Of a stretch of DNA of 64,000 nt, positions 1-64,000 are shown in pieces (position 1 is the first letter of the stretch; each line of letters starts with the position of its first letter). Origin of the DNA: a virus (taxonomy: Duplodnaviria; Caudoviricetes); the IMG/VR virus record IMGVR_UViG_3300042402_002579, positions 1,937-65,936 of that record; one strand, 5' to 3'. The position numbers and the translations under genes were made by a program. The notes beneath the pieces were generated by a model. That model did not search any database. It was not told the origin of the DNA and worked only from the letters and a program-made list of their open reading frames with translations.

Positions 1-26
1 TCCTCGTAAAAAGAAAGGATACAAAG

Positions 27-599
27 ATGAATATTTCCCTACGTAAAGCCAATGTTGTGCAAGCCAACATCAATGATGCTATCAAAAGCATCAACATCGA
101 AACAACCTTAGAACTCAATGAGTTCCAAGACGTGCAGGCGGCTTTAGTCAAAGCCAACGAAACACTGTTTGCCAATGACGGTCGTCGTCAGCGCCTACTG
201 TTGGCTCTGTACAACATTCGTGGGCTAGTAGGAGCAGCCAATGCTCAAAGTGGAGTTGACACTAAACTGGCCACTGCGGCCTTTATTGATAAACGTGTTG
301 CTCAACTGGATGAGCTGGCCAAACTGTCTCCAGTCACCGATCTTGCAGTGATCACCGGCAAGTTAGAAAAGATCAAGAACAGCGAAGGCGACAGTCGTCG
401 TAGCCTTTATGGTTACAATGATACTGTTAGTACAACAGTGATTGGTCAAGATCAAATTGATCAAATCAAGGCTGAGATTAAAAATCTCAAGAAGCAGAAG
501 CAAAAGATCAATGACGAGATCCTTGAGCTAAACATCAAGACAGAGATCCCGTTAAGTGACGAAGTAATGGCAACACTGACTGCAGAAAGCCTGATCTAA
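27..599 (+). CDS. hypothetical coiled-coil protein
   Basis: 190-aa ORF with an AAGGA SD upstream; helical, heptad-like C-terminus; no recognised motif. Confidence 0.8.
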   Translation: MNISLRKANVVQANINDAIKSINIETTLELNEFQDVQAALVKANETLFANDGRRQRLLLALYNIRGLVGAANAQSGVDTKLATAAFIDKRVAQLDELAKLSPVTDLAVITGKLEKIKNSEGDSRRSLYGYNDTVSTTVIGQDQIDQIKAEIKNLKKQKQKINDEILELNIKTEIPLSDEVMATLTAESLI

Positions 600-643
600 C
601 AGACCCCGTGGCTAACCAACGTTACTGGTTAGGACCTAATTAT

Positions 644-719
644 CGCGGGATGGAAAAGTTGGCATTTCGTCAGTCTCATAAGCTGAAGGTCGTCGGTTCG
701 AATCCGGCTCCCGCAACCA
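644..719 (+). tRNA. tRNA-Met(CAT), initiator (fMet)-like
   Basis: Full cloverleaf: CGCGGGA/TCCCGCA acceptor with C1xA72 mismatch, anticodon loop CTCATAA, T-arm GTCGG-TTCGAAT-CCGGC, encoded CCA. Confidence 0.95.
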
Positions 720-726
720 ATACAAT

Positions 727-876
727 ATGAAACTATTTGAAGCAACAATTAGAGTTAATGGTAAAGAATTTAAGGATCGAGTAGGAGCCAACTCGGCAGA
801 GGAAGCACGTATGTTATTACAACAGCGTCACGGTCCTAGAGCTGTTCCATTTATTCCACACATGATTCCAAGTTAA
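727..876 (+). CDS. small hypothetical protein (49 aa, MKLFEATIRVNGKEF...)
   Basis: Read manually, not in the ORF track; fills the space between two tRNAs almost exactly. Confidence 0.6.
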   Translation: MKLFEATIRVNGKEFKDRVGANSAEEARMLLQQRHGPRAVPFIPHMIPS

Positions 877-879
877 TTT

Positions 880-956
880 CGGAGTGTGGCGCAGTCTGGT
901 AGCGCACCTGGTTTGGGACCAGGGGGTCCAAGGTTCGAATCCTTGTACTCCGACCA
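880..956 (+). tRNA. tRNA-Pro(TGG)
   Basis: CGGAGTG/TACTCCG acceptor, CCTGG-TTTGGGA-CCAGG anticodon arm, TTCGAAT T-loop, CCA end. Confidence 0.95.
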
Positions 957-975
957 ATTTTTATAAAAGGCAACA

Positions 976-1161
976 ATGACAAGAGAAGAAGATCAAGCAG
1001 CAACAGATGCAGCAGTAGCAGAATTTCTAGCCAACGGTGGAGTTGTACAACAACTAAAACCAAATCAGAGTGGAAGAGTCGAGGGCGAATCTTATTCTAT
1101 GTGGTCAAAGAAAAAACCTTCAACATCGCCTTTGGCCAAAGCGCCAGAAGACGATGAATAA
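976..1161 (+). CDS. small hypothetical phage protein
   Basis: 61-aa ORF with AAAGG SD, between tRNAs; contains an AEFLANGGVVQQL segment. Confidence 0.7.
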   Translation: MTREEDQAATDAAVAEFLANGGVVQQLKPNQSGRVEGESYSMWSKKKPSTSPLAKAPEDDE

Positions 1162-1175
1162 ATAGAAACAACAAT

Positions 1176-1249
1176 GCGGGGTTCGTATAGTGGTAATACC
1201 TCAGCCTTCCAAGCTGATGCGGAGAGTTCGATTCTCTTACCCCGCTCCA
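1176..1249 (+). tRNA. tRNA-Gly(TCC)
   Basis: GCGGGGT/ACCCCGC acceptor, TCAGC-CTTCCAA-GCTGA anticodon arm, TTCGATT T-loop, U73 discriminator, CCA. Confidence 0.95.
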
Positions 1250-1269
1250 TTTTAGGGTAGTTGCAAACC

Positions 1270-1833
1270 ATGATATTCATAGAAAAGAAAAATTATCTAC
1301 CAGCAGAAATATATGACAGAACTTACGGATCTATAAAAGATAATCCTTCTATTCCTTGGACATACGGACATGGTATTTCACTACCAGATTTACCTAACGA
1401 TCATAGCGACTGGGATTTTGCATTTTGTCATCACCTTTTTATTCACGGAGCTTCTACTGGTTCTTTAGGAGATCGAGGTGTTGAATTTTGTAAAAAGATG
1501 TGCGAAGATTTTGATTTAAAATTAAAAGATATTGTACGTATTAGAATGGGGCTAATAACTAAAACACCTCATCATGTTAGGTACCATCCCCATACAGATT
1601 TTGATTACCCTCACCTTACAGCACTGTACTACTTGACCACTTGTAATGGACCTACGGTAATTTATAATAAAAAGCAACCAGACCTAGAAAATCTAGAAGA
1701 CATGATAGAAATACCCTGCGAAGAAAATAAGCTGGTTATCATTGATGGAAATTATTATCATACCCCAGTTTCACAAACAGATAAAAAACAACGAATAGTT
1801 ATTGCTTTTAATTTTACTGTAGAAAATGATTAA
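1270..1833 (+). CDS. 2OG-Fe(II) oxygenase superfamily protein
   Basis: HTD...ALYYL...H...R pattern; ATG 1270 preferred over TTG 1261. Confidence 0.75.
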   Translation: MIFIEKKNYLPAEIYDRTYGSIKDNPSIPWTYGHGISLPDLPNDHSDWDFAFCHHLFIHGASTGSLGDRGVEFCKKMCEDFDLKLKDIVRIRMGLITKTPHHVRYHPHTDFDYPHLTALYYLTTCNGPTVIYNKKQPDLENLEDMIEIPCEENKLVIIDGNYYHTPVSQTDKKQRIVIAFNFTVEND

Positions 1834-2404
1834 AGTAATCGACTATAACGATACGTTTAGAAAATTTGACTTTAGTTCTACGATCAGTAAAGAAGATAAT
1901 ACAACTGCCATAGGCATTATAAAGAATATTATCGCTGATGGGAACTACTTTACAAATAGTCCTAAATTTCAAACTCGAGAAAACATTTTTGCTCGACAGG
2001 AAGCTGTATGGTTAAAGTACCGTATGAGCTTTCTGTTCTCGTTGTTTATGTATCTTGGTCGTGAAGTCAAAGTGTCTAACATGATGGCCTGGTCATTTAT
2101 GACCAATCTTGAGGGTGCCGAAGATAGAGAAACACTATGGCACAATCATTGGCATCCACAGAATCCCAATGCCAAGATGATGAGCGGCATTTTTTATCTA
2201 CACATTCCCGAAGACGTAAAAGATCGTGACTACTGCGGAACTGAAATGGCTCCCAATGGTCCTAAAAATGATGGGAAATTTTTTGTTCGACCCAGTGATT
2301 ATAATTGGTTATTATATCCTAGCGATCAATGGCATCGCCCAGGCATAGTTCAGAGTGCCGATTATAGATTTATTCTAGCAGTTGATATAGAATACTGCCT
2401 GTAA
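1826..2404 (+). CDS. putative 2OG-Fe(II) oxygenase-like (DSBH) protein
   Basis: WHNH...SGIFYL...YPS..WH...R pattern; overlaps the upstream gene. Confidence 0.6.
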   Translation: MIKVIDYNDTFRKFDFSSTISKEDNTTAIGIIKNIIADGNYFTNSPKFQTRENIFARQEAVWLKYRMSFLFSLFMYLGREVKVSNMMAWSFMTNLEGAEDRETLWHNHWHPQNPNAKMMSGIFYLHIPEDVKDRDYCGTEMAPNGPKNDGKFFVRPSDYNWLLYPSDQWHRPGIVQSADYRFILAVDIEYCL

Positions 2405-2411
2405 CTGGATT

Positions 2412-3188
2412 ATGGAAAAATCTTTCAATCGTGTAATAGCCTATGGTTGCAGTTTTACCGCAGGGGACGAGATCATGGATCACGTGTTCATGGACACGTC
2501 TTTTGAAAAATGTAATCGTATAAAACGTCAATATATTATAGATGTAGGAAGAATTGATGCTGGAGCTAAATTTAGAAAAACATATAACATTCAGAAAGCT
2601 GATGCAGAACTAAATCGCAACCACTCGTGGGCAGCTTGTTTGGCCAAACACCTAGATTTGCCTTTTGAAAATCGAGCAATCAGTGGTTCGGGTATAGATC
2701 AAGTGTATTTCACTATATATCATGATCTGTTAAGGTCCAGTATATCTAAAACAGATTTAGTATTGGTAGGGCTTCCTCCTCAATATAGAATGATTGATTT
2801 TAGAAACCCTCATAAGCCACTACCTTTACTACTTGCTCATTTAGATAAAGATAATGTAGAAAATAAATTGTTAATTGATATGTTTAATGATGATTTTGCA
2901 CATTTTCATTATTTCAAAACTGTTGAATTATTGTGCAATTTAAAAATTAACATTCGACTACAGCCCATGCTTCCAAATATGATTTTGGGGGCATCTTACA
3001 AAATAAAACATACAAGCGATTATATCAACAGTGTTTGGGCCAACAGCACGAAGAATATGCTACTACCTGAAGAATCTTTAAAACATCCGACAGTAAACGG
3101 GGAGAAAATTATGTGCGAATTCGGACATCCCCCGGTTGAGTCGCATGTGTTGTTGGCTGAAAAAATTTACAGCCAAGTTGAGTTTTAG
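2412..3188 (+). CDS. SGNH/GDSL-like hydrolase or acyltransferase-fold protein
   Basis: N-terminal AYGCSFTAG, central NRAISGSG, C-terminal GHP. Confidence 0.55.
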   Translation: MEKSFNRVIAYGCSFTAGDEIMDHVFMDTSFEKCNRIKRQYIIDVGRIDAGAKFRKTYNIQKADAELNRNHSWAACLAKHLDLPFENRAISGSGIDQVYFTIYHDLLRSSISKTDLVLVGLPPQYRMIDFRNPHKPLPLLLAHLDKDNVENKLLIDMFNDDFAHFHYFKTVELLCNLKINIRLQPMLPNMILGASYKIKHTSDYINSVWANSTKNMLLPEESLKHPTVNGEKIMCEFGHPPVESHVLLAEKIYSQVEF

Positions 3189-3391
3189 GTGTTTTGTGGA
3201 GGCCTTGCAGTCAACAATCGAGGATTTCCAACATATTCAGCTGGGCTTGGTGTTTTGCTATATTCAGGCGCATTTGCTTTAATCCAAACGTCAACAGCGA
3301 TTATGTGCGGCATTATATCTCCGCCCTGTTGCCATACAAACAATCCTTGGGATAAGTTTTCTAAAAGTTCTTTGATAGATTCTTCAGTCAT
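3185..3391 (-). CDS. small hypothetical protein
   Basis: 68-aa ORF with GGAG SD and an upstream TAAATA on the minus strand. Confidence 0.6.
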   Translation of the reverse strand: MTEESIKELLENLSQGLFVWQQGGDIMPHIIAVDVWIKANAPEYSKTPSPAEYVGNPRLLTARPPQNT

Positions 3392-3447
3392 GTTTTCTCC
3401 AATATCAAGTAGACTAATTACTATGTATTTAACAAATAAATAGTTTT

Positions 3448-4389
3448 ATGAACAATGTTAAAAAAAAACTGTTTACATTTGGCGGTTGCGATATTCTTGA
3501 TATAGCCCATGATCAATTATTAGCTTCGGAGTTTGATTTAGTTCCGTATAATCCAAAATTGGGCGATGCAAAAATTGATTCTTTAAATTTTGAATTATCA
3601 CCAGTTCCCAGCAAAGGCACAAGCCTTATGTCATTGTATACTGCACCGGGACCAGCTGCGCATAGATTGTTAGACACGTTAATGCATAGTCCTAAACGTG
3701 AAACAGCTCTCAACAAAGAATTATACAGTGAGATATGTAAATTTCCATATTTTAAGTTTTGGAAAGAAAATGCCGGACCAAATGACTATCTGTTACTTGG
3801 GTTCAGTGCTGAGCTATATACAAAATACTATACAACTAGTGAATGTTTTACCTTAATTCACACAGACGGCTTACTCAAAATTCAAGACGCTAGTCATTGT
3901 TTACATTGGTTATACAAAGAGTATATACAGAAGGAGCAGCATCTTCTGTCCTTTGATGAACAAGTTTCATTGAATTGTACCAGTGATTTAACTGTTGATT
4001 TTGCACGAGACATTTATGAAATTTTTCAGGATAGGGTATTTGTAGTAAAGACGCACTTTGGCAGTTTAATTAAGTCTGATAACAATCTAAAAGAATTAAA
4101 TGTAACGCCAGCAAACTTAGTATATTATAAGCAGACAAAAGTTATGGATTCTCCGTTTATGACATATGCTGAGAGATGCGCAGGAATAATACTTAATCAA
4201 TTCGTACGTCGGTATCCAACTGAATTAAAACCTATAAAATTATCTGACAAACATATATTTTTAGATCCTGGTCATAAATGGGGAATCAGTCCGTGGCACA
4301 TAGCCGACGATTCTAGAAGTAAAATAGCAAATTTAATATTAATGGAACTGTGGAAAAAAAGTTTCAAAGACAACAAACTCAAAAACTAA
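3448..4389 (+). CDS. hypothetical protein, possibly degenerate SGNH-like (DUF6270-like)
   Basis: LFTFGGCD start and C-terminal DPGHKWGISPWH. Confidence 0.5.
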   Translation: MNNVKKKLFTFGGCDILDIAHDQLLASEFDLVPYNPKLGDAKIDSLNFELSPVPSKGTSLMSLYTAPGPAAHRLLDTLMHSPKRETALNKELYSEICKFPYFKFWKENAGPNDYLLLGFSAELYTKYYTTSECFTLIHTDGLLKIQDASHCLHWLYKEYIQKEQHLLSFDEQVSLNCTSDLTVDFARDIYEIFQDRVFVVKTHFGSLIKSDNNLKELNVTPANLVYYKQTKVMDSPFMTYAERCAGIILNQFVRRYPTELKPIKLSDKHIFLDPGHKWGISPWHIADDSRSKIANLILMELWKKSFKDNKLKN

Positions 4390-4390
4390 A

Positions 4391-5104
4391 ATGATCACAG
4401 TATATTGGACAGTACCACAACACTACGATTTTATAGGACTAAGACAACCAGCGCCTTATCCTTTGCTGTCTAATTTTATAAAGAACAAAAATATGTTGGT
4501 GCCTGGATTAGAATACAATCGGTGCCCGGCATTTAGACAAAGTCTAGATAACACATTTGTAGGAACAAGTTCTGTTGCAGTGTCTTTTGGTTATAAATTT
4601 AATCAAATACACTGTGATCAAGATTCACAGGCCGCTGTAGAAAAATTTGTTCAAATACGATCTCTACAAGAAAGAGCATTTCTACTTAATTCGAAACATC
4701 TTTTTTTTACAGAAGAAGATTCTTTAGAAGTCACGCTTACTGGTGCCTATCTTGAAGATGACGATTTTAACAACAATATTACTGTGATCCCAGGAACCTA
4801 TGATATCGGTAAATGGTTTAGACCAGTAGAGTGTTCATTCTACATAAAACAAGGAGACCGAACACTCACTGTTCAGGAACACACTCCTATCTACTATCTA
4901 CGATTTCATACACAACAAAAAATACAGTTCAAGCGGTTTATATGTACTCCAGAAATACAGGCCTATGCCAATACCATTTTAAATTCACGTAATTTTAACG
5001 ATGGCAAAATTAAATCTATGAATTGGTTTTATGATATTTTTTCTAAGCAGAAAAATTTAAAAAAATTGTTAGTTAAAAAAATAAAAGATAACATTATAGA
5101 TTAA
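4391..5104 (+). CDS. conserved phage hypothetical protein (CPAF motif)
   Basis: RCPAF...IPGTYDIGKWFRPV pattern seen in large myovirus accessory genes. Confidence 0.6.
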   Translation: MITVYWTVPQHYDFIGLRQPAPYPLLSNFIKNKNMLVPGLEYNRCPAFRQSLDNTFVGTSSVAVSFGYKFNQIHCDQDSQAAVEKFVQIRSLQERAFLLNSKHLFFTEEDSLEVTLTGAYLEDDDFNNNITVIPGTYDIGKWFRPVECSFYIKQGDRTLTVQEHTPIYYLRFHTQQKIQFKRFICTPEIQAYANTILNSRNFNDGKIKSMNWFYDIFSKQKNLKKLLVKKIKDNIID

Positions 5105-5122
5105 TTTTGGAAACACGTATAA

Positions 5123-5341
5123 ATGGCTAAAGAAGATGTAATTGAATTAACAGGGATCGTTGACGAAGTTTTGCCGGGCAATATGTTTAAAGTAAAAGTA
5201 GACAACTTGCCTAATGTACTGCTGTGTTATACCAGCGGCAGATTAAAACAACACAAGATTCGTATTATTTTGGGAGATCGGGTCAAGGTCGAAGTTAGTC
5301 CCTACGACATGACCAAAGGTAGAGTTTCCTATAGATTATAG
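5123..5341 (+). CDS. infA: translation initiation factor IF-1
   Basis: MAKEDVIE...LPGNMFKV...[34 protein letters not shown], 72 aa. Confidence 0.97.
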
Positions 5342-5358
5342 AAACAGTACTTGAATAA

Positions 5359-5604
5359 TTATTGATTATTTTTTTCTTTGGCTTCTTTTATCATTTCTTT
5401 GTAATCTTGATTTGGGTGATTTACAAGATGAGAATGATAGATGTCAATTATAGTTTTAGGTGCAACACCATCAAACAATCTAGGAATGAATCCATGAAGT
5501 ATACTGGCTATTCCTGACCAAATTAGTCTAAGGCCAGCAATCAAGGCCCATTTTAAATGACCTAGATAAGTCACATTGCTTTTGGTTAAATGATCATCAA
5601 ACAT
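5359..5604 (-). CDS. small hydrophobic protein (DUF6356-like)
   Basis: HL...TYLGHLKWA...ILHGFIP pattern; coupled to the adenylation-enzyme gene. Confidence 0.55.
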   Translation of the reverse strand: MFDDHLTKSNVTYLGHLKWALIAGLRLIWSGIASILHGFIPRLFDGVAPKTIIDIYHSHLVNHPNQDYKEMIKEAKEKNNQ

Positions 5605-7051
5605 GATTTCTAAAATGGTCTCTTAGGAGTTCTTGGTCTAGTTTTATACCTGACATAAAGTGGTTTTTGTTTAAAACAGCAGTTTTATTTATTTTTAAAT
5701 TGGTAAATCTTTCTCTGAAAAAATTAGAATATTCTAATTCTAGATTGTCATCTTTTCGATACCAGAAGGCCAAATATATGGAATTTTTTACAGGATCCAC
5801 TATTAGGTTTGCGTGTTCATTCATGTCGTTGAGTTTTTTGAGCATGCTTAGGTCAAATATTGTCCCGTCTATTTTTGTTATATCATTCCGACCTATGTGT
5901 TCATAAAATTTACTTCTCTTCTTAAATCTATCATTGGGAACAACATCAGTATTATATACAGGCATTATCACGTGCAACATTAGATTTGAATCTAACCTTA
6001 TTCCATAAAAATCATCTACTTTTTTAAACCAGTCAGCACTTCGACCTATTGTTCCTTTTTCTATGTGAGCAAGAAACACAGGTCCGCTGGTCTCATTGGA
6101 TCCAAATATACTAGTAACTGATTTGAATATTCCTTCTACAATTCCTACTTTGGCATAATCTTGTATATAGGACAGTGTTTGTATATTTAATTTTGGCCAA
6201 ACAACTTTTCTTTCTTTACTAATATGTATAAAATCATCAATCATGTTTGGGTAAGGAAATATTATGAATTCGAGAGTATCGGCAAACTTTTCTAAGGCTT
6301 CCATAAAATTGATCGTTTCATGAGGCTTATTATGTGGATCCATAGGGACCTCAAGGAATAGATTTTCTGTTACCGCAGGACTGGCAAATACTGGTAGTAG
6401 ATATACAGCCAAACTACTGCCGTGATTTAGATTTCTTGTATGCAGACACTGTCCAAAAAATCTTGTAGAATTTCTAATAGAAACTTTGTATAAAAATTCA
6501 TGACTGTGTTCGATTATTTTAGGCGTTCCGGTAGTTCCGCTGCTGGTACAACGCATAAGAATATCTGACGGTTTAGGAAATATATTTTTGGCAGTTTCAA
6601 AATCTTCCATATTGTCTATAGTGCGGTCTAGGTCAGTATGGATTGAGTATGTTCTTTTTGAGCAGTTGGAAAAAAATTTAAATTTGCCTGGTATATCTTT
6701 ACTTGTTATGTTCATAGAATCATGTAAAAATATATCAATAGGAGCTAAAAGTTTTGTTTTAGGATCATGAAACTCAGTATCAGTAAAACTATCTATTCTG
6801 GTGTAGTCTACAATTACTATTTTTAAAGACAATTCTGCTGCTGCAAATATAATTGCAAAATAAACGTGATTCATGGCCTGCATTCCGACCAATATAGATT
6901 CACCCGATTTTGCTGAACATTTGTATTTTAAAATATATTTCCATTCGTCGATTGAAGAAACTAACTGAGATTTGTCAAATCGAATATTGGCTCGTAGTGT
7001 GTTTCCAATAAAGTTGTCGCTGATCATGTGTCTAGATATGACATTTTTCAT
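5597..7051 (-). CDS. AMP-binding (ANL superfamily) adenylate-forming enzyme
   Basis: TSSGTTGTPK loop, FGSNETSG, GRND and a C-terminal GIK lysine. Confidence 0.8.
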   Translation of the reverse strand: MKNVISRHMISDNFIGNTLRANIRFDKSQLVSSIDEWKYILKYKCSAKSGESILVGMQAMNHVYFAIIFAAAELSLKIVIVDYTRIDSFTDTEFHDPKTKLLAPIDIFLHDSMNITSKDIPGKFKFFSNCSKRTYSIHTDLDRTIDNMEDFETAKNIFPKPSDILMRCTSSGTTGTPKIIEHSHEFLYKVSIRNSTRFFGQCLHTRNLNHGSSLAVYLLPVFASPAVTENLFLEVPMDPHNKPHETINFMEALEKFADTLEFIIFPYPNMIDDFIHISKERKVVWPKLNIQTLSYIQDYAKVGIVEGIFKSVTSIFGSNETSGPVFLAHIEKGTIGRSADWFKKVDDFYGIRLDSNLMLHVIMPVYNTDVVPNDRFKKRSKFYEHIGRNDITKIDGTIFDLSMLKKLNDMNEHANLIVDPVKNSIYLAFWYRKDDNLELEYSNFFRERFTNLKINKTAVLNKNHFMSGIKLDQELLRDHFRNHV

Positions 7052-7093
7052 TTAAAAGTATTCCGATGTAATATAGTATCAAGTATTTATTAC

Positions 7094-7122
7094 TTGACTA
7101 ATCACTCGTTTGATGTTATAAT
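7094..7122 (+). promoter_or_regulatory. sigma70-type promoter
   Basis: TTGACT-17 nt-TATAAT with extended -10 TG. Confidence 0.75.
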
Positions 7123-7150
7123 TATAACATAAAACAACGAAAGGTACTCA

Positions 7151-7324
7151 ATGGCTGGCAAAGCAAAATCGGTATATCTAACGATAACCAAAAAAAATTC
7201 ATTCAAAACAGAATTTACCAAGATGTTTTTTGATGCTAAATCATTTAACGATTATGTAAAAACTGATGAATTCAAGGCCAAGTGGCCAGTTGAAGAGTAC
7301 AATATTGTGAAAGAAGTATACTGA
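7151..7324 (+). CDS. small hypothetical protein (57 aa, MAGKAKSVYL...)
   Basis: Read manually; AAGG SD, first gene after the promoter. Confidence 0.7.
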   Translation: MAGKAKSVYLTITKKNSFKTEFTKMFFDAKSFNDYVKTDEFKAKWPVEEYNIVKEVY

Positions 7325-7491
7325 TGAAAATTAAGTTTGATAAAGATACAATGCCCGATGAACTGTACAACGCTCTGTTACAGCATTTTGTAAATGAAGC
7401 AGTTGGATTAGGTCTAGAAGTAAACAAATTTACCCAATTTAATAACTGGGTAGTCGAATGTGAGGTCGCAGCCGAAGCCTCCGTTCATTAA
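7324..7491 (+). CDS. small hypothetical protein (55 aa, MKIKFDKDTM...)
   Basis: Read manually; TGATG stop/start coupling with the upstream ORF. Confidence 0.65.
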   Translation: MKIKFDKDTMPDELYNALLQHFVNEAVGLGLEVNKFTQFNNWVVECEVAAEASVH

Positions 7492-7506
7492 CGAAAGGAG
7501 GCTATT

Positions 7507-8112
7507 ATGCCTAGTGTTTTTTTAGTTAGCGACACACACTTTGGACATACCGGAGTATGTCGTTTTACCCGTAACGATGGTGTTACTAAGTTACGTCCGT
7601 GGGATAGTCCTGAGGAAATGGACGAAGCCATGATCAAGGCCTGGAACGAACGAGTCAAACCTACAGACAAGGTCTATCACTTAGGTGACGTGGTTATCAA
7701 CCGTAAATCGTTAAAAACTCTTGCTCGCTTAAACGGTGACAAAGTGTTAATCCGTGGCAACCACGATATCTTCCGTGATGACGAGTATCGCGAATACTTT
7801 CGTGAATTGCGAGCTTATCACGTTATGAACGGTATGATTCTTAGCCATATTCCGTTACACAGTGACAGCTTGGGTCGTTTTGGTGTTAACATTCACGGAC
7901 ACACTCATGCAAATCGTGTGAAGCGGGCTCGTGGAGTTGATGCTAGAACTGGGGAAGTTTTATACAGCGATGAGAACGATGTTCGTTACCATTGCGTTTG
8001 CGTGGAACAGACTCCGGACTTTGCTCCCATCTTGTTTGAAGATGTCATCAAGAACATCGAAGCAGAAGGCGGCAGTATCGGATTTAGAAACGGTAACGGA
8101 CCTACAATGTAG
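7507..8112 (+). CDS. calcineurin-like metallophosphoesterase
   Basis: SDTHFGH, HLGD, GNHD and HGHTH motifs; AGGAGG SD. Confidence 0.92.
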   Translation: MPSVFLVSDTHFGHTGVCRFTRNDGVTKLRPWDSPEEMDEAMIKAWNERVKPTDKVYHLGDVVINRKSLKTLARLNGDKVLIRGNHDIFRDDEYREYFRELRAYHVMNGMILSHIPLHSDSLGRFGVNIHGHTHANRVKRARGVDARTGEVLYSDENDVRYHCVCVEQTPDFAPILFEDVIKNIEAEGGSIGFRNGNGPTM

Positions 8113-8128
8113 TATAAACTGCGTAGTT

Positions 8129-8157
8129 AATAGGACTCTTTGGAGTCCTATTTTTTT
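8129..8157 (+). terminator. rho-independent terminator
   Basis: AATAGGACTC-TTTG-GAGTCCTATT hairpin followed by a T-run. Confidence 0.85.
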
Positions 8158-8204
8158 GACTGGCATAAATAATACAATAGAAGATAGATCCAGGAGTTTA
8201 AAAT

Positions 8205-9764
8205 ATGCCTTTACAAATTCGCAGAGGAACCACCGCAGAAAGAATAACCATCAGGCCTGTCGTTGGTGAGCTAATCTACGACACAGATATCAAATCTGTA
8301 TACGTTGGCGATAGTACTGACGGCGGCGTCACCGGAACATTAGGTGGAGTAGGAATTACAGTATTTGGCGTTGAACAGGCACAAGACGCTGCGGCAGCTG
8401 CTCTTGCAGCTGGAACTCATAGCGGTATCAGTTTCACCTATGACGATGTTCTTAACAAAATAGATGCAGTAGTAGGTGGCGGCACTGTTAATCTGGATAT
8501 AAAAGGATCAGTTTTTAGCGATGACACTTCGGTTATACTGATTGACGGTGTGTTAGCTGCAATAAATCTAGATCAAACTATAAAAAGCAATGTCATACCT
8601 GCTGTTGACGTTACCTACGATCTAGGATCAGCCAGTAAAAGATTTAGAGATCTTTATCTAAGCGGCTCCAGTATTAAACTAGGCAATGCCACAATTACAG
8701 CTACAGGAACTGCTGTCAATTTACCCTTAGGATCTACTATAGGTGGATCTATAATCAGTTCAGGTGATGGCGTTATTAACGGATCTAATTACAATGTCAA
8801 CATAATAGGCGATGACAGTAGCGTTATTGTCAATACCAGTAATAACGAAGTCACTGGAACATTTACTGGCGACATTACCGGTTCCGTTTTTATGTCCGAT
8901 AGTTCCGTGATAGTAGATTCCGTTGACGGAGTAGTTTATGCTACCACAATTGGACCTCACTACGGAAATGTATTTGGAAATGTGATCGGAGCCACCCAGG
9001 GTTTACATACCGGTAATGTAATCGGTAACGTAGTTGGCGATATCACTGGAACATTAACAGGCAATCTAGTTGGTTCTATGTTTGGTTCTGTATTCAACGA
9101 AAGTAGTTCTATTATGGTTGATACAGACAATGATAGAATTATAGCTTCACAAGTTATAACTCCAACAATAAGAAGCAGCACTAATGCATTGACCTTTAAC
9201 TCTTCAGATACTACTACTGGATTGGAAGTAAATTTTTATGTAAGCCCTCTTAGTATGGATCTCTGGGGAATATCCAATGGTCCTCAGCAGGGCCCGGCGA
9301 TTCAATTCAAAGCAAGTAGAGGTACATTTGCTGCTCCAACTGCCCTTCAATCACTAGACCTAATAGGCGGAACACTAAGTTTTGGACATAACGGCACTGA
9401 CTATAAATTAGCCAGTATAGTTGGTTCTTTCGTTGATCCTAACGGTTCTCTTACTGCGGGTGTGGTTCCGACTAAGATTTCTCTAACAACCTTCCCAACC
9501 AACGATCCGCTAAATCCAAAAAATCTAACGATGAATAGAAACGGGTATGTTTCTATTGGTTATGCCATTACCGATGATGCCGCTGCACATCTTGATATTA
9601 ATGGTGCAATGAAATTAGCCCCATTGAGCACTGCACCAACTAGCCCAGTTTCAGGTATGTTAGCAGTTGCAGACGGAACTGGTTGGAACCCAACTTCGAC
9701 AGGTAAACATACACTGGTTTGCTATCTAACTTCTGCCTGGGTTCAGGTTGCTGTAGCACCTTAA
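8205..9764 (+). CDS. virion fibre-like structural protein
   Basis: Mtd_N-like start (LQIRRGT...GELIYDTD...VGD), GSVFxDDS and GNVxG repeats, YDLGSxxxRxxDLYL module; TAAATA at 8166 plus AGGAG SD. Confidence 0.75.
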   Translation: MPLQIRRGTTAERITIRPVVGELIYDTDIKSVYVGDSTDGGVTGTLGGVGITVFGVEQAQDAAAAALAAGTHSGISFTYDDVLNKIDAVVGGGTVNLDIKGSVFSDDTSVILIDGVLAAINLDQTIKSNVIPAVDVTYDLGSASKRFRDLYLSGSSIKLGNATITATGTAVNLPLGSTIGGSIISSGDGVINGSNYNVNIIGDDSSVIVNTSNNEVTGTFTGDITGSVFMSDSSVIVDSVDGVVYATTIGPHYGNVFGNVIGATQGLHTGNVIGNVVGDITGTLTGNLVGSMFGSVFNESSSIMVDTDNDRIIASQVITPTIRSSTNALTFNSSDTTTGLEVNFYVSPLSMDLWGISNGPQQGPAIQFKASRGTFAAPTALQSLDLIGGTLSFGHNGTDYKLASIVGSFVDPNGSLTAGVVPTKISLTTFPTNDPLNPKNLTMNRNGYVSIGYAITDDAAAHLDINGAMKLAPLSTAPTSPVSGMLAVADGTGWNPTSTGKHTLVCYLTSAWVQVAVAP

Positions 9765-10447
9765 ATTGTAGTAAGTACTCGATCAATAAACTCTGCAGGA
9801 TAGCTGTTTCTAAAACTATTCCAGCAGAGTTTTTCCATAAGCGGCAACGGATGCGGATCGTTCCAACTTATTCCTAATTCTTCTACATACTTCTTCATCT
9901 CTCCCTGCCTAGTGCTGTATATGTGACTGGCATGATCTGCTATACTGATTGGCCCTTCGTGTTTAGCGTATGTGAAAAAGTAATTGATACTTTTAAGTTT
10001 GCCGTCTACTACAAAGTAACTGCTAGGATGCATACTGTACTTGTATAACCCTAACGAATGATGTGCTTTTATAATTGCTAACATTTGCTCCTGCCAATCT
10101 GGAAGTACATCGTTGTAATTTTCTTGATTGCACCCAGCTTGTTCCCAAAAATCAGGTCCATTAACTTCTAAATAAATTTTTTGTTTTTCTAAATCTATAT
10201 TCTTTATTACTGGAACTAGATTCGGATACCTATTTCTCATTTGGGTAAGATAGTTTACTTCACGTAACCATTTTTCCTGCATAAGCTCAGGGGCGACTAT
10301 TTGATTTTGTCCCTTATGATAATTGCCCTCTGTTGTGTAGTGTTGTACAAACACTTTTTTATCAGCACTCATCAAACTGGTGTAAATAAGATTGTTCCGA
10401 CACAGACCGTGTCCTGGAACATTGTTATAATAGTATTCGTACTCCAT
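9761..10447 (-). CDS. protein-kinase-like fold protein with degenerate catalytic motifs
   Basis: WLREVNYL...LVPVIKNID...IYLE...GLYKYSMHPSSYFVVDGKLKSINYF pattern; start re-assigned to MEYEY. Confidence 0.5.
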   Translation of the reverse strand: MEYEYYYNNVPGHGLCRNNLIYTSLMSADKKVFVQHYTTEGNYHKGQNQIVAPELMQEKWLREVNYLTQMRNRYPNLVPVIKNIDLEKQKIYLEVNGPDFWEQAGCNQENYNDVLPDWQEQMLAIIKAHHSLGLYKYSMHPSSYFVVDGKLKSINYFFTYAKHEGPISIADHASHIYSTRQGEMKKYVEELGISWNDPHPLPLMEKLCWNSFRNSYPAEFIDRVLTTI

Positions 10448-10477
10448 ACAATTAATTATCAAAGATCTCATACAATA

Positions 10478-11524
10478 ATGATATATCCGAATAACATTTT
10501 TTCAGTACAGTTAGACCTAACCGATAAGTGTCAGGCCGCCTGCCCAATGTGCCCGAGAAATGATCATGGGGGTATAGATATGCCTTACATTAAAAATATT
10601 GAGATGACTTTAGAAAATGTTAAACAATGGTTGACTTCAGAATGGATTAATACCATTAATTGTTTTTATGCTTGCGGAAACTATGGTGATCCCTTGATGG
10701 CAAAAGATTGTCTAGCAATTTTTGAACATCTTATGACTTATAGCAAATCAGATTGCCGATTCAAAATATACACTAATGGTAGTCTTAGATCAAACGATTT
10801 TTGGATTAAAGCTGCAAATTTGTTTAACACTAATAATTCCATCATATTTGCAATTGATGGTTTTAAAGGAGAACATGAACTTTATAGAAAAAATACCAAC
10901 TGGGATAAAATTATTTCAAATGCAAAAATTTTTATAGAGCATGGAGGAAATGCTGAGGCAGATGTATTATTATTCAAACATAATGAAGACAGAATTTATG
11001 AATTAAAGTCTTTCTTATTAAGTATAGGTTTTAGTAAAGTAAACATTAAATACACAGAAAGATTTCTTGACAAGGAAAAATTTCCAGTAAAAAATAAATC
11101 CGGAGACATTGAGTATTATCTAGAGCCACCAACTTCTCAAAAAATAATTAAACACGATGTTACTATTTTTAAAAATCTAACTGATATAATACAAAATTTT
11201 GATATAGTTCCTATGTGTCACGAAGAACTTTATATCAACGCAAACGGTGATGTTTTTCCTTGCTGTGCAGTTTCGACATGGTTAGATCATTCAGTTAATA
11301 CCAATCCTGTCACGTTTGACGAGTTTACAAATTTACATCAGTTTGAGTCTGCCAATCTTGTTATCAAAGACATCGGATACATTAATCTCAAAAATACAGA
11401 TATAGCAACAGAATTGGCAAAGTCAAATTGGGAAAACATAACAAATCATCATACCACTGGCAATAAAAGTTTAGTGTGTGCATCAAATTGTAGTCCGGGT
11501 TTTTTTGATAATTTTAAAAGCTAG
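10478..11524 (+). CDS. radical SAM protein with C-terminal SPASM/twitch domain
   Basis: CQAACPMC, GNYGDP, TNGS, FAIDG, YINANGDVFPCC, C-terminal CxxxC; start re-assigned to MIYPN. Confidence 0.9.
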   Translation: MIYPNNIFSVQLDLTDKCQAACPMCPRNDHGGIDMPYIKNIEMTLENVKQWLTSEWINTINCFYACGNYGDPLMAKDCLAIFEHLMTYSKSDCRFKIYTNGSLRSNDFWIKAANLFNTNNSIIFAIDGFKGEHELYRKNTNWDKIISNAKIFIEHGGNAEADVLLFKHNEDRIYELKSFLLSIGFSKVNIKYTERFLDKEKFPVKNKSGDIEYYLEPPTSQKIIKHDVTIFKNLTDIIQNFDIVPMCHEELYINANGDVFPCCAVSTWLDHSVNTNPVTFDEFTNLHQFESANLVIKDIGYINLKNTDIATELAKSNWENITNHHTTGNKSLVCASNCSPGFFDNFKS

Positions 11525-11546
11525 TGTATAAGGTTTAAATACTGTT

Positions 11547-12350
11547 ATGATAATTGGCATAAACAACGTTCCATATTATGATATGGAACAATATTTAGAC
11601 ATGGCAGCATTTGAAAAAATGCAACCTGAGATCTTACAAGGGTTTTCACTATCACGAGATTGTGCCAAAGAAGGTACCTGGATGACTCCGGGTTTTACCT
11701 TTGAACAAATGAGTTACATTCCCCATTGGAAACCTATATACCAAGCAATGCAAGAATTTATGTCGATGCCAGCTACTGATCCTATTAAAGCAGCAGGTCT
11801 TGAACTAATGCCTAAAGACTTCAAAGACTTTAAACAACGTAACTTGTTTACTCGATACATTAAAATGGCTATGGGTGCCTATGATCCATACATTTATTAT
11901 TACCTATGGGAAGAAGGTTCCTGGGATGATCGTACTGCTCCACGCAAGCTGACTCCGGAAGCAGAATATTTTCCCACAGTAGTTAAGTGGGTTGAAAGTC
12001 TAGTAGGTACAGTGTTCAAAGACATCGGCCGTGTCATATTCTTCCATTGTGAAGCAGATGGTATTCCATTCGAACATCGAGACCTAGATGCTAAGAACGG
12101 AATGAATCAGTCATTCCCCCATCGAAATGAATTTATACACATCCGTCCTAATACTAAAAAAGCATTTTACATTTGGGATCCTGAAAAGAAAAACAAAGTG
12201 TATCTTAACACAAGAGCAGCCTGGTGGAATGATCAAGATTGGCACGGCGGCGAAAGAATTATGGAACAAAGTTATAGCCTTAGAATTGACGGAAAGTTTA
12301 CAGAAGAGTTTCGTAAAAAATTAGGAATTGAACACATTGAAACCTATTGA
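11547..12350 (+). CDS. Fe/2OG-type (AspH-like) oxygenase
   Basis: EHRD...DWHG...SLRIDG facial-triad pattern. Confidence 0.65.
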   Translation: MIIGINNVPYYDMEQYLDMAAFEKMQPEILQGFSLSRDCAKEGTWMTPGFTFEQMSYIPHWKPIYQAMQEFMSMPATDPIKAAGLELMPKDFKDFKQRNLFTRYIKMAMGAYDPYIYYYLWEEGSWDDRTAPRKLTPEAEYFPTVVKWVESLVGTVFKDIGRVIFFHCEADGIPFEHRDLDAKNGMNQSFPHRNEFIHIRPNTKKAFYIWDPEKKNKVYLNTRAAWWNDQDWHGGERIMEQSYSLRIDGKFTEEFRKKLGIEHIETY

Positions 12351-12963
12351 AGAGTTATATCATAAATTACAAGTATATGCAGATTTAGAAGAGGCCCGCG
12401 AATACTATACTATTATCAAAACAAACTTTGCAGATCAACGCTGGAGTGTTTACAAACATGCAGAACGTCTTACTAAAGAAGCATGGTACGGATTTGAAGA
12501 TGTAGATTACGCTGTTGCTCCCGGCGGTTGGGCATTGCAAACACATCTAGAAACTGACGATGTTTGTGCTCCGTGGATTGTTGATACATATAATCCAGTA
12601 CACCGAGCCCATAATCCAATGATATTTGGTTTTGCTGAAAAATTATTAAAGAAAATTCCAATAGCCAAGTGGTTAAGCATTAGCGAAACTCCGGCCGGAG
12701 GAGGCATTGTATCTCATCAAGATAGTCATTGGCACATACACTTGCCATTGTATAGTCCAGAGAAAAGTTTCCTTACATGGGATAATGAAAATAAAGAACC
12801 CGTGCATTGGAAACATTTTCCATCAGACGGCAGTATCTATGCCTGGAATACAACTGAACAACATACTGTGCTTAACAAGAGTGATGATCTAAGAGTGCAT
12901 TTATTTTTTAAAGTAGAAATTAAAGATGTTCCAGAGCTGTTAAAAATTTCAGGAAAAATATGA
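12328..12963 (+). CDS. aspartyl/asparaginyl beta-hydroxylase-like oxygenase
   Basis: SHQD..WHIHLPL...NTTEQHTVLN...RVHL. Confidence 0.75.
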   Translation: MNTLKPIEELYHKLQVYADLEEAREYYTIIKTNFADQRWSVYKHAERLTKEAWYGFEDVDYAVAPGGWALQTHLETDDVCAPWIVDTYNPVHRAHNPMIFGFAEKLLKKIPIAKWLSISETPAGGGIVSHQDSHWHIHLPLYSPEKSFLTWDNENKEPVHWKHFPSDGSIYAWNTTEQHTVLNKSDDLRVHLFFKVEIKDVPELLKISGKI

Positions 12964-13736
12964 GCAACCCACCTCCAGTGATGTATAAGGATCAACCAGG
13001 TTTTGATTATTGTCTAGAAGTTTTCAAGGCCTGGAATGAGCATCAAAGTCTAGACTTTGACACAGCACGTATATCCATGATGCGTAATAATCATAATACA
13101 ACTACAGCAGAAGACTTTCTTAGTAACAAAGAGTTTAAAGAATTAATAGGCTACATAGTAGACAATCCAACATGGCACCTGTTCTGGGAAGGCGGCAGCG
13201 CATTAGCAAACGTCAATCCAGAGTTTCCTAACTACGATAAGATAATGGCACTTACTGTAGATAAGATTAAAGCTAAACGTGGAGACTTTCTAATTGACAA
13301 TATGTTTATTAGACGTGCTGTTAATAGTTTGCCGTTGCACACAGATCATGTTTACAACTGGCCAGACAGGGTACCTTCATTTACTTACGTTATTCCATTA
13401 GCAGTAGAACGTAACGGTTCATTTAGTGATGATTGGAGTGGAGTCAGTACTGTGATGTTCGAACAATATCAATATCGCAGAGCCTACGGCGCAGACGTAT
13501 TTGATGTAGAATTAAAAACAGGCGATCCGTTCCCTCAAGAAGATTATGCCAATGTTAGTCAGCACACAAGTGAAGAATTATTTGGTCTTAGTTTAGAAAC
13601 AGTATTCCCTTGGAAACAAGGATCTATGATTACTATGGACGCTTATAGATTGCATTGCAGTAATAATTGGAGTCAATATGGCATCGATGCTAAATGGGGG
13701 TTAATTATTCAAAGTGCCAAGTTATTAAACACGTAA
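12960..13736 (+). CDS. 2OG-Fe(II) oxygenase-like protein
   Basis: LPLHTD...VIPL...WKQGS...RLHCS...K. Confidence 0.65.
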   Translation: MSNPPPVMYKDQPGFDYCLEVFKAWNEHQSLDFDTARISMMRNNHNTTTAEDFLSNKEFKELIGYIVDNPTWHLFWEGGSALANVNPEFPNYDKIMALTVDKIKAKRGDFLIDNMFIRRAVNSLPLHTDHVYNWPDRVPSFTYVIPLAVERNGSFSDDWSGVSTVMFEQYQYRRAYGADVFDVELKTGDPFPQEDYANVSQHTSEELFGLSLETVFPWKQGSMITMDAYRLHCSNNWSQYGIDAKWGLIIQSAKLLNT

Positions 13737-14461
13737 TGAGCAAAATTTTCTTGAGCTATTTTATCAAAATGGCCAAATGGTTGACGCTTATAGTTTCTAT
13801 CTAGACAAAATTGGTAATACGACCCGTAGCCTTGATTTTGGTCATTGTCAATTTTTAAAATTTTTTTACCAACTATATCTAACATATTTTTGTAGTTTGA
13901 TGATATTAGATTGTTTGAACCTAAAATTTGTATATATTCACTAGCATAATTTTTACACACACTGTCTACATAAAACATTTGATTTAAAATTTTCTCATTA
14001 TTATTATTTTCAATTTGTAAAAATTCTTCAACATATATATTGTTAATAGGCAATTGATTTTTAAATCTTGAATCTTGATACCATTGCATTCCTAATTGAA
14101 GATATAAATCCTTATCTCTTGCAAACACAAAAGAATCTTTAGGGTAATAGATTTCTGTTCTATCAGAGTGTGTCCAACCAAAAATTACAAGACTATTGGG
14201 GTGTTCTAATAATTTATTTGGAAGTAGTCTTAAACTTCGGTCGTTACTGCCACCACTCATTGCAAAATTGTAAACGGGGATATTTAATAATTTACCTAGA
14301 ACTGAAGAAAATGCATATTCTTTGTATATGTTATCAATTTCTTCAATTGATATTTGAGAAAGATAGTATTGATCAATTAATTTGTCAACTCCTGGAATTG
14401 ATTCAGCCCCGGCAAAATGACTATCACCAAACACTATTATTGAACTAATTTTTTTGGTCAT
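13709..14461 (-). CDS. SGNH/GDSL-like protein
   Basis: VFGDSHFAG, NFAMSGGSN, WT...R, FGHF; start coupled (ATGA) to the upstream stop. Confidence 0.6.
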   Translation of the reverse strand: MTKKISSIIVFGDSHFAGAESIPGVDKLIDQYYLSQISIEEIDNIYKEYAFSSVLGKLLNIPVYNFAMSGGSNDRSLRLLPNKLLEHPNSLVIFGWTHSDRTEIYYPKDSFVFARDKDLYLQLGMQWYQDSRFKNQLPINNIYVEEFLQIENNNNEKILNQMFYVDSVCKNYASEYIQILGSNNLISSNYKNMLDIVGKKILKIDNDQNQGYGSYYQFCLDRNYKRQPFGHFDKIAQENFAHYVFNNLAL

Positions 14462-14997
14462 TGAGATCCCCAATAGTTAAACATATATTTGTCAGTTAAT
14501 CCACCGTTCATTCCACAGTGCCAGTCATCATATGTCGGCCACTGATAAACTGAACCACGAGCAGGACGATACACAGCACTTTCCCCCACAATACTAATGT
14601 GTCCGTGTTGCGGTTCTTGTATATAACAAGTATACCGCACCAAGTTCCCCTGCTTTCTAAATTCATCAATATTCTGGTGCGCATCATAATGCCAAGGAGC
14701 CATACGGCCTGGACGTATTTTACTAATCCAGGCCATTAGTGGTGTTGCTTGTACAATGTTTTGAAATGTATCAATAACATCTTTACCAAAATCTTCTTTA
14801 AAATAATTGGTCCACTCGATCATAGAATCGTTATGTGAGTATCCTGCCTGTTGCCACATTTTATCTAATGTTGCAAACTCTGGAGTGTTAGGGAAACACC
14901 CGTAGTTATACTGCATAGTGACACCGTTACAAGACTTGCACTTGTCAACTACTACATCCCAGTCGATTAGATTGCCTGTATTAGTTATTAAGTTCAT
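14458..14997 (-). CDS. 2OG-Fe(II) oxygenase-like protein
   Basis: PGRMAPWHYD...WHCGMN...K. Confidence 0.7.
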   Translation of the reverse strand: MNLITNTGNLIDWDVVVDKCKSCNGVTMQYNYGCFPNTPEFATLDKMWQQAGYSHNDSMIEWTNYFKEDFGKDVIDTFQNIVQATPLMAWISKIRPGRMAPWHYDAHQNIDEFRKQGNLVRYTCYIQEPQHGHISIVGESAVYRPARGSVYQWPTYDDWHCGMNGGLTDKYMFNYWGSQ

Positions 14998-15484
14998 AAT
15001 TAAATTTTTTTGTTTTCCGTAATATACTGTTAAAAACTATCACAGGTAACTTGTGAGTAAATGCTATACTTAATATGTTCCATCCATGTGGTTTGTGTTC
15101 ATAGTGTTTTATCCTTGTTCCAGGACGCACCCACCACGGAGTATAGTCGTCGTGATAATTTTCATCACTGCGTTCAGGACTTGGTTGTTGGTGCGGAGAA
15201 TGAAATGCCTGTTGCCCAATAACTGGGCAACCTATTTCTTTATAAATTTTTAAGTTAATTACGTAACATTGAGTATGCAATTCGTAATAGGCATTTATGT
15301 TTTCTCTATCTAATATATGTCCCATAATAAAAAAATTATGTTTACTAATTTCTTCAACAAATTTATCTCTATCTAAAAACTCGTGACCTTTTCGGTATAC
15401 TATAGCATAGTCGTATTCTTCCACAACTAATTGTAGCTGACTATCTTCGGTTGAGTCGTTAACTAAAATGTCAATTGTCTTCAT
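14981..15484 (-). CDS. hypothetical protein
   Basis: 167-aa ORF within the operon; GHILDR...YYELH.QCYVINL; HDDYTP. Confidence 0.7.
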   Translation of the reverse strand: MKTIDILVNDSTEDSQLQLVVEEYDYAIVYRKGHEFLDRDKFVEEISKHNFFIMGHILDRENINAYYELHTQCYVINLKIYKEIGCPVIGQQAFHSPHQQPSPERSDENYHDDYTPWWVRPGTRIKHYEHKPHGWNILSIAFTHKLPVIVFNSILRKTKKFNYELNN

Positions 15485-16553
15485 GCCAGGTAGGTAATTT
15501 TAGTTGAGTATTGACATTAAATTCGTTAATGTGTCCTGCAAATTTTGAATCTTGATAATATATAGCTGCTGCTCTAGAAATAAACCCAACATGACAATTA
15601 TAATCTTTTAGCTCAGTTAATATGCGTTGTTCTGCACGTATTCGAGATTGCAAACTATAGAAACAACTAGTTAGGTAGTAACTAAAGATGTTGCTAAAAT
15701 TAATGAATGTATTTGGTACAGGTTTAACTAATTCTGTAATATCTAATTTTTCTAACAAGTTGATGTGAACAAATTCAAAACGTACGGTATTAACAATCTT
15801 AATCCAATTGTCTGGCTCAACTACAGAATACATACTGGCAAATCCGTAATCCCATTCTTTATCAATAAATTTAAACTTGCTTCGGCCTAGACGTCTAATA
15901 AATTCTTCATAATCACCGCCATTGTATTTTAACACAACTTCTCGCATACAGTCCAATGCTAGGTAACTATAATCGTAAAATCTAACAACGGTAGTTTCGT
16001 CATACCCGTATTTGTTCAAGTAGTTAACCCAATTAAGTCCTGCTGCTGGAGTTACCAGTTGATGGATAATCGGCAAATCTAGCGTTTGCACTTGTTCATT
16101 ATTAACCGGATAAAAAAACGAACCATGCCCAAGACTAAATTTTTTGTTTTGCCATTCTAGTCCCTGTTCAAATGAATCTTCAGATCGACCGTCCAAATAA
16201 AATATATTTTGAGCCAACTCTATCTTATCTGCTTTATGTAAAACAATATCACCTACTAGATCTCTTAAGTTTATTATTTGAAAATGATCAGTTGGTTCAA
16301 TAACAACCACTCCGGCATCTAACACATCAATACCAGTCGGTACTATTATTGCCGTTTTAAAAAATGCACGAGCAAATTCTAACATTTCGTTTAGATTTTT
16401 ACTTGCTATAACAAAATATTTTTCACTAAACTTAAATAGAGTCTGATCACTAACGTTCTTAACCAGCTGCCTTGCAGAAGGAATACACTGATCTATTTCA
16501 TCTAATATACAAACTACTACATCACTGTCTGTTTGGTTTCCGTACTGTATCAA
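15471..16553 (-). CDS. hypothetical protein
   Basis: 360-aa ORF; PAAGL...FYDYS..AL...SNIF, possibly a Rossmann-like C-terminal domain. Confidence 0.7.
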   Translation of the reverse strand: MIQYGNQTDSDVVVCILDEIDQCIPSARQLVKNVSDQTLFKFSEKYFVIASKNLNEMLEFARAFFKTAIIVPTGIDVLDAGVVVIEPTDHFQIINLRDLVGDIVLHKADKIELAQNIFYLDGRSEDSFEQGLEWQNKKFSLGHGSFFYPVNNEQVQTLDLPIIHQLVTPAAGLNWVNYLNKYGYDETTVVRFYDYSYLALDCMREVVLKYNGGDYEEFIRRLGRSKFKFIDKEWDYGFASMYSVVEPDNWIKIVNTVRFEFVHINLLEKLDITELVKPVPNTFINFSNIFSYYLTSCFYSLQSRIRAEQRILTELKDYNCHVGFISRAAAIYYQDSKFAGHINEFNVNTQLKLPTWHEDN

Positions 16554-17188
16554 CTTCTACTCCTGGCTATTAAATCACAAAATTCATTTTTTCGATTGCC
16601 AACTTTAAAATGTGCAATCATATGTATCCTGTCTTGCTCACTGTTATTAACTACTTCGTGATCTTTACTGACGTTAAGCAGTATGCTCATTCCGGGCTTC
16701 CAGGGAACGGTCAACCCGTTAACTGTCATTACACACGTATCGGGATGGATCACAGCAAGGTTTAAGGCAAAGTCATGCTCGAACGGATCAAAACCTTCTA
16801 AGTCTTTAGGCTCACAATCTCTATGCATATTAATTCTGCCGCCAGCGGCTAATTTCATGAAGCGTATACGTTTATATGTTTCTGCTGGAAATGCTTTCCA
16901 AAATTCTGTAATAGTAGGAGCAAGTGTTGTAAGTTCAGTCCAATGATACCCGTCATCGGTATTTTGATAAAATTCGTATCCGTTTGTTTTACCTATGCCT
17001 AATCCATGCAAACAACAACTAGACCACCCACTATGTTCTTCTGAGCCCCTATGGTCAACATAATACGGTTCGATTAGTTTGACTTCTTCTGCCCAAGTAC
17101 TAGTATTAAATGGAACCTTGAGTTCTAGCCAATCAACATGGTTAGGATTGGCAAACAGTTGACGGACTAATGTTTCATTATTGTTCAC
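16550..17188 (-). CDS. aspartyl/asparaginyl beta-hydroxylase-like oxygenase
   Basis: RIRFMKLAAGGRINMHRD...HEVVNNSEQDRIHMI; GTG start. Confidence 0.8.
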   Translation of the reverse strand: MNNNETLVRQLFANPNHVDWLELKVPFNTSTWAEEVKLIEPYYVDHRGSEEHSGWSSCCLHGLGIGKTNGYEFYQNTDDGYHWTELTTLAPTITEFWKAFPAETYKRIRFMKLAAGGRINMHRDCEPKDLEGFDPFEHDFALNLAVIHPDTCVMTVNGLTVPWKPGMSILLNVSKDHEVVNNSEQDRIHMIAHFKVGNRKNEFCDLIARSRS

Positions 17189-17192
17189 AAGA

Positions 17193-17211
17193 TATTTATA
17201 GCGAGTAAATA
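17193..17211. promoter_or_regulatory. divergent pair of T4-late-like promoters
   Basis: TATAAATA on the minus strand (17193-17200) and TAAATA on the plus strand (17206-17211), each 4 nt from a start codon. Confidence 0.65.
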
Positions 17212-17215
17212 CTCA

Positions 17216-17788
17216 ATGGAAATTATTGATCAGGGCATATTCATTTTAGAAATCAATGGCAACATTGCCACAATGAATTTCAACACAGAAAATCCAAAAT
17301 ATTCTGCTGAACTTGTAAAATCTAGTTTTGAGAGAGAATGTAGAAATTTACTGAGATTGATCAAATACAGATGGGCTCCGGAGATAGTTGAAATTAATCC
17401 GCATACTCGCTGTATCTCTTTTAAGTGGTATAATAATACCTGCGAAAATACTTTGCCAGCAGACTGGAAAATTCAACTAGAAAAAATCACTATAGACTTA
17501 GATACTGAACAACTTTATAAACCTAACTTTTATCCCAAGTGTTTTTATGTTGACGATGCAGGAACAATACATTCATTTGTATTCTATAGTACCAGTGACT
17601 ATGCTGAACAACCTATCAGTATGGAATTTTATAAACCTATCCTTAACGATGATAGACTAGAATTAGTTAACAAATTGGCAACCGACGGCAAACTAGATAT
17701 GGGTATTTTAATAGAACATGCATTTAATGATTATATTGAATGGCCTGATAATGCATTAAAGGAAATTTTTAATAATGTCTACAGATAA
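17216..17788 (+). CDS. kinase-like fold protein, paralogue of 9761..10447
   Basis: FERECRNL...APEIVEIN...DWKIQLEKI...LYKPNFYPKCFYVD parallels the other copy. Confidence 0.5.
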   Translation: MEIIDQGIFILEINGNIATMNFNTENPKYSAELVKSSFERECRNLLRLIKYRWAPEIVEINPHTRCISFKWYNNTCENTLPADWKIQLEKITIDLDTEQLYKPNFYPKCFYVDDAGTIHSFVFYSTSDYAEQPISMEFYKPILNDDRLELVNKLATDGKLDMGILIEHAFNDYIEWPDNALKEIFNNVYR

Positions 17789-19031
17789 GTTTTGTCCGTT
17801 GCCTTTTATACATATTAGTTCTACAAATGACAGTAATTATAGAATTTGTTGTAGCACAGATGAGCAGGTTATCTTAAAAGACGACGGGACTCCGTATAAC
17901 ATTCAAAGAGATAGTGTTGTGGAGGTTTGGAATAGTGATTATTATAAAAAAATAAGATCAGATTTATTAAATGGAGTCGAAACTCCAGCTTGTGGGTTTT
18001 GTTGGCGGCAGGAAGCCAATGGTGTTTTTAGCAAAAGACAACAGTCAATAGAAGAATTAAAAAACTACTATACCAGAGGCGTTACTGAGCCTGTTCCAAC
18101 TATGCTCGATCTAAAAGTAGGAACACTGTGCAATTTAAAATGTATTACTTGTTTTCCCGGAGCGAGCAGTCAGCATCAGGCAGAGTCGGATAATTGGAAA
18201 AAACACGGAGAAGAAGTTCCAATGTTGATCAAACTTTTTGACGAAAGCATAAAAAAGTTTAATCTTGATGTTAGAAATTACAATCCTAAAACTGTTGATG
18301 TTGAAAGCTACATTCAAAATATAGACCCTAGTTTGAAAGCAGCAAAAGGCATAAGTCTTGTAGGGGGAGAACCTTTACTTAATCCGTTTGCAAAATCAAT
18401 AATTAAACATTGTGTAGAAAAAGGTTATGCAAAAAACACAATGATGACCATGATTACAAACTTGTCGACATTAGACAGCGAAATATTAGATAATCTATCA
18501 AAATATCAACATCCATCCCTTATGGTCAGCTATGATCACATCGATGCTGACAAATTTAAATTTATTAGATTCCCTGCAGATTACCTAGAATTTTATAACA
18601 ATTTTAGGACATTGTTAACGTATACCAATATCCATGTTAAGTTAAGCACAACAATTAGCATTTTTAATGTATTTGACCTGCCTGAAATACTAACACACTT
18701 TGAGCAGTTGAGCCAAGAATACAAAAAAAGATTTATAGTTAATGCACAGTTTGTTGTTGTTCCAGATTATTTTAGTATTAAATATCTTCCACAACAGCAT
18801 AAAGATACAATCTTAAAAAAAATAACTGCATTTGTAAAAGATAACGAAAATTTTAAATTGTTTAATGAAAATCCAGACATGTTGCAAGTGATTAACTCGA
18901 TAGGAAACTTTATGAATTCTAGTCTAGAAAATTACGATACAGTAGTTGCAGAACAACAACGTGTATTAGCCTTATACGACAGAACTAGAAATACTGATTT
19001 TGCCAGCTTGTTCCCGCAACTTGTTCAGTAA
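17775..19031 (+). CDS. radical SAM protein with N-terminal twitch-like domain
   Basis: FCPLPF...RICC...CGFC, then CNLKCITC, GGEP, ITN. Confidence 0.9.
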   Translation: MSTDKFCPLPFIHISSTNDSNYRICCSTDEQVILKDDGTPYNIQRDSVVEVWNSDYYKKIRSDLLNGVETPACGFCWRQEANGVFSKRQQSIEELKNYYTRGVTEPVPTMLDLKVGTLCNLKCITCFPGASSQHQAESDNWKKHGEEVPMLIKLFDESIKKFNLDVRNYNPKTVDVESYIQNIDPSLKAAKGISLVGGEPLLNPFAKSIIKHCVEKGYAKNTMMTMITNLSTLDSEILDNLSKYQHPSLMVSYDHIDADKFKFIRFPADYLEFYNNFRTLLTYTNIHVKLSTTISIFNVFDLPEILTHFEQLSQEYKKRFIVNAQFVVVPDYFSIKYLPQQHKDTILKKITAFVKDNENFKLFNENPDMLQVINSIGNFMNSSLENYDTVVAEQQRVLALYDRTRNTDFASLFPQLVQ

Positions 19032-20537
19032 ATTAGGCTGATACAGTTTTGTAATAAAGTTATAAACAGTTTCTGTTCTACTGCTGGAAGGCCACATTTT
19101 TTCTAGATAACTATAGTCCCAAATAACGCGGCGTATTGTCCAATAAGGTTGTATTTCTTTATTGTAGTAAAACATCAACTCGTTGGCAATATCTTTGTTA
19201 ACAATATCTCCTCCAACACGAGTCCAAGTTAGATCATCAGGAACTGTGTATCCATACTTTTCAAAATTAGATTCAATGTCAGATAAAAATAGATATTGGT
19301 CAACATCACTGTTTGCTCTCAGACTAAGTGGCCAAAATGTTAATAAGTCGATATACTTATAACCTTCATTCTTATACCACCGAAATGCATCTTCGAGGTC
19401 TTGTTTAGTATCTTTTGGCAATCCTATAACAATGCCAGCAGTTACATACAAGTCGTCGCCCCAACATTCTTTGCCAATGCGCATGCCTTCAATTTTTTTA
19501 GCAAGACTGCCGCCCTTCTTGATTGTCTTGGCTGTTTCTTCGCTCCAGGTTTCTAATCCGTAGTAACATTCAATAACACCTATATCTTTGATTAATTGTG
19601 CTTGTTCTGGATTTCTGCTAATTAAGTCCAATCGAAGGTAGGCCCAGAATTTAGGTTTAAACGGTAAAGTCTGTATTACTTCGTTAATTAACTCTAGTTT
19701 TTCAGTATAGTCGTTGAACGTGTCGTCTGTAATTAAGTATTTGTAGACGCCCCACTTGGTCCAGTTGTCCATAAGTTCTTTACGAATGACTTCTTTGTAC
19801 TTTACATATTCTTTTGTGCTTTGGTTACGATGTGGGTAACTACAGAAACTGCAATTAAAGATACAGCCTCGACTAAACTCAATTGTTAAGACTTCCTCGG
19901 AGTGAATACCGTCAATGTCTAAATATTCTGTAATTGCTTCATTGAATACAAAAGATCCGATCTGAGCCTTGGTATCGTAGTTAACAATTTTGTTGAATAG
20001 GCGTCTAGGGCCTTTACCACTTAAACTGTGGACGTAATCAATGACTTGATTTTCACTGTAACCTATAAACACATTATCTAGGCAGGGTTCAGTAATGTAT
20101 TCGTAGCTTTTGCCTCCGCCTGCAATTACTTTTACTTTAGGATTTTTTGATTTTATATAATCAACATAATCGGTTATGCCACTGCCACTAAACTGATATG
20201 CTAGACCTTCTCTATACCAGTCGTGTGCATCTTTATTAAAATCATCCCATATCTCAGGTTCTTTAAGAGTGCGTGTACCGACTGAATATCGGCTGTTTGG
20301 TCTGGCGTCATGTCTGTACGGAAACCAAGTGGTACTAAATCCAACAAACAATGTATCTTCACCAACTGCTGTATTGATAATTTCTTTATACACATCCATA
20401 GATAATGCACTGGTAAAATCAACTACTAATACAGTATACTCGTGTTTGCGTAATTCGCTTGCTAATCGATAGGCACCGTACCCTCGACTAAACCAATCTA
20501 CTCCTGGGGTGTCGGAAAATAACACTACGTTATACAT
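18972..20537 (-). CDS. B12-binding-type (class B-like) radical SAM protein
   Basis: GAYRLASELR..., GFST, GGG, EFSRGCIFNCSFC, DDTFND, GLET, IGLP. Confidence 0.85.
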   Translation of the reverse strand: MYNVVLFSDTPGVDWFSRGYGAYRLASELRKHEYTVLVVDFTSALSMDVYKEIINTAVGEDTLFVGFSTTWFPYRHDARPNSRYSVGTRTLKEPEIWDDFNKDAHDWYREGLAYQFSGSGITDYVDYIKSKNPKVKVIAGGGKSYEYITEPCLDNVFIGYSENQVIDYVHSLSGKGPRRLFNKIVNYDTKAQIGSFVFNEAITEYLDIDGIHSEEVLTIEFSRGCIFNCSFCSYPHRNQSTKEYVKYKEVIRKELMDNWTKWGVYKYLITDDTFNDYTEKLELINEVIQTLPFKPKFWAYLRLDLISRNPEQAQLIKDIGVIECYYGLETWSEETAKTIKKGGSLAKKIEGMRIGKECWGDDLYVTAGIVIGLPKDTKQDLEDAFRWYKNEGYKYIDLLTFWPLSLRANSDVDQYLFLSDIESNFEKYGYTVPDDLTWTRVGGDIVNKDIANELMFYYNKEIQPYWTIRRVIWDYSYLEKMWPSSSRTETVYNFITKLYQPNLLNKLREQAGKISISSSVV

Positions 20538-21600
20538 TTTCTATTTCCTTGACCACACACGGATCAAATATTCTTGCGCTAGAATTACTACAAAATAAAC
20601 CACACGCGGCAATTCTGCCATCTTTGTATGTTTTGTCCCAACCTTCTGACAGCTGGGTTAAGAACTCACTGGTTATCACATCGTTCCAATCTGTCTTTAA
20701 CAGATTAACTTTATCCTTGCCGTGCTCATTCCATAGTTTCATAAATTTATCTGGCAAGGGTTTAAACTTATACAAGTGTACACTAGTTGCTGTATAAACG
20801 CAAGGAAAGAAAAATCCTTCCGCCGAAACATAACACATTTTTTTCTGTTGTGCTTCGCAGGCAATAGGACTTCCTTCTGTTATAGTTAATGCTTCTTTAA
20901 TACGACTGACCCTATCTCTTTGAAATATTAAGGGATGAATGTACTGTTTTTGAGTTGGATGTTCTATTTTAATTCCGTTACTGCCCTGATTGGTAAGTTC
21001 GAACAAATCATCAACTAAAAACTTGTTACTGCGTTTAAAAATAAAATGTTCAAAGCCTAGACTTTTAGCCAATGCTTCTGCTTCTTCTACTTGATGTTCA
21101 TTATGTTTGAACACTATGTATTGCCAGTCAGCCCTACCGCCTGCATCTCGATAAGCTGTTACGTTAGCTATCACTTTATCCCATTTTACGTTAACACGGT
21201 AAATGTGATTGGTATCTGCTAGTCCATCAATAGCAAACTTGACTGTTCCGTTATGACCAAAAATTCCAGCAAGCTCTGTCCAAAATTTAGGACTTTTCAT
21301 ACCGCCATTTGTGCTAACTGTAATATATACGTGGGGTGCCTTACGTCTGATAATACGGCACACTTCTAAAAAGTTTGGTGCTGTACACGGATCGCCGACC
21401 ATTCCGCTAAAGTAGATATTCTTTAAATTATCATAAACTTGTTGAGGTATGCGATCTTCATAGAATTCATTTGGTAACCAAGTTTGAGGGAACCAGGAAT
21501 AATCTCCAGGAGTAAATTCTCTAGTACATTGCGGGCAGGCCGCATTACATATAGAGCTATGTTCGATATCAATCTCATCAATCAAGTTATAGAATGCCAT
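20530..21600 (-). CDS. radical SAM protein with SPASM/twitch domain
   Basis: CNAACPQC, GMVGDP, TNGG, FAIDG, FKHNEHQ, FPC. Confidence 0.9.
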   Translation of the reverse strand: MAFYNLIDEIDIEHSSICNAACPQCTREFTPGDYSWFPQTWLPNEFYEDRIPQQVYDNLKNIYFSGMVGDPCTAPNFLEVCRIIRRKAPHVYITVSTNGGMKSPKFWTELAGIFGHNGTVKFAIDGLADTNHIYRVNVKWDKVIANVTAYRDAGGRADWQYIVFKHNEHQVEEAEALAKSLGFEHFIFKRSNKFLVDDLFELTNQGSNGIKIEHPTQKQYIHPLIFQRDRVSRIKEALTITEGSPIACEAQQKKMCYVSAEGFFFPCVYTATSVHLYKFKPLPDKFMKLWNEHGKDKVNLLKTDWNDVITSEFLTQLSEGWDKTYKDGRIAACGLFCSNSSARIFDPCVVKEIENV

Positions 21601-21639
21601 AGAAATATTTAACTAAGTATTCAACGAGGAATAAATTTT

Positions 21640-22410
21640 ATGGGTACTCATTTGGTAAAGTTGTATCAAAATAAGATATACGGGTCAGGTTACACAGACC
21701 CAGAGTTCAGTCTTATTGGTGCCGATAGCAAAAATCATTTCGAAGAGCATCTCAAAACACAACCTGCTGATTGGGAATATCGCACTAAACGTGTACTATA
21801 TAATCGTAACAGTTTAGGACATCGTTGCAAAGATCTAAACACACTAAATGATGATTTTATATTATTCATTGGTTGCAGTTTAACAGAAGGCGTAGGTGTA
21901 GCATTGGAAGATACATTTACGTATAAACTAGCACAAGACCTAGCATTAGATTATTACAATCTAGGACTTGCAGGAAGTGGAGCAGACTTGTTATCCGAAA
22001 ATCTCAGTATGTGGTTTGCCAACATTAAAAAGATTCCTAAGCTAGTTGTGATACAATGGCCTGCACCTAACAGACACTATCAACGATTTGCTGACGGGTT
22101 GACTCCTGTAGGTGCCTGGATAGACGTTCGTAACGATGTAGTTAGTGATGAAGTAAAACAAGCAACAAAGTACGACTTTGTAAATGATGAAGTAATTAAG
22201 AATTTTGTTACCGCCTGTGATGCAGGATACTTTGAACATTTTTCTAAAGTACTGCGCACAACTACTTTGAACTTCTTAGACTGCTTGGGGGTAAAATATA
22301 TCGAATTTACTGACGAAGACATTCCTAAACTAGATGTTGGACGAGACTTAATACATCCAGGAATTAAAAGTAATGCCGAACTAGTATCAGTTATTAGGTC
22401 TATAATTTAA
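21640..22410 (+). CDS. SGNH/GDSL-like protein
   Basis: NSLGHR...FIGCSLTEG, NLGLAGSG, QWP...R, RDLIHPG. Confidence 0.65.
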   Translation: MGTHLVKLYQNKIYGSGYTDPEFSLIGADSKNHFEEHLKTQPADWEYRTKRVLYNRNSLGHRCKDLNTLNDDFILFIGCSLTEGVGVALEDTFTYKLAQDLALDYYNLGLAGSGADLLSENLSMWFANIKKIPKLVVIQWPAPNRHYQRFADGLTPVGAWIDVRNDVVSDEVKQATKYDFVNDEVIKNFVTACDAGYFEHFSKVLRTTTLNFLDCLGVKYIEFTDEDIPKLDVGRDLIHPGIKSNAELVSVIRSII

Positions 22411-23886
22411 TTTTTTTTCAAAGTAGTTTCTAAAATATTCATCTCTGTTAGTATTTGCTTCAGGAGTATAATTATTTACAGCTGATATGTCCAATAGTTG
22501 TTCTATTGGTAATTTAAAATCTCTATGTAAATTTCCAAAGTTCCACATAATTTCTTTAAATTTGTGATAGTGATTTTGGTAGATATCTCCTACATGATCA
22601 TACGCATCGAAAATATCCATATGTTCATTCTTCCACTTAAGAGGAGGCATGTCGGCGTGTAACGATTGACGCCTTAATTCTTCGGGTAGTTCAACTTCTC
22701 TATCAGTTATAGTATATCCTCGAGTATGCCAGTCTTTAGATAGTGTAGATAAGTTTTCAGTCTCACCACTTGGTATGGTTAACGGATAGTATATGAGACT
22801 CTCTCCGGTCCAGTTGTTTAGTAACCACTGTTTTGTGTTTTCTAATGTTGCTAAAGTTTCGTGTGGTAATCCTGCAATAAATGATGCGCTGGCTCTAAAC
22901 GGTCCGTGTGCTTTGAAATACTCTTTGGCTTTTAAAATTCCAGCAAGTAGTTTTTTAGTTTCCATACCCTTACCGATGCTTTTAGCACTGGCATGATTTA
23001 GACTCTCAAGGCCGTAATGATGTCCAAAAACTCTCATACGTGCAATGTGTTCCCAGTCTTGAGGTCTACTTACCATTAAGTCTGCCCTAATAAAAGCTGC
23101 AAACCACGGTGTAAATTCTAATTGGTCAACGACATCTGCAAACTTAATAATTTTTTCAGTTCTGTCGTTAAATGTTTCATCTGCCAAATAGTAATTTTTA
23201 ATTCCCCATTTGTCATAGTTACGCTTCATGTCTATTTCAAAATCTAAAGCATCGCGAGTGTAATCGCCTTTGACTCCTAAAATAGGAAAGTTACAAAAAT
23301 CGCATTTAAATTTGCAACCCCTTCCGATTTCAATTGTTAGCATTTCATATTCGCTAATAAAATCTCGGTCTTCATAACTTTGTGTAAGACTCTTCATTGG
23401 AAACGCAGGGTATGTTGTGTTAGACTTAATAAGTCGTTTGCCACTTCTTGCTTGTTCATCTAAATCTGTTCTAGGACGTGAGCCATTACCAGTTATGTAT
23501 TTGGCAAGTTCTGTCATAGCGTTATCACCAAAACTGTCAATGTACCAATCAATGTATCGTTTATCTACATTAGTACGTAGTACCTCTTGACTACCTAAAA
23601 CTATTGTTATATTAGGCCACTGTTCTTTAAGCCATTTAGTTAAATTGTCAACTTCTGGTTTCCAAGCATTAGCAAAACAACTAAATCCAAAAAATTCAGT
23701 GTCGTTAGTTACCCGAGATTTAATTAATTCTTGTAGTTCTTCGTATTTCCAAAATAGTGTAAAATCCACAACTTCGCAGTCCCATCCTTGTTCTCTTAGA
23801 ACCTGTGCAATACGATGGGCACCAGTTCCTCTAAAATTATTAGAATCGTTAATAGAAAAAATTAACCCATGAAATTTTTTGGACAT
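22387..23886 (-). CDS. B12-binding-type (class B-like) radical SAM protein
   Basis: GAHRIA..LR, GFS, EIGRGCKFKCDFC, DETFND, GLES, AGLP; start probably MSKKF. Confidence 0.85.
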   Translation of the reverse strand: MSKKFHGLIFSINDSNNFRGTGAHRIAQVLREQGWDCEVVDFTLFWKYEELQELIKSRVTNDTEFFGFSCFANAWKPEVDNLTKWLKEQWPNITIVLGSQEVLRTNVDKRYIDWYIDSFGDNAMTELAKYITGNGSRPRTDLDEQARSGKRLIKSNTTYPAFPMKSLTQSYEDRDFISEYEMLTIEIGRGCKFKCDFCNFPILGVKGDYTRDALDFEIDMKRNYDKWGIKNYYLADETFNDRTEKIIKFADVVDQLEFTPWFAAFIRADLMVSRPQDWEHIARMRVFGHHYGLESLNHASAKSIGKGMETKKLLAGILKAKEYFKAHGPFRASASFIAGLPHETLATLENTKQWLLNNWTGESLIYYPLTIPSGETENLSTLSKDWHTRGYTITDREVELPEELRRQSLHADMPPLKWKNEHMDIFDAYDHVGDIYQNHYHKFKEIMWNFGNLHRDFKLPIEQLLDISAVNNYTPEANTNRDEYFRNYFEKKLNYRPNN

Positions 23887-23924
23887 ATAGTAATTATGTA
23901 AATATTCCACTAGGGAGATAGTTT

Positions 23925-24518
23925 ATGAAGTGTGTTATAACAGGTCACACAACTGGTCTGGGCAAAGCCATCTACAATGCGTTCAAAGATGCCGAGTGGG
24001 AAGTAATTGGAGTAAGTCGCCAAACCGGGTATGATTTAACCACTGACATCGACCGCGTAGCTGAACTAGTTAACAGTGCTGATTTGTTTATCAACAATGC
24101 TAACATTGGTCGTGCCCAGATTAATTTATTAAATGCTGTTAATAAAAATGTCAAACAGATTGTGTTAGGTAGTGTAGCAGGTGAGTTTAATCAGCAACTT
24201 CGATCAGATTATAGTCAACATAAAGCAGATTTAGCACAACGATGCCGTGAAATAAGTTTACTACCTGACACTAAAATTCTTCACATACAAATTTCAATGT
24301 TAGAAGATGCGGTTAATGGAGATGTGTTAATCAAGTACCAAGAAGTATTAGATGTTATAGACTTCTGGATGGCCAATCCAAGATTTACAAATATTGCTTT
24401 TGAGTTTAAACTAACACCGTTTACTTTAGAAAGAGCCAAGGTAGCATTTAACATATCCCCCGAAAACTTAGATCACATTGTGGCAAGAATGTGCGATGAA
24501 ACAAAGTCAGGACTATGA
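23925..24518 (+). CDS. short-chain dehydrogenase/reductase-like protein
   Basis: VITGHTTGLG, FINNA, GS, YSQHK; AGGGAG SD. Confidence 0.75.
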   Translation: MKCVITGHTTGLGKAIYNAFKDAEWEVIGVSRQTGYDLTTDIDRVAELVNSADLFINNANIGRAQINLLNAVNKNVKQIVLGSVAGEFNQQLRSDYSQHKADLAQRCREISLLPDTKILHIQISMLEDAVNGDVLIKYQEVLDVIDFWMANPRFTNIAFEFKLTPFTLERAKVAFNISPENLDHIVARMCDETKSGL

Positions 24519-25132
24519 GATATAACTTAGCAAACACACACATTAAAATTTACTACGAGTCTTGCCCGGAGTTTGAAGAAGTACGCAACGAAGTACTCGC
24601 TGAGGGAAATTGGCTAGGTGAAAATTACACTAAAGAAAAACTGGTTATAGAAAAGCATAAAGGGTTTGGCGTAGTCTATCAAACAAGCACAGGCAAGCCT
24701 ATGGTAATGGGTGGAGTGTACCACGATGAGCGATATCCTGCCAACATAGCAAATATTGTACATAGAGGATTTACGTTTCCAGAATTTAGAATGACTGCTC
24801 GAGATATGACAGACGGATTTAGAGTTACCTACAGTTTAATAAAAGCACTAGAAGTAGTAAATACCTTTGACGGCTATATTCTTACAATGCAGAACAGAGA
24901 TAAGAAAGCTAGTAAAGGTTGGTGGGATAAAGTATTTGTTAAACACATGCTGATCGCAAGTGAAGGCAATTATGTTAACGGAAGCGGGTATATACAGACC
25001 GCACCGTGGAATGTACAAAAGTGTTGGCAAAACTTTGTTTATCATGAAAAAGTTCCAGGAGTCATCACTGAACAATGGAACCCGAAGTTAATTACACACA
25101 AGGAATGGCTTGAACTAGAGCCTGGGTTATGA
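24515..25132 (+). CDS. hypothetical protein, possibly GNAT-like fold
   Basis: 205-aa ORF coupled between the SDR and desaturase genes; fold assignment is tentative. Confidence 0.5.
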   Translation: MRYNLANTHIKIYYESCPEFEEVRNEVLAEGNWLGENYTKEKLVIEKHKGFGVVYQTSTGKPMVMGGVYHDERYPANIANIVHRGFTFPEFRMTARDMTDGFRVTYSLIKALEVVNTFDGYILTMQNRDKKASKGWWDKVFVKHMLIASEGNYVNGSGYIQTAPWNVQKCWQNFVYHEKVPGVITEQWNPKLITHKEWLELEPGL

Positions 25133-25905
25133 ACTTAAATTTAAAAATTAGACTTGCACAAATTGTTGGACACATTGCCAGTATTGCGGCAGTGTGGTAT
25201 GTTATACAAACAGGGGAATATCATCTATTACTGATCACGCTAGCAGTATGGTTTTTTATTGGGCCAGTAAGTCAGGTACTAACATTACATAGATTGCTAA
25301 GTCATCGTAGTTTTAAAGTAAGTAAATGGATGGAAAGTTTACTTTCACTTATTAGTGTTATATCAACTGTGGGTCCTACTATGTCTTGGGTCAGCACACA
25401 TAGGATACATCACGCTAAGACAGACACTGACGAAGATCCGCATAGTCCAAATATTAACAGAAAGTTTTCTGTACTAAGAGGATTTCAAGTATGGATTGGC
25501 TACGGTTGGAAAATGCACAAATTAACTCCGTTTCTTGTTAAAGATCTAATACGTCATCCTATACATAAGTTTATCTTTGATAATTATTTCAAAATTATCT
25601 TTGCTTACTTGCTATTGCTATTGGCGATGGATCCGATCCTAGTATTGTTTGCCTATGCACTTCCTATGAGTGGCACAGTTTTACTAGTTGGCACAGTTAA
25701 TGTCTTAGGTCATGTACACGGATATAGGACTCACGAAACACGTGACCTTAGTACCAACAGTTGGCTTGCTAACATCTTTAGTATGGGTGATGGATGGCAT
25801 AACAATCATCATGCTAGCCCACAAAACTATCGAGCAGGTGAACAGTGGTGGGAATGGGATCTAATGGCTAGGATTATTAACTTGATCCGGATTGATCTTC
25901 GTTAA
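25129..25905 (+). CDS. membrane fatty-acid (delta-9-like) desaturase
   Basis: His boxes HRLLSH, HRIHH, HNNHH; DPHSP; hydrophobic segments. Confidence 0.92.
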   Translation: MNLNLKIRLAQIVGHIASIAAVWYVIQTGEYHLLLITLAVWFFIGPVSQVLTLHRLLSHRSFKVSKWMESLLSLISVISTVGPTMSWVSTHRIHHAKTDTDEDPHSPNINRKFSVLRGFQVWIGYGWKMHKLTPFLVKDLIRHPIHKFIFDNYFKIIFAYLLLLLAMDPILVLFAYALPMSGTVLLVGTVNVLGHVHGYRTHETRDLSTNSWLANIFSMGDGWHNNHHASPQNYRAGEQWWEWDLMARIINLIRIDLR

Positions 25906-26778
25906 CGGAATGTCTGCTGCACAAGTACACCAATCTCTAGTACACTCAATAGACTGCTGCGGTACTGAAAAAGTATCTTGATAGATATTGCCAAGACTAC
26001 CACCGACTCTGCAAGTGGCTCTGTGTACATCTCCGTCCCAGTTGATCATTAGACTTTCTATACCTGCGTTACACTGCCAACCTTTAAATTGATTTAGGTG
26101 TTGTTTAATTACATCGTTGGCATGAATAATTTGTTCGTCGTCTATACGACAATTTGGTGTAACTGTGGCATCTTTGTTTAGAATCCATTCTAAATCTCTA
26201 CCTTCATACTTTAAATCGTCAAATACATTATGGTCGCCTTCGGTCCAACGTATTCTACGAATTGCATATTTGATGCCAAGCTCGTCAAACTTTTTAACAA
26301 CTGTTTTTACGTTATGCATATGTTTGTGATGTGCCATAACATTCACAAAGAAATCTCGATCAGTCTCATCGTAAAATTTCATAATGGTATCAAATATTCT
26401 AGTCCACTCTTGTTCAAAGTGTAGACTAAAAACAAGATGATTAAAAAACATTTCATTTTGTAAATACCATCTATATCCTCTAGTTCCGTTAGTTGTTAGA
26501 TTAACCCAGAATATATCTTTGCGTTTAAAATATTCTAATAGAGATTCTATATCTGGATGTATACAAGGTTCGCCTCCTGTAAGACTGATACGTAAAGGCT
26601 TGCCTATTTCGCAGAGACGATCCACTGCTCTTTCTAGAATGTTTATATCGGTATGAGGACTAAAATTATCGTGTATAGCACTAGGGCAATAGGTACAGTC
26701 GTAATTACATCGTTTACCCAAGTTCCATTCTATTTTAAGTTGATCTTGATGCGGCCAAACGCTGGTTACTTTATACAT
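25861..26778 (-). CDS. radical SAM protein with twitch domain
   Basis: CNYDCTYC, GGEP, TNG, WQCNAG...C...C.CAAD. Confidence 0.9.
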   Translation of the reverse strand: MYKVTSVWPHQDQLKIEWNLGKRCNYDCTYCPSAIHDNFSPHTDINILERAVDRLCEIGKPLRISLTGGEPCIHPDIESLLEYFKRKDIFWVNLTTNGTRGYRWYLQNEMFFNHLVFSLHFEQEWTRIFDTIMKFYDETDRDFFVNVMAHHKHMHNVKTVVKKFDELGIKYAIRRIRWTEGDHNVFDDLKYEGRDLEWILNKDATVTPNCRIDDEQIIHANDVIKQHLNQFKGWQCNAGIESLMINWDGDVHRATCRVGGSLGNIYQDTFSVPQQSIECTRDWCTCAADIPLTKINPDQVNNPSH

Positions 26779-28036
26779 ATTTTTTAAATTCCGGAGTTAC
26801 TGCTGTAAAACTCTGTGTTCTAGTTGAATCTAGTCTTCTATTGAACTCAACACAATCTTCCCAACGATGGCTTTGATCTCTAGCGGTAAGATAGTTTATG
26901 TTATCTTGTATTTGATCCAGTGTATATTTTAACAACTGAGGATATTGCTTTACCAGTTTAAAATTTGGAACTTGAGATTTTATATTTTCTAATCTTTCTA
27001 GAGCAAGATCTAACAAAGGTCTAGGCAACACTTGAGCAGACAATTCTCGAGGAAATTCAACTCTATGAGAATGGAACACGATACCTAAGTCATTTAAAAA
27101 ATATTCAATAATTTTATCTAATACTAACACATTGCTAACCTGCACAGTGACAGCTCCAACAATTCGACTGATATTAGGTATAGACTGTATCTGTTTAATG
27201 TTGTTTATCAGTTCGAGCCAACTAGCATTACCGCGAATATATTCGTAACTGCTGTCAATGCCATCAATACTTACATTAACAGCAACACTTTTAAACTTAG
27301 GCCAATACTCCCAAACTGTACGATTGCTCTTTCCTAACATACTCAAGTTGGTTGCATATTTAATTTCTATATTAGAACCATAGGGAGCAAGCATATCTAA
27401 TATGCGATAATGCTGCGGGTCCATCAATGGCTCACCGCCAGCAAATTCTACACGACGAAAGTAAGGTAACAATTTTTCTAAACTGGACCACCACTCAGGA
27501 TTATCTTGAAACTTATCAAGAAAAGGTTTATTCTTTAAATTATTTTCTTCAACTAAATGAAATATAATGTTGTTGTCTTTTTTATAAAATTCTTCCACTT
27601 GATCCCAATCGTTCCAACTGGTGCTGTCTCCGGGATGACACATACGACATTTTAAGTTACAGAGATTATTAAGTTTGAGTTCGATTGTGGGAATTTCAAA
27701 AGGCATAGAATAGTCTTCTTGTAGTTTATTCAATGCGTCGGGGTATAGATTTATTCTTGCTTCTGGAATTCTGGCTTCAACGTGTCGCTGTCGTAGACTG
27801 ACCACTCCTTGATCTTCGAGATTAAAACAAGGTTCACACTCTGCAGGTCTTTCGTCATTTAATACCTGCTTACGAATACGCTTCATCGTGTCGTTATTCC
27901 AAATTTCTTCTAGAGATTCTTTATCAACAAAGCCAACTGGATGACTACGACAACAGGCCTTAATGGCACCATCTTCTCTGGTAGCTAACCCTGTAAAAGG
28001 GTGCATACAAAATGTTTTACTTTTTTTAAGGACCAT
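26771..28036 (-). CDS. radical SAM protein with N-terminal twitch-like domain
   Basis: FCMHPF...ACC...CEPC, CNLKCRMC, GGEP, SIDG. Confidence 0.9.
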   Translation of the reverse strand: MVLKKSKTFCMHPFTGLATREDGAIKACCRSHPVGFVDKESLEEIWNNDTMKRIRKQVLNDERPAECEPCFNLEDQGVVSLRQRHVEARIPEARINLYPDALNKLQEDYSMPFEIPTIELKLNNLCNLKCRMCHPGDSTSWNDWDQVEEFYKKDNNIIFHLVEENNLKNKPFLDKFQDNPEWWSSLEKLLPYFRRVEFAGGEPLMDPQHYRILDMLAPYGSNIEIKYATNLSMLGKSNRTVWEYWPKFKSVAVNVSIDGIDSSYEYIRGNASWLELINNIKQIQSIPNISRIVGAVTVQVSNVLVLDKIIEYFLNDLGIVFHSHRVEFPRELSAQVLPRPLLDLALERLENIKSQVPNFKLVKQYPQLLKYTLDQIQDNINYLTARDQSHRWEDCVEFNRRLDSTRTQSFTAVTPEFKKYV

Positions 28037-28040
28037 GAAA

Positions 28041-28070
28041 TATTTAACCTATAAAGTGTACATATAAATA
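28041..28070. promoter_or_regulatory. divergent pair of T4-late-like promoters
   Basis: TAAATA on the minus strand (28041-28046) and TATAAATA on the plus strand (28063-28070), each 4 nt from an ATG. Confidence 0.65.
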
Positions 28071-28074
28071 TTTC

Positions 28075-29499
28075 ATGCCCAACAAAAACAAAATATTCTG
28101 GCTGCAATCAGAAGAAACTCAGCTAGGAAAATGGCAGAAGCAAATAGTCGACGTATCCGGAAGCCCTAGTTTTTGTGTACTACCTTGGATCCATATGGCT
28201 ACTCGTCCAAACGGAGATATGCGAGTATGTTGTGTGGCCAATGCTAGCGGAGCAAGTGACGGCGACTACACAGTTGGTCTTGTTAAGAAAGAAAACGGAC
28301 AACCTGCTAACTTTGGAAAAGATCTTCCTAGCCAGGCATTTAATAATGATTATATGCGTAGCATTAGACAAACCATGCTGGAAGGAAAAGCTCCGGCAAG
28401 TTGTAAGAAATGTTACGAAGAAGAAAGCTCAGGTGTAGTTAGTAAGCGCATTTGGGAAACTGGTACATGGGATAAAAAAGGCATTGACATACCTGCACTC
28501 ATTGCGCAAACAACTGAAGAAGGGCATATTCCTTACAAATTACAATACATAGATTTACGTCTAGGACACACTTGCAATTTAAAATGTATAATGTGCAGTC
28601 CTCATGACAGTAGTAAGTGGGTTGAGGATCATAAAAAAGTATATCCACTATTTCAAAGTCCGCTAATTAAAAAACAATTAAGCTGGAAACAGAATAGTTT
28701 TAACAATCATTGGCACGAAAACCCAGCGTTCTGGGAAGAGATCTACGAACAAATTCCCAACATCAAACAGGTATATTTTGCTGGTGGCGAACCACTGATG
28801 ATTAAAGAGCATAAGATATTCCTACAGGAAATTATAAATCGAGGTTATGCTAACAAAATAGAACTTCGTTATAACAGCAATGGAATTTTGATTGACGAAA
28901 CTATCGTCGAAATATGGAAACAGTTTCGCAAAGTCAAATACGGACTCAGCATAGACGGAATGGGCGACAGATTGCATTACATTCGCTTTCCAACTGATTG
29001 GAATACCATTGTGAAAAATTTGCACATACTAGATAATGCTCCGGATAATATTGAAACTACTATTGCCTGTGCTGTACAGATATTGAATATCAAGCACATT
29101 CCAGACTTTATCAAATGGAAGCTGACTCAGGGATTTAAGAAGATCAATCTGAATGAAAACATTGTTGGCGAAACACATAGTGGGGGCATATTCAGCGCAC
29201 ACCTAGTATGGATTCCAACCTGGCTAAGTTTAAAGGTATTGCCCAAAGAAGATAAAAAAGAAGTACGAAGACTGTTTGAAGAATTAAAAATATGGCTGTG
29301 GGAAAATCACACTCAAGACGCTGACTTTTGGGAAGTGAACTCTTATGGTTGGAAACGCTGGGAAGGACTTTTAAATTGGATGGACAGTGAGGATCACACT
29401 AATTTACTACCTGACTTCCAAGAATATATTACAACAATGGACACACAACGTAAGACAGACTTTAAACAGACGTTTCCTGAATTAGCTCATTTGCTTTAA
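28075..29499 (+). CDS. radical SAM protein with N-terminal twitch-like domain
   Basis: FCVLPW...VCC...CKKC, CNLKCIMC, GGEP, SIDG. Confidence 0.9.
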   Translation: MPNKNKIFWLQSEETQLGKWQKQIVDVSGSPSFCVLPWIHMATRPNGDMRVCCVANASGASDGDYTVGLVKKENGQPANFGKDLPSQAFNNDYMRSIRQTMLEGKAPASCKKCYEEESSGVVSKRIWETGTWDKKGIDIPALIAQTTEEGHIPYKLQYIDLRLGHTCNLKCIMCSPHDSSKWVEDHKKVYPLFQSPLIKKQLSWKQNSFNNHWHENPAFWEEIYEQIPNIKQVYFAGGEPLMIKEHKIFLQEIINRGYANKIELRYNSNGILIDETIVEIWKQFRKVKYGLSIDGMGDRLHYIRFPTDWNTIVKNLHILDNAPDNIETTIACAVQILNIKHIPDFIKWKLTQGFKKINLNENIVGETHSGGIFSAHLVWIPTWLSLKVLPKEDKKEVRRLFEELKIWLWENHTQDADFWEVNSYGWKRWEGLLNWMDSEDHTNLLPDFQEYITTMDTQRKTDFKQTFPELAHLL

Positions 29500-30205
29500 G
29501 AGCCCACTCTCGTTCTTTACACCAAAAACATTCATTACAAACAGGAACATATTGTCCTTGTTTGTAGTTTTGATAATTTATTTCAGTGAACTTTCCCTCA
29601 CAACTTCTTGTAATGTTAAACAGGTCGATAAGATTTAACTCCACATAAGTTTTTACTATCTCGGATTTGTCAACAAATCTAAAAGGATGAAATGCCCAAC
29701 GCCCCATATGTTGCATTGCTTCGAGATGTCCGTTGTTTTCATTCTTTTCAATACTGCGTTCAAGCATACCGTTAAAATTTTCTACTCGAGGATTTCGGGT
29801 CACTCCGTTGTAGTAGGCATCGATGTTGTGTTTATTGCAGATAAATTCTGCATAAGCCCGTTGTTGTATGTTGTCACCACTTACTAGTTTACCGTATTCA
29901 TCTGTTAAACAAGGACCAATATTTCCGTATTCTAGTTCCGGTGCAATAAAGTTTATATGTCTCTCAAATGTAATATTTGAAAATTTCTTAGTCATCCAAT
30001 TATAGATTCTTTCAGAATCGTACTGTTGCCAAGGTTTGGTTTTCCAGCATCTTATGTGACTGATAACGTGAATCTTGATGTGTTCTGCTTTTTGAATCGT
30101 AATGTTATTACATAACAAATAACAAAGCAATGCGCTATCAGCACCACCACTCATACTAATAGCGACACTGTTCCATTTTGCATCAAAGGGTATATTTAGA
30201 CTCAT
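29462..30205 (-). CDS. QueC-like PP-loop ATPase
   Basis: SMSGGADS PP-loop, HPF..DK, TRSC, CNECFWCKER Zn motif; start probably MSLNI. Confidence 0.75.
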   Translation of the reverse strand: MSLNIPFDAKWNSVAISMSGGADSALLCYLLCNNITIQKAEHIKIHVISHIRCWKTKPWQQYDSERIYNWMTKKFSNITFERHINFIAPELEYGNIGPCLTDEYGKLVSGDNIQQRAYAEFICNKHNIDAYYNGVTRNPRVENFNGMLERSIEKNENNGHLEAMQHMGRWAFHPFRFVDKSEIVKTYVELNLIDLFNITRSCEGKFTEINYQNYKQGQYVPVCNECFWCKEREWALKANELIQETSV

Positions 30206-30216
30206 AAATATATTTA
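30205..30216. promoter_or_regulatory. interlocked divergent TAAATA promoters
   Basis: CAT-AAATATATTTA-ATG contains TAAATA on both strands between two start codons. Confidence 0.6.
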
Positions 30217-30897
30217 ATGTTAAAACTTTTGCCAAATAAATTTTCTATAGAACCCATAATAGATCAAGTTTCTTTGCTGGGTTCTTTTAAAAGGTTAGAT
30301 CTCAACGATTCCACGGGAGAGTTTTTTAATGATCCGTGGGAAGTAAAACCAGAATTTAAAAGAACACCCCTAGGTGATGTTCTCGATTCTTTAGGAGCTA
30401 TCGGTCAGGCAAGATTGCTGTGTTTAGAATCAAGAGAAACTTATACTGCTCATTGCGATCCAGATGACAGAATCCATCTTGCAATAGTTACCAATCCTTA
30501 CTCATTCTTAGTTAATATATCTGATAATCAAATGTATCATTTACCAGCAGACGGACAACTATGGCATATGAATACTGACTTTGTCCATGTTGCTGTAAAC
30601 TGGGGCCCAAGAACACGTATTCATTTAAATGTAAGAGTGCTATTACCTAAATATACTGACAAACAAAAAGGACTACGCATAAAGGTAGTTAGCGGAGACT
30701 ACGATTGGAAACAGTTAGCATATACTCCAATTATGGGCACTGTTAACAAGTATATTAAGAACGGTTATATTACTGGCTTCAAAGGAATCAGTGAAAAAGA
30801 AATACTCGTAAATACTGATTTTCCGTCAATATTCGACGAAGCATTCATTCAGATTAAAAATGCCGGGATTACTTTAGAGATCGTACAGTTGACTTGA
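30217..30897 (+). CDS. AspH-like Fe/2OG oxygenase with C-terminal extension
   Basis: ARLL...HCDPDDRIHL...HVAVNWG...RIHL. Confidence 0.75.
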   Translation: MLKLLPNKFSIEPIIDQVSLLGSFKRLDLNDSTGEFFNDPWEVKPEFKRTPLGDVLDSLGAIGQARLLCLESRETYTAHCDPDDRIHLAIVTNPYSFLVNISDNQMYHLPADGQLWHMNTDFVHVAVNWGPRTRIHLNVRVLLPKYTDKQKGLRIKVVSGDYDWKQLAYTPIMGTVNKYIKNGYITGFKGISEKEILVNTDFPSIFDEAFIQIKNAGITLEIVQLT

Positions 30898-31923
30898 ACA
30901 AGATTTAACACAGGTCATACACTTGTTCTCACCTTGCCAATAACTTTCTAACTCTTTCCATAGTCCATCTTGCCCTAACATTTCTTCAATGTTGTTAATG
31001 TGCAAATTGGGCACTCCGATAGCTTGCATCATTTCCTTAGAATTATTTACTGTTATGTTGCGTAGTGTATGCAACAATAGTTTTTCTTCTAACGGTTGTT
31101 CTAACCAGTCACTACCAATGTAACAACAAGGCAACACATTGCCGTGAGGATCAACATAAATTTCTTGTTTAGTTACACATTGCGGTTTAATAATTGATTC
31201 CGATACTATTTTTTTAAAAAATTTATTATCTAAAAAATTCTCTAAGGGTATTTTTACTTCTTGTTTAAAACGTGAAGTTTCTGCAGGATATAAATCATAT
31301 TCGTATTCATCTGATCGATCGAATACAGGAAATGCTGTCATATTGTAAAAGCGTTTAGTGCTTTTGAAGTTTACACTATGTACACCAATATCCAGTAAAA
31401 ACTTTTCTAGTTCATCCACTTCGTGTTCATTATGTTTAAACACTAAACTGTCTACCCTAGCAAGCCCGCCCGCACTAACATAGGCTTTGATATTTTCTAT
31501 GATCTTATCAAAGTCTGTATTGCGTCTGTATAATTCGTGTTTTCCTTTGAATCCATCTACAGCAAAAACAACTTCTCCATTCTTTCCCATCACAGTGGCA
31601 AGGTCCTTCCACCAAGTAGTTTTACGCAAACTACCATTGGTGTGAATTGCTAATCGTGCATTGGGACTTGAATTTCGAACGTGTTCGTATATGTCAAAAC
31701 AGTCTGTAGCAAATACAGGATCTCCATAATTACCACAACTGTAAAAATTATTTACACCTGATAAAAAAGAAACAGGGAACCATTGTTTAAAGTTTGCAAA
31801 TGTGATCTCTGTATTTTTAATAAAGGGACGTTCACTCCCACCGCTATGATTACGAGCACACATAGGACAGGCGGCCTGGCATTTATCAGTTAACTCAATA
31901 TGTATAGCAGAGATAGGATACAT
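30874..31923 (-). CDS. radical SAM protein with SPASM/twitch domain (close paralogue of 10478..11524)
   Basis: LTDKCQAACPMC, CGNYGDP, DGFKGKHELYR, FKHNE, LPCC. Confidence 0.9.
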   Translation of the reverse strand: MYPISAIHIELTDKCQAACPMCARNHSGGSERPFIKNTEITFANFKQWFPVSFLSGVNNFYSCGNYGDPVFATDCFDIYEHVRNSSPNARLAIHTNGSLRKTTWWKDLATVMGKNGEVVFAVDGFKGKHELYRRNTDFDKIIENIKAYVSAGGLARVDSLVFKHNEHEVDELEKFLLDIGVHSVNFKSTKRFYNMTAFPVFDRSDEYEYDLYPAETSRFKQEVKIPLENFLDNKFFKKIVSESIIKPQCVTKQEIYVDPHGNVLPCCYIGSDWLEQPLEEKLLLHTLRNITVNNSKEMMQAIGVPNLHINNIEEMLGQDGLWKELESYWQGENKCMTCVKSCSSQLYDL

Positions 31924-32516
31924 TATTTTTTACCAATAATCATAAATCTTTTATACAAAGGTAAATCTAATTCTCCAGCATAGCATATCTTTTCTAACTG
32001 AGATTGAGATTTAAATTCTTCTAAATCTTGAGCAATTCTTATGTGTTCTGGTATCTGGTAGTTGTTAGATTGTAAAACAATTAGACTATCCATTCTAAGA
32101 CCTCCTAGCCATAGATCATAATCGTCTTGAGATACGTGTTCAAAACTGGTGTTAATCACAACGTCTGCGTCGGACCTAATACTACACATATCAGCAGTTA
32201 CGGCACAGAATCGACCTGCTATTTCTTCTATCTTGTTCATATTAACAGCAATAGACTCGCAGCTAGAATCAATATCGACACTACGAATGTTTATTATAGG
32301 TAGGTCACTTTGAAATAGCATACTAGCTAACACTCCTACCCACCCACCGTGAATGTCTATGGTAACAAACTTGTTGACATTATTGCGTAGATTTGTAATC
32401 AGCCACTCTTTGCTTTTAAGTTGGCCACTCCAAAATGCATCCATAGTACGCATAGGATCAGGACTTTGACGGATGGCCTGCATCCAGTGGTGTAGGTGTT
32501 CGGTATCTATTTGCAT
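31923..32516 (-). CDS. class I SAM-dependent methyltransferase-like protein
   Basis: IHGGWVG, SVDID, ADM, INTSFEH; start probably MQIDT. Confidence 0.7.
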   Translation of the reverse strand: MQIDTEHLHHWMQAIRQSPDPMRTMDAFWSGQLKSKEWLITNLRNNVNKFVTIDIHGGWVGVLASMLFQSDLPIINIRSVDIDSSCESIAVNMNKIEEIAGRFCAVTADMCSIRSDADVVINTSFEHVSQDDYDLWLGGLRMDSLIVLQSNNYQIPEHIRIAQDLEEFKSQSQLEKICYAGELDLPLYKRFMIIGKK

Positions 32517-33481
32517 TTTGGTATTTTGCTGTCTGCCGAACTCACGCAACTAGGAGTAATACAGCGAGTAGGTTCCTTGAATAATTCAAAGCTGTCTAAT
32601 GTGCCTAATGGAACATCGTGACAACTGTAACTGCGTTTGACTTCATTGCCTCTTATTATAACACTTTGATATCCAGCATTGCAAGACCAGTTAGTGAATT
32701 TATTGAAACCAAATGCATTAAATCTTTCAGCCTGATCAAATAAGTGTTCAGTACCGTCTGCTTCGTACAGAGCAATTTGATAAGCATCTTCACCGTTAGC
32801 ACGTTGCGGAAATCCCGTCTGCATCTTGTTTATCATATCTTCAGTATAGCCCGCAACAACTGCACTCGCCGTTGGATTGCTTTGCGGCTTCAATGTAACA
32901 TTAATGCCTCGTTCGTGGAAACGTTCCATTCGGTCATACAGTTCATAAAACTTTTCTGGCACCATTACTTGATTGATTGTAACGTGTACCAGTTCATATT
33001 GTAACTGTAGGCACTTATCGCCAAACTCTTGTTCCTTGGCAAACTCGTCGTGGAAACTGGCAGTAATACTCCTACGCTGTAATAATGCAGTATTGGCACA
33101 CCAAGTGTTCCACCATTTGCTACCTGGACTCAGATTGGTTGTCATATGAATACTTTGGTAAGGACTTTCGGTTTCGTCCAGGTGTTTTATTAATTCTGGT
33201 AACTGTTTGTATGCAGTAGGTTCACCGCCGCTGAACGACCAATGGAACTGGTTAAATCCGTTGGCTCGTGCTTGACGCTTAATTTCGTTTACTGTAGATT
33301 TATATACTTCAAGTGATTGGTGATCCAATTTGTCACTGCGAGCATAAGGCCAACAGTAGCTACAATTATAATTACAAAATCTGCCTAGAATCCAACTGGT
33401 AGAAAATAATGGATTGGCTAGCATAGTACGTTGTCCAAAACGCACAATGTGTTCGAATGGAATTGATTTAAAATTTTGCAT
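32507..33481 (-). CDS. radical SAM protein with twitch domain (paralogue of 25861..26778)
   Basis: CNYNCSYC, GGEP, TTN, WSCNAG...C...CVSSAD. Confidence 0.9.
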   Translation of the reverse strand: MQNFKSIPFEHIVRFGQRTMLANPLFSTSWILGRFCNYNCSYCWPYARSDKLDHQSLEVYKSTVNEIKRQARANGFNQFHWSFSGGEPTAYKQLPELIKHLDETESPYQSIHMTTNLSPGSKWWNTWCANTALLQRRSITASFHDEFAKEQEFGDKCLQLQYELVHVTINQVMVPEKFYELYDRMERFHERGINVTLKPQSNPTASAVVAGYTEDMINKMQTGFPQRANGEDAYQIALYEADGTEHLFDQAERFNAFGFNKFTNWSCNAGYQSVIIRGNEVKRSYSCHDVPLGTLDSFELFKEPTRCITPSCVSSADSKIPKCK

Positions 33482-33512
33482 AATAACGGTAAGTATTTAA
33501 CTGCTAGATCAG

Positions 33513-33540
33513 TTGACATAACTAGATTAGATAGTATAAT
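33513..33540 (+). promoter_or_regulatory. sigma70-type promoter
   Basis: TTGACA-16 nt-TATAAT, with both hexamers matching consensus. Confidence 0.8.
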
Positions 33541-33546
33541 ATACAT

Positions 33547-33657
33547 ATGGTCGTGAGTGGAATAGGCAGACCTCCCGCTAGTCCTATAGACTAGAGTGGG
33601 GACGGGGCAAAGTCGTAGACAGCGCCTTTGTAGGTTCGAAACCTACCGACCATACCA
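33547..33657 (+). ncRNA. non-canonical tRNA-like RNA (111 nt)
   Basis: 7-bp acceptor ATGGTCG/CGACCAT + A + CCA; T-arm GTAGG-TTCGAAA-CCTAC; Leu-like D loop; elongated anticodon-position hairpin and large variable arm. Confidence 0.8.
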
Positions 33658-33720
33658 GTTTTAAGCACCTGCAAGCAAGGGGGCTTATAAGTATTAGAAC
33701 ATAACTATAAGGAAACAATT

Positions 33721-33912
33721 ATGTCAACAACAGTAGAACAACTAAAAGCAGACTTTGAAGCATTCTTGGCAGAGGATGCAAAATTCACAGCTGGCAACGG
33801 TGCAGCAGGAACTCGTGCTCGCAAAGCTCTTCAAGAAGTTGCCAAGGGTGTTAAAGCTCGTCGCAACGAAATCACAGAAGAAAAGAACGCTCGCAAAGAA
33901 GCCAAGGTCTAA
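33721..33912 (+). CDS. histone H1-like (Hc1-family) small basic protein
   Basis: KF..GN.AAGTRARKALQE...R pattern; AAGGA SD. Confidence 0.75.
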   Translation: MSTTVEQLKADFEAFLAEDAKFTAGNGAAGTRARKALQEVAKGVKARRNEITEEKNARKEAKV

Positions 33913-33914
33913 AT

Positions 33915-34427
33915 ATGGACGACAAGGACAGTATCACACTTGATGATATTGAAATTGATCTAAGCAACTATGGTGCTGCCCAATCCAGCACCATGATTGA
34001 TACAATCACAATCACTGGTTTATCAGATCAATATTCTAGTATGAATACTATAACACTGCCCAGTAGTAACACCTTTACTTACGGAAGTGGTGCAACGGTA
34101 GGCGGCATCACTACTATTGGTAATATTAACAGTAATAGTACTTGGGCTACTGGAAATAGCGGATATACTATAAGCAACGGTAACTGGAACACTCCTAATA
34201 CTGTTAGTATCAATAACACTGGCATTGATATGGCAGAGGGCACTGATATTAAAATTGATGGACAGAGTCTAAAAGAGTTCATGAAAAAAATGGAACAGAG
34301 ATTGGCCATCCTAGTGCCTGATCCAAAGAAACTTGAAAAGTTTGAAGCACTTAAAAAAGCCTACGAGCATTATAAGACTATGGAAAGTCTTTGTTTTGAT
34401 GAACCAATCGAAGAACCTGAGCAGTAA
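33915..34427 (+). CDS. hypothetical protein with T/S/N/G-rich low-complexity core
   Basis: 170-aa ORF; C-terminal RLAILVP...LKKAYEHY helices. Confidence 0.75.
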   Translation: MDDKDSITLDDIEIDLSNYGAAQSSTMIDTITITGLSDQYSSMNTITLPSSNTFTYGSGATVGGITTIGNINSNSTWATGNSGYTISNGNWNTPNTVSINNTGIDMAEGTDIKIDGQSLKEFMKKMEQRLAILVPDPKKLEKFEALKKAYEHYKTMESLCFDEPIEEPEQ

Positions 34428-34433
34428 ATAAAC

Positions 34434-35099
34434 ATGAATGTTAAACTTTTATCCTATAGTCAACCAACAGAGGAATTTAGAGATCTGGGCCTCACAGATG
34501 CGCAGGAACTCATTGCGTATTGCGCCCGTGTCAGCAATCCCTCCAATCAGCTCAACACAGACACATCCGAAAAACTCATACGATATCTTGTTAAACACGC
34601 CCACTGGAGCCCACTTGAAATGGTCTCCGCCTGCGTTGAAATTACCACAACCAGAGACATTGCCCGACAGATCCTTAGACACAGAAGTTTTAGTTTCCAA
34701 GAATTTTCTCAACGCTATGCTGACCCAACGAAAGATCTCAATTTCGTTACAAGAGAAGCCAGACTACAAGACTCCAAAAACAGACAGAACAGTGTCGAAG
34801 TGGAAGATCAACTACTACAAAATGAATGGTACCGAGCTCAACAACGAGTCATCTATGCCGCTAAACGAGAATACGAGTGGGCCATTGCTAATGGCATTGC
34901 CAAAGAACAGGCTAGAGCTGTACTGCCAGAAGGGCTTATTGAAAGTCGATTATATATGAATGGTACTCTACGTAGCTGGATTCATTTTATTGAATTGCGC
35001 AGTGCTAACGGTACACAAAAAGAACATCAACTGATTGCAATGGCCTGCGCCAAGGCCATTGCTGCTATATTTCCAATGGGTGAAAGCCTAGTTCAATGA
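34434..35099 (+). CDS. thyX: flavin-dependent thymidylate synthase
   Basis: ARVS, HWSPLE, RHRSFSFQEFSQRY, ARAVLP, TQKEH. Confidence 0.97.
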   Translation: MNVKLLSYSQPTEEFRDLGLTDAQELIAYCARVSNPSNQLNTDTSEKLIRYLVKHAHWSPLEMVSACVEITTTRDIARQILRHRSFSFQEFSQRYADPTKDLNFVTREARLQDSKNRQNSVEVEDQLLQNEWYRAQQRVIYAAKREYEWAIANGIAKEQARAVLPEGLIESRLYMNGTLRSWIHFIELRSANGTQKEHQLIAMACAKAIAAIFPMGESLVQ

Positions 35100-35479
35100 A
35101 AGAAAAAATTGATCAGTTTTGCAGAAACTACGAAATACAAATTGTAGATGATCAAAAACGTAGGGCCAGATACCATCCTCCTAAGTATTTTACAGATCCC
35201 TTGCGAGCAGACGTCATAAGTAGAGACTTTGTAGAATATGAAACAGAAAAAGTATTTACAGTTCAAATACCCGAAAGCCGTTTTCGAGCTCTTGTAGAAA
35301 TGGAACAGAGATTTTTTGGCAATCACACTCACGGATATAGCGATGCTGATATGTTTTCCATGCTTATGGAAAAAGAACGTGAGGAAAGTTGTTATCGCCA
35401 ATCAACTCCTGCTGTCCAAAAAGCCTACGAGCAGTATTCAATTATGTTAAATTTGGCAGGATATCAAAGTAAGTTTTGA
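35096..35479 (+). CDS. hypothetical protein
   Basis: 127-aa ORF coupled (ATGA) to thyX. Confidence 0.75.
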   Translation: MKEKIDQFCRNYEIQIVDDQKRRARYHPPKYFTDPLRADVISRDFVEYETEKVFTVQIPESRFRALVEMEQRFFGNHTHGYSDADMFSMLMEKEREESCYRQSTPAVQKAYEQYSIMLNLAGYQSKF

Positions 35480-35496
35480 TTCAAAAAAGAATCCTC

Positions 35497-35525
35497 TTGA
35501 CATATTTCTAGAAAGATTGTATAAT
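35497..35525 (+). promoter_or_regulatory. sigma70-type promoter
   Basis: TTGACA-17 nt-TATAAT; ATG lies 7 nt downstream. Confidence 0.8.
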
Positions 35526-35532
35526 TACTATT

Positions 35533-36369
35533 ATGGCACAACACACAAACTACTGGAGTTGCACTCCCTTTGCTGATTGGATTCGCGGCACACCTAAGAA
35601 GGGTGCGTTGACCTCAGACGGATGGGCCGAATGGGAAGATGAAGCCAAACGCTATCATCCTGTCCGTTATTGGTTAGCTGAAGAAGGCCTGAGCTACATC
35701 CAAGATTTTGTTACCTGGCCCGTTAGAAAGATCTATGACGTTAAGTATTACATCAATAATCGTTGGGTTAGTCGTACTCACTCTCTTACCGCTCATACTC
35801 GTGACATCAAGCCTGGTGCTTGGTGCGATGTTGGCAATCGGTTCCTGCCATGCCTATTTAATGAGTTGGTGGATTTCGTCGAAATCGAATCCGCTTGGTC
35901 GCACATCGCTTGGGGAGATAAAGAAGCTCGTGCTAAGTATAACCCTCCCTTTTGGGCTAGCGGTTGGTTCCGTTGGCGTACTTGGCGTTGTCCTCAAGCA
36001 GGTATTGATCATTTAGATTGGGCTATGACTCTGACTAACACTGACTGGTGTGAACCAGACGATCCTGAATACGGAAAGCCAACTGGACAGGCTCTTCGTG
36101 CGAAAGAGATCAAAGAACTTTATCTATGGTGGACTGTGACCTATCGTAATCGCCCGGATCCTTATGAGGTCAGCGGTTGGAACGAGTATTGTGAAAAGGC
36201 TCGAGAACTTAACAATGGAAGATTGTTTGGTAGTAAGAGTACCCCTGAGCTTAAAAAACTAAGCAACAAGTCACACAAGCTACTTCAAAAGATCGAAGCG
36301 GCATACGAAAAAGAAGATGAAGCTATGATGATTCGTCTTATCAAAGCTCGAGACAGTCTATGGACTTAA
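35533..36369 (+). CDS. Trp-rich hypothetical phage protein
   Basis: 278-aa ORF ending in ...MIRLIKARDSLWT. Confidence 0.8.
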   Translation: MAQHTNYWSCTPFADWIRGTPKKGALTSDGWAEWEDEAKRYHPVRYWLAEEGLSYIQDFVTWPVRKIYDVKYYINNRWVSRTHSLTAHTRDIKPGAWCDVGNRFLPCLFNELVDFVEIESAWSHIAWGDKEARAKYNPPFWASGWFRWRTWRCPQAGIDHLDWAMTLTNTDWCEPDDPEYGKPTGQALRAKEIKELYLWWTVTYRNRPDPYEVSGWNEYCEKARELNNGRLFGSKSTPELKKLSNKSHKLLQKIEAAYEKEDEAMMIRLIKARDSLWT

Positions 36370-36695
36370 ATCCTCAACCGCCTGCAGAAGGAATCTTAAA
36401 ACGCAGTGACTGGGGTGATGCAATTACCTATCAAGTGGTCTGTGAATGCCAAGATGCCAATCACGATCACAATGTTTGGGTCGAGGCAGATGACGCTCGA
36501 GTCACTGTTACAACCTATACCACACAAAAATCAGAATGGTGGAAGCTCAATCGTTGGCAGACTATTTGGACTTTGTTAACTCGAGGCTATGTCAAATACG
36601 AAGCCAGCATTATTATGACTGAGCAACAGGCTGTTAACTACGCAGAAACTCTAAAGAAAGCAGTAGAAGATGTCAAAAATTTCAAGAAGCCCTGA
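36360..36695 (+). CDS. hypothetical protein
   Basis: 111-aa ORF with CEC...H motif, overlapping within the operon. Confidence 0.75.
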   Translation: MDLNPQPPAEGILKRSDWGDAITYQVVCECQDANHDHNVWVEADDARVTVTTYTTQKSEWWKLNRWQTIWTLLTRGYVKYEASIIMTEQQAVNYAETLKKAVEDVKNFKKP

Positions 36696-37236
36696 ACGAC
36701 ATACCTTCCAAAAAGAAAAATACATAGAACGAATGGAAGAAAATGGTGAGGTCGTGAACGAAGACTATCTAGCTATGTATGACTCTTATGCGGAACAGCA
36801 CAACGCCAAGTTTCAAGATCCAGCAAGCCGTATTGAAAATATGGAATACGACCTCTTGACCACTAGTTGGATTCTAGAGAAAGTTCGCGAAAGCGATGTT
36901 TATGCACAGAATCTCTATGCCTCAATGTGCAATAGAGATTTTATCAAACACGATGTTATGCCAATTCTAAAAAATCAACGCTGGCATTGCAGTTGGAGAT
37001 ATGCTGGCGGCATCATTGCTGATATGCAGAAGAAAGGCGATTACATTGATTGGTACTGTAGCGGTATTAGAAATGAATCGTTGACCGCAGAAGAACTTGA
37101 AAAACTACCACTAGATCAACAGTCTCGGGCAAAAGAATTAGCTGCTTATGTTGGCGAAGGTGTAGTCACTGACGAGATCCGTAAGGATCTATTTCGTCTG
37201 GGCTGGGTGGTCCAAGACGATGATATGGACGATTAA
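36670..37236 (+). CDS. hypothetical phage protein
   Basis: YAQNLYASMCN...SWRYAGGIIA...YIDWYCSG...EGVVT pattern. Confidence 0.8.
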   Translation: MSKISRSPERHTFQKEKYIERMEENGEVVNEDYLAMYDSYAEQHNAKFQDPASRIENMEYDLLTTSWILEKVRESDVYAQNLYASMCNRDFIKHDVMPILKNQRWHCSWRYAGGIIADMQKKGDYIDWYCSGIRNESLTAEELEKLPLDQQSRAKELAAYVGEGVVTDEIRKDLFRLGWVVQDDDMDD

Positions 37237-37260
37237 CATAAAGGAGGATGAAAGTCCAAA

Positions 37261-37455
37261 ATGAACTGGGAACTCTATGAAGTATGGGCCGAGGACGAAG
37301 ACGGCCACGAAGAGTTGATTGAAACAACTAAAAGCCGTAGTCAGGCTTTCAAATTGGCGCAAGATACTCTTTTGGAAGGATATGTTGCTGGTATCGTTTA
37401 TTTTGAAAACGAAGAAGGCGAGTTAGAAAAGGTAAAACGATTTGAAAACGCTTGA
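37261..37455 (+). CDS. small acidic hypothetical protein
   Basis: 64-aa ORF with AGGAGG upstream. Confidence 0.7.
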   Translation: MNWELYEVWAEDEDGHEELIETTKSRSQAFKLAQDTLLEGYVAGIVYFENEEGELEKVKRFENA

Positions 37456-37480
37456 CAATCTTGGTAAATGGTGTTATACT
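37452..37480 (+). promoter_or_regulatory. sigma70-type promoter
   Basis: TTGACA-17 nt-TATACT with extended -10 TG. Confidence 0.75.
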
Positions 37481-37511
37481 ATAAGTATTGTTTAACACAC
37501 TGGAGTGAAAA

Positions 37512-38681
37512 ATGGCTACTAAAGCAACACACTTGGCAGCAGCTCGAGCAACAAAAGGTCGAGATTTAAGCCCAAAATGGGACGGACACGAAACCTGGGA
37601 CACCAATCAGTTCTTGCGTCAGTTCCATAGTGCAATGGCCTGGTATCGCCTAGAAAGTTCTGCCAAAGAACTTAAACCCAAAGTTATTGATTGGATGGGC
37701 CGACAGGGCTGTACCAAAGAAGATATTTCTGCTTTTAAGAAAACCAAAGACAATCGTTGCGGCATGACAATGGGTGCGGTGGCGGCTTGTTTGATTAAGG
37801 GTATGCCTGCCGTTCGTGCAGACTTTAATGAGGGTCGAGATACCACAGTATGGTTGCGAGCAGAGATTGTCAAAGTAATTGAACAAGGCAAAGACGACAA
37901 AGACGACAGCGACGAAGTTGTTGAAGTTAAAAAAGACGTCTATGTTCCTAGCATTCAAGAACGTGTTCGCGATGCTAGTATGTTGATGACCGAAGAAATC
38001 GAAACTGCTATCGAAGCATTTCAAACAGATCCGGAAGCATTTGATCCAAAGTCTTTTAAAGTTCTTAATCTGTTAAAAGCTAAACAGGCCAAGGCAGCAC
38101 ACACTCGTATTATTAAAACATTTTACGAACGTGATTTAGCAGAGCTTATTGAAGCAGCAACAACCAAAGACGAACAACTTAAAGAAGCATATAGTCATCT
38201 GAGTAAAGTTCAATTAAGAAAAATCACAGCGTTCTATCAAGAAGTTGTCAGTGCCTGTGAAATGTTAGCACAAGAAGCCAAGGTCAATCGCAAGCCCAAA
38301 GCCAAAAAAGCTGTGCCTGCTGAGAAGATTGTAGCCAAACTCAAGTACAAAAAAGCAGATGAGCCACTAAAGTTGGTATCTATTAATCCTGCAGATATTC
38401 TAGGTGCTAAAGAATTGTGGACTTACAACACAAAGTCACGTAAATTAGGCAAATACGTTGCTGAAGAATTCCAAGATCTCGGAGTTAAAGGCACAACTAT
38501 TACAGGATTTAGTGAAGCAAAATCCGTACAAAAAACACTACGTAAGCCAGCTGATCAAATTAAAGAATTTAAAGCCGCAGGTAAAGTGGTTCTACGCAAG
38601 TTTCTAGAAGAAATCAATGCTGTCGATACCCGTATGAATGGGCGTATCAACGAAGATATAATTCTGTTAAAAATTGCCTGA
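37512..38681 (+). CDS. conserved hypothetical protein of T4-like phages
   Basis: C-terminal SINP..ILGA.ELW.YNTK.RKL...KGTT...KTLRKP...NGRINED pattern; GGAG SD. Confidence 0.8.
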   Translation: MATKATHLAAARATKGRDLSPKWDGHETWDTNQFLRQFHSAMAWYRLESSAKELKPKVIDWMGRQGCTKEDISAFKKTKDNRCGMTMGAVAACLIKGMPAVRADFNEGRDTTVWLRAEIVKVIEQGKDDKDDSDEVVEVKKDVYVPSIQERVRDASMLMTEEIETAIEAFQTDPEAFDPKSFKVLNLLKAKQAKAAHTRIIKTFYERDLAELIEAATTKDEQLKEAYSHLSKVQLRKITAFYQEVVSACEMLAQEAKVNRKPKAKKAVPAEKIVAKLKYKKADEPLKLVSINPADILGAKELWTYNTKSRKLGKYVAEEFQDLGVKGTTITGFSEAKSVQKTLRKPADQIKEFKAAGKVVLRKFLEEINAVDTRMNGRINEDIILLKIA

Positions 38682-38711
38682 TATTTAATTTAGGGTTTGA
38701 TAAATACTGGT

Positions 38712-39581
38712 ATGAACAATACCAATATCGATCAAACTCTATCGGAATTAAATAGGGTTCTTAAATATCTAGTTGATGCGGCACAGCAACCGGTTTCTCA
38801 ACAAAGAACTCAATTTTTAGAATTTCAGGCAGACTCAGGCAAAGAGAATTTTGGCAAGGGCGTTATCTGGAGCGGTAACGGAATCACCAAACAATTTGTC
38901 TTGAATCGCGATCCTGACAGATTTTTCTCTTCTGAAAACATTGACCTAGACAAAAATCATCACTTTTCTATTGGAAACAATCTAGTACTTTCCAGCAAAG
39001 AACTAGGATCTTCAGTAGTCAAAAGCAATTTGCAAACTGTTGGTCGTCTCAAAGAACTAGATGTTGACGGTTCAGTTAGTATTAATCAATATCTTTTTTA
39101 CAATGCTATCACTGATAGACTAGGCCTAGGCATCGAAGAACCTAATTCTGCATTTAGTGTAGCAGAAGATGGAGTTGAAGTAATGTTAGGTACGAGAAAT
39201 CATTCTCGAGGCATTGTTGGAACCTATGCTAGCAATCACTTTGACATAGTTGCTGGTAATACTACGTGGATTAGTGTGTCGCCAAGCGGTAATATAACTC
39301 TAGGCAATACTGATCACTCACCCATTCAACTGTCGGTAAACGGAAATTTAGCAATTAAAGTTGCTTTACCAGACCCTAATGTTGACCTGCACGTAAATGG
39401 TCCAATTAGATTCCACGGCCATTTACACTTTTACGCTAAAGAAATACCCGTATCAGGTTCTTATAATTCGGGCGATATCGTATGGAATACAGCACCCACT
39501 GTAGGTAACCCCGTTGGCTGGGTCTGCACTAGCTCTGGTAATCCGGGTCGTTGGAATCCGTTTGGACAGATCACAATATAA
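38712..39581 (+). CDS. putative virion structural protein
   Basis: SNLQTVGRL..L.VDG, RLGLG..EPN, GDIVWN..P..G..VGWVC...G.PG.W..FG; TAAATA 5 nt upstream. Confidence 0.7.
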   Translation: MNNTNIDQTLSELNRVLKYLVDAAQQPVSQQRTQFLEFQADSGKENFGKGVIWSGNGITKQFVLNRDPDRFFSSENIDLDKNHHFSIGNNLVLSSKELGSSVVKSNLQTVGRLKELDVDGSVSINQYLFYNAITDRLGLGIEEPNSAFSVAEDGVEVMLGTRNHSRGIVGTYASNHFDIVAGNTTWISVSPSGNITLGNTDHSPIQLSVNGNLAIKVALPDPNVDLHVNGPIRFHGHLHFYAKEIPVSGSYNSGDIVWNTAPTVGNPVGWVCTSSGNPGRWNPFGQITI

Positions 39582-39589
39582 TTAAAACT

Positions 39590-40462
39590 ATGACCGATAA
39601 TTTAGATCAAACTATAGACACAATAACACAAGGCCTAAAAGATCTTGTTGGTAACAACGACTCCGGTGGGCATTTACCAAATGCCCCTTACATAATATTT
39701 CAAGACGATCCTAATAATATTTCTAATAAAGGAATAGTATGGAGAGGCAAAGGTTGGGGCAAGCAACTGGTCTATAACAAAATTACTGATAGAATCTTTT
39801 GTTCTGAAAGTATAGAGCTTGGCGTTAACAAACAGTTTTTAATCGACGGAGTGTCTGTATTATCAAATACAGAATTAGGAAACACTGTTGTAAAAAGCAG
39901 TCTAACAGAACTAGGCATACTTAAAGGACTGGTTGTTGATGGTTCAATTAGTGTCGATCAACACCTGCATTATAGTGCGGCCAGCAATAGACTGGGATTA
40001 GGTACCCAAGAGCCCAATGCTGCATTTAGTGTGTTTGAAAACGATGTTGAAGTAATATTAGGTACACAAAATAATACCAAAGGCATTATCGGAACCTACA
40101 GCAACAATGATTTAGACATTGTTACTGGAAATGTTTCTAGAATAACCCTCGAAGCAGGCGGTGACATCCGACTAGGCAGCAAGGGAGCTGGTCCGGTTAG
40201 AGTAACAATAAACGGAAAATTATCTGTTGGAGCAAGCAGTCACGATGACCGAGCAAGTCTTCACGTAGCCGGTGCAATAAGATTCAATGATAAGTTACAT
40301 CAATATGCCGCTGGAGTGCCTCAAAATGGCCGGTATGATCAAGGAGACATCATATGGAATTCTCTCCCTAGACCCGGAAGCAACGTAGGATGGATTTGTG
40401 TTATAGCAGGGAATCCAGGATTATGGAGTCCCTTTGGAGATATAAAAAATCCAATAACATAA
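39590..40462 (+). CDS. putative virion structural protein (tandem paralogue of the upstream gene)
   Basis: Same motif order along its whole length as 38712..39581. Confidence 0.7.
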   Translation: MTDNLDQTIDTITQGLKDLVGNNDSGGHLPNAPYIIFQDDPNNISNKGIVWRGKGWGKQLVYNKITDRIFCSESIELGVNKQFLIDGVSVLSNTELGNTVVKSSLTELGILKGLVVDGSISVDQHLHYSAASNRLGLGTQEPNAAFSVFENDVEVILGTQNNTKGIIGTYSNNDLDIVTGNVSRITLEAGGDIRLGSKGAGPVRVTINGKLSVGASSHDDRASLHVAGAIRFNDKLHQYAAGVPQNGRYDQGDIIWNSLPRPGSNVGWICVIAGNPGLWSPFGDIKNPIT

Positions 40463-41097
40463 TGAACGAAGCTCTGGTGTTAGGAAACGGTGAAAGCCGA
40501 TATTCTGTAGATTTAAATTCGTTAAAAGATAATTTTGTGTTAATCGGCTGCAATGCAGTTCAAAGAGATATCACCGTTGATCATTTGATATGCTGTGACC
40601 AAAGAATGATTGTGGAATCTTTAAACAATCAATCAACAAAAGATTCTTTAATCTATGTACGTGCAATGTATTATAGACAGTATAGAAAATTACAAAAAGA
40701 AAAAAATGTAAGACTGCTTCCTGAAGTACCCACAACTGGTCAAAATAAAAGAGATGATCCCACTCATTGGGGTAGCGGACCGTATGCTGTATTACTGGCC
40801 AGCACTCTTGGATTTCAAAATATCACAATGTTAGGGTTTGACCTGTACGGAAATAAAGAAAAAGTAAATAACCTATATAAAAACACCCCAAATTATTCAA
40901 AAGGGGATACTAGAGCTGTAGATTACAGTTTCTGGCTATATCAAATTCAACAGATTTTTTTAACCTACCCCGAGACAAATTATAAAATAGTAAATATCGC
41001 CGATTGGGCAATGCCGGCCGAATGGAAAAGAAACAACATAACTTTTGAAAATATTGAGTCATTCAGAACCGCTAACAATCAGTTGACAGTTTTGTAA
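40462..41097 (+). CDS. Maf/MptE/sialyltransferase-like Rossmann-fold protein
   Basis: ALVLGNGESR, IGCN, DHLICCD, SGPYA...LGF...MLGFD. Confidence 0.6.
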   Translation: MNEALVLGNGESRYSVDLNSLKDNFVLIGCNAVQRDITVDHLICCDQRMIVESLNNQSTKDSLIYVRAMYYRQYRKLQKEKNVRLLPEVPTTGQNKRDDPTHWGSGPYAVLLASTLGFQNITMLGFDLYGNKEKVNNLYKNTPNYSKGDTRAVDYSFWLYQIQQIFLTYPETNYKIVNIADWAMPAEWKRNNITFENIESFRTANNQLTVL

Positions 41098-41111
41098 ATA
41101 CTGTGTATAAT
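41083..41111 (+). promoter_or_regulatory. sigma70-type promoter (TAAATA also present in the spacer)
   Basis: TTGACA-17 nt-TATAAT. Confidence 0.75.
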
Positions 41112-41210
41112 TAATCTATACACACAGGCACAGCGGACTTCTACGTCATTCATCCCGCTTTATAAACTCTGCATGTCGTCAAACTTGCTACCTTACAAAG
41201 GAGACTAGAG

Positions 41211-41735
41211 ATGGCAAAATATCTTTCAACAAAAACTTACGGCAACGACCGCGGACTTTCATGCTGTTTTAGACAGTGGAGAAGCACACATAGTCACTGC
41301 TCATTACTACACGGATACTCGATTGGTATCAAACTGATCTTTGAATCAGAAACCTTAGATGATCGCAACTGGGTCATGGACTTTGGTGGACTCAAAGCAT
41401 TTAAGGAATGGTCAGAATATATATTTGATCATACTCTAGTAATTGCTCAAGACGATCCTCATCGTGCTATGTTTGAGAAAATGGCTCAATTAGGATTACA
41501 AGATCAAGGCGGTGTCTGTGATATCAGGATTGTAGAAGGTGTAGGCTGTGAAAAGTTTGCAGAGCTTGTCTACAAAGAAATGGATACTATCTTACACGTT
41601 TTTAAAACAGGCAATACTTATTACTGTCCTAATGGGCAGACATTCGAAGCACGTTATCCTGTAGGACAAGGTGTAAGACTTAAGAGTGCAGAAGTATTTG
41701 AACATCTGGGTAACTCCGCAATATACGAAGCCTAA
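41211..41735 (+). CDS. queD: 6-pyruvoyl-tetrahydropterin synthase / QueD family protein
   Basis: SHCSLLHGY, WVMDFGGLK, FDHT, GCEKFA, EVFEH..NSA.Y. Confidence 0.85.
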   Translation: MAKYLSTKTYGNDRGLSCCFRQWRSTHSHCSLLHGYSIGIKLIFESETLDDRNWVMDFGGLKAFKEWSEYIFDHTLVIAQDDPHRAMFEKMAQLGLQDQGGVCDIRIVEGVGCEKFAELVYKEMDTILHVFKTGNTYYCPNGQTFEARYPVGQGVRLKSAEVFEHLGNSAIYEA

Positions 41736-41759
41736 CACAATGTACGCATAAATAATAAT

Positions 41760-42581
41760 ATGCGTACATTTAACATTCATAATATCGAAATAGGAAACAA
41801 CAAGCCTTTAGTATTAATTGCTGGGCCTTGTCAAATTGAAAGTCTAGATCATACACTCGAAACTGCACACAGTATAAAAGAAACCTGTGATAGTTTAGGA
41901 ATTAAGTTTATCTATAAAAGCAGTTTTGATAAAGCTAATCGAAGCAGTATATCGACTCGACGAGGTATCGGAATCGATGAAGGTTTGAAAATTCTCAATA
42001 CTATTAAACATCGTTTTGGAGTGCCAGTTTTGACTGACATTCACGAAAGCTATCAGGCAGAGTTGTGTGCCGCAGCTGGTATAGATGTCTTGCAGATCCC
42101 TGCATTTCTCTGCAGACAGACTGACCTGTTGTTGGCAGCAGGTGCTACAGACTGTGCTATCAATGTGAAAAAAGGGCAGTTCCTTGCTCCTCACGATATG
42201 AAGAATGTTGCCGCAAAAATTGCTTCAACTGGTAACGAACGCATTATGCTATGCGAAAGAGGATATACTCATGGATATAATAATCTTGTTGTGGATATGC
42301 GCAGTCTACCCATTATGGCAAGCACCGGCTATCCAGTGGTCTTTGATGCCACTCATAGTGTTCAACAGCCTGGCGGAATGGGAGAAAGATCTGGCGGAGA
42401 TAGGACCATGGTCCCGTACCTGGCGAGAGCTGCTATAGCCACAGGATCAGTAGCTGCGGTCTTTGTAGAATGTCACGAAGATCCAGACAATGCACCTAGT
42501 GATGGTCCTAACATGATAGCACTCAAGGATCTATCATCACTTATTCATAAGTTATTACAAATAGATGCTATTGTAAAATGA
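41760..42581 (+). CDS. kdsA: KDO-8-phosphate synthase
   Basis: [51 protein letters not shown]. Confidence 0.97.
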
Positions 42582-43366
42582 TACTAAATCAAACCAAAGA
42601 ACAAAGAAAAGCGGCAAAAGCACAACGTAGATTAGAAAAAATGCCCAGTACTGATGGCATTTTTCAAGATAAATTAACCGTTCTCTGCGTGAGGTTTGGC
42701 ACTAAGTATGGTAGAGAATATGTTGAACGTCTTCGAAATATGGCAGCACGACATATTAAAGTACCCTACGAATTTGTCTGTCTCACTGATGACGTTAATC
42801 CCATTCAAGGTGTTCGCAATATAGTTCAGCCCTTGGCCGGATACCATAGACTATGGTGGCATAAAGTTCATATGTTTGATTCAGGTCTACCGTTGTCTGG
42901 AAGAATTTTATATTTTGATCTAGACATTATTATATGTGCAGATGTAGAAGACCTCGTTCAAAGTGCCGGCAATAAATTTTTAGGGATTCGAGACTTCAAC
43001 AGAAAATTTCATCCAGGGTGGAATATATTAAACAGTTCTGTAATGAGTTGGGTACACGGTCAACATTCTTATATTTTTGAAGAATTTAAAAGAGATCCTG
43101 TTCAGGCACAGAAATTATTAGGGGATCAAGATTGGATTTGGAGAGTGGCCAAACAAAAAATAACGTTTTGGCCCGATAATGTGATTCAAAGTTACAAATG
43201 GGAAATACGTGATCGCAGTGATCTTATAGTAGATCGAGGCAAGCGTAAATTCAAAACCATATCAAATAACACCAGCATAGATGCAAATTGCTGCGTGGTA
43301 GTGTTTCATGGGGATCCAAAACCCGAAGATATTCAGGACAAATTTGTAGTTGACAACTGGCGTTAA
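42578..43366 (+). CDS. GT-A (GT8-like) glycosyltransferase
   Basis: GTKY..EYV, CLTD, WW.K, YFDLD, NSSVM, GDQ, FHG.PKP. Confidence 0.8.
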
Positions 43367-43378
43367 AGATAGTATACT
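43350..43378 (+). promoter_or_regulatory. sigma70-type promoter
   Basis: TTGACA-17 nt-TATACT; uvsE ATG lies 6 nt downstream. Confidence 0.7.
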
Positions 43379-43384
43379 TTAACT

Positions 43385-44422
43385 ATGATAAAACGTATAG
43401 GCTTTGCCTGCAAATGGATTGATGGTCCTAGCCAAATTGATGGCATTAAACAAACGGACAACTGCAAACAGTATAATACCGGCAGCACCACTGTTGCCTG
43501 GTTAAATAGACAGACAACCGAAGTTGCAGAACAAAAACTATATGACCTAATGGTAGGCAATATTGAAGCAGTCCGCAAACTAGTTGAACGTGTAGGAACA
43601 CTTGATGAAAATCTTAGAATGGTACGACTCAGTAGCGATATCCTTCCTGTTTATACTGAGCCAACTTGGGGCAGGTATTGGCGGAGTGCCGATGTACGAG
43701 CCTATTGCGAAAGAGCATTTGGAGCCGTGGGAGCTTTGGCTCGCGAGAGGGGTGTTAGGCTCAGTATGCATCCTGGTCAGTTTACTGTGCTTGCAAGTAT
43801 TAACGAAGGTATTGTAGGACGTAGTATTGAAGAGTTTGAGTACCACACTGATATGGCTCGGTGGATGGGCTATGGACAAACGTTCCAGGACTTTAAAATT
43901 AACGTGCATATTTCAGGTAAGCAAGGTCCGGACGGTATTAAGAGAGCAATGCAACGTCTTAGTCCCGAAGCACGAAACTGCATTACAATTGAAAACGACG
44001 AAATGACTTGGGGTATTGATGCTAGTCTTGAGCTAGTAGATACCTGCGCATTAGTCTTAGACATTCACCACCATTGGATTAACTCAGGAGAATATATTGA
44101 CCCGAATGATGACCGTGTTAAAAGGATTATTGATAGCTGGCGTGGTGTTAGGCCTGTTATACATTATAGTGTTTCACGGGAAGACGTTGTTGTTAACCAT
44201 GCCACAGACACCCTTCCCGCCCTTGATGCGCTGATCGAAAGCGGGCATAAAAAACAAAAACTCAGAGCACATTCAAACTTCTACTGGAATACAGCAGCAA
44301 ATGAATGGGCACTGAGCTTTAGAGACCAATTTGATATAATGTGCGAAAGCAAGGCCAAGAACTTGGCCAGCTTTGCACTCTACGAACAAAGTATTAAGCA
44401 GCCGGCTTTGTTTTTGGCTTAG
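43385..44422 (+). CDS. uvsE: UV damage endonuclease
   Basis: RIGFAC, RLSSD, SMHPGQF, IENDE, LDIHHH, HYS, AHS, MCESKAK. Confidence 0.93.
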   Translation: MIKRIGFACKWIDGPSQIDGIKQTDNCKQYNTGSTTVAWLNRQTTEVAEQKLYDLMVGNIEAVRKLVERVGTLDENLRMVRLSSDILPVYTEPTWGRYWRSADVRAYCERAFGAVGALARERGVRLSMHPGQFTVLASINEGIVGRSIEEFEYHTDMARWMGYGQTFQDFKINVHISGKQGPDGIKRAMQRLSPEARNCITIENDEMTWGIDASLELVDTCALVLDIHHHWINSGEYIDPNDDRVKRIIDSWRGVRPVIHYSVSREDVVVNHATDTLPALDALIESGHKKQKLRAHSNFYWNTAANEWALSFRDQFDIMCESKAKNLASFALYEQSIKQPALFLA

Positions 44423-44690
44423 GCGGCGCTTTTGGTTTAGGCGCTGCTTTTGGCTGTGTAGTCTTGGGAGCAGCAGGTTTCTTAGCGAACTGTTGCTTTT
44501 TAGGTGCAGGCTTTTTAACAGGTTGTTTTGCAGCCGCTTGTTCAACTACAGCCGCTGGAACAACTACTTCTGGAACAACTGCTGGTGCAGGTGCTGCCTC
44601 TACAACTGGTGCTGCCTCAACTTTATATGGGGCTTCCGCAGTTTGTTCTGCTGGCTTACCGCCAAATAGTTTCTTTAATAAACCGATCAT
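44394..44690 (-). CDS. Ala/Pro/Lys-rich low-complexity protein
   Basis: MIGLLKKLFG start with AAGGAG SD; histone-like tail. Confidence 0.75.
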   Translation of the reverse strand: MIGLLKKLFGGKPAEQTAEAPYKVEAAPVVEAAPAPAVVPEVVVPAAVVEQAAAKQPVKKPAPKKQQFAKKPAAPKTTQPKAAPKPKAPPKPKTKPAA

Positions 44691-44731
44691 ATTAAATCTC
44701 CTTAGGAATTTATTTAGCGGTAAATACATAT

Positions 44732-45289
44732 ATGGAATTTAAATTCATTCAAAAGTTTATAATCGAAGGCAAAAAAGACAAACTCATACAGTTGACATTG
44801 CCCTACGACCGTGATGAGCTGGCTCCGATAAAAAGTAAAGAAACTATAGATTATCACTACGGAACGCTGTACAAGGCCTATGTTGATCGATATAACAAGG
44901 GCGAGGGTGATGCTGATTTTAACGAAGCTGGAGCCTTTTTACACAATATCTATTTTGGTCAACTACAAAAACCAGAAGGATCAAATAGACCCTATGATGC
45001 TAGTTTAATGTTCATAGAAAGACACTTTGAAACTTTTGATCTTTTTAAAGAGCAAGTTGAGAAAATTGCAATGGGTATACAAGGTAGCGGATGGGTGTAT
45101 CTAGCTCGAGATGGCAAAATCAAAACCATTGTCAACCACGAAATCAAGAATGATATTGTACTATTAATTGATTGGTGGGAACACGCATGGGTTCTAGACT
45201 ATCAGGCTGATAAAAAAAGCTATCTAAAAAACATATGGAAACTAATCGATTGGAGGGTAATTAATGGCGTACTCGGACAAAGTAATTGA
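44732..45289 (+). CDS. sod: Fe/Mn superoxide dismutase
   Basis: LPY...L.P..S.ET..YH, H..YF, GSGW, DWWEHA. Confidence 0.88.
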   Translation: MEFKFIQKFIIEGKKDKLIQLTLPYDRDELAPIKSKETIDYHYGTLYKAYVDRYNKGEGDADFNEAGAFLHNIYFGQLQKPEGSNRPYDASLMFIERHFETFDLFKEQVEKIAMGIQGSGWVYLARDGKIKTIVNHEIKNDIVLLIDWWEHAWVLDYQADKKSYLKNIWKLIDWRVINGVLGQSN

Positions 45290-45644
45290 CCATTACGAAA
45301 ACCCTCGAAATGTGGGTTCGTTTGAAAAAGGCGATGTAGATGTAGGCACAGGCATGGTAGGTGCCCCTGCTTGCGGCGATGTAATGAAACTACAGATAAA
45401 GGTGGATCATGATACAGGTATTATTACAGATGCAAAATTTAAAACGTATGGCTGCGGATCGGCTATCGCGAGTTCGAGCCTTGTCACAGAATGGGTCAAA
45501 GGAAAAACCCTCGACCAAGCCGGAGCAATCAAAAACAGCGAAATCGCCGAAGAACTAGCTCTACCACCTGTTAAGATCCATTGTTCAATTCTAGCAGAAG
45601 ATGCAATTAAAGCCGCAGTAGAAGACTATAGGAAGCGACACTAA
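45264..45644 (+). CDS. iscU: Fe-S cluster scaffold IscU
   Basis: MAYSDKVIDHYENPRNVG, GAPACGD, YGCGSAIASSS, LPPVKIHCS. Confidence 0.97.
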   Translation: MAYSDKVIDHYENPRNVGSFEKGDVDVGTGMVGAPACGDVMKLQIKVDHDTGIITDAKFKTYGCGSAIASSSLVTEWVKGKTLDQAGAIKNSEIAEELALPPVKIHCSILAEDAIKAAVEDYRKRH

Positions 45645-45964
45645 TGGTTCAGCTTACTGACTCAGCTGCAACGAAGATTCAAAATATGCTGACTCGCCGT
45701 GGTTCAGGCGTTGGTATCCGTCTTGGTGTTAAAACTACTGGCTGCTCTGGGCTTGCCTACGTGTTAGAATACGTTGACGCACCCCAAACCGGTGATGAAC
45801 ATTTTGAATGTGCTGGTTGTCAAATATTTGTTGATCCTAAGAGTTGTGCTTACTTGCAAGGATTAACTGTAGACTATGTGCGTAAAGGTCTACAGGAAGG
45901 TTTTGATTTCATTAATCCCAACGAACGAGATCGGTGCGGCTGCGGGGAAAGTTTCAGAGTCTAG
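45644..45964 (+). CDS. iscA: A-type Fe-S carrier IscA
   Basis: GCSGLAY, NPN...CGCGESF. Confidence 0.95.
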   Translation: MVQLTDSAATKIQNMLTRRGSGVGIRLGVKTTGCSGLAYVLEYVDAPQTGDEHFECAGCQIFVDPKSCAYLQGLTVDYVRKGLQEGFDFINPNERDRCGCGESFRV

Positions 45965-46248
45965 TATTTGCTCACAGGTAAATCTGTGTCAGCAGGCATA
46001 TCCCAAATCTTTTTCTGTTCAACACCCTTACGTTGAGCAAATCGTTTGGCGTCACACGAACCACACACGTGAAAATAGTTGTTACTGAGTCTTTTTCGAT
46101 CAATTGATCGTAGATCTCTGTTGAACTTTTGATCGCAGTTGTCACAGAGAAACTCAACCACAGTTTTTTCTCTAGTAAATGTGTGAACAAGTCCTAGTTT
46201 GCTGTATCTTTGATATTGATTTAACTGTTTTTGTGTTCTTAGAAACAT
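45961..46248 (-). CDS. small zinc-binding hypothetical protein
   Basis: CDNC and CGSC pairs; TAAATA 4 nt upstream. Confidence 0.7.
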   Translation of the reverse strand: MFLRTQKQLNQYQRYSKLGLVHTFTREKTVVEFLCDNCDQKFNRDLRSIDRKRLSNNYFHVCGSCDAKRFAQRKGVEQKKIWDMPADTDLPVSKY

Positions 46249-46318
46249 CTAGTATTTACATTAGGCTTATAAAATTTTGAGCTAAATATTGTAGAAACTT
46301 TATTTCTTAGGATATACT

Positions 46319-49300
46319 ATGGCAAGAAAACCCGTTGACATCGGTGCGTTAGGCAATGACGGCACCGGAGATAGCATCCGCGATGCTTTTAGAAAGGTAA
46401 ATGACAACTTCCAAGAACTCTACGGTAGTCTAGGTCTCGGAGAAAGACTGTCTTTTCGTGGGTTAGACGAAACTCCAGATTCATATGAAGGACAGGAAAA
46501 TTCTGTTCTTGCAGTAAATGCCAATCAATCTGCTATGGTGTTTAAGCGCATACAGGGCGGCTCCGGTATAACCATTACCAATACTGCTACACAAATTAAT
46601 ATTGCTTCTCAGTTTGCTTCAATTTCCGGTGATCCTGACCCACAGTTAGGAGGAAATCTTTCAGCGCAATTTGGTGGACAACAGTTTAGAATTCTAGATC
46701 TAGCCACCCCAACAGCATCTAGCGAAGCTGCAAACAAAAGCTATACAGATACCAAAATATCTCTAGCTGGTATAGATGCCATTGACCCAGCTGGAAATGT
46801 AGCTACTTCTGCTTTTGGAACTATGACAGGTCCTTTAATTCTATCAAGGGATCCACAGACCAGCGACGACGAAACATACGGCGGATTAATTGCTGCCACC
46901 AAAAGATATGTCGATGCTTCTGCATTTGGCAGTGTGGCAAATTTATACGTGGCAAAATCTGGTGAAGATGCAAGGGTAGGAGTCAGCGACGAACTGCAAG
47001 GTCGTGCATTGGCCTATGCATATCTCACTGTAGAAGCCGCATTGAAACGTGCTGAAGAATTAATAAACGACAGCAGGCTGGAAATTGGTCCGTACAGAAA
47101 AGTATTAACCTACGATGATGGTCAAGAAGATTGTACATTGTCAAAAATTGAACCGTCTCCTTTGTCTGGAATAGATTTTGCAGGCGATACCTATGTCAGT
47201 ATCAGCAGTTCTGAGATAAATTTTGGTGGTACATTATATCTACCCGGAGATATTATTTCTATATCTGGCGGTATTGGATCAGCAGCAAGATTTGAAGTAC
47301 TCAGTGTTGATGCCTTTGAGGGCAGCAGCGGTAGAGGCACAGTGTTAACTTATAAAACTCTCAGTGCTGGCAAGTATAGTTCATTACCGGGAAGTCTTGG
47401 AGCCAGTTTTAGAACTGTGACTACCACAGCTACCAACAGCACTGGCGGATCAACCATAGGCACTGGAGCAACATTTAAAGTTACATTTAATGTAAACAGC
47501 GTGGAAATAACAGACGGGGGTTCAGGATACACTCTGGTCAGTGTGAGATTTACAGGGGGTGGCGGAACCGGCGCATTCGGTACTGCTACTGTAGTCGGTG
47601 GTGCTATTGACACCATAACAATTACTGACCGAGGAACAGGATTTTACAGTGCTATACCTACCTGTGTAGTAGATTTACCTAGATTTTTTATCTTCACTAA
47701 TGGCTTGCGAACTGACTTCACTGGTAATGTATTAACCAATGATCCTACAGCAATTCGAGGCAGAGATATTAGAGAAGGACTGTATCTTTTTGGAGAAACG
47801 TCAGGAGCATTGGCACAGATTCTAGCACACTCGGGTGAACTTGATATGTCTTCACCCGGTTCGCCCAATGACGAACTTTTTGACGTAGACATTGTGTATG
47901 GCAGTTTTATACCAGGTGAAAAAATATCATATGGCGATATTTCTAGAAACACACAGATTTCAGTGTTTATTGAATCCGGTATATATGAAGAAAATTTACC
48001 TTTAAAAATACCACAAAACGTGGCCGTAATAGGAGACGAATTTAGAAGAACCATAATTCGACCCAAGCCCGGAGTCAGTACCAGTCCCTGGGCGTTTACC
48101 AACTTTAGACGAGATCGTGTCATAGACGGCTTGCAAACTTCTGTACAACTTTTTGGTCATCATTACCTCGAAGACCCTACACAGCCAGTTTATCCTTATC
48201 AAAACAACAAAGGTAGTTTTACTTCAGCAGCCCAGCTGTTGTCACTTAATAAAATTTTTATTCAAAACGAAGTCATAGGTTGGATTGAATATCAGATTGA
48301 CAATAACATTGCCCCGTTTACGTCTGCTTTTGTGTATAATGCCAACACCTGCAAGCGGGATGTAGGGCTAATTGTTGATGCATTAACGTTTGATTTAAAG
48401 TATGGAGGCTATGACCGAACCGTTTCTGCCGCATTAAAATATAGAAGTAACCCTAGTGGACTGATAGCAATTACCACACAGCTTGATGAAACCAAAGCGG
48501 CTATTAATAGAATCGATTTCCTAGCTCAACGAATCATACAAAACATAGATATCACAGGAACATTCACAACTTCTACACAGATTGCCGATGCAGCCTATCA
48601 AGCAGAAACAGGCAGCGGCGGAATAGCAATCAACATCACGGCAATTACTCTATCTAATCCAGTTCGACTGACTGTGTCAAGCGTTCATACCTATGCTGAC
48701 AAAGAAAAAATTGTAATCACAGGAATCAACGCACTAAGCACGGCTCAACTAAATGGCAATACCTATTATGTCAAACGAGTCAGCGGAGCTGGCAACGGCA
48801 ATAAGATAGATCTGTATTCTGATTTTGATCTTACAACTTCAGTAGACGGCACTGCATTTACTCCTTATATAAACGGTTCAGGGGGAACAGTGACTCCTCA
48901 GGGAGGAACTATTGGCATATTGATAGATGTTATGATTGACATCTTAGAAGATGATACTGCTGCTAACTATCCAAAAGACAACAGAGATCTTGATGTGTTT
49001 CTGTGCAATGATGCGGTAATTGGCAGAGCAATGACCCTACAAGGCCACGGCGGGTTTGGTGTAGTGCTTGATCCGCAAGGACAGATATTGGCCAAATCTC
49101 CCTACTTTCAAGAAGGTGCAGTTTTTAGTCGCAGCACTGGCTATCAGAAATTCACAGGCGGAATGTTTGTAGATGGCTTCACTGGAAATTTACAGTTTAG
49201 AATTACCAGCAAAACTTCAAATACTAGAATCAACGTATCCGGACTATTGCGAGCTCCCCAACTGCCCTGCAGTTTTATTGTTAGCGATGTTGTCTATAGA

Positions 49301-52300
49301 ATAAATTACCTAAGACAGTTTATCTATAATCCAGCAGGATCAACTGCACAATTTGAATTAGATGAAACTACTCCTTATACTGCTGCGGTTGGCACAGTGG
49401 TATGCACATTTTCTGGGGCACCTAGTACTGCTACTATAACTTCAGCAGGCCATGCTCTTCAGGCTGGTGCAACCTTAAGATTTACTTCTTCAAATACTTT
49501 ACCTGGAGGACTAGATCCAGACTTGGATTATTATGTTCTACAGGCTGGAAAAACAGCAAACACATTTAGAATATCTGATCAACCAGACGGATCACCGTTG
49601 AGTTTTACAACCAACGGATCTGGAACCGTGCGTTACGAAAGAATTTACGAAGTTATCATGCCTGGCAATCGTTCAATGCTGAGTAACGACTTTACACAGG
49701 TTTGTGACATGGGCTACGGGCTGGTTGCCACCAACGGCGGTCTTACTGAAGCTGTTTCCATGTTTACCTATTACTGTCATATTTCTTATTATTCCATTAA
49801 CGGAGCACAGATAAGAAGCGTAGGTGGATCCAGCGCACACGGTAATTTTGCTCTAGTTGCAGAAGGAGCAGACCCCTTAGAAGTTCCAACTCCTGTTTCA
49901 ATCTATCATGATCTAGGACAGGTACTTACTGTGGTTGCTACTCCGTCAACAAATGCCAATACCGCAGGCGGCTCAACGTTGACTGTGACGTGGAGTGATC
50001 ATCTACCATTACCAGGTACTGAATTAGAAATCAATCACAACGGCAGTATTCAGCGTTACAGCGTTTCTACTGTGACTTCAGTGAATGCTGGAACAAAACT
50101 TGCAAGATTAAATATTGCCACGTCTGGTGGTCTGCAACAGAGCGTGGCCAACGGTACAAAAGTTATTGTTCGAGCTAATTCATATGTGGTACTAACCGGC
50201 GATGTGGTTGACGTTGCTACTAGACCTAGTACTGCTTTGAGACTAATAGACAGCAGCGATGTCTATCGTGTATTGGATTTTGCAGAATATGGCCCAAGTT
50301 ATGACCTAGAAATATTCACAGTAACTGGGATGACTATAGCTGCTGAATGCGTAATTACCACTAGCATAAATCATCGTCAGCAGGTTGGTTACCAAGTGGT
50401 GTTTTTTAGATCCGTTGTTGGAGACACAGTACCTACACCAATTGATGCCAATCTTGATCCTGATCTGTCCACCATATACTATGTTACAGAAGTTGTTGGC
50501 GACACACAGTTTAAGATTTCAGCAGTAGACGGTGGTACTCCCGTAAACACTTCAGCCAGTGTGGCCACTCTATCTGGTACAGTAATCATGCGTCCATATG
50601 GACTGGCATTGACTCAGCTGAGAGAAAACTACAACTATGTTGAGCTAGGTGTGTATAGTGTACAACCTTTCTTGCTGCCAAGCCCCCCGACTTGTACAAT
50701 CACTCCAGGCAGTCCTGGCGAAGTAAATCTAAGTACTCATGGATTCCTTCCAGGCACACAGATTAAATTCCAAACTTCAAATACTTTGCCTAGCGGATTG
50801 ACTGCAGATACCTACTATTGGGTGGTAACTAAAGATCTCAGTGCCGGTACTTTTAAAATTTCAACTGTTGCTCCGATCGACAGCACAATGATCGGTATAG
50901 GAGGCACACTCAGCGGCAATAGTATTTCGGGATTAAATGCTACCAATAATATAACTGTGGGATCTCGACTGGTTCCAAGAGCTAACATTACTTCAGTAAC
51001 TGGAGTCAGCACTGGAACTACGGCCACATTGACTTTTGCACAGCAGATTCGTCCCCCATATCTTGTTGGACAAAGTATCACAGTCAGCGGATTTAGTGGC
51101 GGAGATGTCAGCCTCAATGGTACAAAAACTGTAATTTCCTGTACAACTACCACAGTGACATATGCCAACGCTGTGGTAATAGCTTCAGCCAGTGGTGGTA
51201 CTATTGCTGTAGTTGCTACAGGTAGTCTAGGCACAGATCCAGTAGTAGCTACTATTGTTAACACTACTACAATAACTATAACATCTACTAGTCCGTCAAA
51301 TGGTTCAGTGGTGTTTGACATTGAAGGGCTTGAACATAACATTACTACTGCAGGGACAGGAACACTGCAAGTTGGAAAAGTAATTGGTGGACAAACCAGT
51401 ACTACACTTGCAATTTCAGATCTTCCAGGAACCGATATTACCAGAATCAATAACGGTATTGCTTCAGGAGACTTTTATCTATTTTTACATGAAGGAACAA
51501 CATACTCTGTAACACAGTTACAAACTAAAGCTCAATTGGGATTGCCCTATGGTCTAATAACTGTGTCCCCAGCTTTCGATATCAGTGCTGTTTCGTTTAA
51601 TTCAAGTGTCACTTACAAGGCAGGTATACCAGTTTATTCTCCGTATGCTGTAGGTACCCTTACCATTAGAATTGCGTTGACACGAGTAACTTCACATGAC
51701 CTGTTAGAGATAGGTACTGGCAGTTATGCAGATACCAACTATCCAAATGAAATCTACGGACCACCAGTTAATTCTATCAATAATGTTCCAGTCTCGTCAA
51801 CTACACAGGACAACGACGGAAATACCATACTGCGAGCACAAACACAAGAACGGGGATCTGGTAGGGTGTTCTTTGTTACCACTGACCAATTTGGTAATTT
51901 TAATGTAGGCCCATTTTTCAAAGTGGATCAGGGAACAGGAACTGTAACTTTTGCTGCATCGCTATCACTGAGTCAACTTGACGGCCTGGGATTCAAACGT
52001 GGAACCACTATCAGTGAATTCTCCAACGAGGACAGCATGAGTGATCCTCAGCAAGACACTGTGCCTACAGAAGCTGCTGTAGTTGGCTATATTGAGCGTA
52101 GATTGGGAACATTTGCTGCATCTGGAAATGCAGTACCTGAAGCTAGTAGAATCCCAGTGAACGGCGGGTTTATGGCGCTGAGTGGTGCGTTAAACTGGTT
52201 AGGTCCAAATCCCATGGACATGAACAACTATCGTACTATAAATCTAGCTGACCCAACAGGGCCTCAAGATGCTGTAAATTTACGTAGTTTGACCTTGGAT

Positions 52301-53860
52301 AACTTTGTTGATTTTGATCTAGTAAATGCACGTGGTGGTGATCTACTTGTGTTTACTGGAGTAGGTGCAGGAGTTGAAAATGCAGAAGTTTCTTCACTGG
52401 GAGATATTATTCTAGGACTGGACAGTACTGCACATACTGTGAGCTTGACTGTACAAAATGATAAAATAGTGAACTCGCAGATAAATTCTGCAGCAGCTAT
52501 TGAGCAATCAAAACTGGCTTTGGAAAATGCCTATGTTACTAAAACATCTAGCTATGCGGTTACTGCGACAGGAACTGGCTCTACTGCAACACTGACCTTT
52601 GGTGCAGTGTTTACTGCTGCTCCTTTTGTTGCTGGCAACAAGATCACAGTAAGTGGGTTGTCTATAGCTGGATATAATGGTACACATACTGTTGTTACCT
52701 GTAGTGCTACAACATTGACCTATAGCAGCACTGCTAGTGGATCTGCATCCGGTGGTACAGTTAGCCCAGTAAAAGGTATAGCTGTATTTGATTCTGATCA
52801 ATTTACCACAGTTGACGGGTTTGCCAGTTTAAAAGCCAACGGAGTAGCTGTTGGAAAAATTGCAGAGATTTCAGCAAAAAGTGCTTTAGCAAATAACACC
52901 GCTGGAGTTGCTAGTGTGTCTGCTGTAGCGTTTACTACTATTGTGGATGAAGGCGACGCAATTAAAAAGAATCAATTTACCACTCAGGGATTCTTGCGTA
53001 GAAAAGAACTTTCTACTACCAACACCGAAGACATTGATTACGAAGTTGTAGCAGGAGTTGACAATGCAGGTACTGCTAGTAGTGTAGTGTTGCGAGATAG
53101 CAGCGGAAACATAACAGTCAACAGACTTCGTCTAATGGATAATCCTGGTTCAACACCAACTGTTGCCAAGACTGTAATGGAAATGGACGTTGCTGGAAGC
53201 TATACTAAAATCTATGGTTATCTAGGAAATACTGCCAGCCCCGGAGCGGTGTATATTGGTGACGGTGTAGCCAGCATCAGCAAGAAAACATTGTTCTACA
53301 ATGAGAACCATATTTTCTATACACAAAACGGATTGAGCAAGTCACCGATTCAAACCGGAAGTGTAACTGCAGAAGGCACAGTAACTACTACTGGATTGAT
53401 AGCAGGCGGTGGCGGTGGCACAGCTACAGTATCTGGTATATGGACTCTTAACGTTGGAGCAAGATTCCAGGCAACATACTCAGCTGACTTGGCTGAGTAT
53501 TATGAAGGTGATCTTGAATACGCTGTTGGTACTGTGCTGGTGTTTGGAGGAGACAAAGAAGTTACTGTTTCAAACAGTCAGGCAGATTATCGTGTTGCTG
53601 GAATTGTGAGTGACAACGCTGGTTATGTAATGAACGGTGCTTGTCCTGGACTTAAAAACTTGATAGCATTACAGGGTCGTGTACCTTGTCGTGTAGTTGG
53701 TAAGATAGCAAAAGGAGATTTAATGGTAACATCTAACATTGCTGGTGTTGCGATTTCTGCAAAAGGATCGGCACAAACAGGAACTGTTATTGGTAAAGCT
53801 CTTGAAAGTTATGATTCAGATCATATAGGCACCATTGAGATTGCCGTGGGGAGAGCATAA
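46319..53860 (+). CDS. giant virion structural protein (baseplate/fibre-type), 2513 aa
   Basis: N-terminal GNDGTGDSIRDAF.KVN.NF.ELY, repeated beta-rich modules, C-terminal ADLAEYY...GRVP..V.G...GD..V (chaperone/autocleavage-like). Confidence 0.85.
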   Translation: MARKPVDIGALGNDGTGDSIRDAFRKVNDNFQELYGSLGLGERLSFRGLDETPDSYEGQENSVLAVNANQSAMVFKRIQGGSGITITNTATQINIASQFASISGDPDPQLGGNLSAQFGGQQFRILDLATPTASSEAANKSYTDTKISLAGIDAIDPAGNVATSAFGTMTGPLILSRDPQTSDDETYGGLIAATKRYVDASAFGSVANLYVAKSGEDARVGVSDELQGRALAYAYLTVEAALKRAEELINDSRLEIGPYRKVLTYDDGQEDCTLSKIEPSPLSGIDFAGDTYVSISSSEINFGGTLYLPGDIISISGGIGSAARFEVLSVDAFEGSSGRGTVLTYKTLSAGKYSSLPGSLGASFRTVTTTATNSTGGSTIGTGATFKVTFNVNSVEITDGGSGYTLVSVRFTGGGGTGAFGTATVVGGAIDTITITDRGTGFYSAIPTCVVDLPRFFIFTNGLRTDFTGNVLTNDPTAIRGRDIREGLYLFGETSGALAQILAHSGELDMSSPGSPNDELFDVDIVYGSFIPGEKISYGDISRNTQISVFIESGIYEENLPLKIPQNVAVIGDEFRRTIIRPKPGVSTSPWAFTNFRRDRVIDGLQTSVQLFGHHYLEDPTQPVYPYQNNKGSFTSAAQLLSLNKIFIQNEVIGWIEYQIDNNIAPFTSAFVYNANTCKRDVGLIVDALTFDLKYGGYDRTVSAALKYRSNPSGLIAITTQLDETKAAINRIDFLAQRIIQNIDITGTFTTSTQIADAAYQAETGSGGIAINITAITLSNPVRLTVSSVHTYADKEKIVITGINALSTAQLNGNTYYVKRVSGAGNGNKIDLYSDFDLTTSVDGTAFTPYINGSGGTVTPQGGTIGILIDVMIDILEDDTAANYPKDNRDLDVFLCNDAVIGRAMTLQGHGGFGVVLDPQGQILAKSPYFQEGAVFSRSTGYQKFTGGMFVDGFTGNLQFRITSKTSNTRINVSGLLRAPQLPCSFIVSDVVYRINYLRQFIYNPAGSTAQFELDETTPYTAAVGTVVCTFSGAPSTATITSAGHALQAGATLRFTSSNTLPGGLDPDLDYYVLQAGKTANTFRISDQPDGSPLSFTTNGSGTVRYERIYEVIMPGNRSMLSNDFTQVCDMGYGLVATNGGLTEAVSMFTYYCHISYYSINGAQIRSVGGSSAHGNFALVAEGADPLEVPTPVSIYHDLGQVLTVVATPSTNANTAGGSTLTVTWSDHLPLPGTELEINHNGSIQRYSVSTVTSVNAGTKLARLNIATSGGLQQSVANGTKVIVRANSYVVLTGDVVDVATRPSTALRLIDSSDVYRVLDFAEYGPSYDLEIFTVTGMTIAAECVITTSINHRQQVGYQVVFFRSVVGDTVPTPIDANLDPDLSTIYYVTEVVGDTQFKISAVDGGTPVNTSASVATLSGTVIMRPYGLALTQLRENYNYVELGVYSVQPFLLPSPPTCTITPGSPGEVNLSTHGFLPGTQIKFQTSNTLPSGLTADTYYWVVTKDLSAGTFKISTVAPIDSTMIGIGGTLSGNSISGLNATNNITVGSRLVPRANITSVTGVSTGTTATLTFAQQIRPPYLVGQSITVSGFSGGDVSLNGTKTVISCTTTTVTYANAVVIASASGGTIAVVATGSLGTDPVVATIVNTTTITITSTSPSNGSVVFDIEGLEHNITTAGTGTLQVGKVIGGQTSTTLAISDLPGTDITRINNGIASGDFYLFLHEGTTYSVTQLQTKAQLGLPYGLITVSPAFDISAVSFNSSVTYKAGIPVYSPYAVGTLTIRIALTRVTSHDLLEIGTGSYADTNYPNEIYGPPVNSINNVPVSSTTQDNDGNTILRAQTQERGSGRVFFVTTDQFGNFNVGPFFKVDQGTGTVTFAASLSLSQLDGLGFKRGTTISEFSNEDSMSDPQQDTVPTEAAVVGYIERRLGTFAASGNAVPEASRIPVNGGFMALSGALNWLGPNPMDMNNYRTINLADPTGPQDAVNLRSLTLDNFVDFDLVNARGGDLLVFTGVGAGVENAEVSSLGDIILGLDSTAHTVSLTVQNDKIVNSQINSAAAIEQSKLALENAYVTKTSSYAVTATGTGSTATLTFGAVFTAAPFVAGNKITVSGLSIAGYNGTHTVVTCSATTLTYSSTASGSASGGTVSPVKGIAVFDSDQFTTVDGFASLKANGVAVGKIAEISAKSALANNTAGVASVSAVAFTTIVDEGDAIKKNQFTTQGFLRRKELSTTNTEDIDYEVVAGVDNAGTASSVVLRDSSGNITVNRLRLMDNPGSTPTVAKTVMEMDVAGSYTKIYGYLGNTASPGAVYIGDGVASISKKTLFYNENHIFYTQNGLSKSPIQTGSVTAEGTVTTTGLIAGGGGGTATVSGIWTLNVGARFQATYSADLAEYYEGDLEYAVGTVLVFGGDKEVTVSNSQADYRVAGIVSDNAGYVMNGACPGLKNLIALQGRVPCRVVGKIAKGDLMVTSNIAGVAISAKGSAQTGTVIGKALESYDSDHIGTIEIAVGRA

Positions 53861-55560
53861 TGTCACAACAAAATATACAACCAGGATCTGCTCCTTTACT
53901 TTGGAGTACGGTAGATGAAGCATTTAATAGAATTAATTCTAATTTTACCGAACTCTATCTTACCATAAGTGCCGGTAGTTCTGGCGCAGTGGATCTAACA
54001 AATTTAACTTCCAGTCTTGTGCCAGCCACTTCAGGGACCTACGATCTTGGATCTAGCACAAGAAGATGGAAAGATCTATATCTCAACGGTACCAGTATTG
54101 ATCTAGGAGGAGCACCGATTACTAGTACAGATGGCGTTACAGTTAATTTGCCAGTAGGATCTACTGTGGGAAATATACTGATAAGAAATCCTTCTGAAAG
54201 TAATTTTTCTTTTGTTGCTGTTGCTGGACAATCAAATATACAGGCCAGTGGCTTTTCCGATACATTAACTGTGGCTTCTGGAAATGTTGGCATATCACTA
54301 GCAACAACGCCCGGAACAAACACATTGAGTATTTCCAATGCTGGGGTTACTTCTCTGACAGGAACAGTTGGTCAAATTGGAGTTAGCGGCGGTACTGGTG
54401 CAGTTACACTGACCAATCTTGGAGTTATTTCTCTAGCAGGCACTGCTGGACAGATTGGTGTTAGTACTAGTACTGGTGCAGTTACACTGACCAATCTTGG
54501 AGTTACACGAGTGGTTTCGGGTAATGCAGGTATAACGGTAAACGCAACTGGTCCAAGTGGAACTGGTGTAATTACCATTACATCAAATGCAATTCAACCA
54601 ACTTTTAAAACTGTTGCCACTGCTGCTGTAGGGCAATCGTCATTTAACGCTGTATCCACAGCTGATACTCTAACCATTAACGGCGCAGGAACAGTTACAG
54701 TAACTACTAATCCTGGCACTAAAACACTGACTCTTACAGGCAGTTCTACGTTTGATTTGCGAGGATCAGTGTTTGCAGATGATTCAACCTTGTTGGTAGA
54801 CGCTACTGATGGTGTGCTTAGAGGAACACTGATTGGTACAGTGGTTGGTGAGTTAAAAGGTTCAGTGTTCGGGGATGACAGTTCAACATTAGTGGATGCT
54901 GTAAACGGATATATCTATGGTAATGTTTCAGCTACAACATTAAGAACCAGTGAAGCTAGAATATCACTAGGCAGTGGAGCAGGCAGTGCTACGGCCGGTA
55001 CAGCTATTGCAATCGGTCAAGATTCTGGAAATTCTAATCAGTCTAGTACAGGACTTGGTATAGGATTTAGGGCAGCTCAAACTGATCAGGGAACAAATGC
55101 TATTGCCATTGGCACTCAAGCTGGTCGAACTACTCAAGGGGCAAATGCTATTGCTATTGGTAGACAAGCCGGCGAAACCAGTCAACACGCTAACTCAATT
55201 ATTTTAAATGCCACTGGTACAGCTTTGAACAGTGATGGCACAGGTAGATTCTTTGTTGACCCTGTCAGGACCAGTAGCGCCGGTGCTCCGTTAATATATA
55301 ATTCAACCACCAAAGAAATTACCTACAGCAACGTATTAGAATTTATCAACAGCACTATCAGCACCAGCGACTCTAGCGGATTGATAGTGGATGTACAGAC
55401 TACATTCAATACCGATGTAACTTTTGACAACGACATAACTGTAAAAGAACGATTAACAGTTAAAGGCAGCAGAGTTATTACGTTAAGTGAAATAAAGTCT
55501 ATTGTAGCAGCAAGCTCGAGCTTTGCTGATTTCCAGACAAGAATGGCAGCAGCGACATAA
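53860..55560 (+). CDS. fibre-like virion protein
   Basis: AF..IN.NF.ELY head, GVxSL repeats, GSVFxDDS repeats, YadA-like AIAIG..AG repeats. Confidence 0.8.
   Translation: MSQQNIQPGSAPLLWSTVDEAFNRINSNFTELYLTISAGSSGAVDLTNLTSSLVPATSGTYDLGSSTRRWKDLYLNGTSIDLGGAPITSTDGVTVNLPVGSTVGNILIRNPSESNFSFVAVAGQSNIQASGFSDTLTVASGNVGISLATTPGTNTLSISNAGVTSLTGTVGQIGVSGGTGAVTLTNLGVISLAGTAGQIGVSTSTGAVTLTNLGVTRVVSGNAGITVNATGPSGTGVITITSNAIQPTFKTVATAAVGQSSFNAVSTADTLTINGAGTVTVTTNPGTKTLTLTGSSTFDLRGSVFADDSTLLVDATDGVLRGTLIGTVVGELKGSVFGDDSSTLVDAVNGYIYGNVSATTLRTSEARISLGSGAGSATAGTAIAIGQDSGNSNQSSTGLGIGFRAAQTDQGTNAIAIGTQAGRTTQGANAIAIGRQAGETSQHANSIILNATGTALNSDGTGRFFVDPVRTSSAGAPLIYNSTTKEITYSNVLEFINSTISTSDSSGLIVDVQTTFNTDVTFDNDITVKERLTVKGSRVITLSEIKSIVAASSSFADFQTRMAAAT
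54392..54505 (+). repeat. 36-nt exact direct repeat, 78-nt period (intragenic)
   Basis: GTACTGGTGCAGTTACACTGACCAATCTTGGAGTTA at 54392-54427 and 54470-54505. Confidence 0.9.
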
Positions 55561-55571
55561 CGGAGCGATAA

Positions 55572-58500
55572 ATGACTAAACAAATTATAAACGTAGGCAT
55601 AACAGCTAACGATAAAAAGGGAGATAGCCTACGAGCTGCGTTCCAAAAAGTAAATGCTAACTTTACAGAACTGTATACTGTATTAGGAATAAATGCAGAC
55701 GGCACGTTAAACCTAGGAGCATTTGAGTTTACGGGCAGTGTGATGAGCACTACTGATAGTTCAGCAATTACTATCGATCAAGCAACTACCATAACCAGCA
55801 ACTTGACTGTGGGTGGGGACATATTACCCAGCACAAACTTAGGTGGCAATATTGGTAGCCCAACGCAACAGTGGCGTAGTTTGTATGTCAGCACCAACAC
55901 CATATTCATTAACAACATTCCATTAAGTATTACTGATCAAGGTCAACTGATTATTGACGGAGATGTGGTTACAGGCGGCAATGCTAACACTGGTGATATC
56001 ACATTTGCGAACAACACAATCATTGCGGACCCAGGCGCAGTTTTCCAACTTGAATCCAAAGACGACAACGATGTTGTTCGAGCCTACTTTAGACTAGATC
56101 CAAGCAATGGCCTAGCAGAAATTGGAATTGATGGTGGTGGCGATTTTAAATTTGAATTTGTTGATGACACCACAAGACTACGACTACCTCCAGGCGGTGA
56201 CATTGTAGACAGCACAGGTGCTAGTGTATTAGGTGGCGGCGGATTATCTATCACAGACTTTGGCCTAGGCTTTACTGACTCATTAGATGCTGGAAAAATC
56301 ACCACCAGCAAACTGTACAATGAAAATCCCAATCCGGGACTCAACAACCTGTATGTACTGGAAGTCACCAATGGCGGTGTTGTGGTATTGCCAGATCAAA
56401 GTATCATCAACGGTGCTACACTAAAAACCGTAGCAGGCAACTATGCTGGTATCACAGCAGGCCCGCAAGGTGCTGATGAAGATTCATGGATGTGGGTTGA
56501 CAACAATGGCGCTACTATTGCTACAAAATACAGCACAGATGCTCACACTTGGACATTCAATAACGATGGCGACTTAACTGCTCCTGGAGATATTGTTGTT
56601 GGCGGCATTAATGGTGGTCATCTTATCGTAGACGGTAACGACGGTGATAACACTAGTGTGCGTTGGTATAATATGCCCAGTAATCAAGACCACAGCATCA
56701 TCAGAACCTATACTGGTAATCCAGATGATGAAACAGAACTAAACCGAGGTCGAATTCAACTAGCCTGGCAAGACAGTGATCGCAGTGGCCTAAGAATTAT
56801 ATCATATGATCGCAGTAATGATAGCAATGATGAAGAAGATGTTGTTACACACAGATGGACCTTCAAAGGCGACGGCGGATTACAATTCCCAGACGACACA
56901 GTTCAGACCACAGCCTACACCGGCGGTAGTGGAAGTAGTACAGTAGTCCGTCAAGACACAGCACCCACAGCAGCCAATGGCACCTTATGGTTCAACACAC
57001 TAGAAGGCAGACTCTACATCAAGTACAGCGATGTTTGGGTAGACGCGGCTCCACTAGTTCAACCACCACCAGACACTGATATTGATGTTAATTCTATTAC
57101 ATTCCCAGATGCGTCAGTATTAACTTCTGTGGCGGACCTAACTCCAGATAGATTAGTCAGCGGCGTTCATGAACTGGTGCTTGGCACAGATGGTGTTCTA
57201 ACACTGCCAAATGATATGACCATAGACGCATCGGTGAGTTTTGGAATTGTAACAATTGGTGGCGACAATACTGAGATTAGCATTGACAACGGTGGAGCAC
57301 CTCCGGGATTCCGTATTACAACTGATAAGACCGGAGAAAGTTATCAATGGTTTTTTGGTGAAGATGGAAATCTAACACTACCAGGAGATTCAAATGGAAC
57401 GATTGGAGAAAATGAAACTGGGTTAGCAATAACCAGCGAACAAGAGTTTGCTATTTTTGCTAACTCAGTTGAGAGCTTTAAGCTCTGGAGATTTGGCACA
57501 GATGGTGCATTAACATTGCCTACCGGTGGACATATTGGTCCGAGTGGCGGTAAAGGACTAGGTACTACGTATGGCGGCGCAAATGATCATTTAGTAAGTT
57601 TAACCAGTTATTATGATAGTGGTCTATATTCCAGTTGTGTTACTGCTTACGCTGATGGTACATTAAACATCACTGCTTATAATGATGGCGGCCCAAATCC
57701 GGCTAAAATCTGGACATTTGACAATACTGGTACTCTGACACTCCCAGATAACAGTGGTATTAAATCCGCTACCAACATCGACATCACCATAGACACTCCG
57801 GACAGCAGCACATTCAATTGGCAGTTCGGTGCAGATGGTGCATTAACATTGCCTGGTGGTAGTACCCGTATTGGCACATTGCTGGGATCAGATGCTATTA
57901 TAGCCAACGAGGACACAGTATTTGCTGTTGTAACACAAGGAACAAATGGTGCGGGCGTACTGATATGGATAGAAGATTCAGAAAATTTTAGTACCAGTAA
58001 TCTAGCGGCTGTATATACCAATCCAGAAGGTTCGGGAACTGTTAGGATAGCAACAGGTGCCAATGGCAGCCCTGGACCCAAGTTCTGGACATTTGGCACA
58101 GACGGTAATTTAACATTGCCAGGCGACATCCTCAGTGAAAACGGTATTAATATTGACATCAACTTGAGTGACTCAACATTACGCAGATGGCAGTTTGGTG
58201 AGGATGGTGATCTAACATTCCCAGATAATACTGTACAGACAACGGCTTATACTGGCAATACCACTGCGACTACTCCAACAACAACTGGTATCCCTAATGG
58301 GTTCACCCTGTCTACTGGCAATAATACTAACCTCACTCCAGGCAACTATTTCAACATACTTGTTGGGTTTGATGGCAAAAATGTTACGCTAGGAGTTCAG
58401 GTTAGCAGTGAATATAATATTACTATTTTTGGTATTACAAATGCGTCGCCAGCTACTTTTATTATTGGTGACAATGCTGTAATAAATGGCGATCTTATTG

Positions 58501-58823
58501 GTGGTGCTACACCTGCTGATGACTTGACTATTACTGTAGACAGTCTAGAGACTGTTGCTATAGACCTAACTAAAACTATCAACAAACTAACAGACGGCAA
58601 TTATGCTTTAGCAGACGGTGTTGAAGGTCAAATCATGTATCTAGTTAGAAGTCCCGAAACTATCTCTGAGAATGTGTTTGTAGATGTACTAAATGGTGAT
58701 GGTGATAATCCACTGCGTCCATTTATGACTAATGGTGGATTTGCCGATATTGATAATACTGGAATCTGTACCTTAATCTTTACAGACGGTACTTGGAAAC
58801 AAACTGGCGGACTGTGGGATTAA
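55572..58823 (+). CDS. modular fibre-like virion protein
   Basis: ANDKKGDSLRAAF.KVN.NF.ELY head; about 9 WxFxxDGxLTLP junction motifs. Confidence 0.8.
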   Translation: MTKQIINVGITANDKKGDSLRAAFQKVNANFTELYTVLGINADGTLNLGAFEFTGSVMSTTDSSAITIDQATTITSNLTVGGDILPSTNLGGNIGSPTQQWRSLYVSTNTIFINNIPLSITDQGQLIIDGDVVTGGNANTGDITFANNTIIADPGAVFQLESKDDNDVVRAYFRLDPSNGLAEIGIDGGGDFKFEFVDDTTRLRLPPGGDIVDSTGASVLGGGGLSITDFGLGFTDSLDAGKITTSKLYNENPNPGLNNLYVLEVTNGGVVVLPDQSIINGATLKTVAGNYAGITAGPQGADEDSWMWVDNNGATIATKYSTDAHTWTFNNDGDLTAPGDIVVGGINGGHLIVDGNDGDNTSVRWYNMPSNQDHSIIRTYTGNPDDETELNRGRIQLAWQDSDRSGLRIISYDRSNDSNDEEDVVTHRWTFKGDGGLQFPDDTVQTTAYTGGSGSSTVVRQDTAPTAANGTLWFNTLEGRLYIKYSDVWVDAAPLVQPPPDTDIDVNSITFPDASVLTSVADLTPDRLVSGVHELVLGTDGVLTLPNDMTIDASVSFGIVTIGGDNTEISIDNGGAPPGFRITTDKTGESYQWFFGEDGNLTLPGDSNGTIGENETGLAITSEQEFAIFANSVESFKLWRFGTDGALTLPTGGHIGPSGGKGLGTTYGGANDHLVSLTSYYDSGLYSSCVTAYADGTLNITAYNDGGPNPAKIWTFDNTGTLTLPDNSGIKSATNIDITIDTPDSSTFNWQFGADGALTLPGGSTRIGTLLGSDAIIANEDTVFAVVTQGTNGAGVLIWIEDSENFSTSNLAAVYTNPEGSGTVRIATGANGSPGPKFWTFGTDGNLTLPGDILSENGINIDINLSDSTLRRWQFGEDGDLTFPDNTVQTTAYTGNTTATTPTTTGIPNGFTLSTGNNTNLTPGNYFNILVGFDGKNVTLGVQVSSEYNITIFGITNASPATFIIGDNAVINGDLIGGATPADDLTITVDSLETVAIDLTKTINKLTDGNYALADGVEGQIMYLVRSPETISENVFVDVLNGDGDNPLRPFMTNGGFADIDNTGICTLIFTDGTWKQTGGLWD

Positions 58824-58852
58824 AAACCGATAAATATGAATAGGACACAAAA

Positions 58853-59059
58853 ATGGCAATAACATTTCCAACAGAGCCCACACTAGGGCAAGAATTCGTA
58901 GGTGACAACTCTGTGACCTATCAATGGACCGGCAGCATTTGGAGCACACTAGTTCCTTGGCTAGCAGGTAGAGCACAGTATGTAGCAGAGGGCGGGTTTG
59001 CTGATCAAACCTACAACGATAACTTAGACAACACCATCGACGGTGGCAACGGAGCATAA
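58853..59059 (+). CDS. small virion-associated protein
   Basis: FP..PT.GQ...YQWTG..W...DGG pattern; TAAATA plus AGGA upstream. Confidence 0.7.
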   Translation: MAITFPTEPTLGQEFVGDNSVTYQWTGSIWSTLVPWLAGRAQYVAEGGFADQTYNDNLDNTIDGGNGA

Positions 59060-59062
59060 ACA

Positions 59063-62000
59063 ATGACAACAAGAATCAAACTACGCCGTGACACTGCGGC
59101 AAACTGGACACAAGAAAATCCCGTACTAGCCGCCGGCGAACCAGGATTAGAAACAGATACTGGCAAGGTCAAGTATGGTAATGGTACCAGTACTTGGGCA
59201 CAGTTGAGTTATGGTGGAGGCGATGGTGCTACTCTTACTGCTGAAGGCAATGTTGTAGTCACAGCAGGAAGCACAGAGCATTGGATCGCCACACAGCGTA
59301 GCCAAGAAGGGGACACTAAACCCCGTGCTCTGCGTTATGACAGCCTGGGTAATCTTTACTCATTGACTCAAACTGATGAAGATGATGACAACTACCCCAT
59401 AGCAGTTCTTACCAAATACACAGCCGCTGGTGCCATAGCATGGCAAAAATCATTCAGTGAGTATTATCCAATAGCATTGGCCATAGACAGTTCGGATCGT
59501 GCTTACATTACTCTTAACGCAGGCGATGAAAGTTCTGATGTTATCGTGATGCAGTTTGAATCCACGGGCACTTTGGGTTGGAAGAAAGAATATGTCATTG
59601 GACAGATTTCGTCCTTCCTAGGCTACATTGAAGAAAAGAGCACTACCACATTGGCCTTGGCCTTTTCAGTGGGTGAAGGTGGTCCAGGACCTAGCGCAGT
59701 ATTAATAATGGAAATCAGCATCACTGATGGCTCAGTGCTGTTGAAAAAATCCTTACAGTTGCCCGTAACAGACCTTGTGATTGTTACAGGTATCGATGTT
59801 GACCCTGATGAGAATGTTTTTGTCACTGGTTATTACAACGACACCAATGCCGGTGTTAACAAGATGTTCATTGAAAAACTAGACGAGGATCTAGAGCCTG
59901 TATGGAGCAAGAGTCTAGAAGCCCCTGACAACTATGATATGACAGGCGGTGACTGTGCCAGTGACGCACTGGGCAATATCTATGCGGTAGGTGCCTATGA
60001 AGTTAAAACTACAAACAGTGATATCAATAACACTCCAGAAGCGTCTGCTGGTATATTGACCAAACTGAACTCAAGTGGTGTGGTACAGTGGACACGCAGA
60101 CTTGGTCCGGGACCTTGCGGCAGTTGGATCGCAGGCCTAACAGCCACTGCCACAGGTGATGTTTATCTATCATCAGTGACATTTGCCAAGAAAACAGGTG
60201 CCCTACCTGATGTTTCAGAACAAGGACGCGAAAATCTTGGACAGAACAAGATGATCGTGGTTCGCTATGACACACAGGGTGCGGTGGTTTGGCAACGCTA
60301 TGTTGATGTGGCTCACTTAGAAGAAGAGGAACCCGATGGTCAAGAATTCACCCGCGGTCAGGCCATAGCAGTATTTGGTGACAAGTTTGCCGTAGACGGA
60401 TACGGATACAGTTGGAATACCACACCGTTTAGAGTCAGCAATTCAGCAGACGACGAATTCGATTACTTTGTGGTACAGTTGCCCACAGCAGGCACTGACT
60501 TGACCATTGGTGATTTAAGTTTTACAGAAAGCCGAGTGCCAGGACGATTTGTCACCCACACTACCAGCGACAGTCCGTTGACCCACGAAAACTGGGATGG
60601 GACTATTACCGCAACAAATTCCACACTGGTACCAGACGCTGACACCACTGTGGCCAACAACATTGTCAAGAGTGAAACTTACGCTTATACATTTGGTGCT
60701 GACGGTACGCTGACCATACCCAACGATGGTGACCTTAAACTGACACAGACGCAGGTAGGTTGGTTTATTGGTCTAGACAGTCGCGATTCTAATAATCACA
60801 TCGAAGGCGATTGCGTTGCAGTTGACTCACAGGGCTACAGTTATATAGGTGGCGACGAAGATGACGACGACCATGCATTCGTAATGAAGATCAGTCCTGA
60901 AGGCGATAGACTATGGAGTGTTAGAGTTTTTGAAGATGACAATGGCGACAATGGTGAGTTAACCAGCCTCAAAATTCATCCCGTCACAGGCAACATCATG
61001 GGGTTGGGTTATGTTTTTGACACCTATACTTACAGCATATTGTTTACTTTAGATCAAGATACTGGTCGTCTTTTAAATGTTACAGAATTCAAAGACAGTG
61101 ACGGCGATGTTGAACTAAACACCATTGCCTGGACCAGCGACGGAGCCTATGTGATAGGTGGTAGAAAAATGGGCGAGTTCAGTGCTGAGTTTCCTGTAGT
61201 CCCACAAACAGGCAGCGGTGTAGGCACTATTGTGATTTTAAGAAGTGCTGTTCCAGAAGTTGAGTATATCAATGACGACTGGCAGATTGGCGGAACTGGT
61301 ATTTCACCGTTCCAAAGTGTTAACTTTTCGGAACGCTACACTGGATTGACTGGTACAACACGAGAAGGTTCAGGTGCTGTGTTTAGTATTACTATTGGCG
61401 GCACCGGCCCTTATACCTACGAAAGTGTCACAGCGACAACTGCTGGCACTGACTATCGCCCTGGACACAAGATCAAGGTGTTGGGCACTGACCTTGAAGG
61501 ATTGACCCCAACCAATGATGCCGTAATTCAAGTCACTGAGGTCGACGGATCGGGCGGAATCGTTACTGCCACTATAACTGGAACTTATGGCAACGCACAA
61601 GAAGCACCTTATACCTATACAGGCAAAACAGGCACTAACTTTGAAGTAGGTTCTGGATTAACCTTTACAATACAAGGACCGTTCTTTGACAACGATTACA
61701 GCAATCAAGACGGTACTCGTACAATTACTGCCAACGGTAGTAACTATGTCAACGGTGATTTCGTTGTCGTTCCCGGAACAAGCCTAGGCGGAACAAGTCC
61801 CGCTAACGACCTAACACTTAATCTCTATGTTGACCAAAATGAGCAGTTCATCAATAATGTGTCAGGTACAAGTCAATCCTTAACTTGGAAGATAGAAACA
61901 ACCGCACAGGTTGACTTTACTGCCGACGGTAGTTGGTCAGTGACCTACTCACGAGACAATGACTGTGTGCTGATTACTCCTACTTGGCAGCGTACATTTG

Positions 62001-63247
62001 GCACAGCAAAAGATAAGTATGATGAAATAATTACACTAGCAATAGACAGCCAAGACAATATCATTGCGGTAGGTGATGGATATGGAGAATTGGCAGCGAA
62101 CAATTTTGATGATCTATCGGTGGTCTACAAGTTCAACAGCGCAGGTACATTACAATGGGCTCGTCAACTCAACGCTGGAAACGACGATCACGAAGGACAT
62201 AGTGTAGTGACCATTGGCACAGACATCTATGTTGTAGACGAAAACGACGAGGGTGATTCTTTTGTCAGCAAGTTAGACAGCACGGGCACAGTCAAATGGC
62301 AGAGACGCATTGAAGGTCAGGATATAACCATTGCCCGTACACTGGACGGAAATCTATTGATAGCAGCCGAAGATGGTGATGCGCCAATTACCACAGACAA
62401 CGACACTGCTATTAAAATATTCCTACTAACACCCGCAGGAGAAACTGTGTGGAAGCGTTGGCTGTCTCCTAACATTGACTATAGTGCTTACATTGGCAGT
62501 TCTGGTGAGTGTCTAGTCACAGACGCTAACAGTTTCTATATCACGGGACGTAATAGCACCGATGATGATAATTGGGCTTGGGCTGCTCGCTTGCCTCTAG
62601 ACGGCTCGGGCACAGGCGAGTATGGACAGTTCTGCTACACAGATGTTAATACAGAGACCAACTACTGGGGCGCCGATTTCAACTACGCTATTGATGTTGT
62701 TGATATAGCAGGTGTGAACAATTATGCTGGCCTATTAAACGACAGCAGTGATCCATTGATCAAAACCACAGCCACAGTGACCGTGACTACTAACAACACC
62801 AGCGACTATGACGTTAGCAGTTACTATCCACCAATGGTCGTAGAAATTGTGCGTGACACAGACGGCGGCAACATTGTGTTTGCCGATGGTACCAAACAGA
62901 GTACCAGTGCTACAGATGTTCCGCAGAGACTGTTCAATGGTGTAGCATATACGCTAGGTATGGTGGATCGCGGTCATCACATTCTCTGTACCGACGATAT
63001 CGAAAGCATTCGTATCCCCTACAATGCTCGCGTAGAGTTCCCCATAGGCACAGTGATTACCATTGTGAATCCTCGAGGTGATAGTGTGGCTATCAACACA
63101 GAAGGCGGCAGTATACAAGTGATGATCCCCGGTGATGATAATTACTCAAACGGTGGAACTTTCCTAGTATCTGAGTACGGTATGGCCACGCTGTTAAAGA
63201 TTGGTATGGACCAGTGGGTATTGGCCGGCAATGTTGGACCAGATTAA
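59063..63247 (+). CDS. fibre/receptor-binding protein with Mtd_N-like head and beta-propeller repeats
   Basis: IKLRRDTAANW...LAAGEPGLETDTGK.K.G.G...W..L.Y; repeated K..S.G...W.R blades. Confidence 0.8.
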   Translation: MTTRIKLRRDTAANWTQENPVLAAGEPGLETDTGKVKYGNGTSTWAQLSYGGGDGATLTAEGNVVVTAGSTEHWIATQRSQEGDTKPRALRYDSLGNLYSLTQTDEDDDNYPIAVLTKYTAAGAIAWQKSFSEYYPIALAIDSSDRAYITLNAGDESSDVIVMQFESTGTLGWKKEYVIGQISSFLGYIEEKSTTTLALAFSVGEGGPGPSAVLIMEISITDGSVLLKKSLQLPVTDLVIVTGIDVDPDENVFVTGYYNDTNAGVNKMFIEKLDEDLEPVWSKSLEAPDNYDMTGGDCASDALGNIYAVGAYEVKTTNSDINNTPEASAGILTKLNSSGVVQWTRRLGPGPCGSWIAGLTATATGDVYLSSVTFAKKTGALPDVSEQGRENLGQNKMIVVRYDTQGAVVWQRYVDVAHLEEEEPDGQEFTRGQAIAVFGDKFAVDGYGYSWNTTPFRVSNSADDEFDYFVVQLPTAGTDLTIGDLSFTESRVPGRFVTHTTSDSPLTHENWDGTITATNSTLVPDADTTVANNIVKSETYAYTFGADGTLTIPNDGDLKLTQTQVGWFIGLDSRDSNNHIEGDCVAVDSQGYSYIGGDEDDDDHAFVMKISPEGDRLWSVRVFEDDNGDNGELTSLKIHPVTGNIMGLGYVFDTYTYSILFTLDQDTGRLLNVTEFKDSDGDVELNTIAWTSDGAYVIGGRKMGEFSAEFPVVPQTGSGVGTIVILRSAVPEVEYINDDWQIGGTGISPFQSVNFSERYTGLTGTTREGSGAVFSITIGGTGPYTYESVTATTAGTDYRPGHKIKVLGTDLEGLTPTNDAVIQVTEVDGSGGIVTATITGTYGNAQEAPYTYTGKTGTNFEVGSGLTFTIQGPFFDNDYSNQDGTRTITANGSNYVNGDFVVVPGTSLGGTSPANDLTLNLYVDQNEQFINNVSGTSQSLTWKIETTAQVDFTADGSWSVTYSRDNDCVLITPTWQRTFGTAKDKYDEIITLAIDSQDNIIAVGDGYGELAANNFDDLSVVYKFNSAGTLQWARQLNAGNDDHEGHSVVTIGTDIYVVDENDEGDSFVSKLDSTGTVKWQRRIEGQDITIARTLDGNLLIAAEDGDAPITTDNDTAIKIFLLTPAGETVWKRWLSPNIDYSAYIGSSGECLVTDANSFYITGRNSTDDDNWAWAARLPLDGSGTGEYGQFCYTDVNTETNYWGADFNYAIDVVDIAGVNNYAGLLNDSSDPLIKTTATVTVTTNNTSDYDVSSYYPPMVVEIVRDTDGGNIVFADGTKQSTSATDVPQRLFNGVAYTLGMVDRGHHILCTDDIESIRIPYNARVEFPIGTVITIVNPRGDSVAINTEGGSIQVMIPGDDNYSNGGTFLVSEYGMATLLKIGMDQWVLAGNVGPD

Positions 63248-63256
63248 GGAAACGAG

Positions 63257-64000
63257 ATGCCCATATCACAAATATTATTAATCAGCACCACCAGCGGTGG
63301 AGGCGGTGGAGGCGGTGGATTGGCTCCGCCAACTACTTTTACACCTAACGTAGATACCAGCGGCATAGTTACCTCAGGTTGGCAAATCCTTATGGCCACC
63401 ACCGGATTAAAATCTAGTGAAACCTTAAGTGATCCTTTTGCCCGTATTGGAACTATCGGATTCCGAGAAGCCAACTTCCAATCTTCTGGGGCAATTACTC
63501 GCACAGCATTTGGCGACGGCCGTGGTGTTTATGCTAACTTTTTCCTCAAAACTGGCATTACAAAAATAGCCTTGGTAGATGGTTCTGGTACATTATCAGA
63601 TCCCACTTCTAACACCAACTATTTGATATACGATCTAGTGTCCAGTACAGGTTCGGAAACCATTTACGATATTATTAGACGCTTGGATTATTTTATGCAA
63701 ACCAATACTCCATTTGACGAAAATGACACAGTATATGGCAGTCCAGCAGTTACCGATTTCACTGCTGGCGCAAATGGATATTCTGGTTTATTGACCAGCA
63801 ATGGCGGCACAGGATTTAGGGACAACGACGGAGACCTTCCAGACAAGTTTGTCATAATGGGTATCAATCGAGCCGGTGACAACGACATTCAGGCCTTGTG
63901 CTCTTACAGTGGTAATCTACTGTCAGGTAAAGGTGATCAATGGCGCAATAATAATCCATTAGAAACATTTTGGAGTTATTGGGGCAATGATTTCCACACC
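63257..64000 (+). CDS. virion-associated protein (partial, runs off the window)
   Basis: Read manually: ATG 63257 after an AAGGA SD, open to the window end (MPISQILLISTTSGGGGGGG...). Confidence 0.75.
   Translation, partial: MPISQILLISTTSGGGGGGGGLAPPTTFTPNVDTSGIVTSGWQILMATTGLKSSETLSDPFARIGTIGFREANFQSSGAITRTAFGDGRGVYANFFLKTGITKIALVDGSGTLSDPTSNTNYLIYDLVSSTGSETIYDIIRRLDYFMQTNTPFDENDTVYGSPAVTDFTAGANGYSGLLTSNGGTGFRDNDGDLPDKFVIMGINRAGDNDIQALCSYSGNLLSGKGDQWRNNNPLETFWSYWGNDFHT

Follow-up and report, generated by a model that had tools for sequence, protein, structure and literature searches.

A 24-kb block at positions 9761-33481 of the window (the whole 64,000-nucleotide stretch of DNA analyzed here) encodes about 27 tightly packed tailoring enzymes, ten of which are radical SAM (rSAM) enzymes. 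The DNA comes from a large, uncultured lake-water phage that was called a myophage. Our preferred reading, with a probability of roughly 0.4, is that this island is a toolkit for tailoring sugars or glycolipids, and its location is best read as a hypervariable tail-fibre region. Cassettes of rSAM genes in such regions are already known, with no function given in the part of the published account available to us (PMC7029224). What is new is the assignment of three of the rSAMs to NCBIfam NF033640 (N-terminal-twitch, or N-twitch, rSAM), the presence of this family and of the triad 32507-31923-30874 (genes are named by their first coordinate) in Bdellovibrionota chromosomes as well, the position of the triad within a 40-kb polysaccharide locus of one Bdellovibrio isolate, in a run of overlapping genes that includes a GT2 glycosyltransferase gene, and a phage-encoded KdsA 8 kb downstream of the island, preceded by a TAAATA-ATG motif.

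Radical SAM enzymes and accompanying genes

The gene content described in the initial annotation was confirmed. All ten rSAMs passed the Pfam PF04055 gathering cut-off of 29.5 bits (34.2 to 64.6 bits), and each contains exactly one CxxxCxxC motif, in agreement with the initial annotation, whose four paralogue families were also reproduced by all-against-all blastp. In family 1, the products of 10478-11524 (plus strand, 35.1 bits, CQAACPMC, SPASM-like Cys-rich C terminus) and 30874-31923 (minus strand, 34.2 bits, third gene of the conserved triad) share 39% identity (E = 4e-89), and 20530-21600 (minus strand, 36.7 bits, CNAACPQC, TAAATA at -11) joins them at 26-28%. The N-twitch rSAMs 17775-19031 (plus strand), 26771-28036 (minus strand), and 28075-29499 (plus strand) share 25-27% identity (E = 1e-43 to 4e-50) and scored 282.1, 334.7, and 404.6 bits, respectively, against the NF033640 cut-off of 170 bits; 26771 also gave an N-terminal SPASM match of 35 bits. 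At E ≤ 1e-10, 28075 has homologues in 4939 protein clusters, and the family profile gave generic PDB matches to SkfB, GDGT synthase, viperin, BlsE, and MoaA. The pair 18972-20537 (minus strand, 64.6 bits) and 22387-23910 (minus strand, 46.5 bits) shares 28% identity (E = 2e-38) and is of the B12-binding type, with PF02310 matches of 19 and 23 bits that are both below cut-off; the former is probably class B and has weak NCBIfam matches to B12 rSAM lipid, P-, and C-methylases. Family 4 consists of 25861-26778 (minus strand, 50.9 bits), which is weakly STM4011-like (NF038073, 52.6 bits, below cut-off), and 32507-33481 (minus strand, 47.1 bits, first gene of the triad), at 23% identity (E = 8e-13). 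None of the ten rSAMs matched PqqD/RRE.

Six oxygenases had been proposed. Three are AspH-like 2OG oxygenases above the PF05118 cut-off of 22.6 bits, namely, 12328-12963 (plus strand, 31.0 bits), 16550-17188 (minus strand, 55.1 bits; head of a five-gene minus-strand run, with TATAAATA at -12), and 30217-30897 (plus strand, 24.9 bits). A fourth, 11547-12350 (plus strand, TAAATA at -11), is outside any Pfam family, and its predicted structure (pLDDT 87.3) has a 2OG-Fe(II) oxygenase fold, with Foldseek matches to ALKBH5, PHD2, and proline hydroxylases (E of about 3e-5, TM 0.3-0.4) and invariant H177, D179, H233, and R246 in the family alignment. The small cupin/AspH-like protein 14458-14997 (minus strand) has invariant H103, D105, and H160 in its family (alignment A7) and a weak PDB match (7v4f, a beta-hydroxylase, E = 0.064). 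In 12960-13736 (plus strand), the HxD...H pattern was read by eye, and nothing matched in Pfam or PHROGs.

Among the other genes, the product of 25129-25905 (plus strand) is a membrane di-iron enzyme of the fatty-acid-desaturase family (PF00487, 69.1 bits), and 31923-32549 (minus strand, middle of the triad) has a class I SAM-dependent methyltransferase fold in its model (pLDDT 91.2; PhzM, MtNAS, and RebM by Foldseek at about 1e-9). The PP-loop ATP pyrophosphatase-like protein 29462-30235 (minus strand) scored below cut-off in Pfam (PF01171, 20.9 bits), but its family has an invariant S29-G-G-A-D-S34 and a C-terminal Cys cluster of invariant C212, C233, C236, and C239; its true start is probably ATG 30205, immediately preceded by TAAATA. 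Of two suggested kinase-fold proteins, 9761-10471 (minus strand) was supported by its family profile A3 against the PDB (TTK kinase, 6.4e-7) and is RIO/APH/Kdo-WaaP-like, its Atlas look-alikes being RIO1/APH/Kdo clusters (0.96-0.97), and 17216-17788 (plus strand, TAAATA at -10) is tied to it as a distant paralogue by blastp (E = 8.8e-4). The SGNH-like pair and the SDR of the initial annotation were all subthreshold: 13709-14473 (minus strand) is weakly SGNH/GDSL-like (PF00657, E = 0.0088), 21640-22410 (plus strand) is possibly SGNH-like (DUF6473, E = 0.0015), and 23925-24518 (plus strand) is a short, weakly SDR/Rossmann-like protein (RmlD_sub_bind, E = 0.0073; PF01370, E = 7e-4). The protein 14981-15484 (minus strand) has an invariant HDDYTP (alignment A8), and a domain like it is fused to two N-twitch rSAM domains in a 1412-aa ORF of marine relatives (L068:8669-12907). 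A lead to a GT2 identity for 14981, at 0.88, was not supported by hhalign. The 360-aa protein 15471-16553 (minus strand) has 29 homologues, none with a Pfam domain.

The island is bordered by a tail-fibre-like protein that abuts it (8205-9764, plus strand; Mtd_N 29.1 bits, weak PHROGs tail-spike match) and by a Ser/Thr/Asn/Gly-rich 170-aa protein (33915-34427), and ThyX adjoins it. Its GC content is 0.34-0.38, versus 0.41-0.47 in the structural part. TAAATA lies at most 40 nt upstream of nine of its 13 strand-run heads, so most units are indeed headed by the motif, and it precedes the internal gene 11547 as well. Island genes have the motif in common with flanking structural genes, which supports the initial reading. 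It also stands ahead of ThyX and KdsA, and a search for RNA data yielded none; late expression is a proposal. Because the intergenic gaps are 15-40 bp, a separate small ORF would not fit between the genes, and no precursor peptide ORF was seen in the island, as had been stated; neither an RRE domain nor DpdA was found. KdsA (Kdo-8-phosphate synthase; 41760-42581, plus strand; PF00793 240.9 bits, PDB 3fs2 3.3e-100) has its TAAATA-ATG motif at 41749. The gene at 41211-41735 is of the PTPS/QueD family (39.8 bits).

Conservation in related phages and homologues in Bdellovibrionota

We compared 73 related viral loci, which were chosen so that 28075 is present in all of them by construction. A core of six to eight genes persists in 62-73 of the loci (28075, 73; 31923, 68; 26771, 67; 25861, 64; 32507 and 30874, 62 each), which confirms the expected co-occurrence across relatives and indicates that the island is not a chance assemblage. 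Homologues of 9761 and 14458 were found in 38 and 36 loci, respectively. The protein accompanying the desaturase (24515-25132, plus strand) occurs in seven and adjoins the 25129 homologue in the loci displayed, and the Ser/Thr/Asn/Gly-rich protein lies beside the island in three (coverage of at least 60%). Sporadic genes were 21640 (three loci), 23925 (one), and 12960, 13709, and 15471 (none). Overall, relatives have the genes in shuffled order and orientation, with sub-modules still adjacent; the island may serve one multi-step pathway, as proposed earlier, or consist of several sub-modules with tasks of their own. A PF01370 sugar epimerase/dehydratase gene was found in 10 of 28 related contigs, 3-7 kb from the island in the four contigs mapped, and KdsA was found in 4 of 28. 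GT2 was found in none of five phage contigs, and GT1 occurred in only 1 of 28, about 50 kb from the island of that contig; DegT and FolE were each found in only 1 of 28 contigs and TGT/DpdA in none.

The rSAM 28075 shares 47-49% identity with Bdellovibrionota genes. For the triad, 30874 is 35% identical to L096:5717-6799 and L166:5358-6479, 31923 is 33% identical to L166:6512-7237, and 32507 is 50% identical to L096:6993-8111, with best matches per genome of 52-58% in four of five Bdellovibrionota genomes and of 45% in the remaining one. In Bdellovibrio sp. HCB2-146 (L166), the order is a 30874-like rSAM (35%), a 31923-like gene (33%), a 32507-like rSAM (55-63%), and a GT2 glycosyltransferase, and the ends of the last three overlap or abut. 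The surrounding 40-kb locus also contains two UDP-Glc/GDP-Man dehydrogenases, two epimerase/dehydratases, a DegT aminotransferase, further GT2s, and a polysaccharide lyase. A second genome has a seven-copy N-twitch array abutting a UDP-Glc dehydrogenase, a GT2, and an AsnB-type amidotransferase.

All five genomes carry the 31923-like gene, and three of its eight places are no more than 10 kb from a GT2; GT2 counts and genome sizes give, as a rough estimate, about 0.6 of 8 by chance. The bacterial rSAM arrays reach 16 copies per genome. Only 4 of the 20 N-twitch sites in the five genomes have a GT2 or epimerase gene within 10 kb, with about 2 expected by chance, so that the enrichment is modest; these four sites hold 24 of the 51 copies. 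One large array lies amid housekeeping genes, and no sugar genes were seen beside the L096 cluster. Half of the phage core has no cellular context, because none of the five genomes yielded a member of the PP-loop, 11547, 9761, or 14458 family.

Candidate substrates and alternative readings

Here we infer the substrate, every reaction, and the timing. The substrate would contain carbohydrate, either as a nucleotide sugar or as a sugar already incorporated, be it into a phage-made glycan or into a glycan or glycolipid of the host envelope (LPS or capsule). We consider a ribosomal peptide a less probable target. The N-twitch, SPASM-like, and family-4 rSAMs would abstract hydrogen at unactivated sugar or lipid C-H bonds, leading to epimerization, oxidation, deoxygenation, or C-C bond formation, and C-methylation may be the task of the two B12-type rSAMs. 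Hydroxylation or desaturation could fall to the 2OG oxygenases and the di-iron desaturase-family enzyme, 31923 could methylate, and the PP-loop protein may activate a carboxylate for amidation or thiolation. WaaP and KdkA phosphorylate the LPS core, and the small kinases may phosphorylate a hydroxyl in that style. The Kdo/WaaP-like kinase look-alikes and the AspH-family, SGNH-like, SDR-like, and desaturase proteins would suit sugar or lipid A tailoring.

The initial annotation left the choice among virion proteins, a glycan or lipid, and packaged DNA. A glycan or lipid is now favoured, because triad and N-twitch homologues sit in Bdellovibrionota polysaccharide loci and KdsA lies near the island; decoration of virion proteins or DNA gained no such support. 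The sugar epimerase/dehydratase genes of related contigs and the LPS/O-chain genes that accompany rSAM cassettes in pelagimyophage islands (PMC7029224) point the same way. This reading is weakened by the near absence of glycosyltransferases from the phage contigs, and also because it is for peptide and protein chemistry that SPASM/twitch rSAMs and AspH-type oxygenases are mainly known. The generic PDB matches of the N-twitch family, the modest enrichment of its bacterial sites near sugar genes, and the part of the phage core not found in the bacterial genomes count against it too. Modification of a phage structural protein, such as the adjoining fibre, or of a RiPP with its precursor outside the window, appears somewhat unlikely. 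Many peptide-maturase models (StsB, PapB, XyeB, and CefB among them) do match the SPASM/twitch rSAMs weakly, but all far below cut-off and with RRE/PqqD missing from all ten. The AspH-family oxygenases, the motif common to structural genes, the position between the tail-fibre-like and Ser/Thr/Asn/Gly-rich proteins, and a palette of rSAMs, B12-type rSAMs, 2OG oxygenases, and a methyltransferase like that of proteusin clusters are consistent with protein modification; however, the informative contexts of the cellular homologues are sugar genes. A RiPP is further opposed by the missing precursor ORF and by the 840-bp gap of the Bdellovibrionota L162 array, which, read by eye, holds transposase-like fragments only.

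It is quite improbable that the island makes hypermodified DNA (7-deazaguanine or thymidine type) or viperin-like modified nucleotides. A QueC-like C-terminal Cys motif in the PP-loop protein (PF06508, E = 0.0028) and weak matches of family-4 rSAMs to QueE and viperin models point in this direction, but the QueC and QueE scores are far below cut-offs. Despite the PTPS/QueD-family gene, the adjoining ThyX, and an 11547 model as close to AlkB/ALKBH5 as to protein hydroxylases, TGT/DpdA and FolE are absent or nearly so from the related contigs, and DNA-modification genes do not neighbour the cellular homologues in the loci examined. We also regard as unlikely a hyperplastic dump of independent auxiliary genes, with their own promoters and different host metabolites. 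The shuffled order and orientation, the many strand runs with the motif on most, the sporadic genes, the lower GC content, and the gradual gain and loss of cassettes described for such islands in the available part of PMC7029224 would fit such a dump, yet the core is widely kept, sub-modules remain adjacent, the triad is intact on both sides of the phage-bacterium divide, and the 14981-like domain is fused to N-twitch domains. The contig represents only about 19% of the genome (CheckV); the rest could carry genes for glycosyltransferases, a precursor, or a DNA transferase.

Comparison with known systems

Proteusin/polytheonamide RiPP clusters combine several rSAMs, a B12-type rSAM, a 2OG hydroxylase, and a methyltransferase. 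The palette of the island is similar, but it has no precursor, RRE, leader peptidase, or transporter, and maturase models remain below cut-off. Compared with the LPS core and lipid A enzymes WaaP/KdkA and LpxO/KdoO and with KdsA, the island has kinase look-alikes and AspH-family hydroxylases, with a bona fide KdsA nearby, a likeness at the level of families. To our knowledge, rSAM chemistry is not used in the WaaP/KdkA, LpxO/KdoO, and Kdo pathways.

The host recognition cluster (HRC) of pelagimyophages and cyanomyophages is likewise a large non-syntenic island in the structural/tail-fibre module of T4-like aquatic myophages, defined by VrlC and gp14 borders (Zaragoza-Solas et al. 2020, PMC7029224). 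Pelagimyophage islands mix LPS/O-chain genes, glycosyltransferases, and rSAM cassettes, and the accessible portion of that paper gives no rSAM families, counts, or function. Glycosyltransferases are conspicuous in those islands, whereas they are almost absent in the present phage group; freshwater (Fonsibacter) phages are described there as lacking rSAM and LPS genes, whereas the present phage is from lake water. A T4-like marine environmental viral genome has 12 rSAM genes, which were treated as Fe-S cluster consumers alongside viral Fe-S assembly genes, with no product or pathway proposed in the available text (Nishimura et al. 2017, PMC5332604); the likeness is a double-digit rSAM count, by description. 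As far as they were available, both papers agree with the earlier remark that similar arrays occur in other aquatic phages with no known product. Dehydrogenases, epimerases, an aminotransferase, and GT2s occur in the Bdellovibrionota loci but are lacking in the phage, which in turn has PP-loop, 2OG-oxygenase, and kinase families that were found in none of the five bacterial genomes. The rSAM arrays of the two have three rSAM families (NF033640, 32507-like, and 30874-like) and the 31923-like gene in common at 33-63% identity, and the triad is adjacent in both.

Radical SAM enzymes and accessory proteins of the island

Radical SAM (rSAM) genes are among the commonest unexplained auxiliary genes of large aquatic phages. 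The ten rSAM genes that the initial annotation had placed in the tailoring-enzyme island (9761 to 33481; genes are named here by their left window coordinates) were all confirmed, each with one CxxxCxxC motif and a PF04055 score of 34.2 to 64.6 bits (gathering cutoff, 29.5), and the four proposed paralogue families were reproduced exactly by blastp. Three of the enzymes, 17775, 26771, and 28075, scored 282.1, 334.7, and 404.6 bits, respectively, against NF033640 (N_Twi_rSAM; NCBIfam cutoff, 170), and by these profile scores they are members of this family of rSAM enzymes with an N-terminal twitch domain. The other seven scored 30 to 47 bits or were left unmatched by the model (22387, 18972, and 25861) and are therefore not members; generic or subthreshold models alone matched them. 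Across 14 diverse N-twitch members, C34, C110, and C113 were invariant and C52 was nearly so, ahead of C167, C171, and C174, and an N-terminal SPASM Pfam match was present. None of 14 control genomes contained an NF033640 match above the cutoff. The paralogues 18972 and 22387, candidate class B (cobalamin-dependent) rSAM methylases, showed N-terminal B12-binding PF02310 scores of 19.0 and 23.0 bits, both below the cutoff of 32.1, and their best NCBIfam matches were B12 rSAM models, all far below cutoffs. Scanning viral contigs with the B12-type enzyme 18972 gave four pattern matches, with no relative among these. A distant N-twitch homologue was found in Ralstonia phage RsoM2USA, where the surrounding region is annotated wholly as hypothetical proteins.

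Of the six annotated oxygenases, three passed the AspH-family model PF05118 (12328, 31.0 bits; 16550, 55.1 bits; 30217, 24.9 bits; cutoff, 22.6), 11547 was predicted to fold as a 2OG-oxygenase double-stranded beta-helix (pLDDT 87) with an invariant HxD...H...R, and the 14458 family kept the HxD...H triad. The sixth, 12960, was weak, as were the matches for the annotated SDR and two SGNH-like proteins. The 11547 and 31923 families were folded because PDB profile searches with both found nothing; 11547 had no sequence match anywhere searched, and the model of 31923 adopted a class I SAM methyltransferase fold (pLDDT 91), in line with its annotation. The kinase fold assigned to 9761 was likewise borne out by family matches to protein-kinase catalytic domains, with RIO1/APH/Kdo-WaaP-type small kinases as language-model neighbours. 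PHROGs returned no families for ten unannotated island proteins. An atlas lead for 14981 as a GT-A/GT2 glycosyltransferase (0.88) was not supported by hhalign (probability of 0.13 against three GT2 domains). In marine relatives, a single 1,412-aa ORF (8669 to 12907 of viral locus L068; also in L066, L067, L069, and L072) fuses a 14981-like domain, with an invariant HDDYTP, to two N-twitch domains.

Genomic setting, conserved genes, and upstream motif

The window covers 64 kb of a 65.9-kb linear viral contig with 19% completeness (CheckV), and we infer a full phage genome of several hundred kilobases. The structural genes of the phage that border the island encode a tail-fibre-like protein containing Mtd_N (8205 to 9764), tail-fibre or virion proteins (38.7 to 40.5 kb), a baseplate-wedge/tail-fibre connector (55572 to 58823), and a tail fibre (59063 to 63247). 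The window also carries ThyX (34434 to 35099) and three tRNAs (644 to 1249). The island is essentially gap-free, with intergenic gaps of 15 to 40 bp, and has a GC content of 0.34 to 0.38 versus 0.41 to 0.47 in the structural part. No cultured phage is close to the window phage: the complete island had no megablast match among 50,697 phage records, and one conserved flank protein showed at most 30 to 40% identity to large-phage proteins of Pseudomonas, Stenotrophomonas, and Sinorhizobium. Of the 24 runs listed, 21 contained at least half of the sampled words of positions 25800 to 33500; the runs came from 24 studies (2 possibly the source of the contig), and all but one were labelled lake-water or freshwater metagenome.

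All island proteins were compared by tblastn (at least 60% coverage; paralogue cross-matches possible) with 73 related loci, viral contigs retrieved with 28075 at 36 to 99% identity. Many of these loci are just 5 to 10 kb long, so the counts are lower bounds. The methyltransferase 31923 was found in 68 loci, 26771 in 67, 25861 in 64, and 32507 and 30874 in 62 each, which agrees with the co-occurrence across relatives expected in the initial annotation. Next came 9761 (38 loci), 14458 (36), 11547 (30), 29462 and 30217 (28 each), 17216 (25), 22387 and 18972 (17 each), and 25129 (10); 12960, 13709, and 15471 were found in none of the 73. Gene order and orientation were shuffled among relatives, and three pairings persisted: the triad of 32507 (rSAM), 31923, and 30874 (rSAM); 26771 with 25861, often together with 29462; and 9761 with 11547. 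Homologues of 28075 comprised 4,939 protein clusters (E ≤ 1e-10) on contigs of up to 371 kb. The block is thus conserved and very common.

Several further observations were made around the island. To the left of the tail-fibre gene, the low-GC stretch from 1261 to 8112 contains more enzyme-like genes, with weak cupin/GPI-like, weak 2OG-FeII_Oxy_5, weak AMP-binding (a 484-aa protein), and metallophosphoesterase matches; the tailoring region may extend left beyond the annotated border at 9761. To the right, at 33590 to 33660, lies a tRNA-like 3' half (GGTTCGAAACC T-arm, then an acceptor-like end) that was called by neither ARAGORN nor Rfam. It is followed by a Lys/Ala-rich 63-aa ORF (33721 to 33912), histone-H1-like by eye, and then by a 170-aa Ser/Thr/Asn/Gly-rich protein (both within 33721 to 34427), which stood beside the island in 3 of the 73 loci, all close relatives (at least 60% coverage). 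A giant structural ORF of 2,513 aa (46319 to 53860), with TAAATA at -36, is possibly a VrlC-like structural protein, a border of such islands in T4-like aquatic phages.

The hexamer TAAATA was depleted across the window (53 occurrences versus 84 ± 8 in shuffles, every shuffle containing at least 53). As the initial annotation had noted, it heads most units: 9 of the 13 strand-run heads in the island are preceded by it at a distance of no more than 40 nt. The arrangement TAAATA-N3-7-ATG occurred 14 times, and comparison with ORF lists placed 11 to 12 of these exactly at ORF starts (e.g., 28065 to 28077, 28034 to 28046, and 21598 to 21611); among these starts is an alternative one of the PP-loop gene, at ATG 30205. 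A Shine-Dalgarno sequence was not visible at these heads, and AGGA-type sites were seen at internal genes. Together with the spacing of 3 to 7 nt between TAAATA and ATG, this suggests that the transcripts may be leaderless. The motif does not establish the late class assigned to it: it is not confined to structural genes (outside the island, TAAATA-ATG precedes ThyX, KdsA, and a tail-fibre gene), and no RNA run containing positions 25800 to 33500 was found.

Cellular counterparts and candidate substrates

Of 600 candidate stretches in an alignment scan of genomes for the N-twitch family, 361 contained relatives; the 79 loci kept were mostly titled Bdellovibrionota, from which exclusivity does not follow because the search pattern was narrow. 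The family was present in 14 of 81 genomes of a Bdellovibrionota sample. Five Bdellovibrionota genomes contained 7 to 16 NF033640 copies above the cutoff (51 in total), many in tandem runs of three to eight. The 31923 family was present in all five of these genomes, and the PP-loop, 11547, 9761, and 14458 families were each found in none of them. The 32507 family showed 45 to 58% identity in Bdellovibrionota. In Bdellovibrio sp. HCB2-146, a 30874-like rSAM gene diverges from a run of 31923-like, 32507-like rSAM, and GT2 genes whose ends abut or overlap. The locus of about 40 kb around them encodes two UDP-Glc/GDP-Man dehydrogenases, two epimerase/dehydratases, a DegT aminotransferase, more GT2s, and a polysaccharide lyase, with six N-twitch rSAMs interspersed. 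In another Bdellovibrionota genome, the immediate neighbours of a seven-copy N-twitch array are genes for an AsnB-type amidotransferase, a UDP-Glc dehydrogenase, and a GT2. Other contexts speak against a link with sugar genes: an eight-copy array has tilS, ftsH, and glmM as neighbours, and the cluster of the Bdellovibrionota locus L096 is flanked by adk and by acyl-CoA genes. By hand count, 4 of 20 N-twitch sites, holding 24 of the 51 copies, had a GT2 or epimerase gene no more than 10 kb away (about 2 sites expected by chance), and a 31923-like gene was within 10 kb of a GT2 in 3 of 8 places. We read the core as a functional module that the phages have in common with bacterial loci, which in the most informative cases appear, from their gene content, to make surface polysaccharide.

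Two side observations concern Bdellovibrionales chromosomes. A 1.9-Mb genome carries 16 NF033640 genes, of which 15 form two tandem arrays (seven and eight genes) and one stands alone (G003:C1:792852-803016 and 1068646-1092743; loci L162 to L164), one array being broken, by eye, by transposase-like fragments. The rSAM cluster of L096 has a Pnkp/Hen1 RNA-repair gene pair a few kilobases away (L096:14081-18030).

On the phage side, KdsA (Kdo-8-phosphate synthase) was clearly assigned at 41760 to 42581 (PDB 3fs2 at 3e-100) and was present in 4 of 28 related contigs, namely, those sharing this flank. Ahead of it lies a PTPS/QueD-family gene (41211 to 41735), and after it comes a 262-aa protein (within 41211 to 43366) with no PDB match. 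A PF01370 epimerase/dehydratase occurred in 10 of the 28 contigs, 3 to 7 kb from the island in the four mapped. DegT was found in 1 of 28, and glycosyltransferases were nearly absent (GT2 in none of five contigs; GT1 in 1 of 28). A GT42/CstII-like lead for 40390 to 41097 (235 aa) gave subthreshold matches only (E = 0.035; PF06002 fragments, E = 0.06, and E = 0.005 in the G018 orthologue). Glycosyltransferases and nucleotide-sugar enzymes thus stood together in one cluster in the bacterial homologue locus and not in the phage.

The shared bacterial loci, the nearby KdsA, the types of accessory enzyme, and the lack of a RiPP hallmark lead us to favour, tentatively, a carbohydrate or glycolipid as the substrate. 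A protein or peptide target is doubtful. The island does encode AspH-family oxygenases; consistent with the initial annotation, no precursor-peptide ORF was found in its 15- to 40-bp gaps, the only nearby small ORF being that at 33721 to 33912. PF05402 (RRE/PqqD-like) matched none of the ten rSAMs at E ≤ 0.01. Nucleic-acid chemistry is quite improbable. A 7-deazaguanine (preQ0/DpdA) DNA modification pathway was considered and rejected: the PTPS gene is present, but TGT was found in none and FolE in 1 of the 28 related contigs, and the QueC (17.6 bits; cutoff, 22) and QueE (35 to 37 bits; cutoffs above 200) models stayed subthreshold. That the island is a loose set of independent auxiliary genes is unlikely; the shuffling of its order among relatives would fit such a set, and the recurrence of the triad both in these and in Bdellovibrio speaks against it.

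On a bolder reading, large aquatic phages and predatory Bdellovibrionota would share an undescribed rSAM-based glycan-tailoring chemistry, to which we assign a probability of roughly one in four. The system would consist of the rSAM-methyltransferase-rSAM triad and diversifying arrays of N-terminal-twitch rSAMs. Its catalytic steps, all of which we infer, would build up, on a glycan of the cell envelope or the virion, hypermodified sugars that may derive from Kdo, and the paralogue arrays could diversify surfaces in an arms race between phage and host or predator and prey.

Significance and comparison with known systems

The link between the phage core and chromosomal loci of Bdellovibrio isolates that are culturable and non-pathogenic offers a genetic and biochemical entry point. 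These loci point to sugars as a testable substrate class and to the triad as the minimal module. Should envelope or virion glycans be the target of this chemistry, surfaces would be diversified by a new route, and the enzymes would form a new class of radical enzymes that modify carbohydrates.

Literature searches found no paper on the function of such arrays, in agreement with the earlier statement that they have no characterised product, and no paper on N-terminal-twitch rSAM; those on rSAM in Bdellovibrio gave no relevant paper among those checked, and those on rSAM with O-antigen, epimerase, capsule, or SPASM returned nothing relevant. By these searches, the N-twitch family assignment, the conserved triad, the Bdellovibrionota link, the KdsA neighbour, and the TAAATA-ATG arrangement appear to be new. 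The kind of region is already known: passages of one paper report that the tail-fibre module of pelagimyophages contains a hypervariable "host recognition cluster," in which variable cassettes of rSAM genes occur together with glycosyltransferases and LPS genes (PMC7029224), and a passage of another mentions 12 rSAM genes in a marine T4-like genome (PMC5332604). Like the pelagimyophage cluster, the island is nonsyntenic and lies within the tail-fibre/structural module.

What the first reader, a model, noticed from the sequence alone, without database searches (positions are those of the whole stretch)
33513..33690. Promoter-driven 111-nt tRNA-like RNA with intact acceptor/T/D elements but no canonical anticodon arm
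Seen: perfect 7-bp acceptor stem, A discriminator, encoded CCA, canonical T-arm and a tRNA-Leu-like D region (GTGGAATAGGCAGAC). The anticodon arm is replaced by a ~11-bp bulged hairpin (TCCCGC-TAGTC/CTATA/GACTA-GA-GTGGGG) lacking U33 and a 7-nt loop. The variable arm is oversized (GGGGC...GTC-GTA-GAC...GCCTT). Its 5' end lies 6 nt after a TTGACA/TATAAT promoter, so it may need no RNase P processing, and another hairpin follows at ~33662-33688. Established: bacterial LeuRS relies on A73 and tRNA shape rather than the anticodon. Inference: an aminoacylatable, non-decoding tRNA mimic, for example a decoy for anticodon nucleases or toxins, an amino-acid donor for the adjacent enzyme island, or a regulator co-transcribed with the Hc1-like gene.
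Basis: partly seen in the sequence, partly recalled or inferred. Interest (0 to 1): 0.82.

Follow-up and report, generated by a model that had tools for sequence, protein, structure and literature searches.

The report
Anticodon-less leucine-tRNA mimic of giant phages
This uncultured giant lake phage carries a strongly promoted small RNA gene built like a leucine tRNA, but a closed hairpin replaces the codon-reading loop, so it probably acts as a tRNA look-alike outside translation, and its job is still unknown.

Summary
Window 33547-33657 (+) is a 111-nt tRNA-shaped RNA gene. Its first base lies 6 nt after a perfect TTGACA-16-TATAAT promoter. ARAGORN and Rfam do not call it.

It belongs to a large family. 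I collected 105 distinct variants of 95-119 nt from related IMG/VR contigs, and each of five long records held one copy. Acceptor and T stems pair in 99.6% and 100% of cells, with compensatory changes.

The anticodon arm is replaced by 71 different closed hairpins of 12-34 nt. None has a 5-bp stem with a 7-nt loop. The D loop, A73 and the elbow match the phages' own tRNA-Leu and the published E. coli LeuRS identity set.

Lake metatranscriptome contigs cover it in 3 of 4 runs. Gene context varies, so no tie to the neighbouring radical-SAM genes is supported.

Best reading: a trans-acting, non-decoding tRNA-Leu mimic, probably leucylated; its purpose is unknown.

Closest known are the T4 and T5 tRNA-like stable RNAs of unknown function. 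This scan reported the same family before on other DNA.

The downstream hairpin is weak and lineage-specific.

The parts
33513..33540 (+). Sigma-70-type promoter: TTGACA (33513-33518), 16-nt spacer, TATAAT (33535-33540)
   Evidence: 12 of 12 consensus match and one of three perfect matches in the window. In 93 distinct upstream regions of relatives, the hexamer at -12..-7 matches TATAAT at 5 of 6 or better in 86, and the best -35 has a 17-nt spacer in 82.
33547..33657 (+). The whole 111-nt tRNA-Leu-like RNA gene, base 1 to the encoded CCA
   Evidence: Covariance model R1 scores it 109 bits, E 3.9e-26. R1 found one such high-scoring match in each of the five phage records searched. RNA-library contigs cover 33549-33747 and 33555-33658.
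33547..33553 (+). Acceptor stem, 5' strand (pairs with 33647-33653)
   Evidence: 99.6% of cells paired. Five of 7 pairs show compensatory changes, and there are 22 stem haplotypes.
33554..33573 (+). U8-G9 and the D arm: stem 33556-33558 with 33571-33573, and a 12-nt loop containing GG
   Evidence: U8, A14, G18, G19 and two further loop A residues are invariant in 105 of 105. The loop matches the D loop of the related phage's own tRNA-Leu. The stem has only two firm pairs.
33574..33600 (+). Closed 27-nt hairpin in place of the anticodon arm (loop CUAUA)
   Evidence: MFE fold. The family holds 71 distinct arms of 12-34 nt, none with a 5-bp stem and 7-nt loop. The basal pairs covary. The distal part is swapped between near-identical bodies.
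33604..33628 (+). Oversized two-tier variable arm (25 nt), followed by the U48-equivalent at 33629
   Evidence: 78 distinct arms of 17-28 nt with covarying apical stems. A 3-nt loop occurs in 96 of the 103 sequences that fold into two domains. The U before the T stem is invariant.
33630..33646 (+). T arm: GTAGG, TTCGAAA, CCTAC
   Evidence: 100% paired, and pair 50-64 changes U-A to C-G in 10 variants. Loop U54, U55, C56 and A58 are invariant (part of this set was found with a pattern that fixes these bases, but the 32 protein-anchored variants agree).
33647..33657 (+). Acceptor 3' strand (33647-33653), discriminator A73 (33654), CCA (33655-33657)
   Evidence: ACCA is invariant in 32 of 32 protein-anchored variants and in 105 of 105 overall.
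33658..33720 (+). A/U-rich spacer before the Hc1-like gene (33721-33912); not part of the RNA family
   Evidence: The fold is not better than shuffles. A 41-nt piece (33658-33698) is absent from relatives' RNA contigs (table 5) and from most homologous loci. An RNA contig bridges 33549-33747.

Best explanation
This is a gene for a trans-acting, non-decoding mimic of a class II leucine tRNA.

Shown:
- A consensus host-type promoter sits at a fixed 6 nt before base 1.
- The RNA keeps the acceptor stem, D-loop/T-loop elbow, long variable arm, A73 and an encoded CCA under purifying and compensatory selection.
- The anticodon arm is a freely exchangeable closed hairpin, so it cannot read codons.
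- It appears in lake RNA libraries.

Inferred:
- Host RNA polymerase starts at or next to base 1, so little or no RNase P trimming is needed.
- The 3' end is freed from the co-transcript (Hc1 here; a small secreted protein or a tRNA in relatives) by the host's normal tRNA 3' maturation.
- The host LeuRS leucylates it. E. coli LeuRS needs A73 and the elbow, not the anticodon or the variable arm.
- It stays out of the ribosome, having no anticodon and a T stem predicted to bind EF-Tu weakly.

Its use is not known. I favour competition for, or supply to, a protein that handles the tRNA-Leu body and 3' end. My odds are about 0.9 that it is a working anticodon-less tRNA mimic and about 0.5 that it is leucylated. 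The confidence given is for the whole chain.
For: Family and structure:
- 105 distinct variants.
- The structure beats 500 of 500 shuffles on percent paired, on cells changed on both sides and on covariation score, and it beats all six slid registers on percent paired.
- Acceptor stem 99.6% paired, T stem 100% paired.

Non-decoding:
- 103 of 105 fold into two adjacent hairpins between the D and T arms.
- The 71 distinct anticodon-position hairpins are capped by stable tetraloops and other short loops, with no 7-nt loop.
- ARAGORN of 1 in the window and 3 of 60 relatives, all as an odd 96-nt 'Pro-ggg'.

Leu origin:
- The D loop aligns with tRNA-Leu of related phage G001.
- After the element itself, R1's best hit in G001 is its tRNA-Leu(tag) at 37.8 bits, and in T5 its tRNA-Leu at 37.5 bits.

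LeuRS identity set as listed in PMC9976931 (passages read): A73, A15:U48, G18G19, a D-loop A, G18:U55, G19:C56 and U54:A58. These are kept in 100-105 of 105.

EF-Tu:
- T-stem pairs G-C, U-A, A-U sum to +0.7 kcal/mol by Table 2 of PMC3239215. The two G001 tRNA-Leu give -0.6 and -0.1 (my arithmetic).
- U50-A64 and A51-U63 also occur in the Staphylococcus non-proteogenic tRNA-Gly (PMC7826273).

Expression:
- RNA contigs lie over the element in 3 of 4 runs, and none lie over 33435-33515 in 4 of 4.
- One contig spans 33555-33658, almost exactly the RNA. Variant family members are also present as RNA contigs.

Processing like a tRNA: in L203 it lies 13 nt before a tRNA-Ser inside a 21-tRNA array.
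Against: - Nothing here shows charging, the exact ends or stability.
- The RNA runs are assembled contigs. They cannot give ends or exclude DNA carry-over, and one X19 contig of a relative runs 255 nt upstream through the promoter (table 7).
- X21 has no cover on the element.
- The LeuRS rules come from E. coli and the host is unknown.
- Most of the conserved core bases are needed by any L-shaped tRNA, so they do not single out LeuRS.
- Invariance of the T arm and ACCA is partly forced, because 73 of the 105 variants came from a pattern that fixes those bases.
- The D stem has only two firm pairs.
- Five related records, one 94% complete, hold no LeuRS-class enzyme, CCA-adding enzyme, L/F-transferase or FemAB family. 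No phage partner is known.
- 18 of 80 radical-SAM-anchored loci lack the RNA beside that gene. At least one of those contigs carries it elsewhere (L120). Truncated copies exist (L122, L197).
Confidence: 0.45

Rival explanations
1. An uncharged decoy or sponge. Made early from a strong host-type promoter, the RNA soaks up a host defence protein that attacks tRNAs through the body, the long variable arm or the CCA end rather than the anticodon. This spares the real tRNAs.
For: - The promoter is a perfect host-type consensus.
- These phages carry 27-33 tRNA genes, a trait linked in print to evasion of tRNA-targeting defence (PMC11555353, abstract in the search listing).
- Septu and retron-Eco7 cut the variable loop of class II tRNA-Tyr, and the authors suggest phage tRNA 'may act as a decoy or supplement' (PMC13096335, passages).
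- The variable-arm triloop is semi-conserved (UUA in 50 of 103) and resembles the loop in the phage tRNA-Leu(tag).
- The anticodon-position hairpin turns over fast between near-identical bodies (41 pairs), as in an arms race or under no constraint.
Against: - No defence system or host is identified.
- The variable arm (17-28 nt) is longer than in the phage's own tRNA-Leu, so it is not a close copy of a target.
- A single-copy gene would have to out-compete the whole tRNA pool.
- An invariant A73 and A15:U48 are not obviously needed for a decoy.
Confidence: 0.25
2. A cis-acting 5' module of an early operon. The tRNA shape serves only to stabilise the transcript, or to direct its processing, for the gene that follows.
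For: - It always sits directly after a promoter.
- A ribosome-binding site and start codon were found in the 80 nt after it in 101 of 116 loci, starting 20-49 nt after CCA in 95.
- The following gene is Hc1 in 41 of 92 loci, or a small secreted protein that begins within 150 nt in 46 loci.
- An RNA contig bridges the element and Hc1 (33549-33747).
Against: - The downstream gene is not constant, and in L203 it is a tRNA.
- A mere 5' stabiliser needs no invariant single-stranded ACCA, T-loop/D-loop elbow or A73.
- One RNA contig matches the element alone, 33555-33658.
- The spacer is not conserved.
Confidence: 0.1
3. An ordinary, intron-containing or otherwise unusual decoding tRNA that tRNA finders miss.
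For: - RF00005 gives borderline scores to three relatives: 29.3, 28.4 and 26.4 bits against a cut-off of 29.
- ARAGORN of 60 relatives 'tRNA-Pro ggg'.
Against: - The arm is as short as a 4-bp stem with a CUUG tetraloop. The 71 variants share no loop triplet and none has a 7-nt loop.
- 12-34 nt leaves no room for a bacterial group I intron.
- The window copy fails Rfam even at E up to 10.
Confidence: 0.02
4. A decaying tRNA-Leu pseudogene without function.
For: Two degenerate copies exist: L122 is 5'-truncated (47.8 bits) and L197 is a 3' fragment (26.2 bits).
Against: - Compensatory changes occur in five helices across 105 variants.
- The promoter and its spacing are conserved.
- There is one intact copy in each of five long records.
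- It is present in RNA libraries.
Confidence: 0.02

Closest known systems
Class II tRNA-Leu of bacteria and phages (within Rfam RF00005), including these phages' own tRNA-Leu genes
   Same: 7-bp acceptor stem, A73, encoded CCA, the D-loop motif GGAAyTGGyAkA, the T loop TTCRA, a long variable arm and an A15:U48-type pair. tRNA-Leu is the best non-self hit of model R1.
   Different: There is no anticodon stem-loop. The variable arm is 17-28 nt in two tiers. The D stem is reduced to two firm pairs. It has its own promoter at +1 and lies 18-38 kb from the tRNA array in four records. It fails or only grazes the Rfam cut-off.
Phage T5 RNA1, RNA2 and RNA3 (annotated 'tRNA-like stable RNA with unknown functions' in AY543070), and phage T4 RNAC/RNAD
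   Same: These are phage-encoded, tRNA-like, non-coding RNAs of 73-144 nt that lie among tRNA genes, with functions still unknown (PMC9697503 passages). T5 RNA1 also carries a Leu-type D-arm motif and a T arm (read). One relative of our RNA sits inside a tRNA array.
   Different: Homology is not detectable. R1 gives T5 RNA1 19.3 bits and RNA2 21.7 bits, below T5's real tRNA-Leu at 37.5. In my reading, T5 RNA1 does not end in CCA. I did not fetch or compare the T4 RNAs. Neither the T5 RNAs nor this family matched a non-tRNA Rfam family.
Non-proteogenic tRNA-Gly of Staphylococcus (glycyl donors for FemXAB/FmhB)
   Same: A tRNA kept out of translation that would carry an amino acid. The T-stem pairs U50-A64 and A51-U63 are shared and are predicted to bind EF-Tu weakly (PMC7826273 and PMC3239215 passages).
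   Different: Those tRNAs keep an anticodon, which GlyRS needs, and have a known transferase partner. Here there is no anticodon, no FemAB or L/F-transferase family was found, and charging is untested.
tmRNA tRNA-like domain and YrlA/Y RNA tRNA-like modules
   Same: RNAs that mimic the acceptor-T half or the elbow of a tRNA without decoding through an anticodon.
   Different: - ARAGORN finds no tmRNA and there is no tag reading frame.
- Pair 3-70 is G-C or A-U in 102 of 105, not the alanine G.U.
- There is no Rfam tmRNA or YrlA match.
- The ends here form a true acceptor stem with ACCA, not a Ro-binding stem. The YrlA architecture is recalled, not tested.

Membership tests
Canonical tRNA (Rfam RF00005 / ARAGORN) | 7-bp acceptor stem, with the T arm and D loop forming the elbow | tested here: met
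   Acceptor 99.6% and T stem 100% paired, with compensatory changes. G18, G19, U54, U55 and C56 are invariant.
Canonical tRNA (Rfam RF00005 / ARAGORN) | 5-bp anticodon stem with a 7-nt loop (U33, anticodon, purine 37) | tested here: not met
   0 of 71 distinct arms. The window arm has 10 pairs and a 5-nt loop.
Canonical tRNA (Rfam RF00005 / ARAGORN) | Reaches the curated detection threshold | tested here: not met
   The window copy is absent at the gathering score and at E up to 10. ARAGORN does not call it. Relatives score 29.3, 28.4 and 26.4 bits against a cut-off of 29.
Class II tRNA-Leu as a LeuRS substrate (E. coli rules, PMC9976931) | Discriminator A73 | tested here: met
   A in 105 of 105 and in 32 of 32 variants found without a pattern that fixes it. 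The phage tRNA-Ser have G.
Class II tRNA-Leu as a LeuRS substrate (E. coli rules, PMC9976931) | Elbow and hinge elements: G18G19, a D-loop A after GGY, A15:U48, U54:A58, G18:U55, G19:C56 | tested here: met
   Present by sequence in 100-105 of 105. The rule is taken from passages read. The three-dimensional contacts themselves were not tested.
Class II tRNA-Leu as a LeuRS substrate (E. coli rules, PMC9976931) | Actual leucylation | not testable with these tools
   This needs an in vitro charging assay or acid-gel analysis in vivo.
Class II tRNA-Leu as a LeuRS substrate (E. coli rules, PMC9976931) | A leucine anticodon used in decoding | tested here: not met
   There is no anticodon loop.
Phage tRNA-like stable RNAs (T5 RNA1/RNA2/RNA3; T4 RNAC/RNAD) | Phage-encoded, tRNA-like, non-coding, associated with tRNA genes, function unknown | tested here: met
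   The element lies in phage contigs with 27-33 tRNAs and inside an array in L203.
Phage tRNA-like stable RNAs (T5 RNA1/RNA2/RNA3; T4 RNAC/RNAD) | Sequence or structure homology to the T5 RNAs | tested here: not met
   R1 gives 19.3 and 21.7 bits, below genuine T5 tRNAs. The T4 RNAs were not compared.
tmRNA | G3.U70 alanine identity, a tag reading frame, pseudoknots | tested here: not met
   ARAGORN finds no tmRNA. Pair 3-70 is GC 56, AU 46, GU 3. Rfam gives no match.
Non-proteogenic aminoacyl-donor tRNA (Staphylococcus tRNA-Gly type) | T stem that binds EF-Tu weakly | tested here: inconclusive
   A51-U63 occurs in 105 of 105 and U50-A64 in 95 of 105. The predicted sum is +0.7 kcal/mol from Table 2 of PMC3239215. 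This is a prediction only, and part of the set was found with a pattern that fixes these bases.
Non-proteogenic aminoacyl-donor tRNA (Staphylococcus tRNA-Gly type) | A dedicated aminoacyl-tRNA transferase partner | tested here: not met
   PF02388 (FemAB) and PF03588 (L/F-transferase) have 0 matches in 5 of 5 related records. Neighbouring proteins of unknown family match nothing relevant. Unknown or host enzymes are not excluded.

The most novel reading that the evidence does not exclude
The RNA is a dedicated, anticodon-less leucyl carrier. The host LeuRS charges it, and because it has no anticodon and binds EF-Tu weakly it escapes the ribosome. It then delivers leucine to a non-ribosomal acceptor through a phage or host transferase not yet recognised. 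This would be the first natural aminoacyl-carrier RNA that has shed its anticodon. It would also give a testable function for the class of phage tRNA-like stable RNAs, unexplained since T4 and T5.
Probability: 0.12. Interest if true: 0.9.

Novelty: new variant of a known kind. Interest (0 to 1): 0.6.

Why it matters
Phage tRNA-like stable RNAs have been known from T4 and T5 for decades without a function. The T5 record still annotates them 'unknown functions', and a 2022 T4 study still calls RNAC and RNAD 'of yet unknown functions' (PMC9697503).

This family offers a natural mutagenesis experiment with over a hundred variants. Selection keeps the acceptor end, A73, the elbow and a long variable arm. 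It discards the anticodon.

That narrows the possible partners to proteins that read the tRNA-Leu body and 3' end: LeuRS, end-modifying or end-cutting defence enzymes, or aminoacyl transferases. The question becomes directly testable with a charging assay and a defence-system panel.

The family is widespread in lake metagenomes and appears in metatranscriptome assemblies.

Tried and rejected
Detection tools. ARAGORN on the window found only three ordinary tRNAs at 644-1249. Rfam at gathering score, and at E up to 10 on 33400-33800, gave no relevant match; the snoRNA and MS2 hits are chance.

Cultured relatives. Searching the 'phages' collection with DNA gave only a 73.5% match of the Hc1 gene to Synechococcus phage S-SRM01, and nothing for 10 kb at high identity. 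S-SRM01 has no such RNA near its histone H1 gene (R1 11.3 bits, E 0.75). Protein searches gave only distant PA5oct-like and Campylobacter phage matches, so no cultured relative is at hand.

Structure prediction on raw alignments. RNAalifold on the first MAFFT alignment recovered only the acceptor stem, the T stem and part of the variable arm, because the variable arms were out of register. I therefore named the structure myself, built model R1 and also folded each sequence alone.

Partner enzymes. PF00133, PF01743, PF03588 and PF02388 each had 0 matches in the five related records searched. Pfam, NCBIfam and PHROGs on neighbouring proteins gave only radical SAM, Hc1, ThyX, an Asp/Asn hydroxylase-like domain, AdoMet decarboxylase and DctP.

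Downstream hairpin 33662-33688: rejected.

Splicing. The 33657-to-33699 'joint' in RNA contigs is a relative's shorter spacer with one other letter between, not an intron.

Homology to the T5 tRNA-like RNAs: rejected.

Host. One assembly titled 'Gammaproteobacteria bacterium' holds the RNA on a palindromic 14-kb contig. I treat this as a weak hint only.

X21 gave no cover on the element, and RNA contigs left 33435-33515 uncovered. Contigs cannot prove absence.

Literature. Five searches found no description of this family: with terms such as tRNA-like, bacteriophage, lacks an anticodon, anticodon-less, non-decoding tRNA, jumbo phage, tRNA mimic, decoy and acceptor stem. The library lacks most subscription journals.

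PMC10690425 reports 8,495 candidate structured RNAs from IMG/VR.

Not used: structure prediction, complex prediction, the protein-homology searches and the metagenome-contig scan.
Full report
WHAT IS THERE. Window 33547-33657 (+) reads as a tRNA-shaped RNA of 111 nt. Its parts are:
- acceptor stem ATGGTCG/CGACCAT;
- U8-G9;
- a D region, GTGGAATAGGCAGAC;
- a 27-nt hairpin where the anticodon arm should be;
- a 25-nt variable arm;
- T arm GTAGG-TTCGAAA-CCTAC;
- discriminator A and an encoded CCA.

A 12-of-12 TTGACA-16-TATAAT promoter ends 6 nt before base 1. Only three such perfect sites occur on both strands of the 64 kb window, at 33513, 35497 and 41083.

ARAGORN does not call the element. Rfam does not find it at gathering score, nor at E up to 10 on 33400-33800. 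The single-sequence fold is unremarkable (z -1.44), so the case for structure rests on comparison.

The window is most of a 65.9-kb IMG/VR record judged 19% complete. Related records reach 345 kb at 94% complete. No cultured relative was found.

A LARGE FAMILY WITH COMPENSATORY CHANGE. The neighbouring radical-SAM protein has 591 relatives in IMG/VR, and the best 80 loci were kept. The RNA lies beside that gene in 62 of them: 60 by blastn and 2 more by covariance model. Three of the 18 without it have under 600 nt of upstream flank.

Together they give 105 distinct sequences of 95-119 nt.

On the MAFFT alignment A3, with a structure I named, results were as follows:
- 89.1% of cells pair, against 81.7 +/- 0.3% in shuffles (0 of 500 reach it) and 34-52% when partners are slid by 1-3 columns.
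- 232 cells change on both sides, against 82 in shuffles.
- The acceptor stem pairs in 99.6% of cells and 5 of its 7 pairs show compensatory change.
- The T stem pairs in 100%, with 10 U-A to C-G exchanges at one pair.

The model-fitted alignment A5 (100 sequences) gives the same picture. There are 22 acceptor-stem haplotypes.

The D stem is the weak point. A10-U25 and G11-C24 never vary, and the third pair is U.C in 92 of 105.

Model R1 finds one copy in each of five long records at 93-109 bits. Everything else it finds is a genuine tRNA at 42 bits or less.

THE ANTICODON ARM IS GONE. When the stretch between the D and T arms is folded alone, 103 of 105 sequences form two adjacent hairpins.

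The first hairpin occurs in 71 distinct versions of 12-34 nt. The shortest is a 4-bp stem with a CUUG loop. Others are capped by UUCG, UUUG or GNRA-type tetraloops, or carry an internal UAGUA/GAA loop. None is a 5-bp stem with a 7-nt loop.

Its two basal pairs are conserved and covary. The distal part has 28% mean pairwise identity, against 77-94% for the other parts of the body and 59% for the variable-arm region. 41 pairs of RNAs that differ at 3 or fewer body positions carry different distal parts, up to 22 nt apart in length.

ARAGORN forces 3 of 60 relatives, the 96-nt forms, into 'tRNA-Pro ggg' and calls nothing in the other 57. An intron is excluded by size and by the tetraloop forms.

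The second hairpin, the variable arm, has 78 distinct versions of 17-28 nt. It has a G.U-rich base, an internal loop and a covarying 3-5-bp apical stem, with a 3-nt loop in 96 of 103.

IT DERIVES FROM tRNA-Leu AND KEEPS WHAT LeuRS READS. The 94%-complete relative G001 has 28 ARAGORN tRNAs, including two tRNA-Leu and two tRNA-Ser.
- The element's D loop aligns with the tRNA-Leu D loop.
- It shares A73 with Leu, whereas Ser has G73.
- The best non-self hit of R1 in G001 is tRNA-Leu(tag) at 37.8 bits. In phage T5 it is tRNA-Leu(UAG) at 37.5 bits.

Passages of the 2023 NAR review on tRNA identity (PMC9976931) make four points:
- E. coli LeuRS depends on A73, A15:U48, G18G19, a D-loop A and the D/T-loop tertiary pairs.
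- It does not depend on the anticodon or the long arm.
- The anticodon arm is needed for editing but not for aminoacylation.

In the family, U8, A14, G18, G19, the A after GGY, U48, U54, U55, C56, A58, A73 and CCA are each present in 105 of 105, and A15 in 100 of 105.

One caution applies. 73 of the 105 variants came from a pattern that fixes the T arm and ACCA. The 32 protein-anchored variants show the same invariance, and the D-loop bases were in no pattern used to collect the 105 variants.

The T stem is G-C, U-A (C-G in 10), A-U. It sums to +0.7 kcal/mol on the EF-Tu scale of PMC3239215, Table 2. The two G001 tRNA-Leu sum to -0.6 and -0.1; this is my arithmetic and an inference. The same U50-A64 and A51-U63 pairs are cited for the Staphylococcus non-proteogenic tRNA-Gly (PMC7826273).

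TRANSCRIPTION AND EXPRESSION. In 93 distinct upstream regions:
- the hexamer at -12..-7 relative to base 1 matches TATAAT at 5 of 6 or better in 86;
- the best -35 matches at 4 of 6 or better in 72;
- the spacer is 17 nt in 82.

Base 1 is G in 100 variants and A in 5. A start at or next to base 1 is therefore likely, but it is inferred.

Twenty-four public runs share words with 33300-34100, and 6 of them are on record as RNA. Four lake or freshwater metatranscriptome runs were laid as assembled contigs:
- The element is covered in X19, X20 and X22 but not in X21.
- 33435-33515 is uncovered in all four.
- X22 has a 104-nt contig at 33555-33658 with one differing letter.
- X20 has a 199-nt contig at 33549-33747 that runs on into Hc1.
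- Loose ends at 33612-33624 show that other family variants are present in the same RNA library.

Against this, contigs give no true ends or strand. DNA in RNA libraries cannot be excluded. One X19 contig of a relative continues 255 nt upstream through the promoter.

CONTEXT DOES NOT POINT TO A PARTNER. 92 pattern-found loci have at least 1.3 kb upstream and 0.3 kb downstream. They divide as follows:

| Neighbours | Loci |
|---|---|
| Radical-SAM gene upstream and Hc1 downstream | 28 |
| Radical-SAM gene only | 29 |
| Hc1 only | 13 |
| Neither | 22 |

In 46 loci a gene for a small signal-peptide protein of about 100-113 aa, with an HExxH-like motif, begins within 150 nt after the CCA, usually 23-33 nt after it.

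In G001 the upstream gene is an AdoMet decarboxylase on the same strand.

In the one prokaryote-assembly hit, whose record is titled 'Gammaproteobacteria bacterium', the RNA keeps its own promoter. It sits 13 nt before a tRNA-Ser inside an array of 21 tRNAs. That contig is a palindromic assembly product.

The constant unit is therefore promoter plus RNA at the head of a transcript, followed by whatever comes next.

The five related records searched hold no class-Ia synthetase domain, CCA-adding enzyme, L/F-transferase or FemAB family.

HOW IT MOST LIKELY WORKS.

Shown: a conserved, structured, anticodon-less class II tRNA body with an ACCA end, behind a host-type promoter, and present in RNA libraries.

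Inferred: the host polymerase starts at base 1. The A/U-rich spacer is cut and trimmed back to CCA as for tRNAs with an encoded CCA. LeuRS charges the RNA. Without an anticodon, and with a weak EF-Tu stem, it stays outside translation.

My odds are 0.9 that it is a working non-decoding tRNA mimic and about 0.5 that it is leucylated.

For its purpose I rank the readings as follows:
- It competes for, or supplies, a protein that reads the tRNA-Leu body and end (best reading, 0.45 for the whole chain).
- It is an uncharged decoy for tRNA-directed defence that does not act through the anticodon (0.25). As precedent, Septu and retron-Eco7 cut the variable loop of class II tRNA-Tyr (PMC13096335).
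- It is a cis leader of the early operon (0.1).
- It is an odd decoding tRNA (0.02).
- It is a pseudogene (0.02).

COMPARISON AND NOVELTY. It works like a tRNA-Leu stripped to its synthetase-facing half. It is not a member of canonical tRNA, because the anticodon arm was tested and not met and the Rfam threshold is not met for the window copy.

The closest known kind is the phage tRNA-like stable RNA:
- T5 RNA1, RNA2 and RNA3 are annotated 'tRNA-like stable RNA with unknown functions'.
- T4 RNAC and RNAD are 'of yet unknown functions' (PMC9697503).
- T5 RNA1 even shows a Leu-type D-arm motif.
- R1 does not relate the T5 RNAs to this family (19-22 bits), and Rfam finds only tRNAs in that part of T5.

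Five literature searches found no description of this family. The closed supplements of PMC10690425 might list it as a candidate motif.

This scan has already reported the same family on other genomes, with the same reading: e1-6114426, e1-6119966, e1-6075893, e1-6075909, e1-6115244 and e1-5703150. I reached the reading before opening those notes. I took from them only the T5 lead, which I then checked.

I file it as a new variant of a known kind.

CAVEATS. The host is unknown. The LeuRS rules come from E. coli. All expression evidence comes from assembled contigs. Part of the invariance is forced by how the set was collected. Nothing here tests charging, stability or any partner.

Noticed in passing
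L085:2671-3006 (-) and 45 other loci, starting within 150 nt (usually 23-33 nt) after the RNA's CCA: A family of small proteins (about 100-113 aa) with a signal peptide and an HExxH-like motif follows the RNA directly in the clade that lacks Hc1 there. It has no Pfam or NCBIfam match and only a weak PHROG match of unknown function.
   Followed up: partly
L201:13287-13378 (-); L203:6324-6415 (+) and 7656-7747 (-): ARAGORN calls a 92-nt 'tRNA-Ile (tat)' with a long variable arm in two unrelated records of this phage group. A class II-like body with a UAU anticodon is unusual.
   Followed up: no
window 35497-35525 and 41083-41111: These are the only other perfect TTGACA-17-TATAAT promoters in the 64 kb window. 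One lies before the 278-aa gene at 35533 and one before the queD leader that another first-reader note (e1-6230304) describes.
   Followed up: no
L204:2502-2645 (-), phage T5 RNA1: The T5 'tRNA-like stable RNA with unknown functions' carries a Leu-type D-arm motif (GGAATTGGTAGAC) and a T arm, but by my reading has no CCA end. It may be an independent tRNA-Leu-derived mimic.
   Followed up: partly
L122:6074-6183 (-); L197:3045-3169 (-): Degenerate copies of the RNA. L122 lacks the 5' part and follows a terminator-like hairpin (47.8 bits). L197 keeps only the 3' end (26.2 bits).
   Followed up: partly
G006:C437 (L202/L203): The 14,070-nt contig of an assembly titled 'Gammaproteobacteria bacterium' holds the RNA twice, at mirror positions on opposite strands. 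The contig is an inverted-repeat assembly product. Its tRNA array with small ORFs looks phage-like.
   Followed up: partly
Anticodon-position hairpin of the Hc1-less clade, e.g. L028, L085, L005: A recurrent UAGUA ... GAAC internal loop sits under a covarying distal stem. From memory, it resembles a loop-E/sarcin-ricin-type motif. The window's own clade instead keeps a CYAUA loop.
   Followed up: no
G000:C1:54-2655 (window 644-1249 and the 1.9 kb before the window): The window's three tRNAs are the end of a larger array that runs off the start of the contig. R1 and the tRNA model hit further tRNAs at G000:C1:54-127, 967-1054 and 1257-1332.
   Followed up: no
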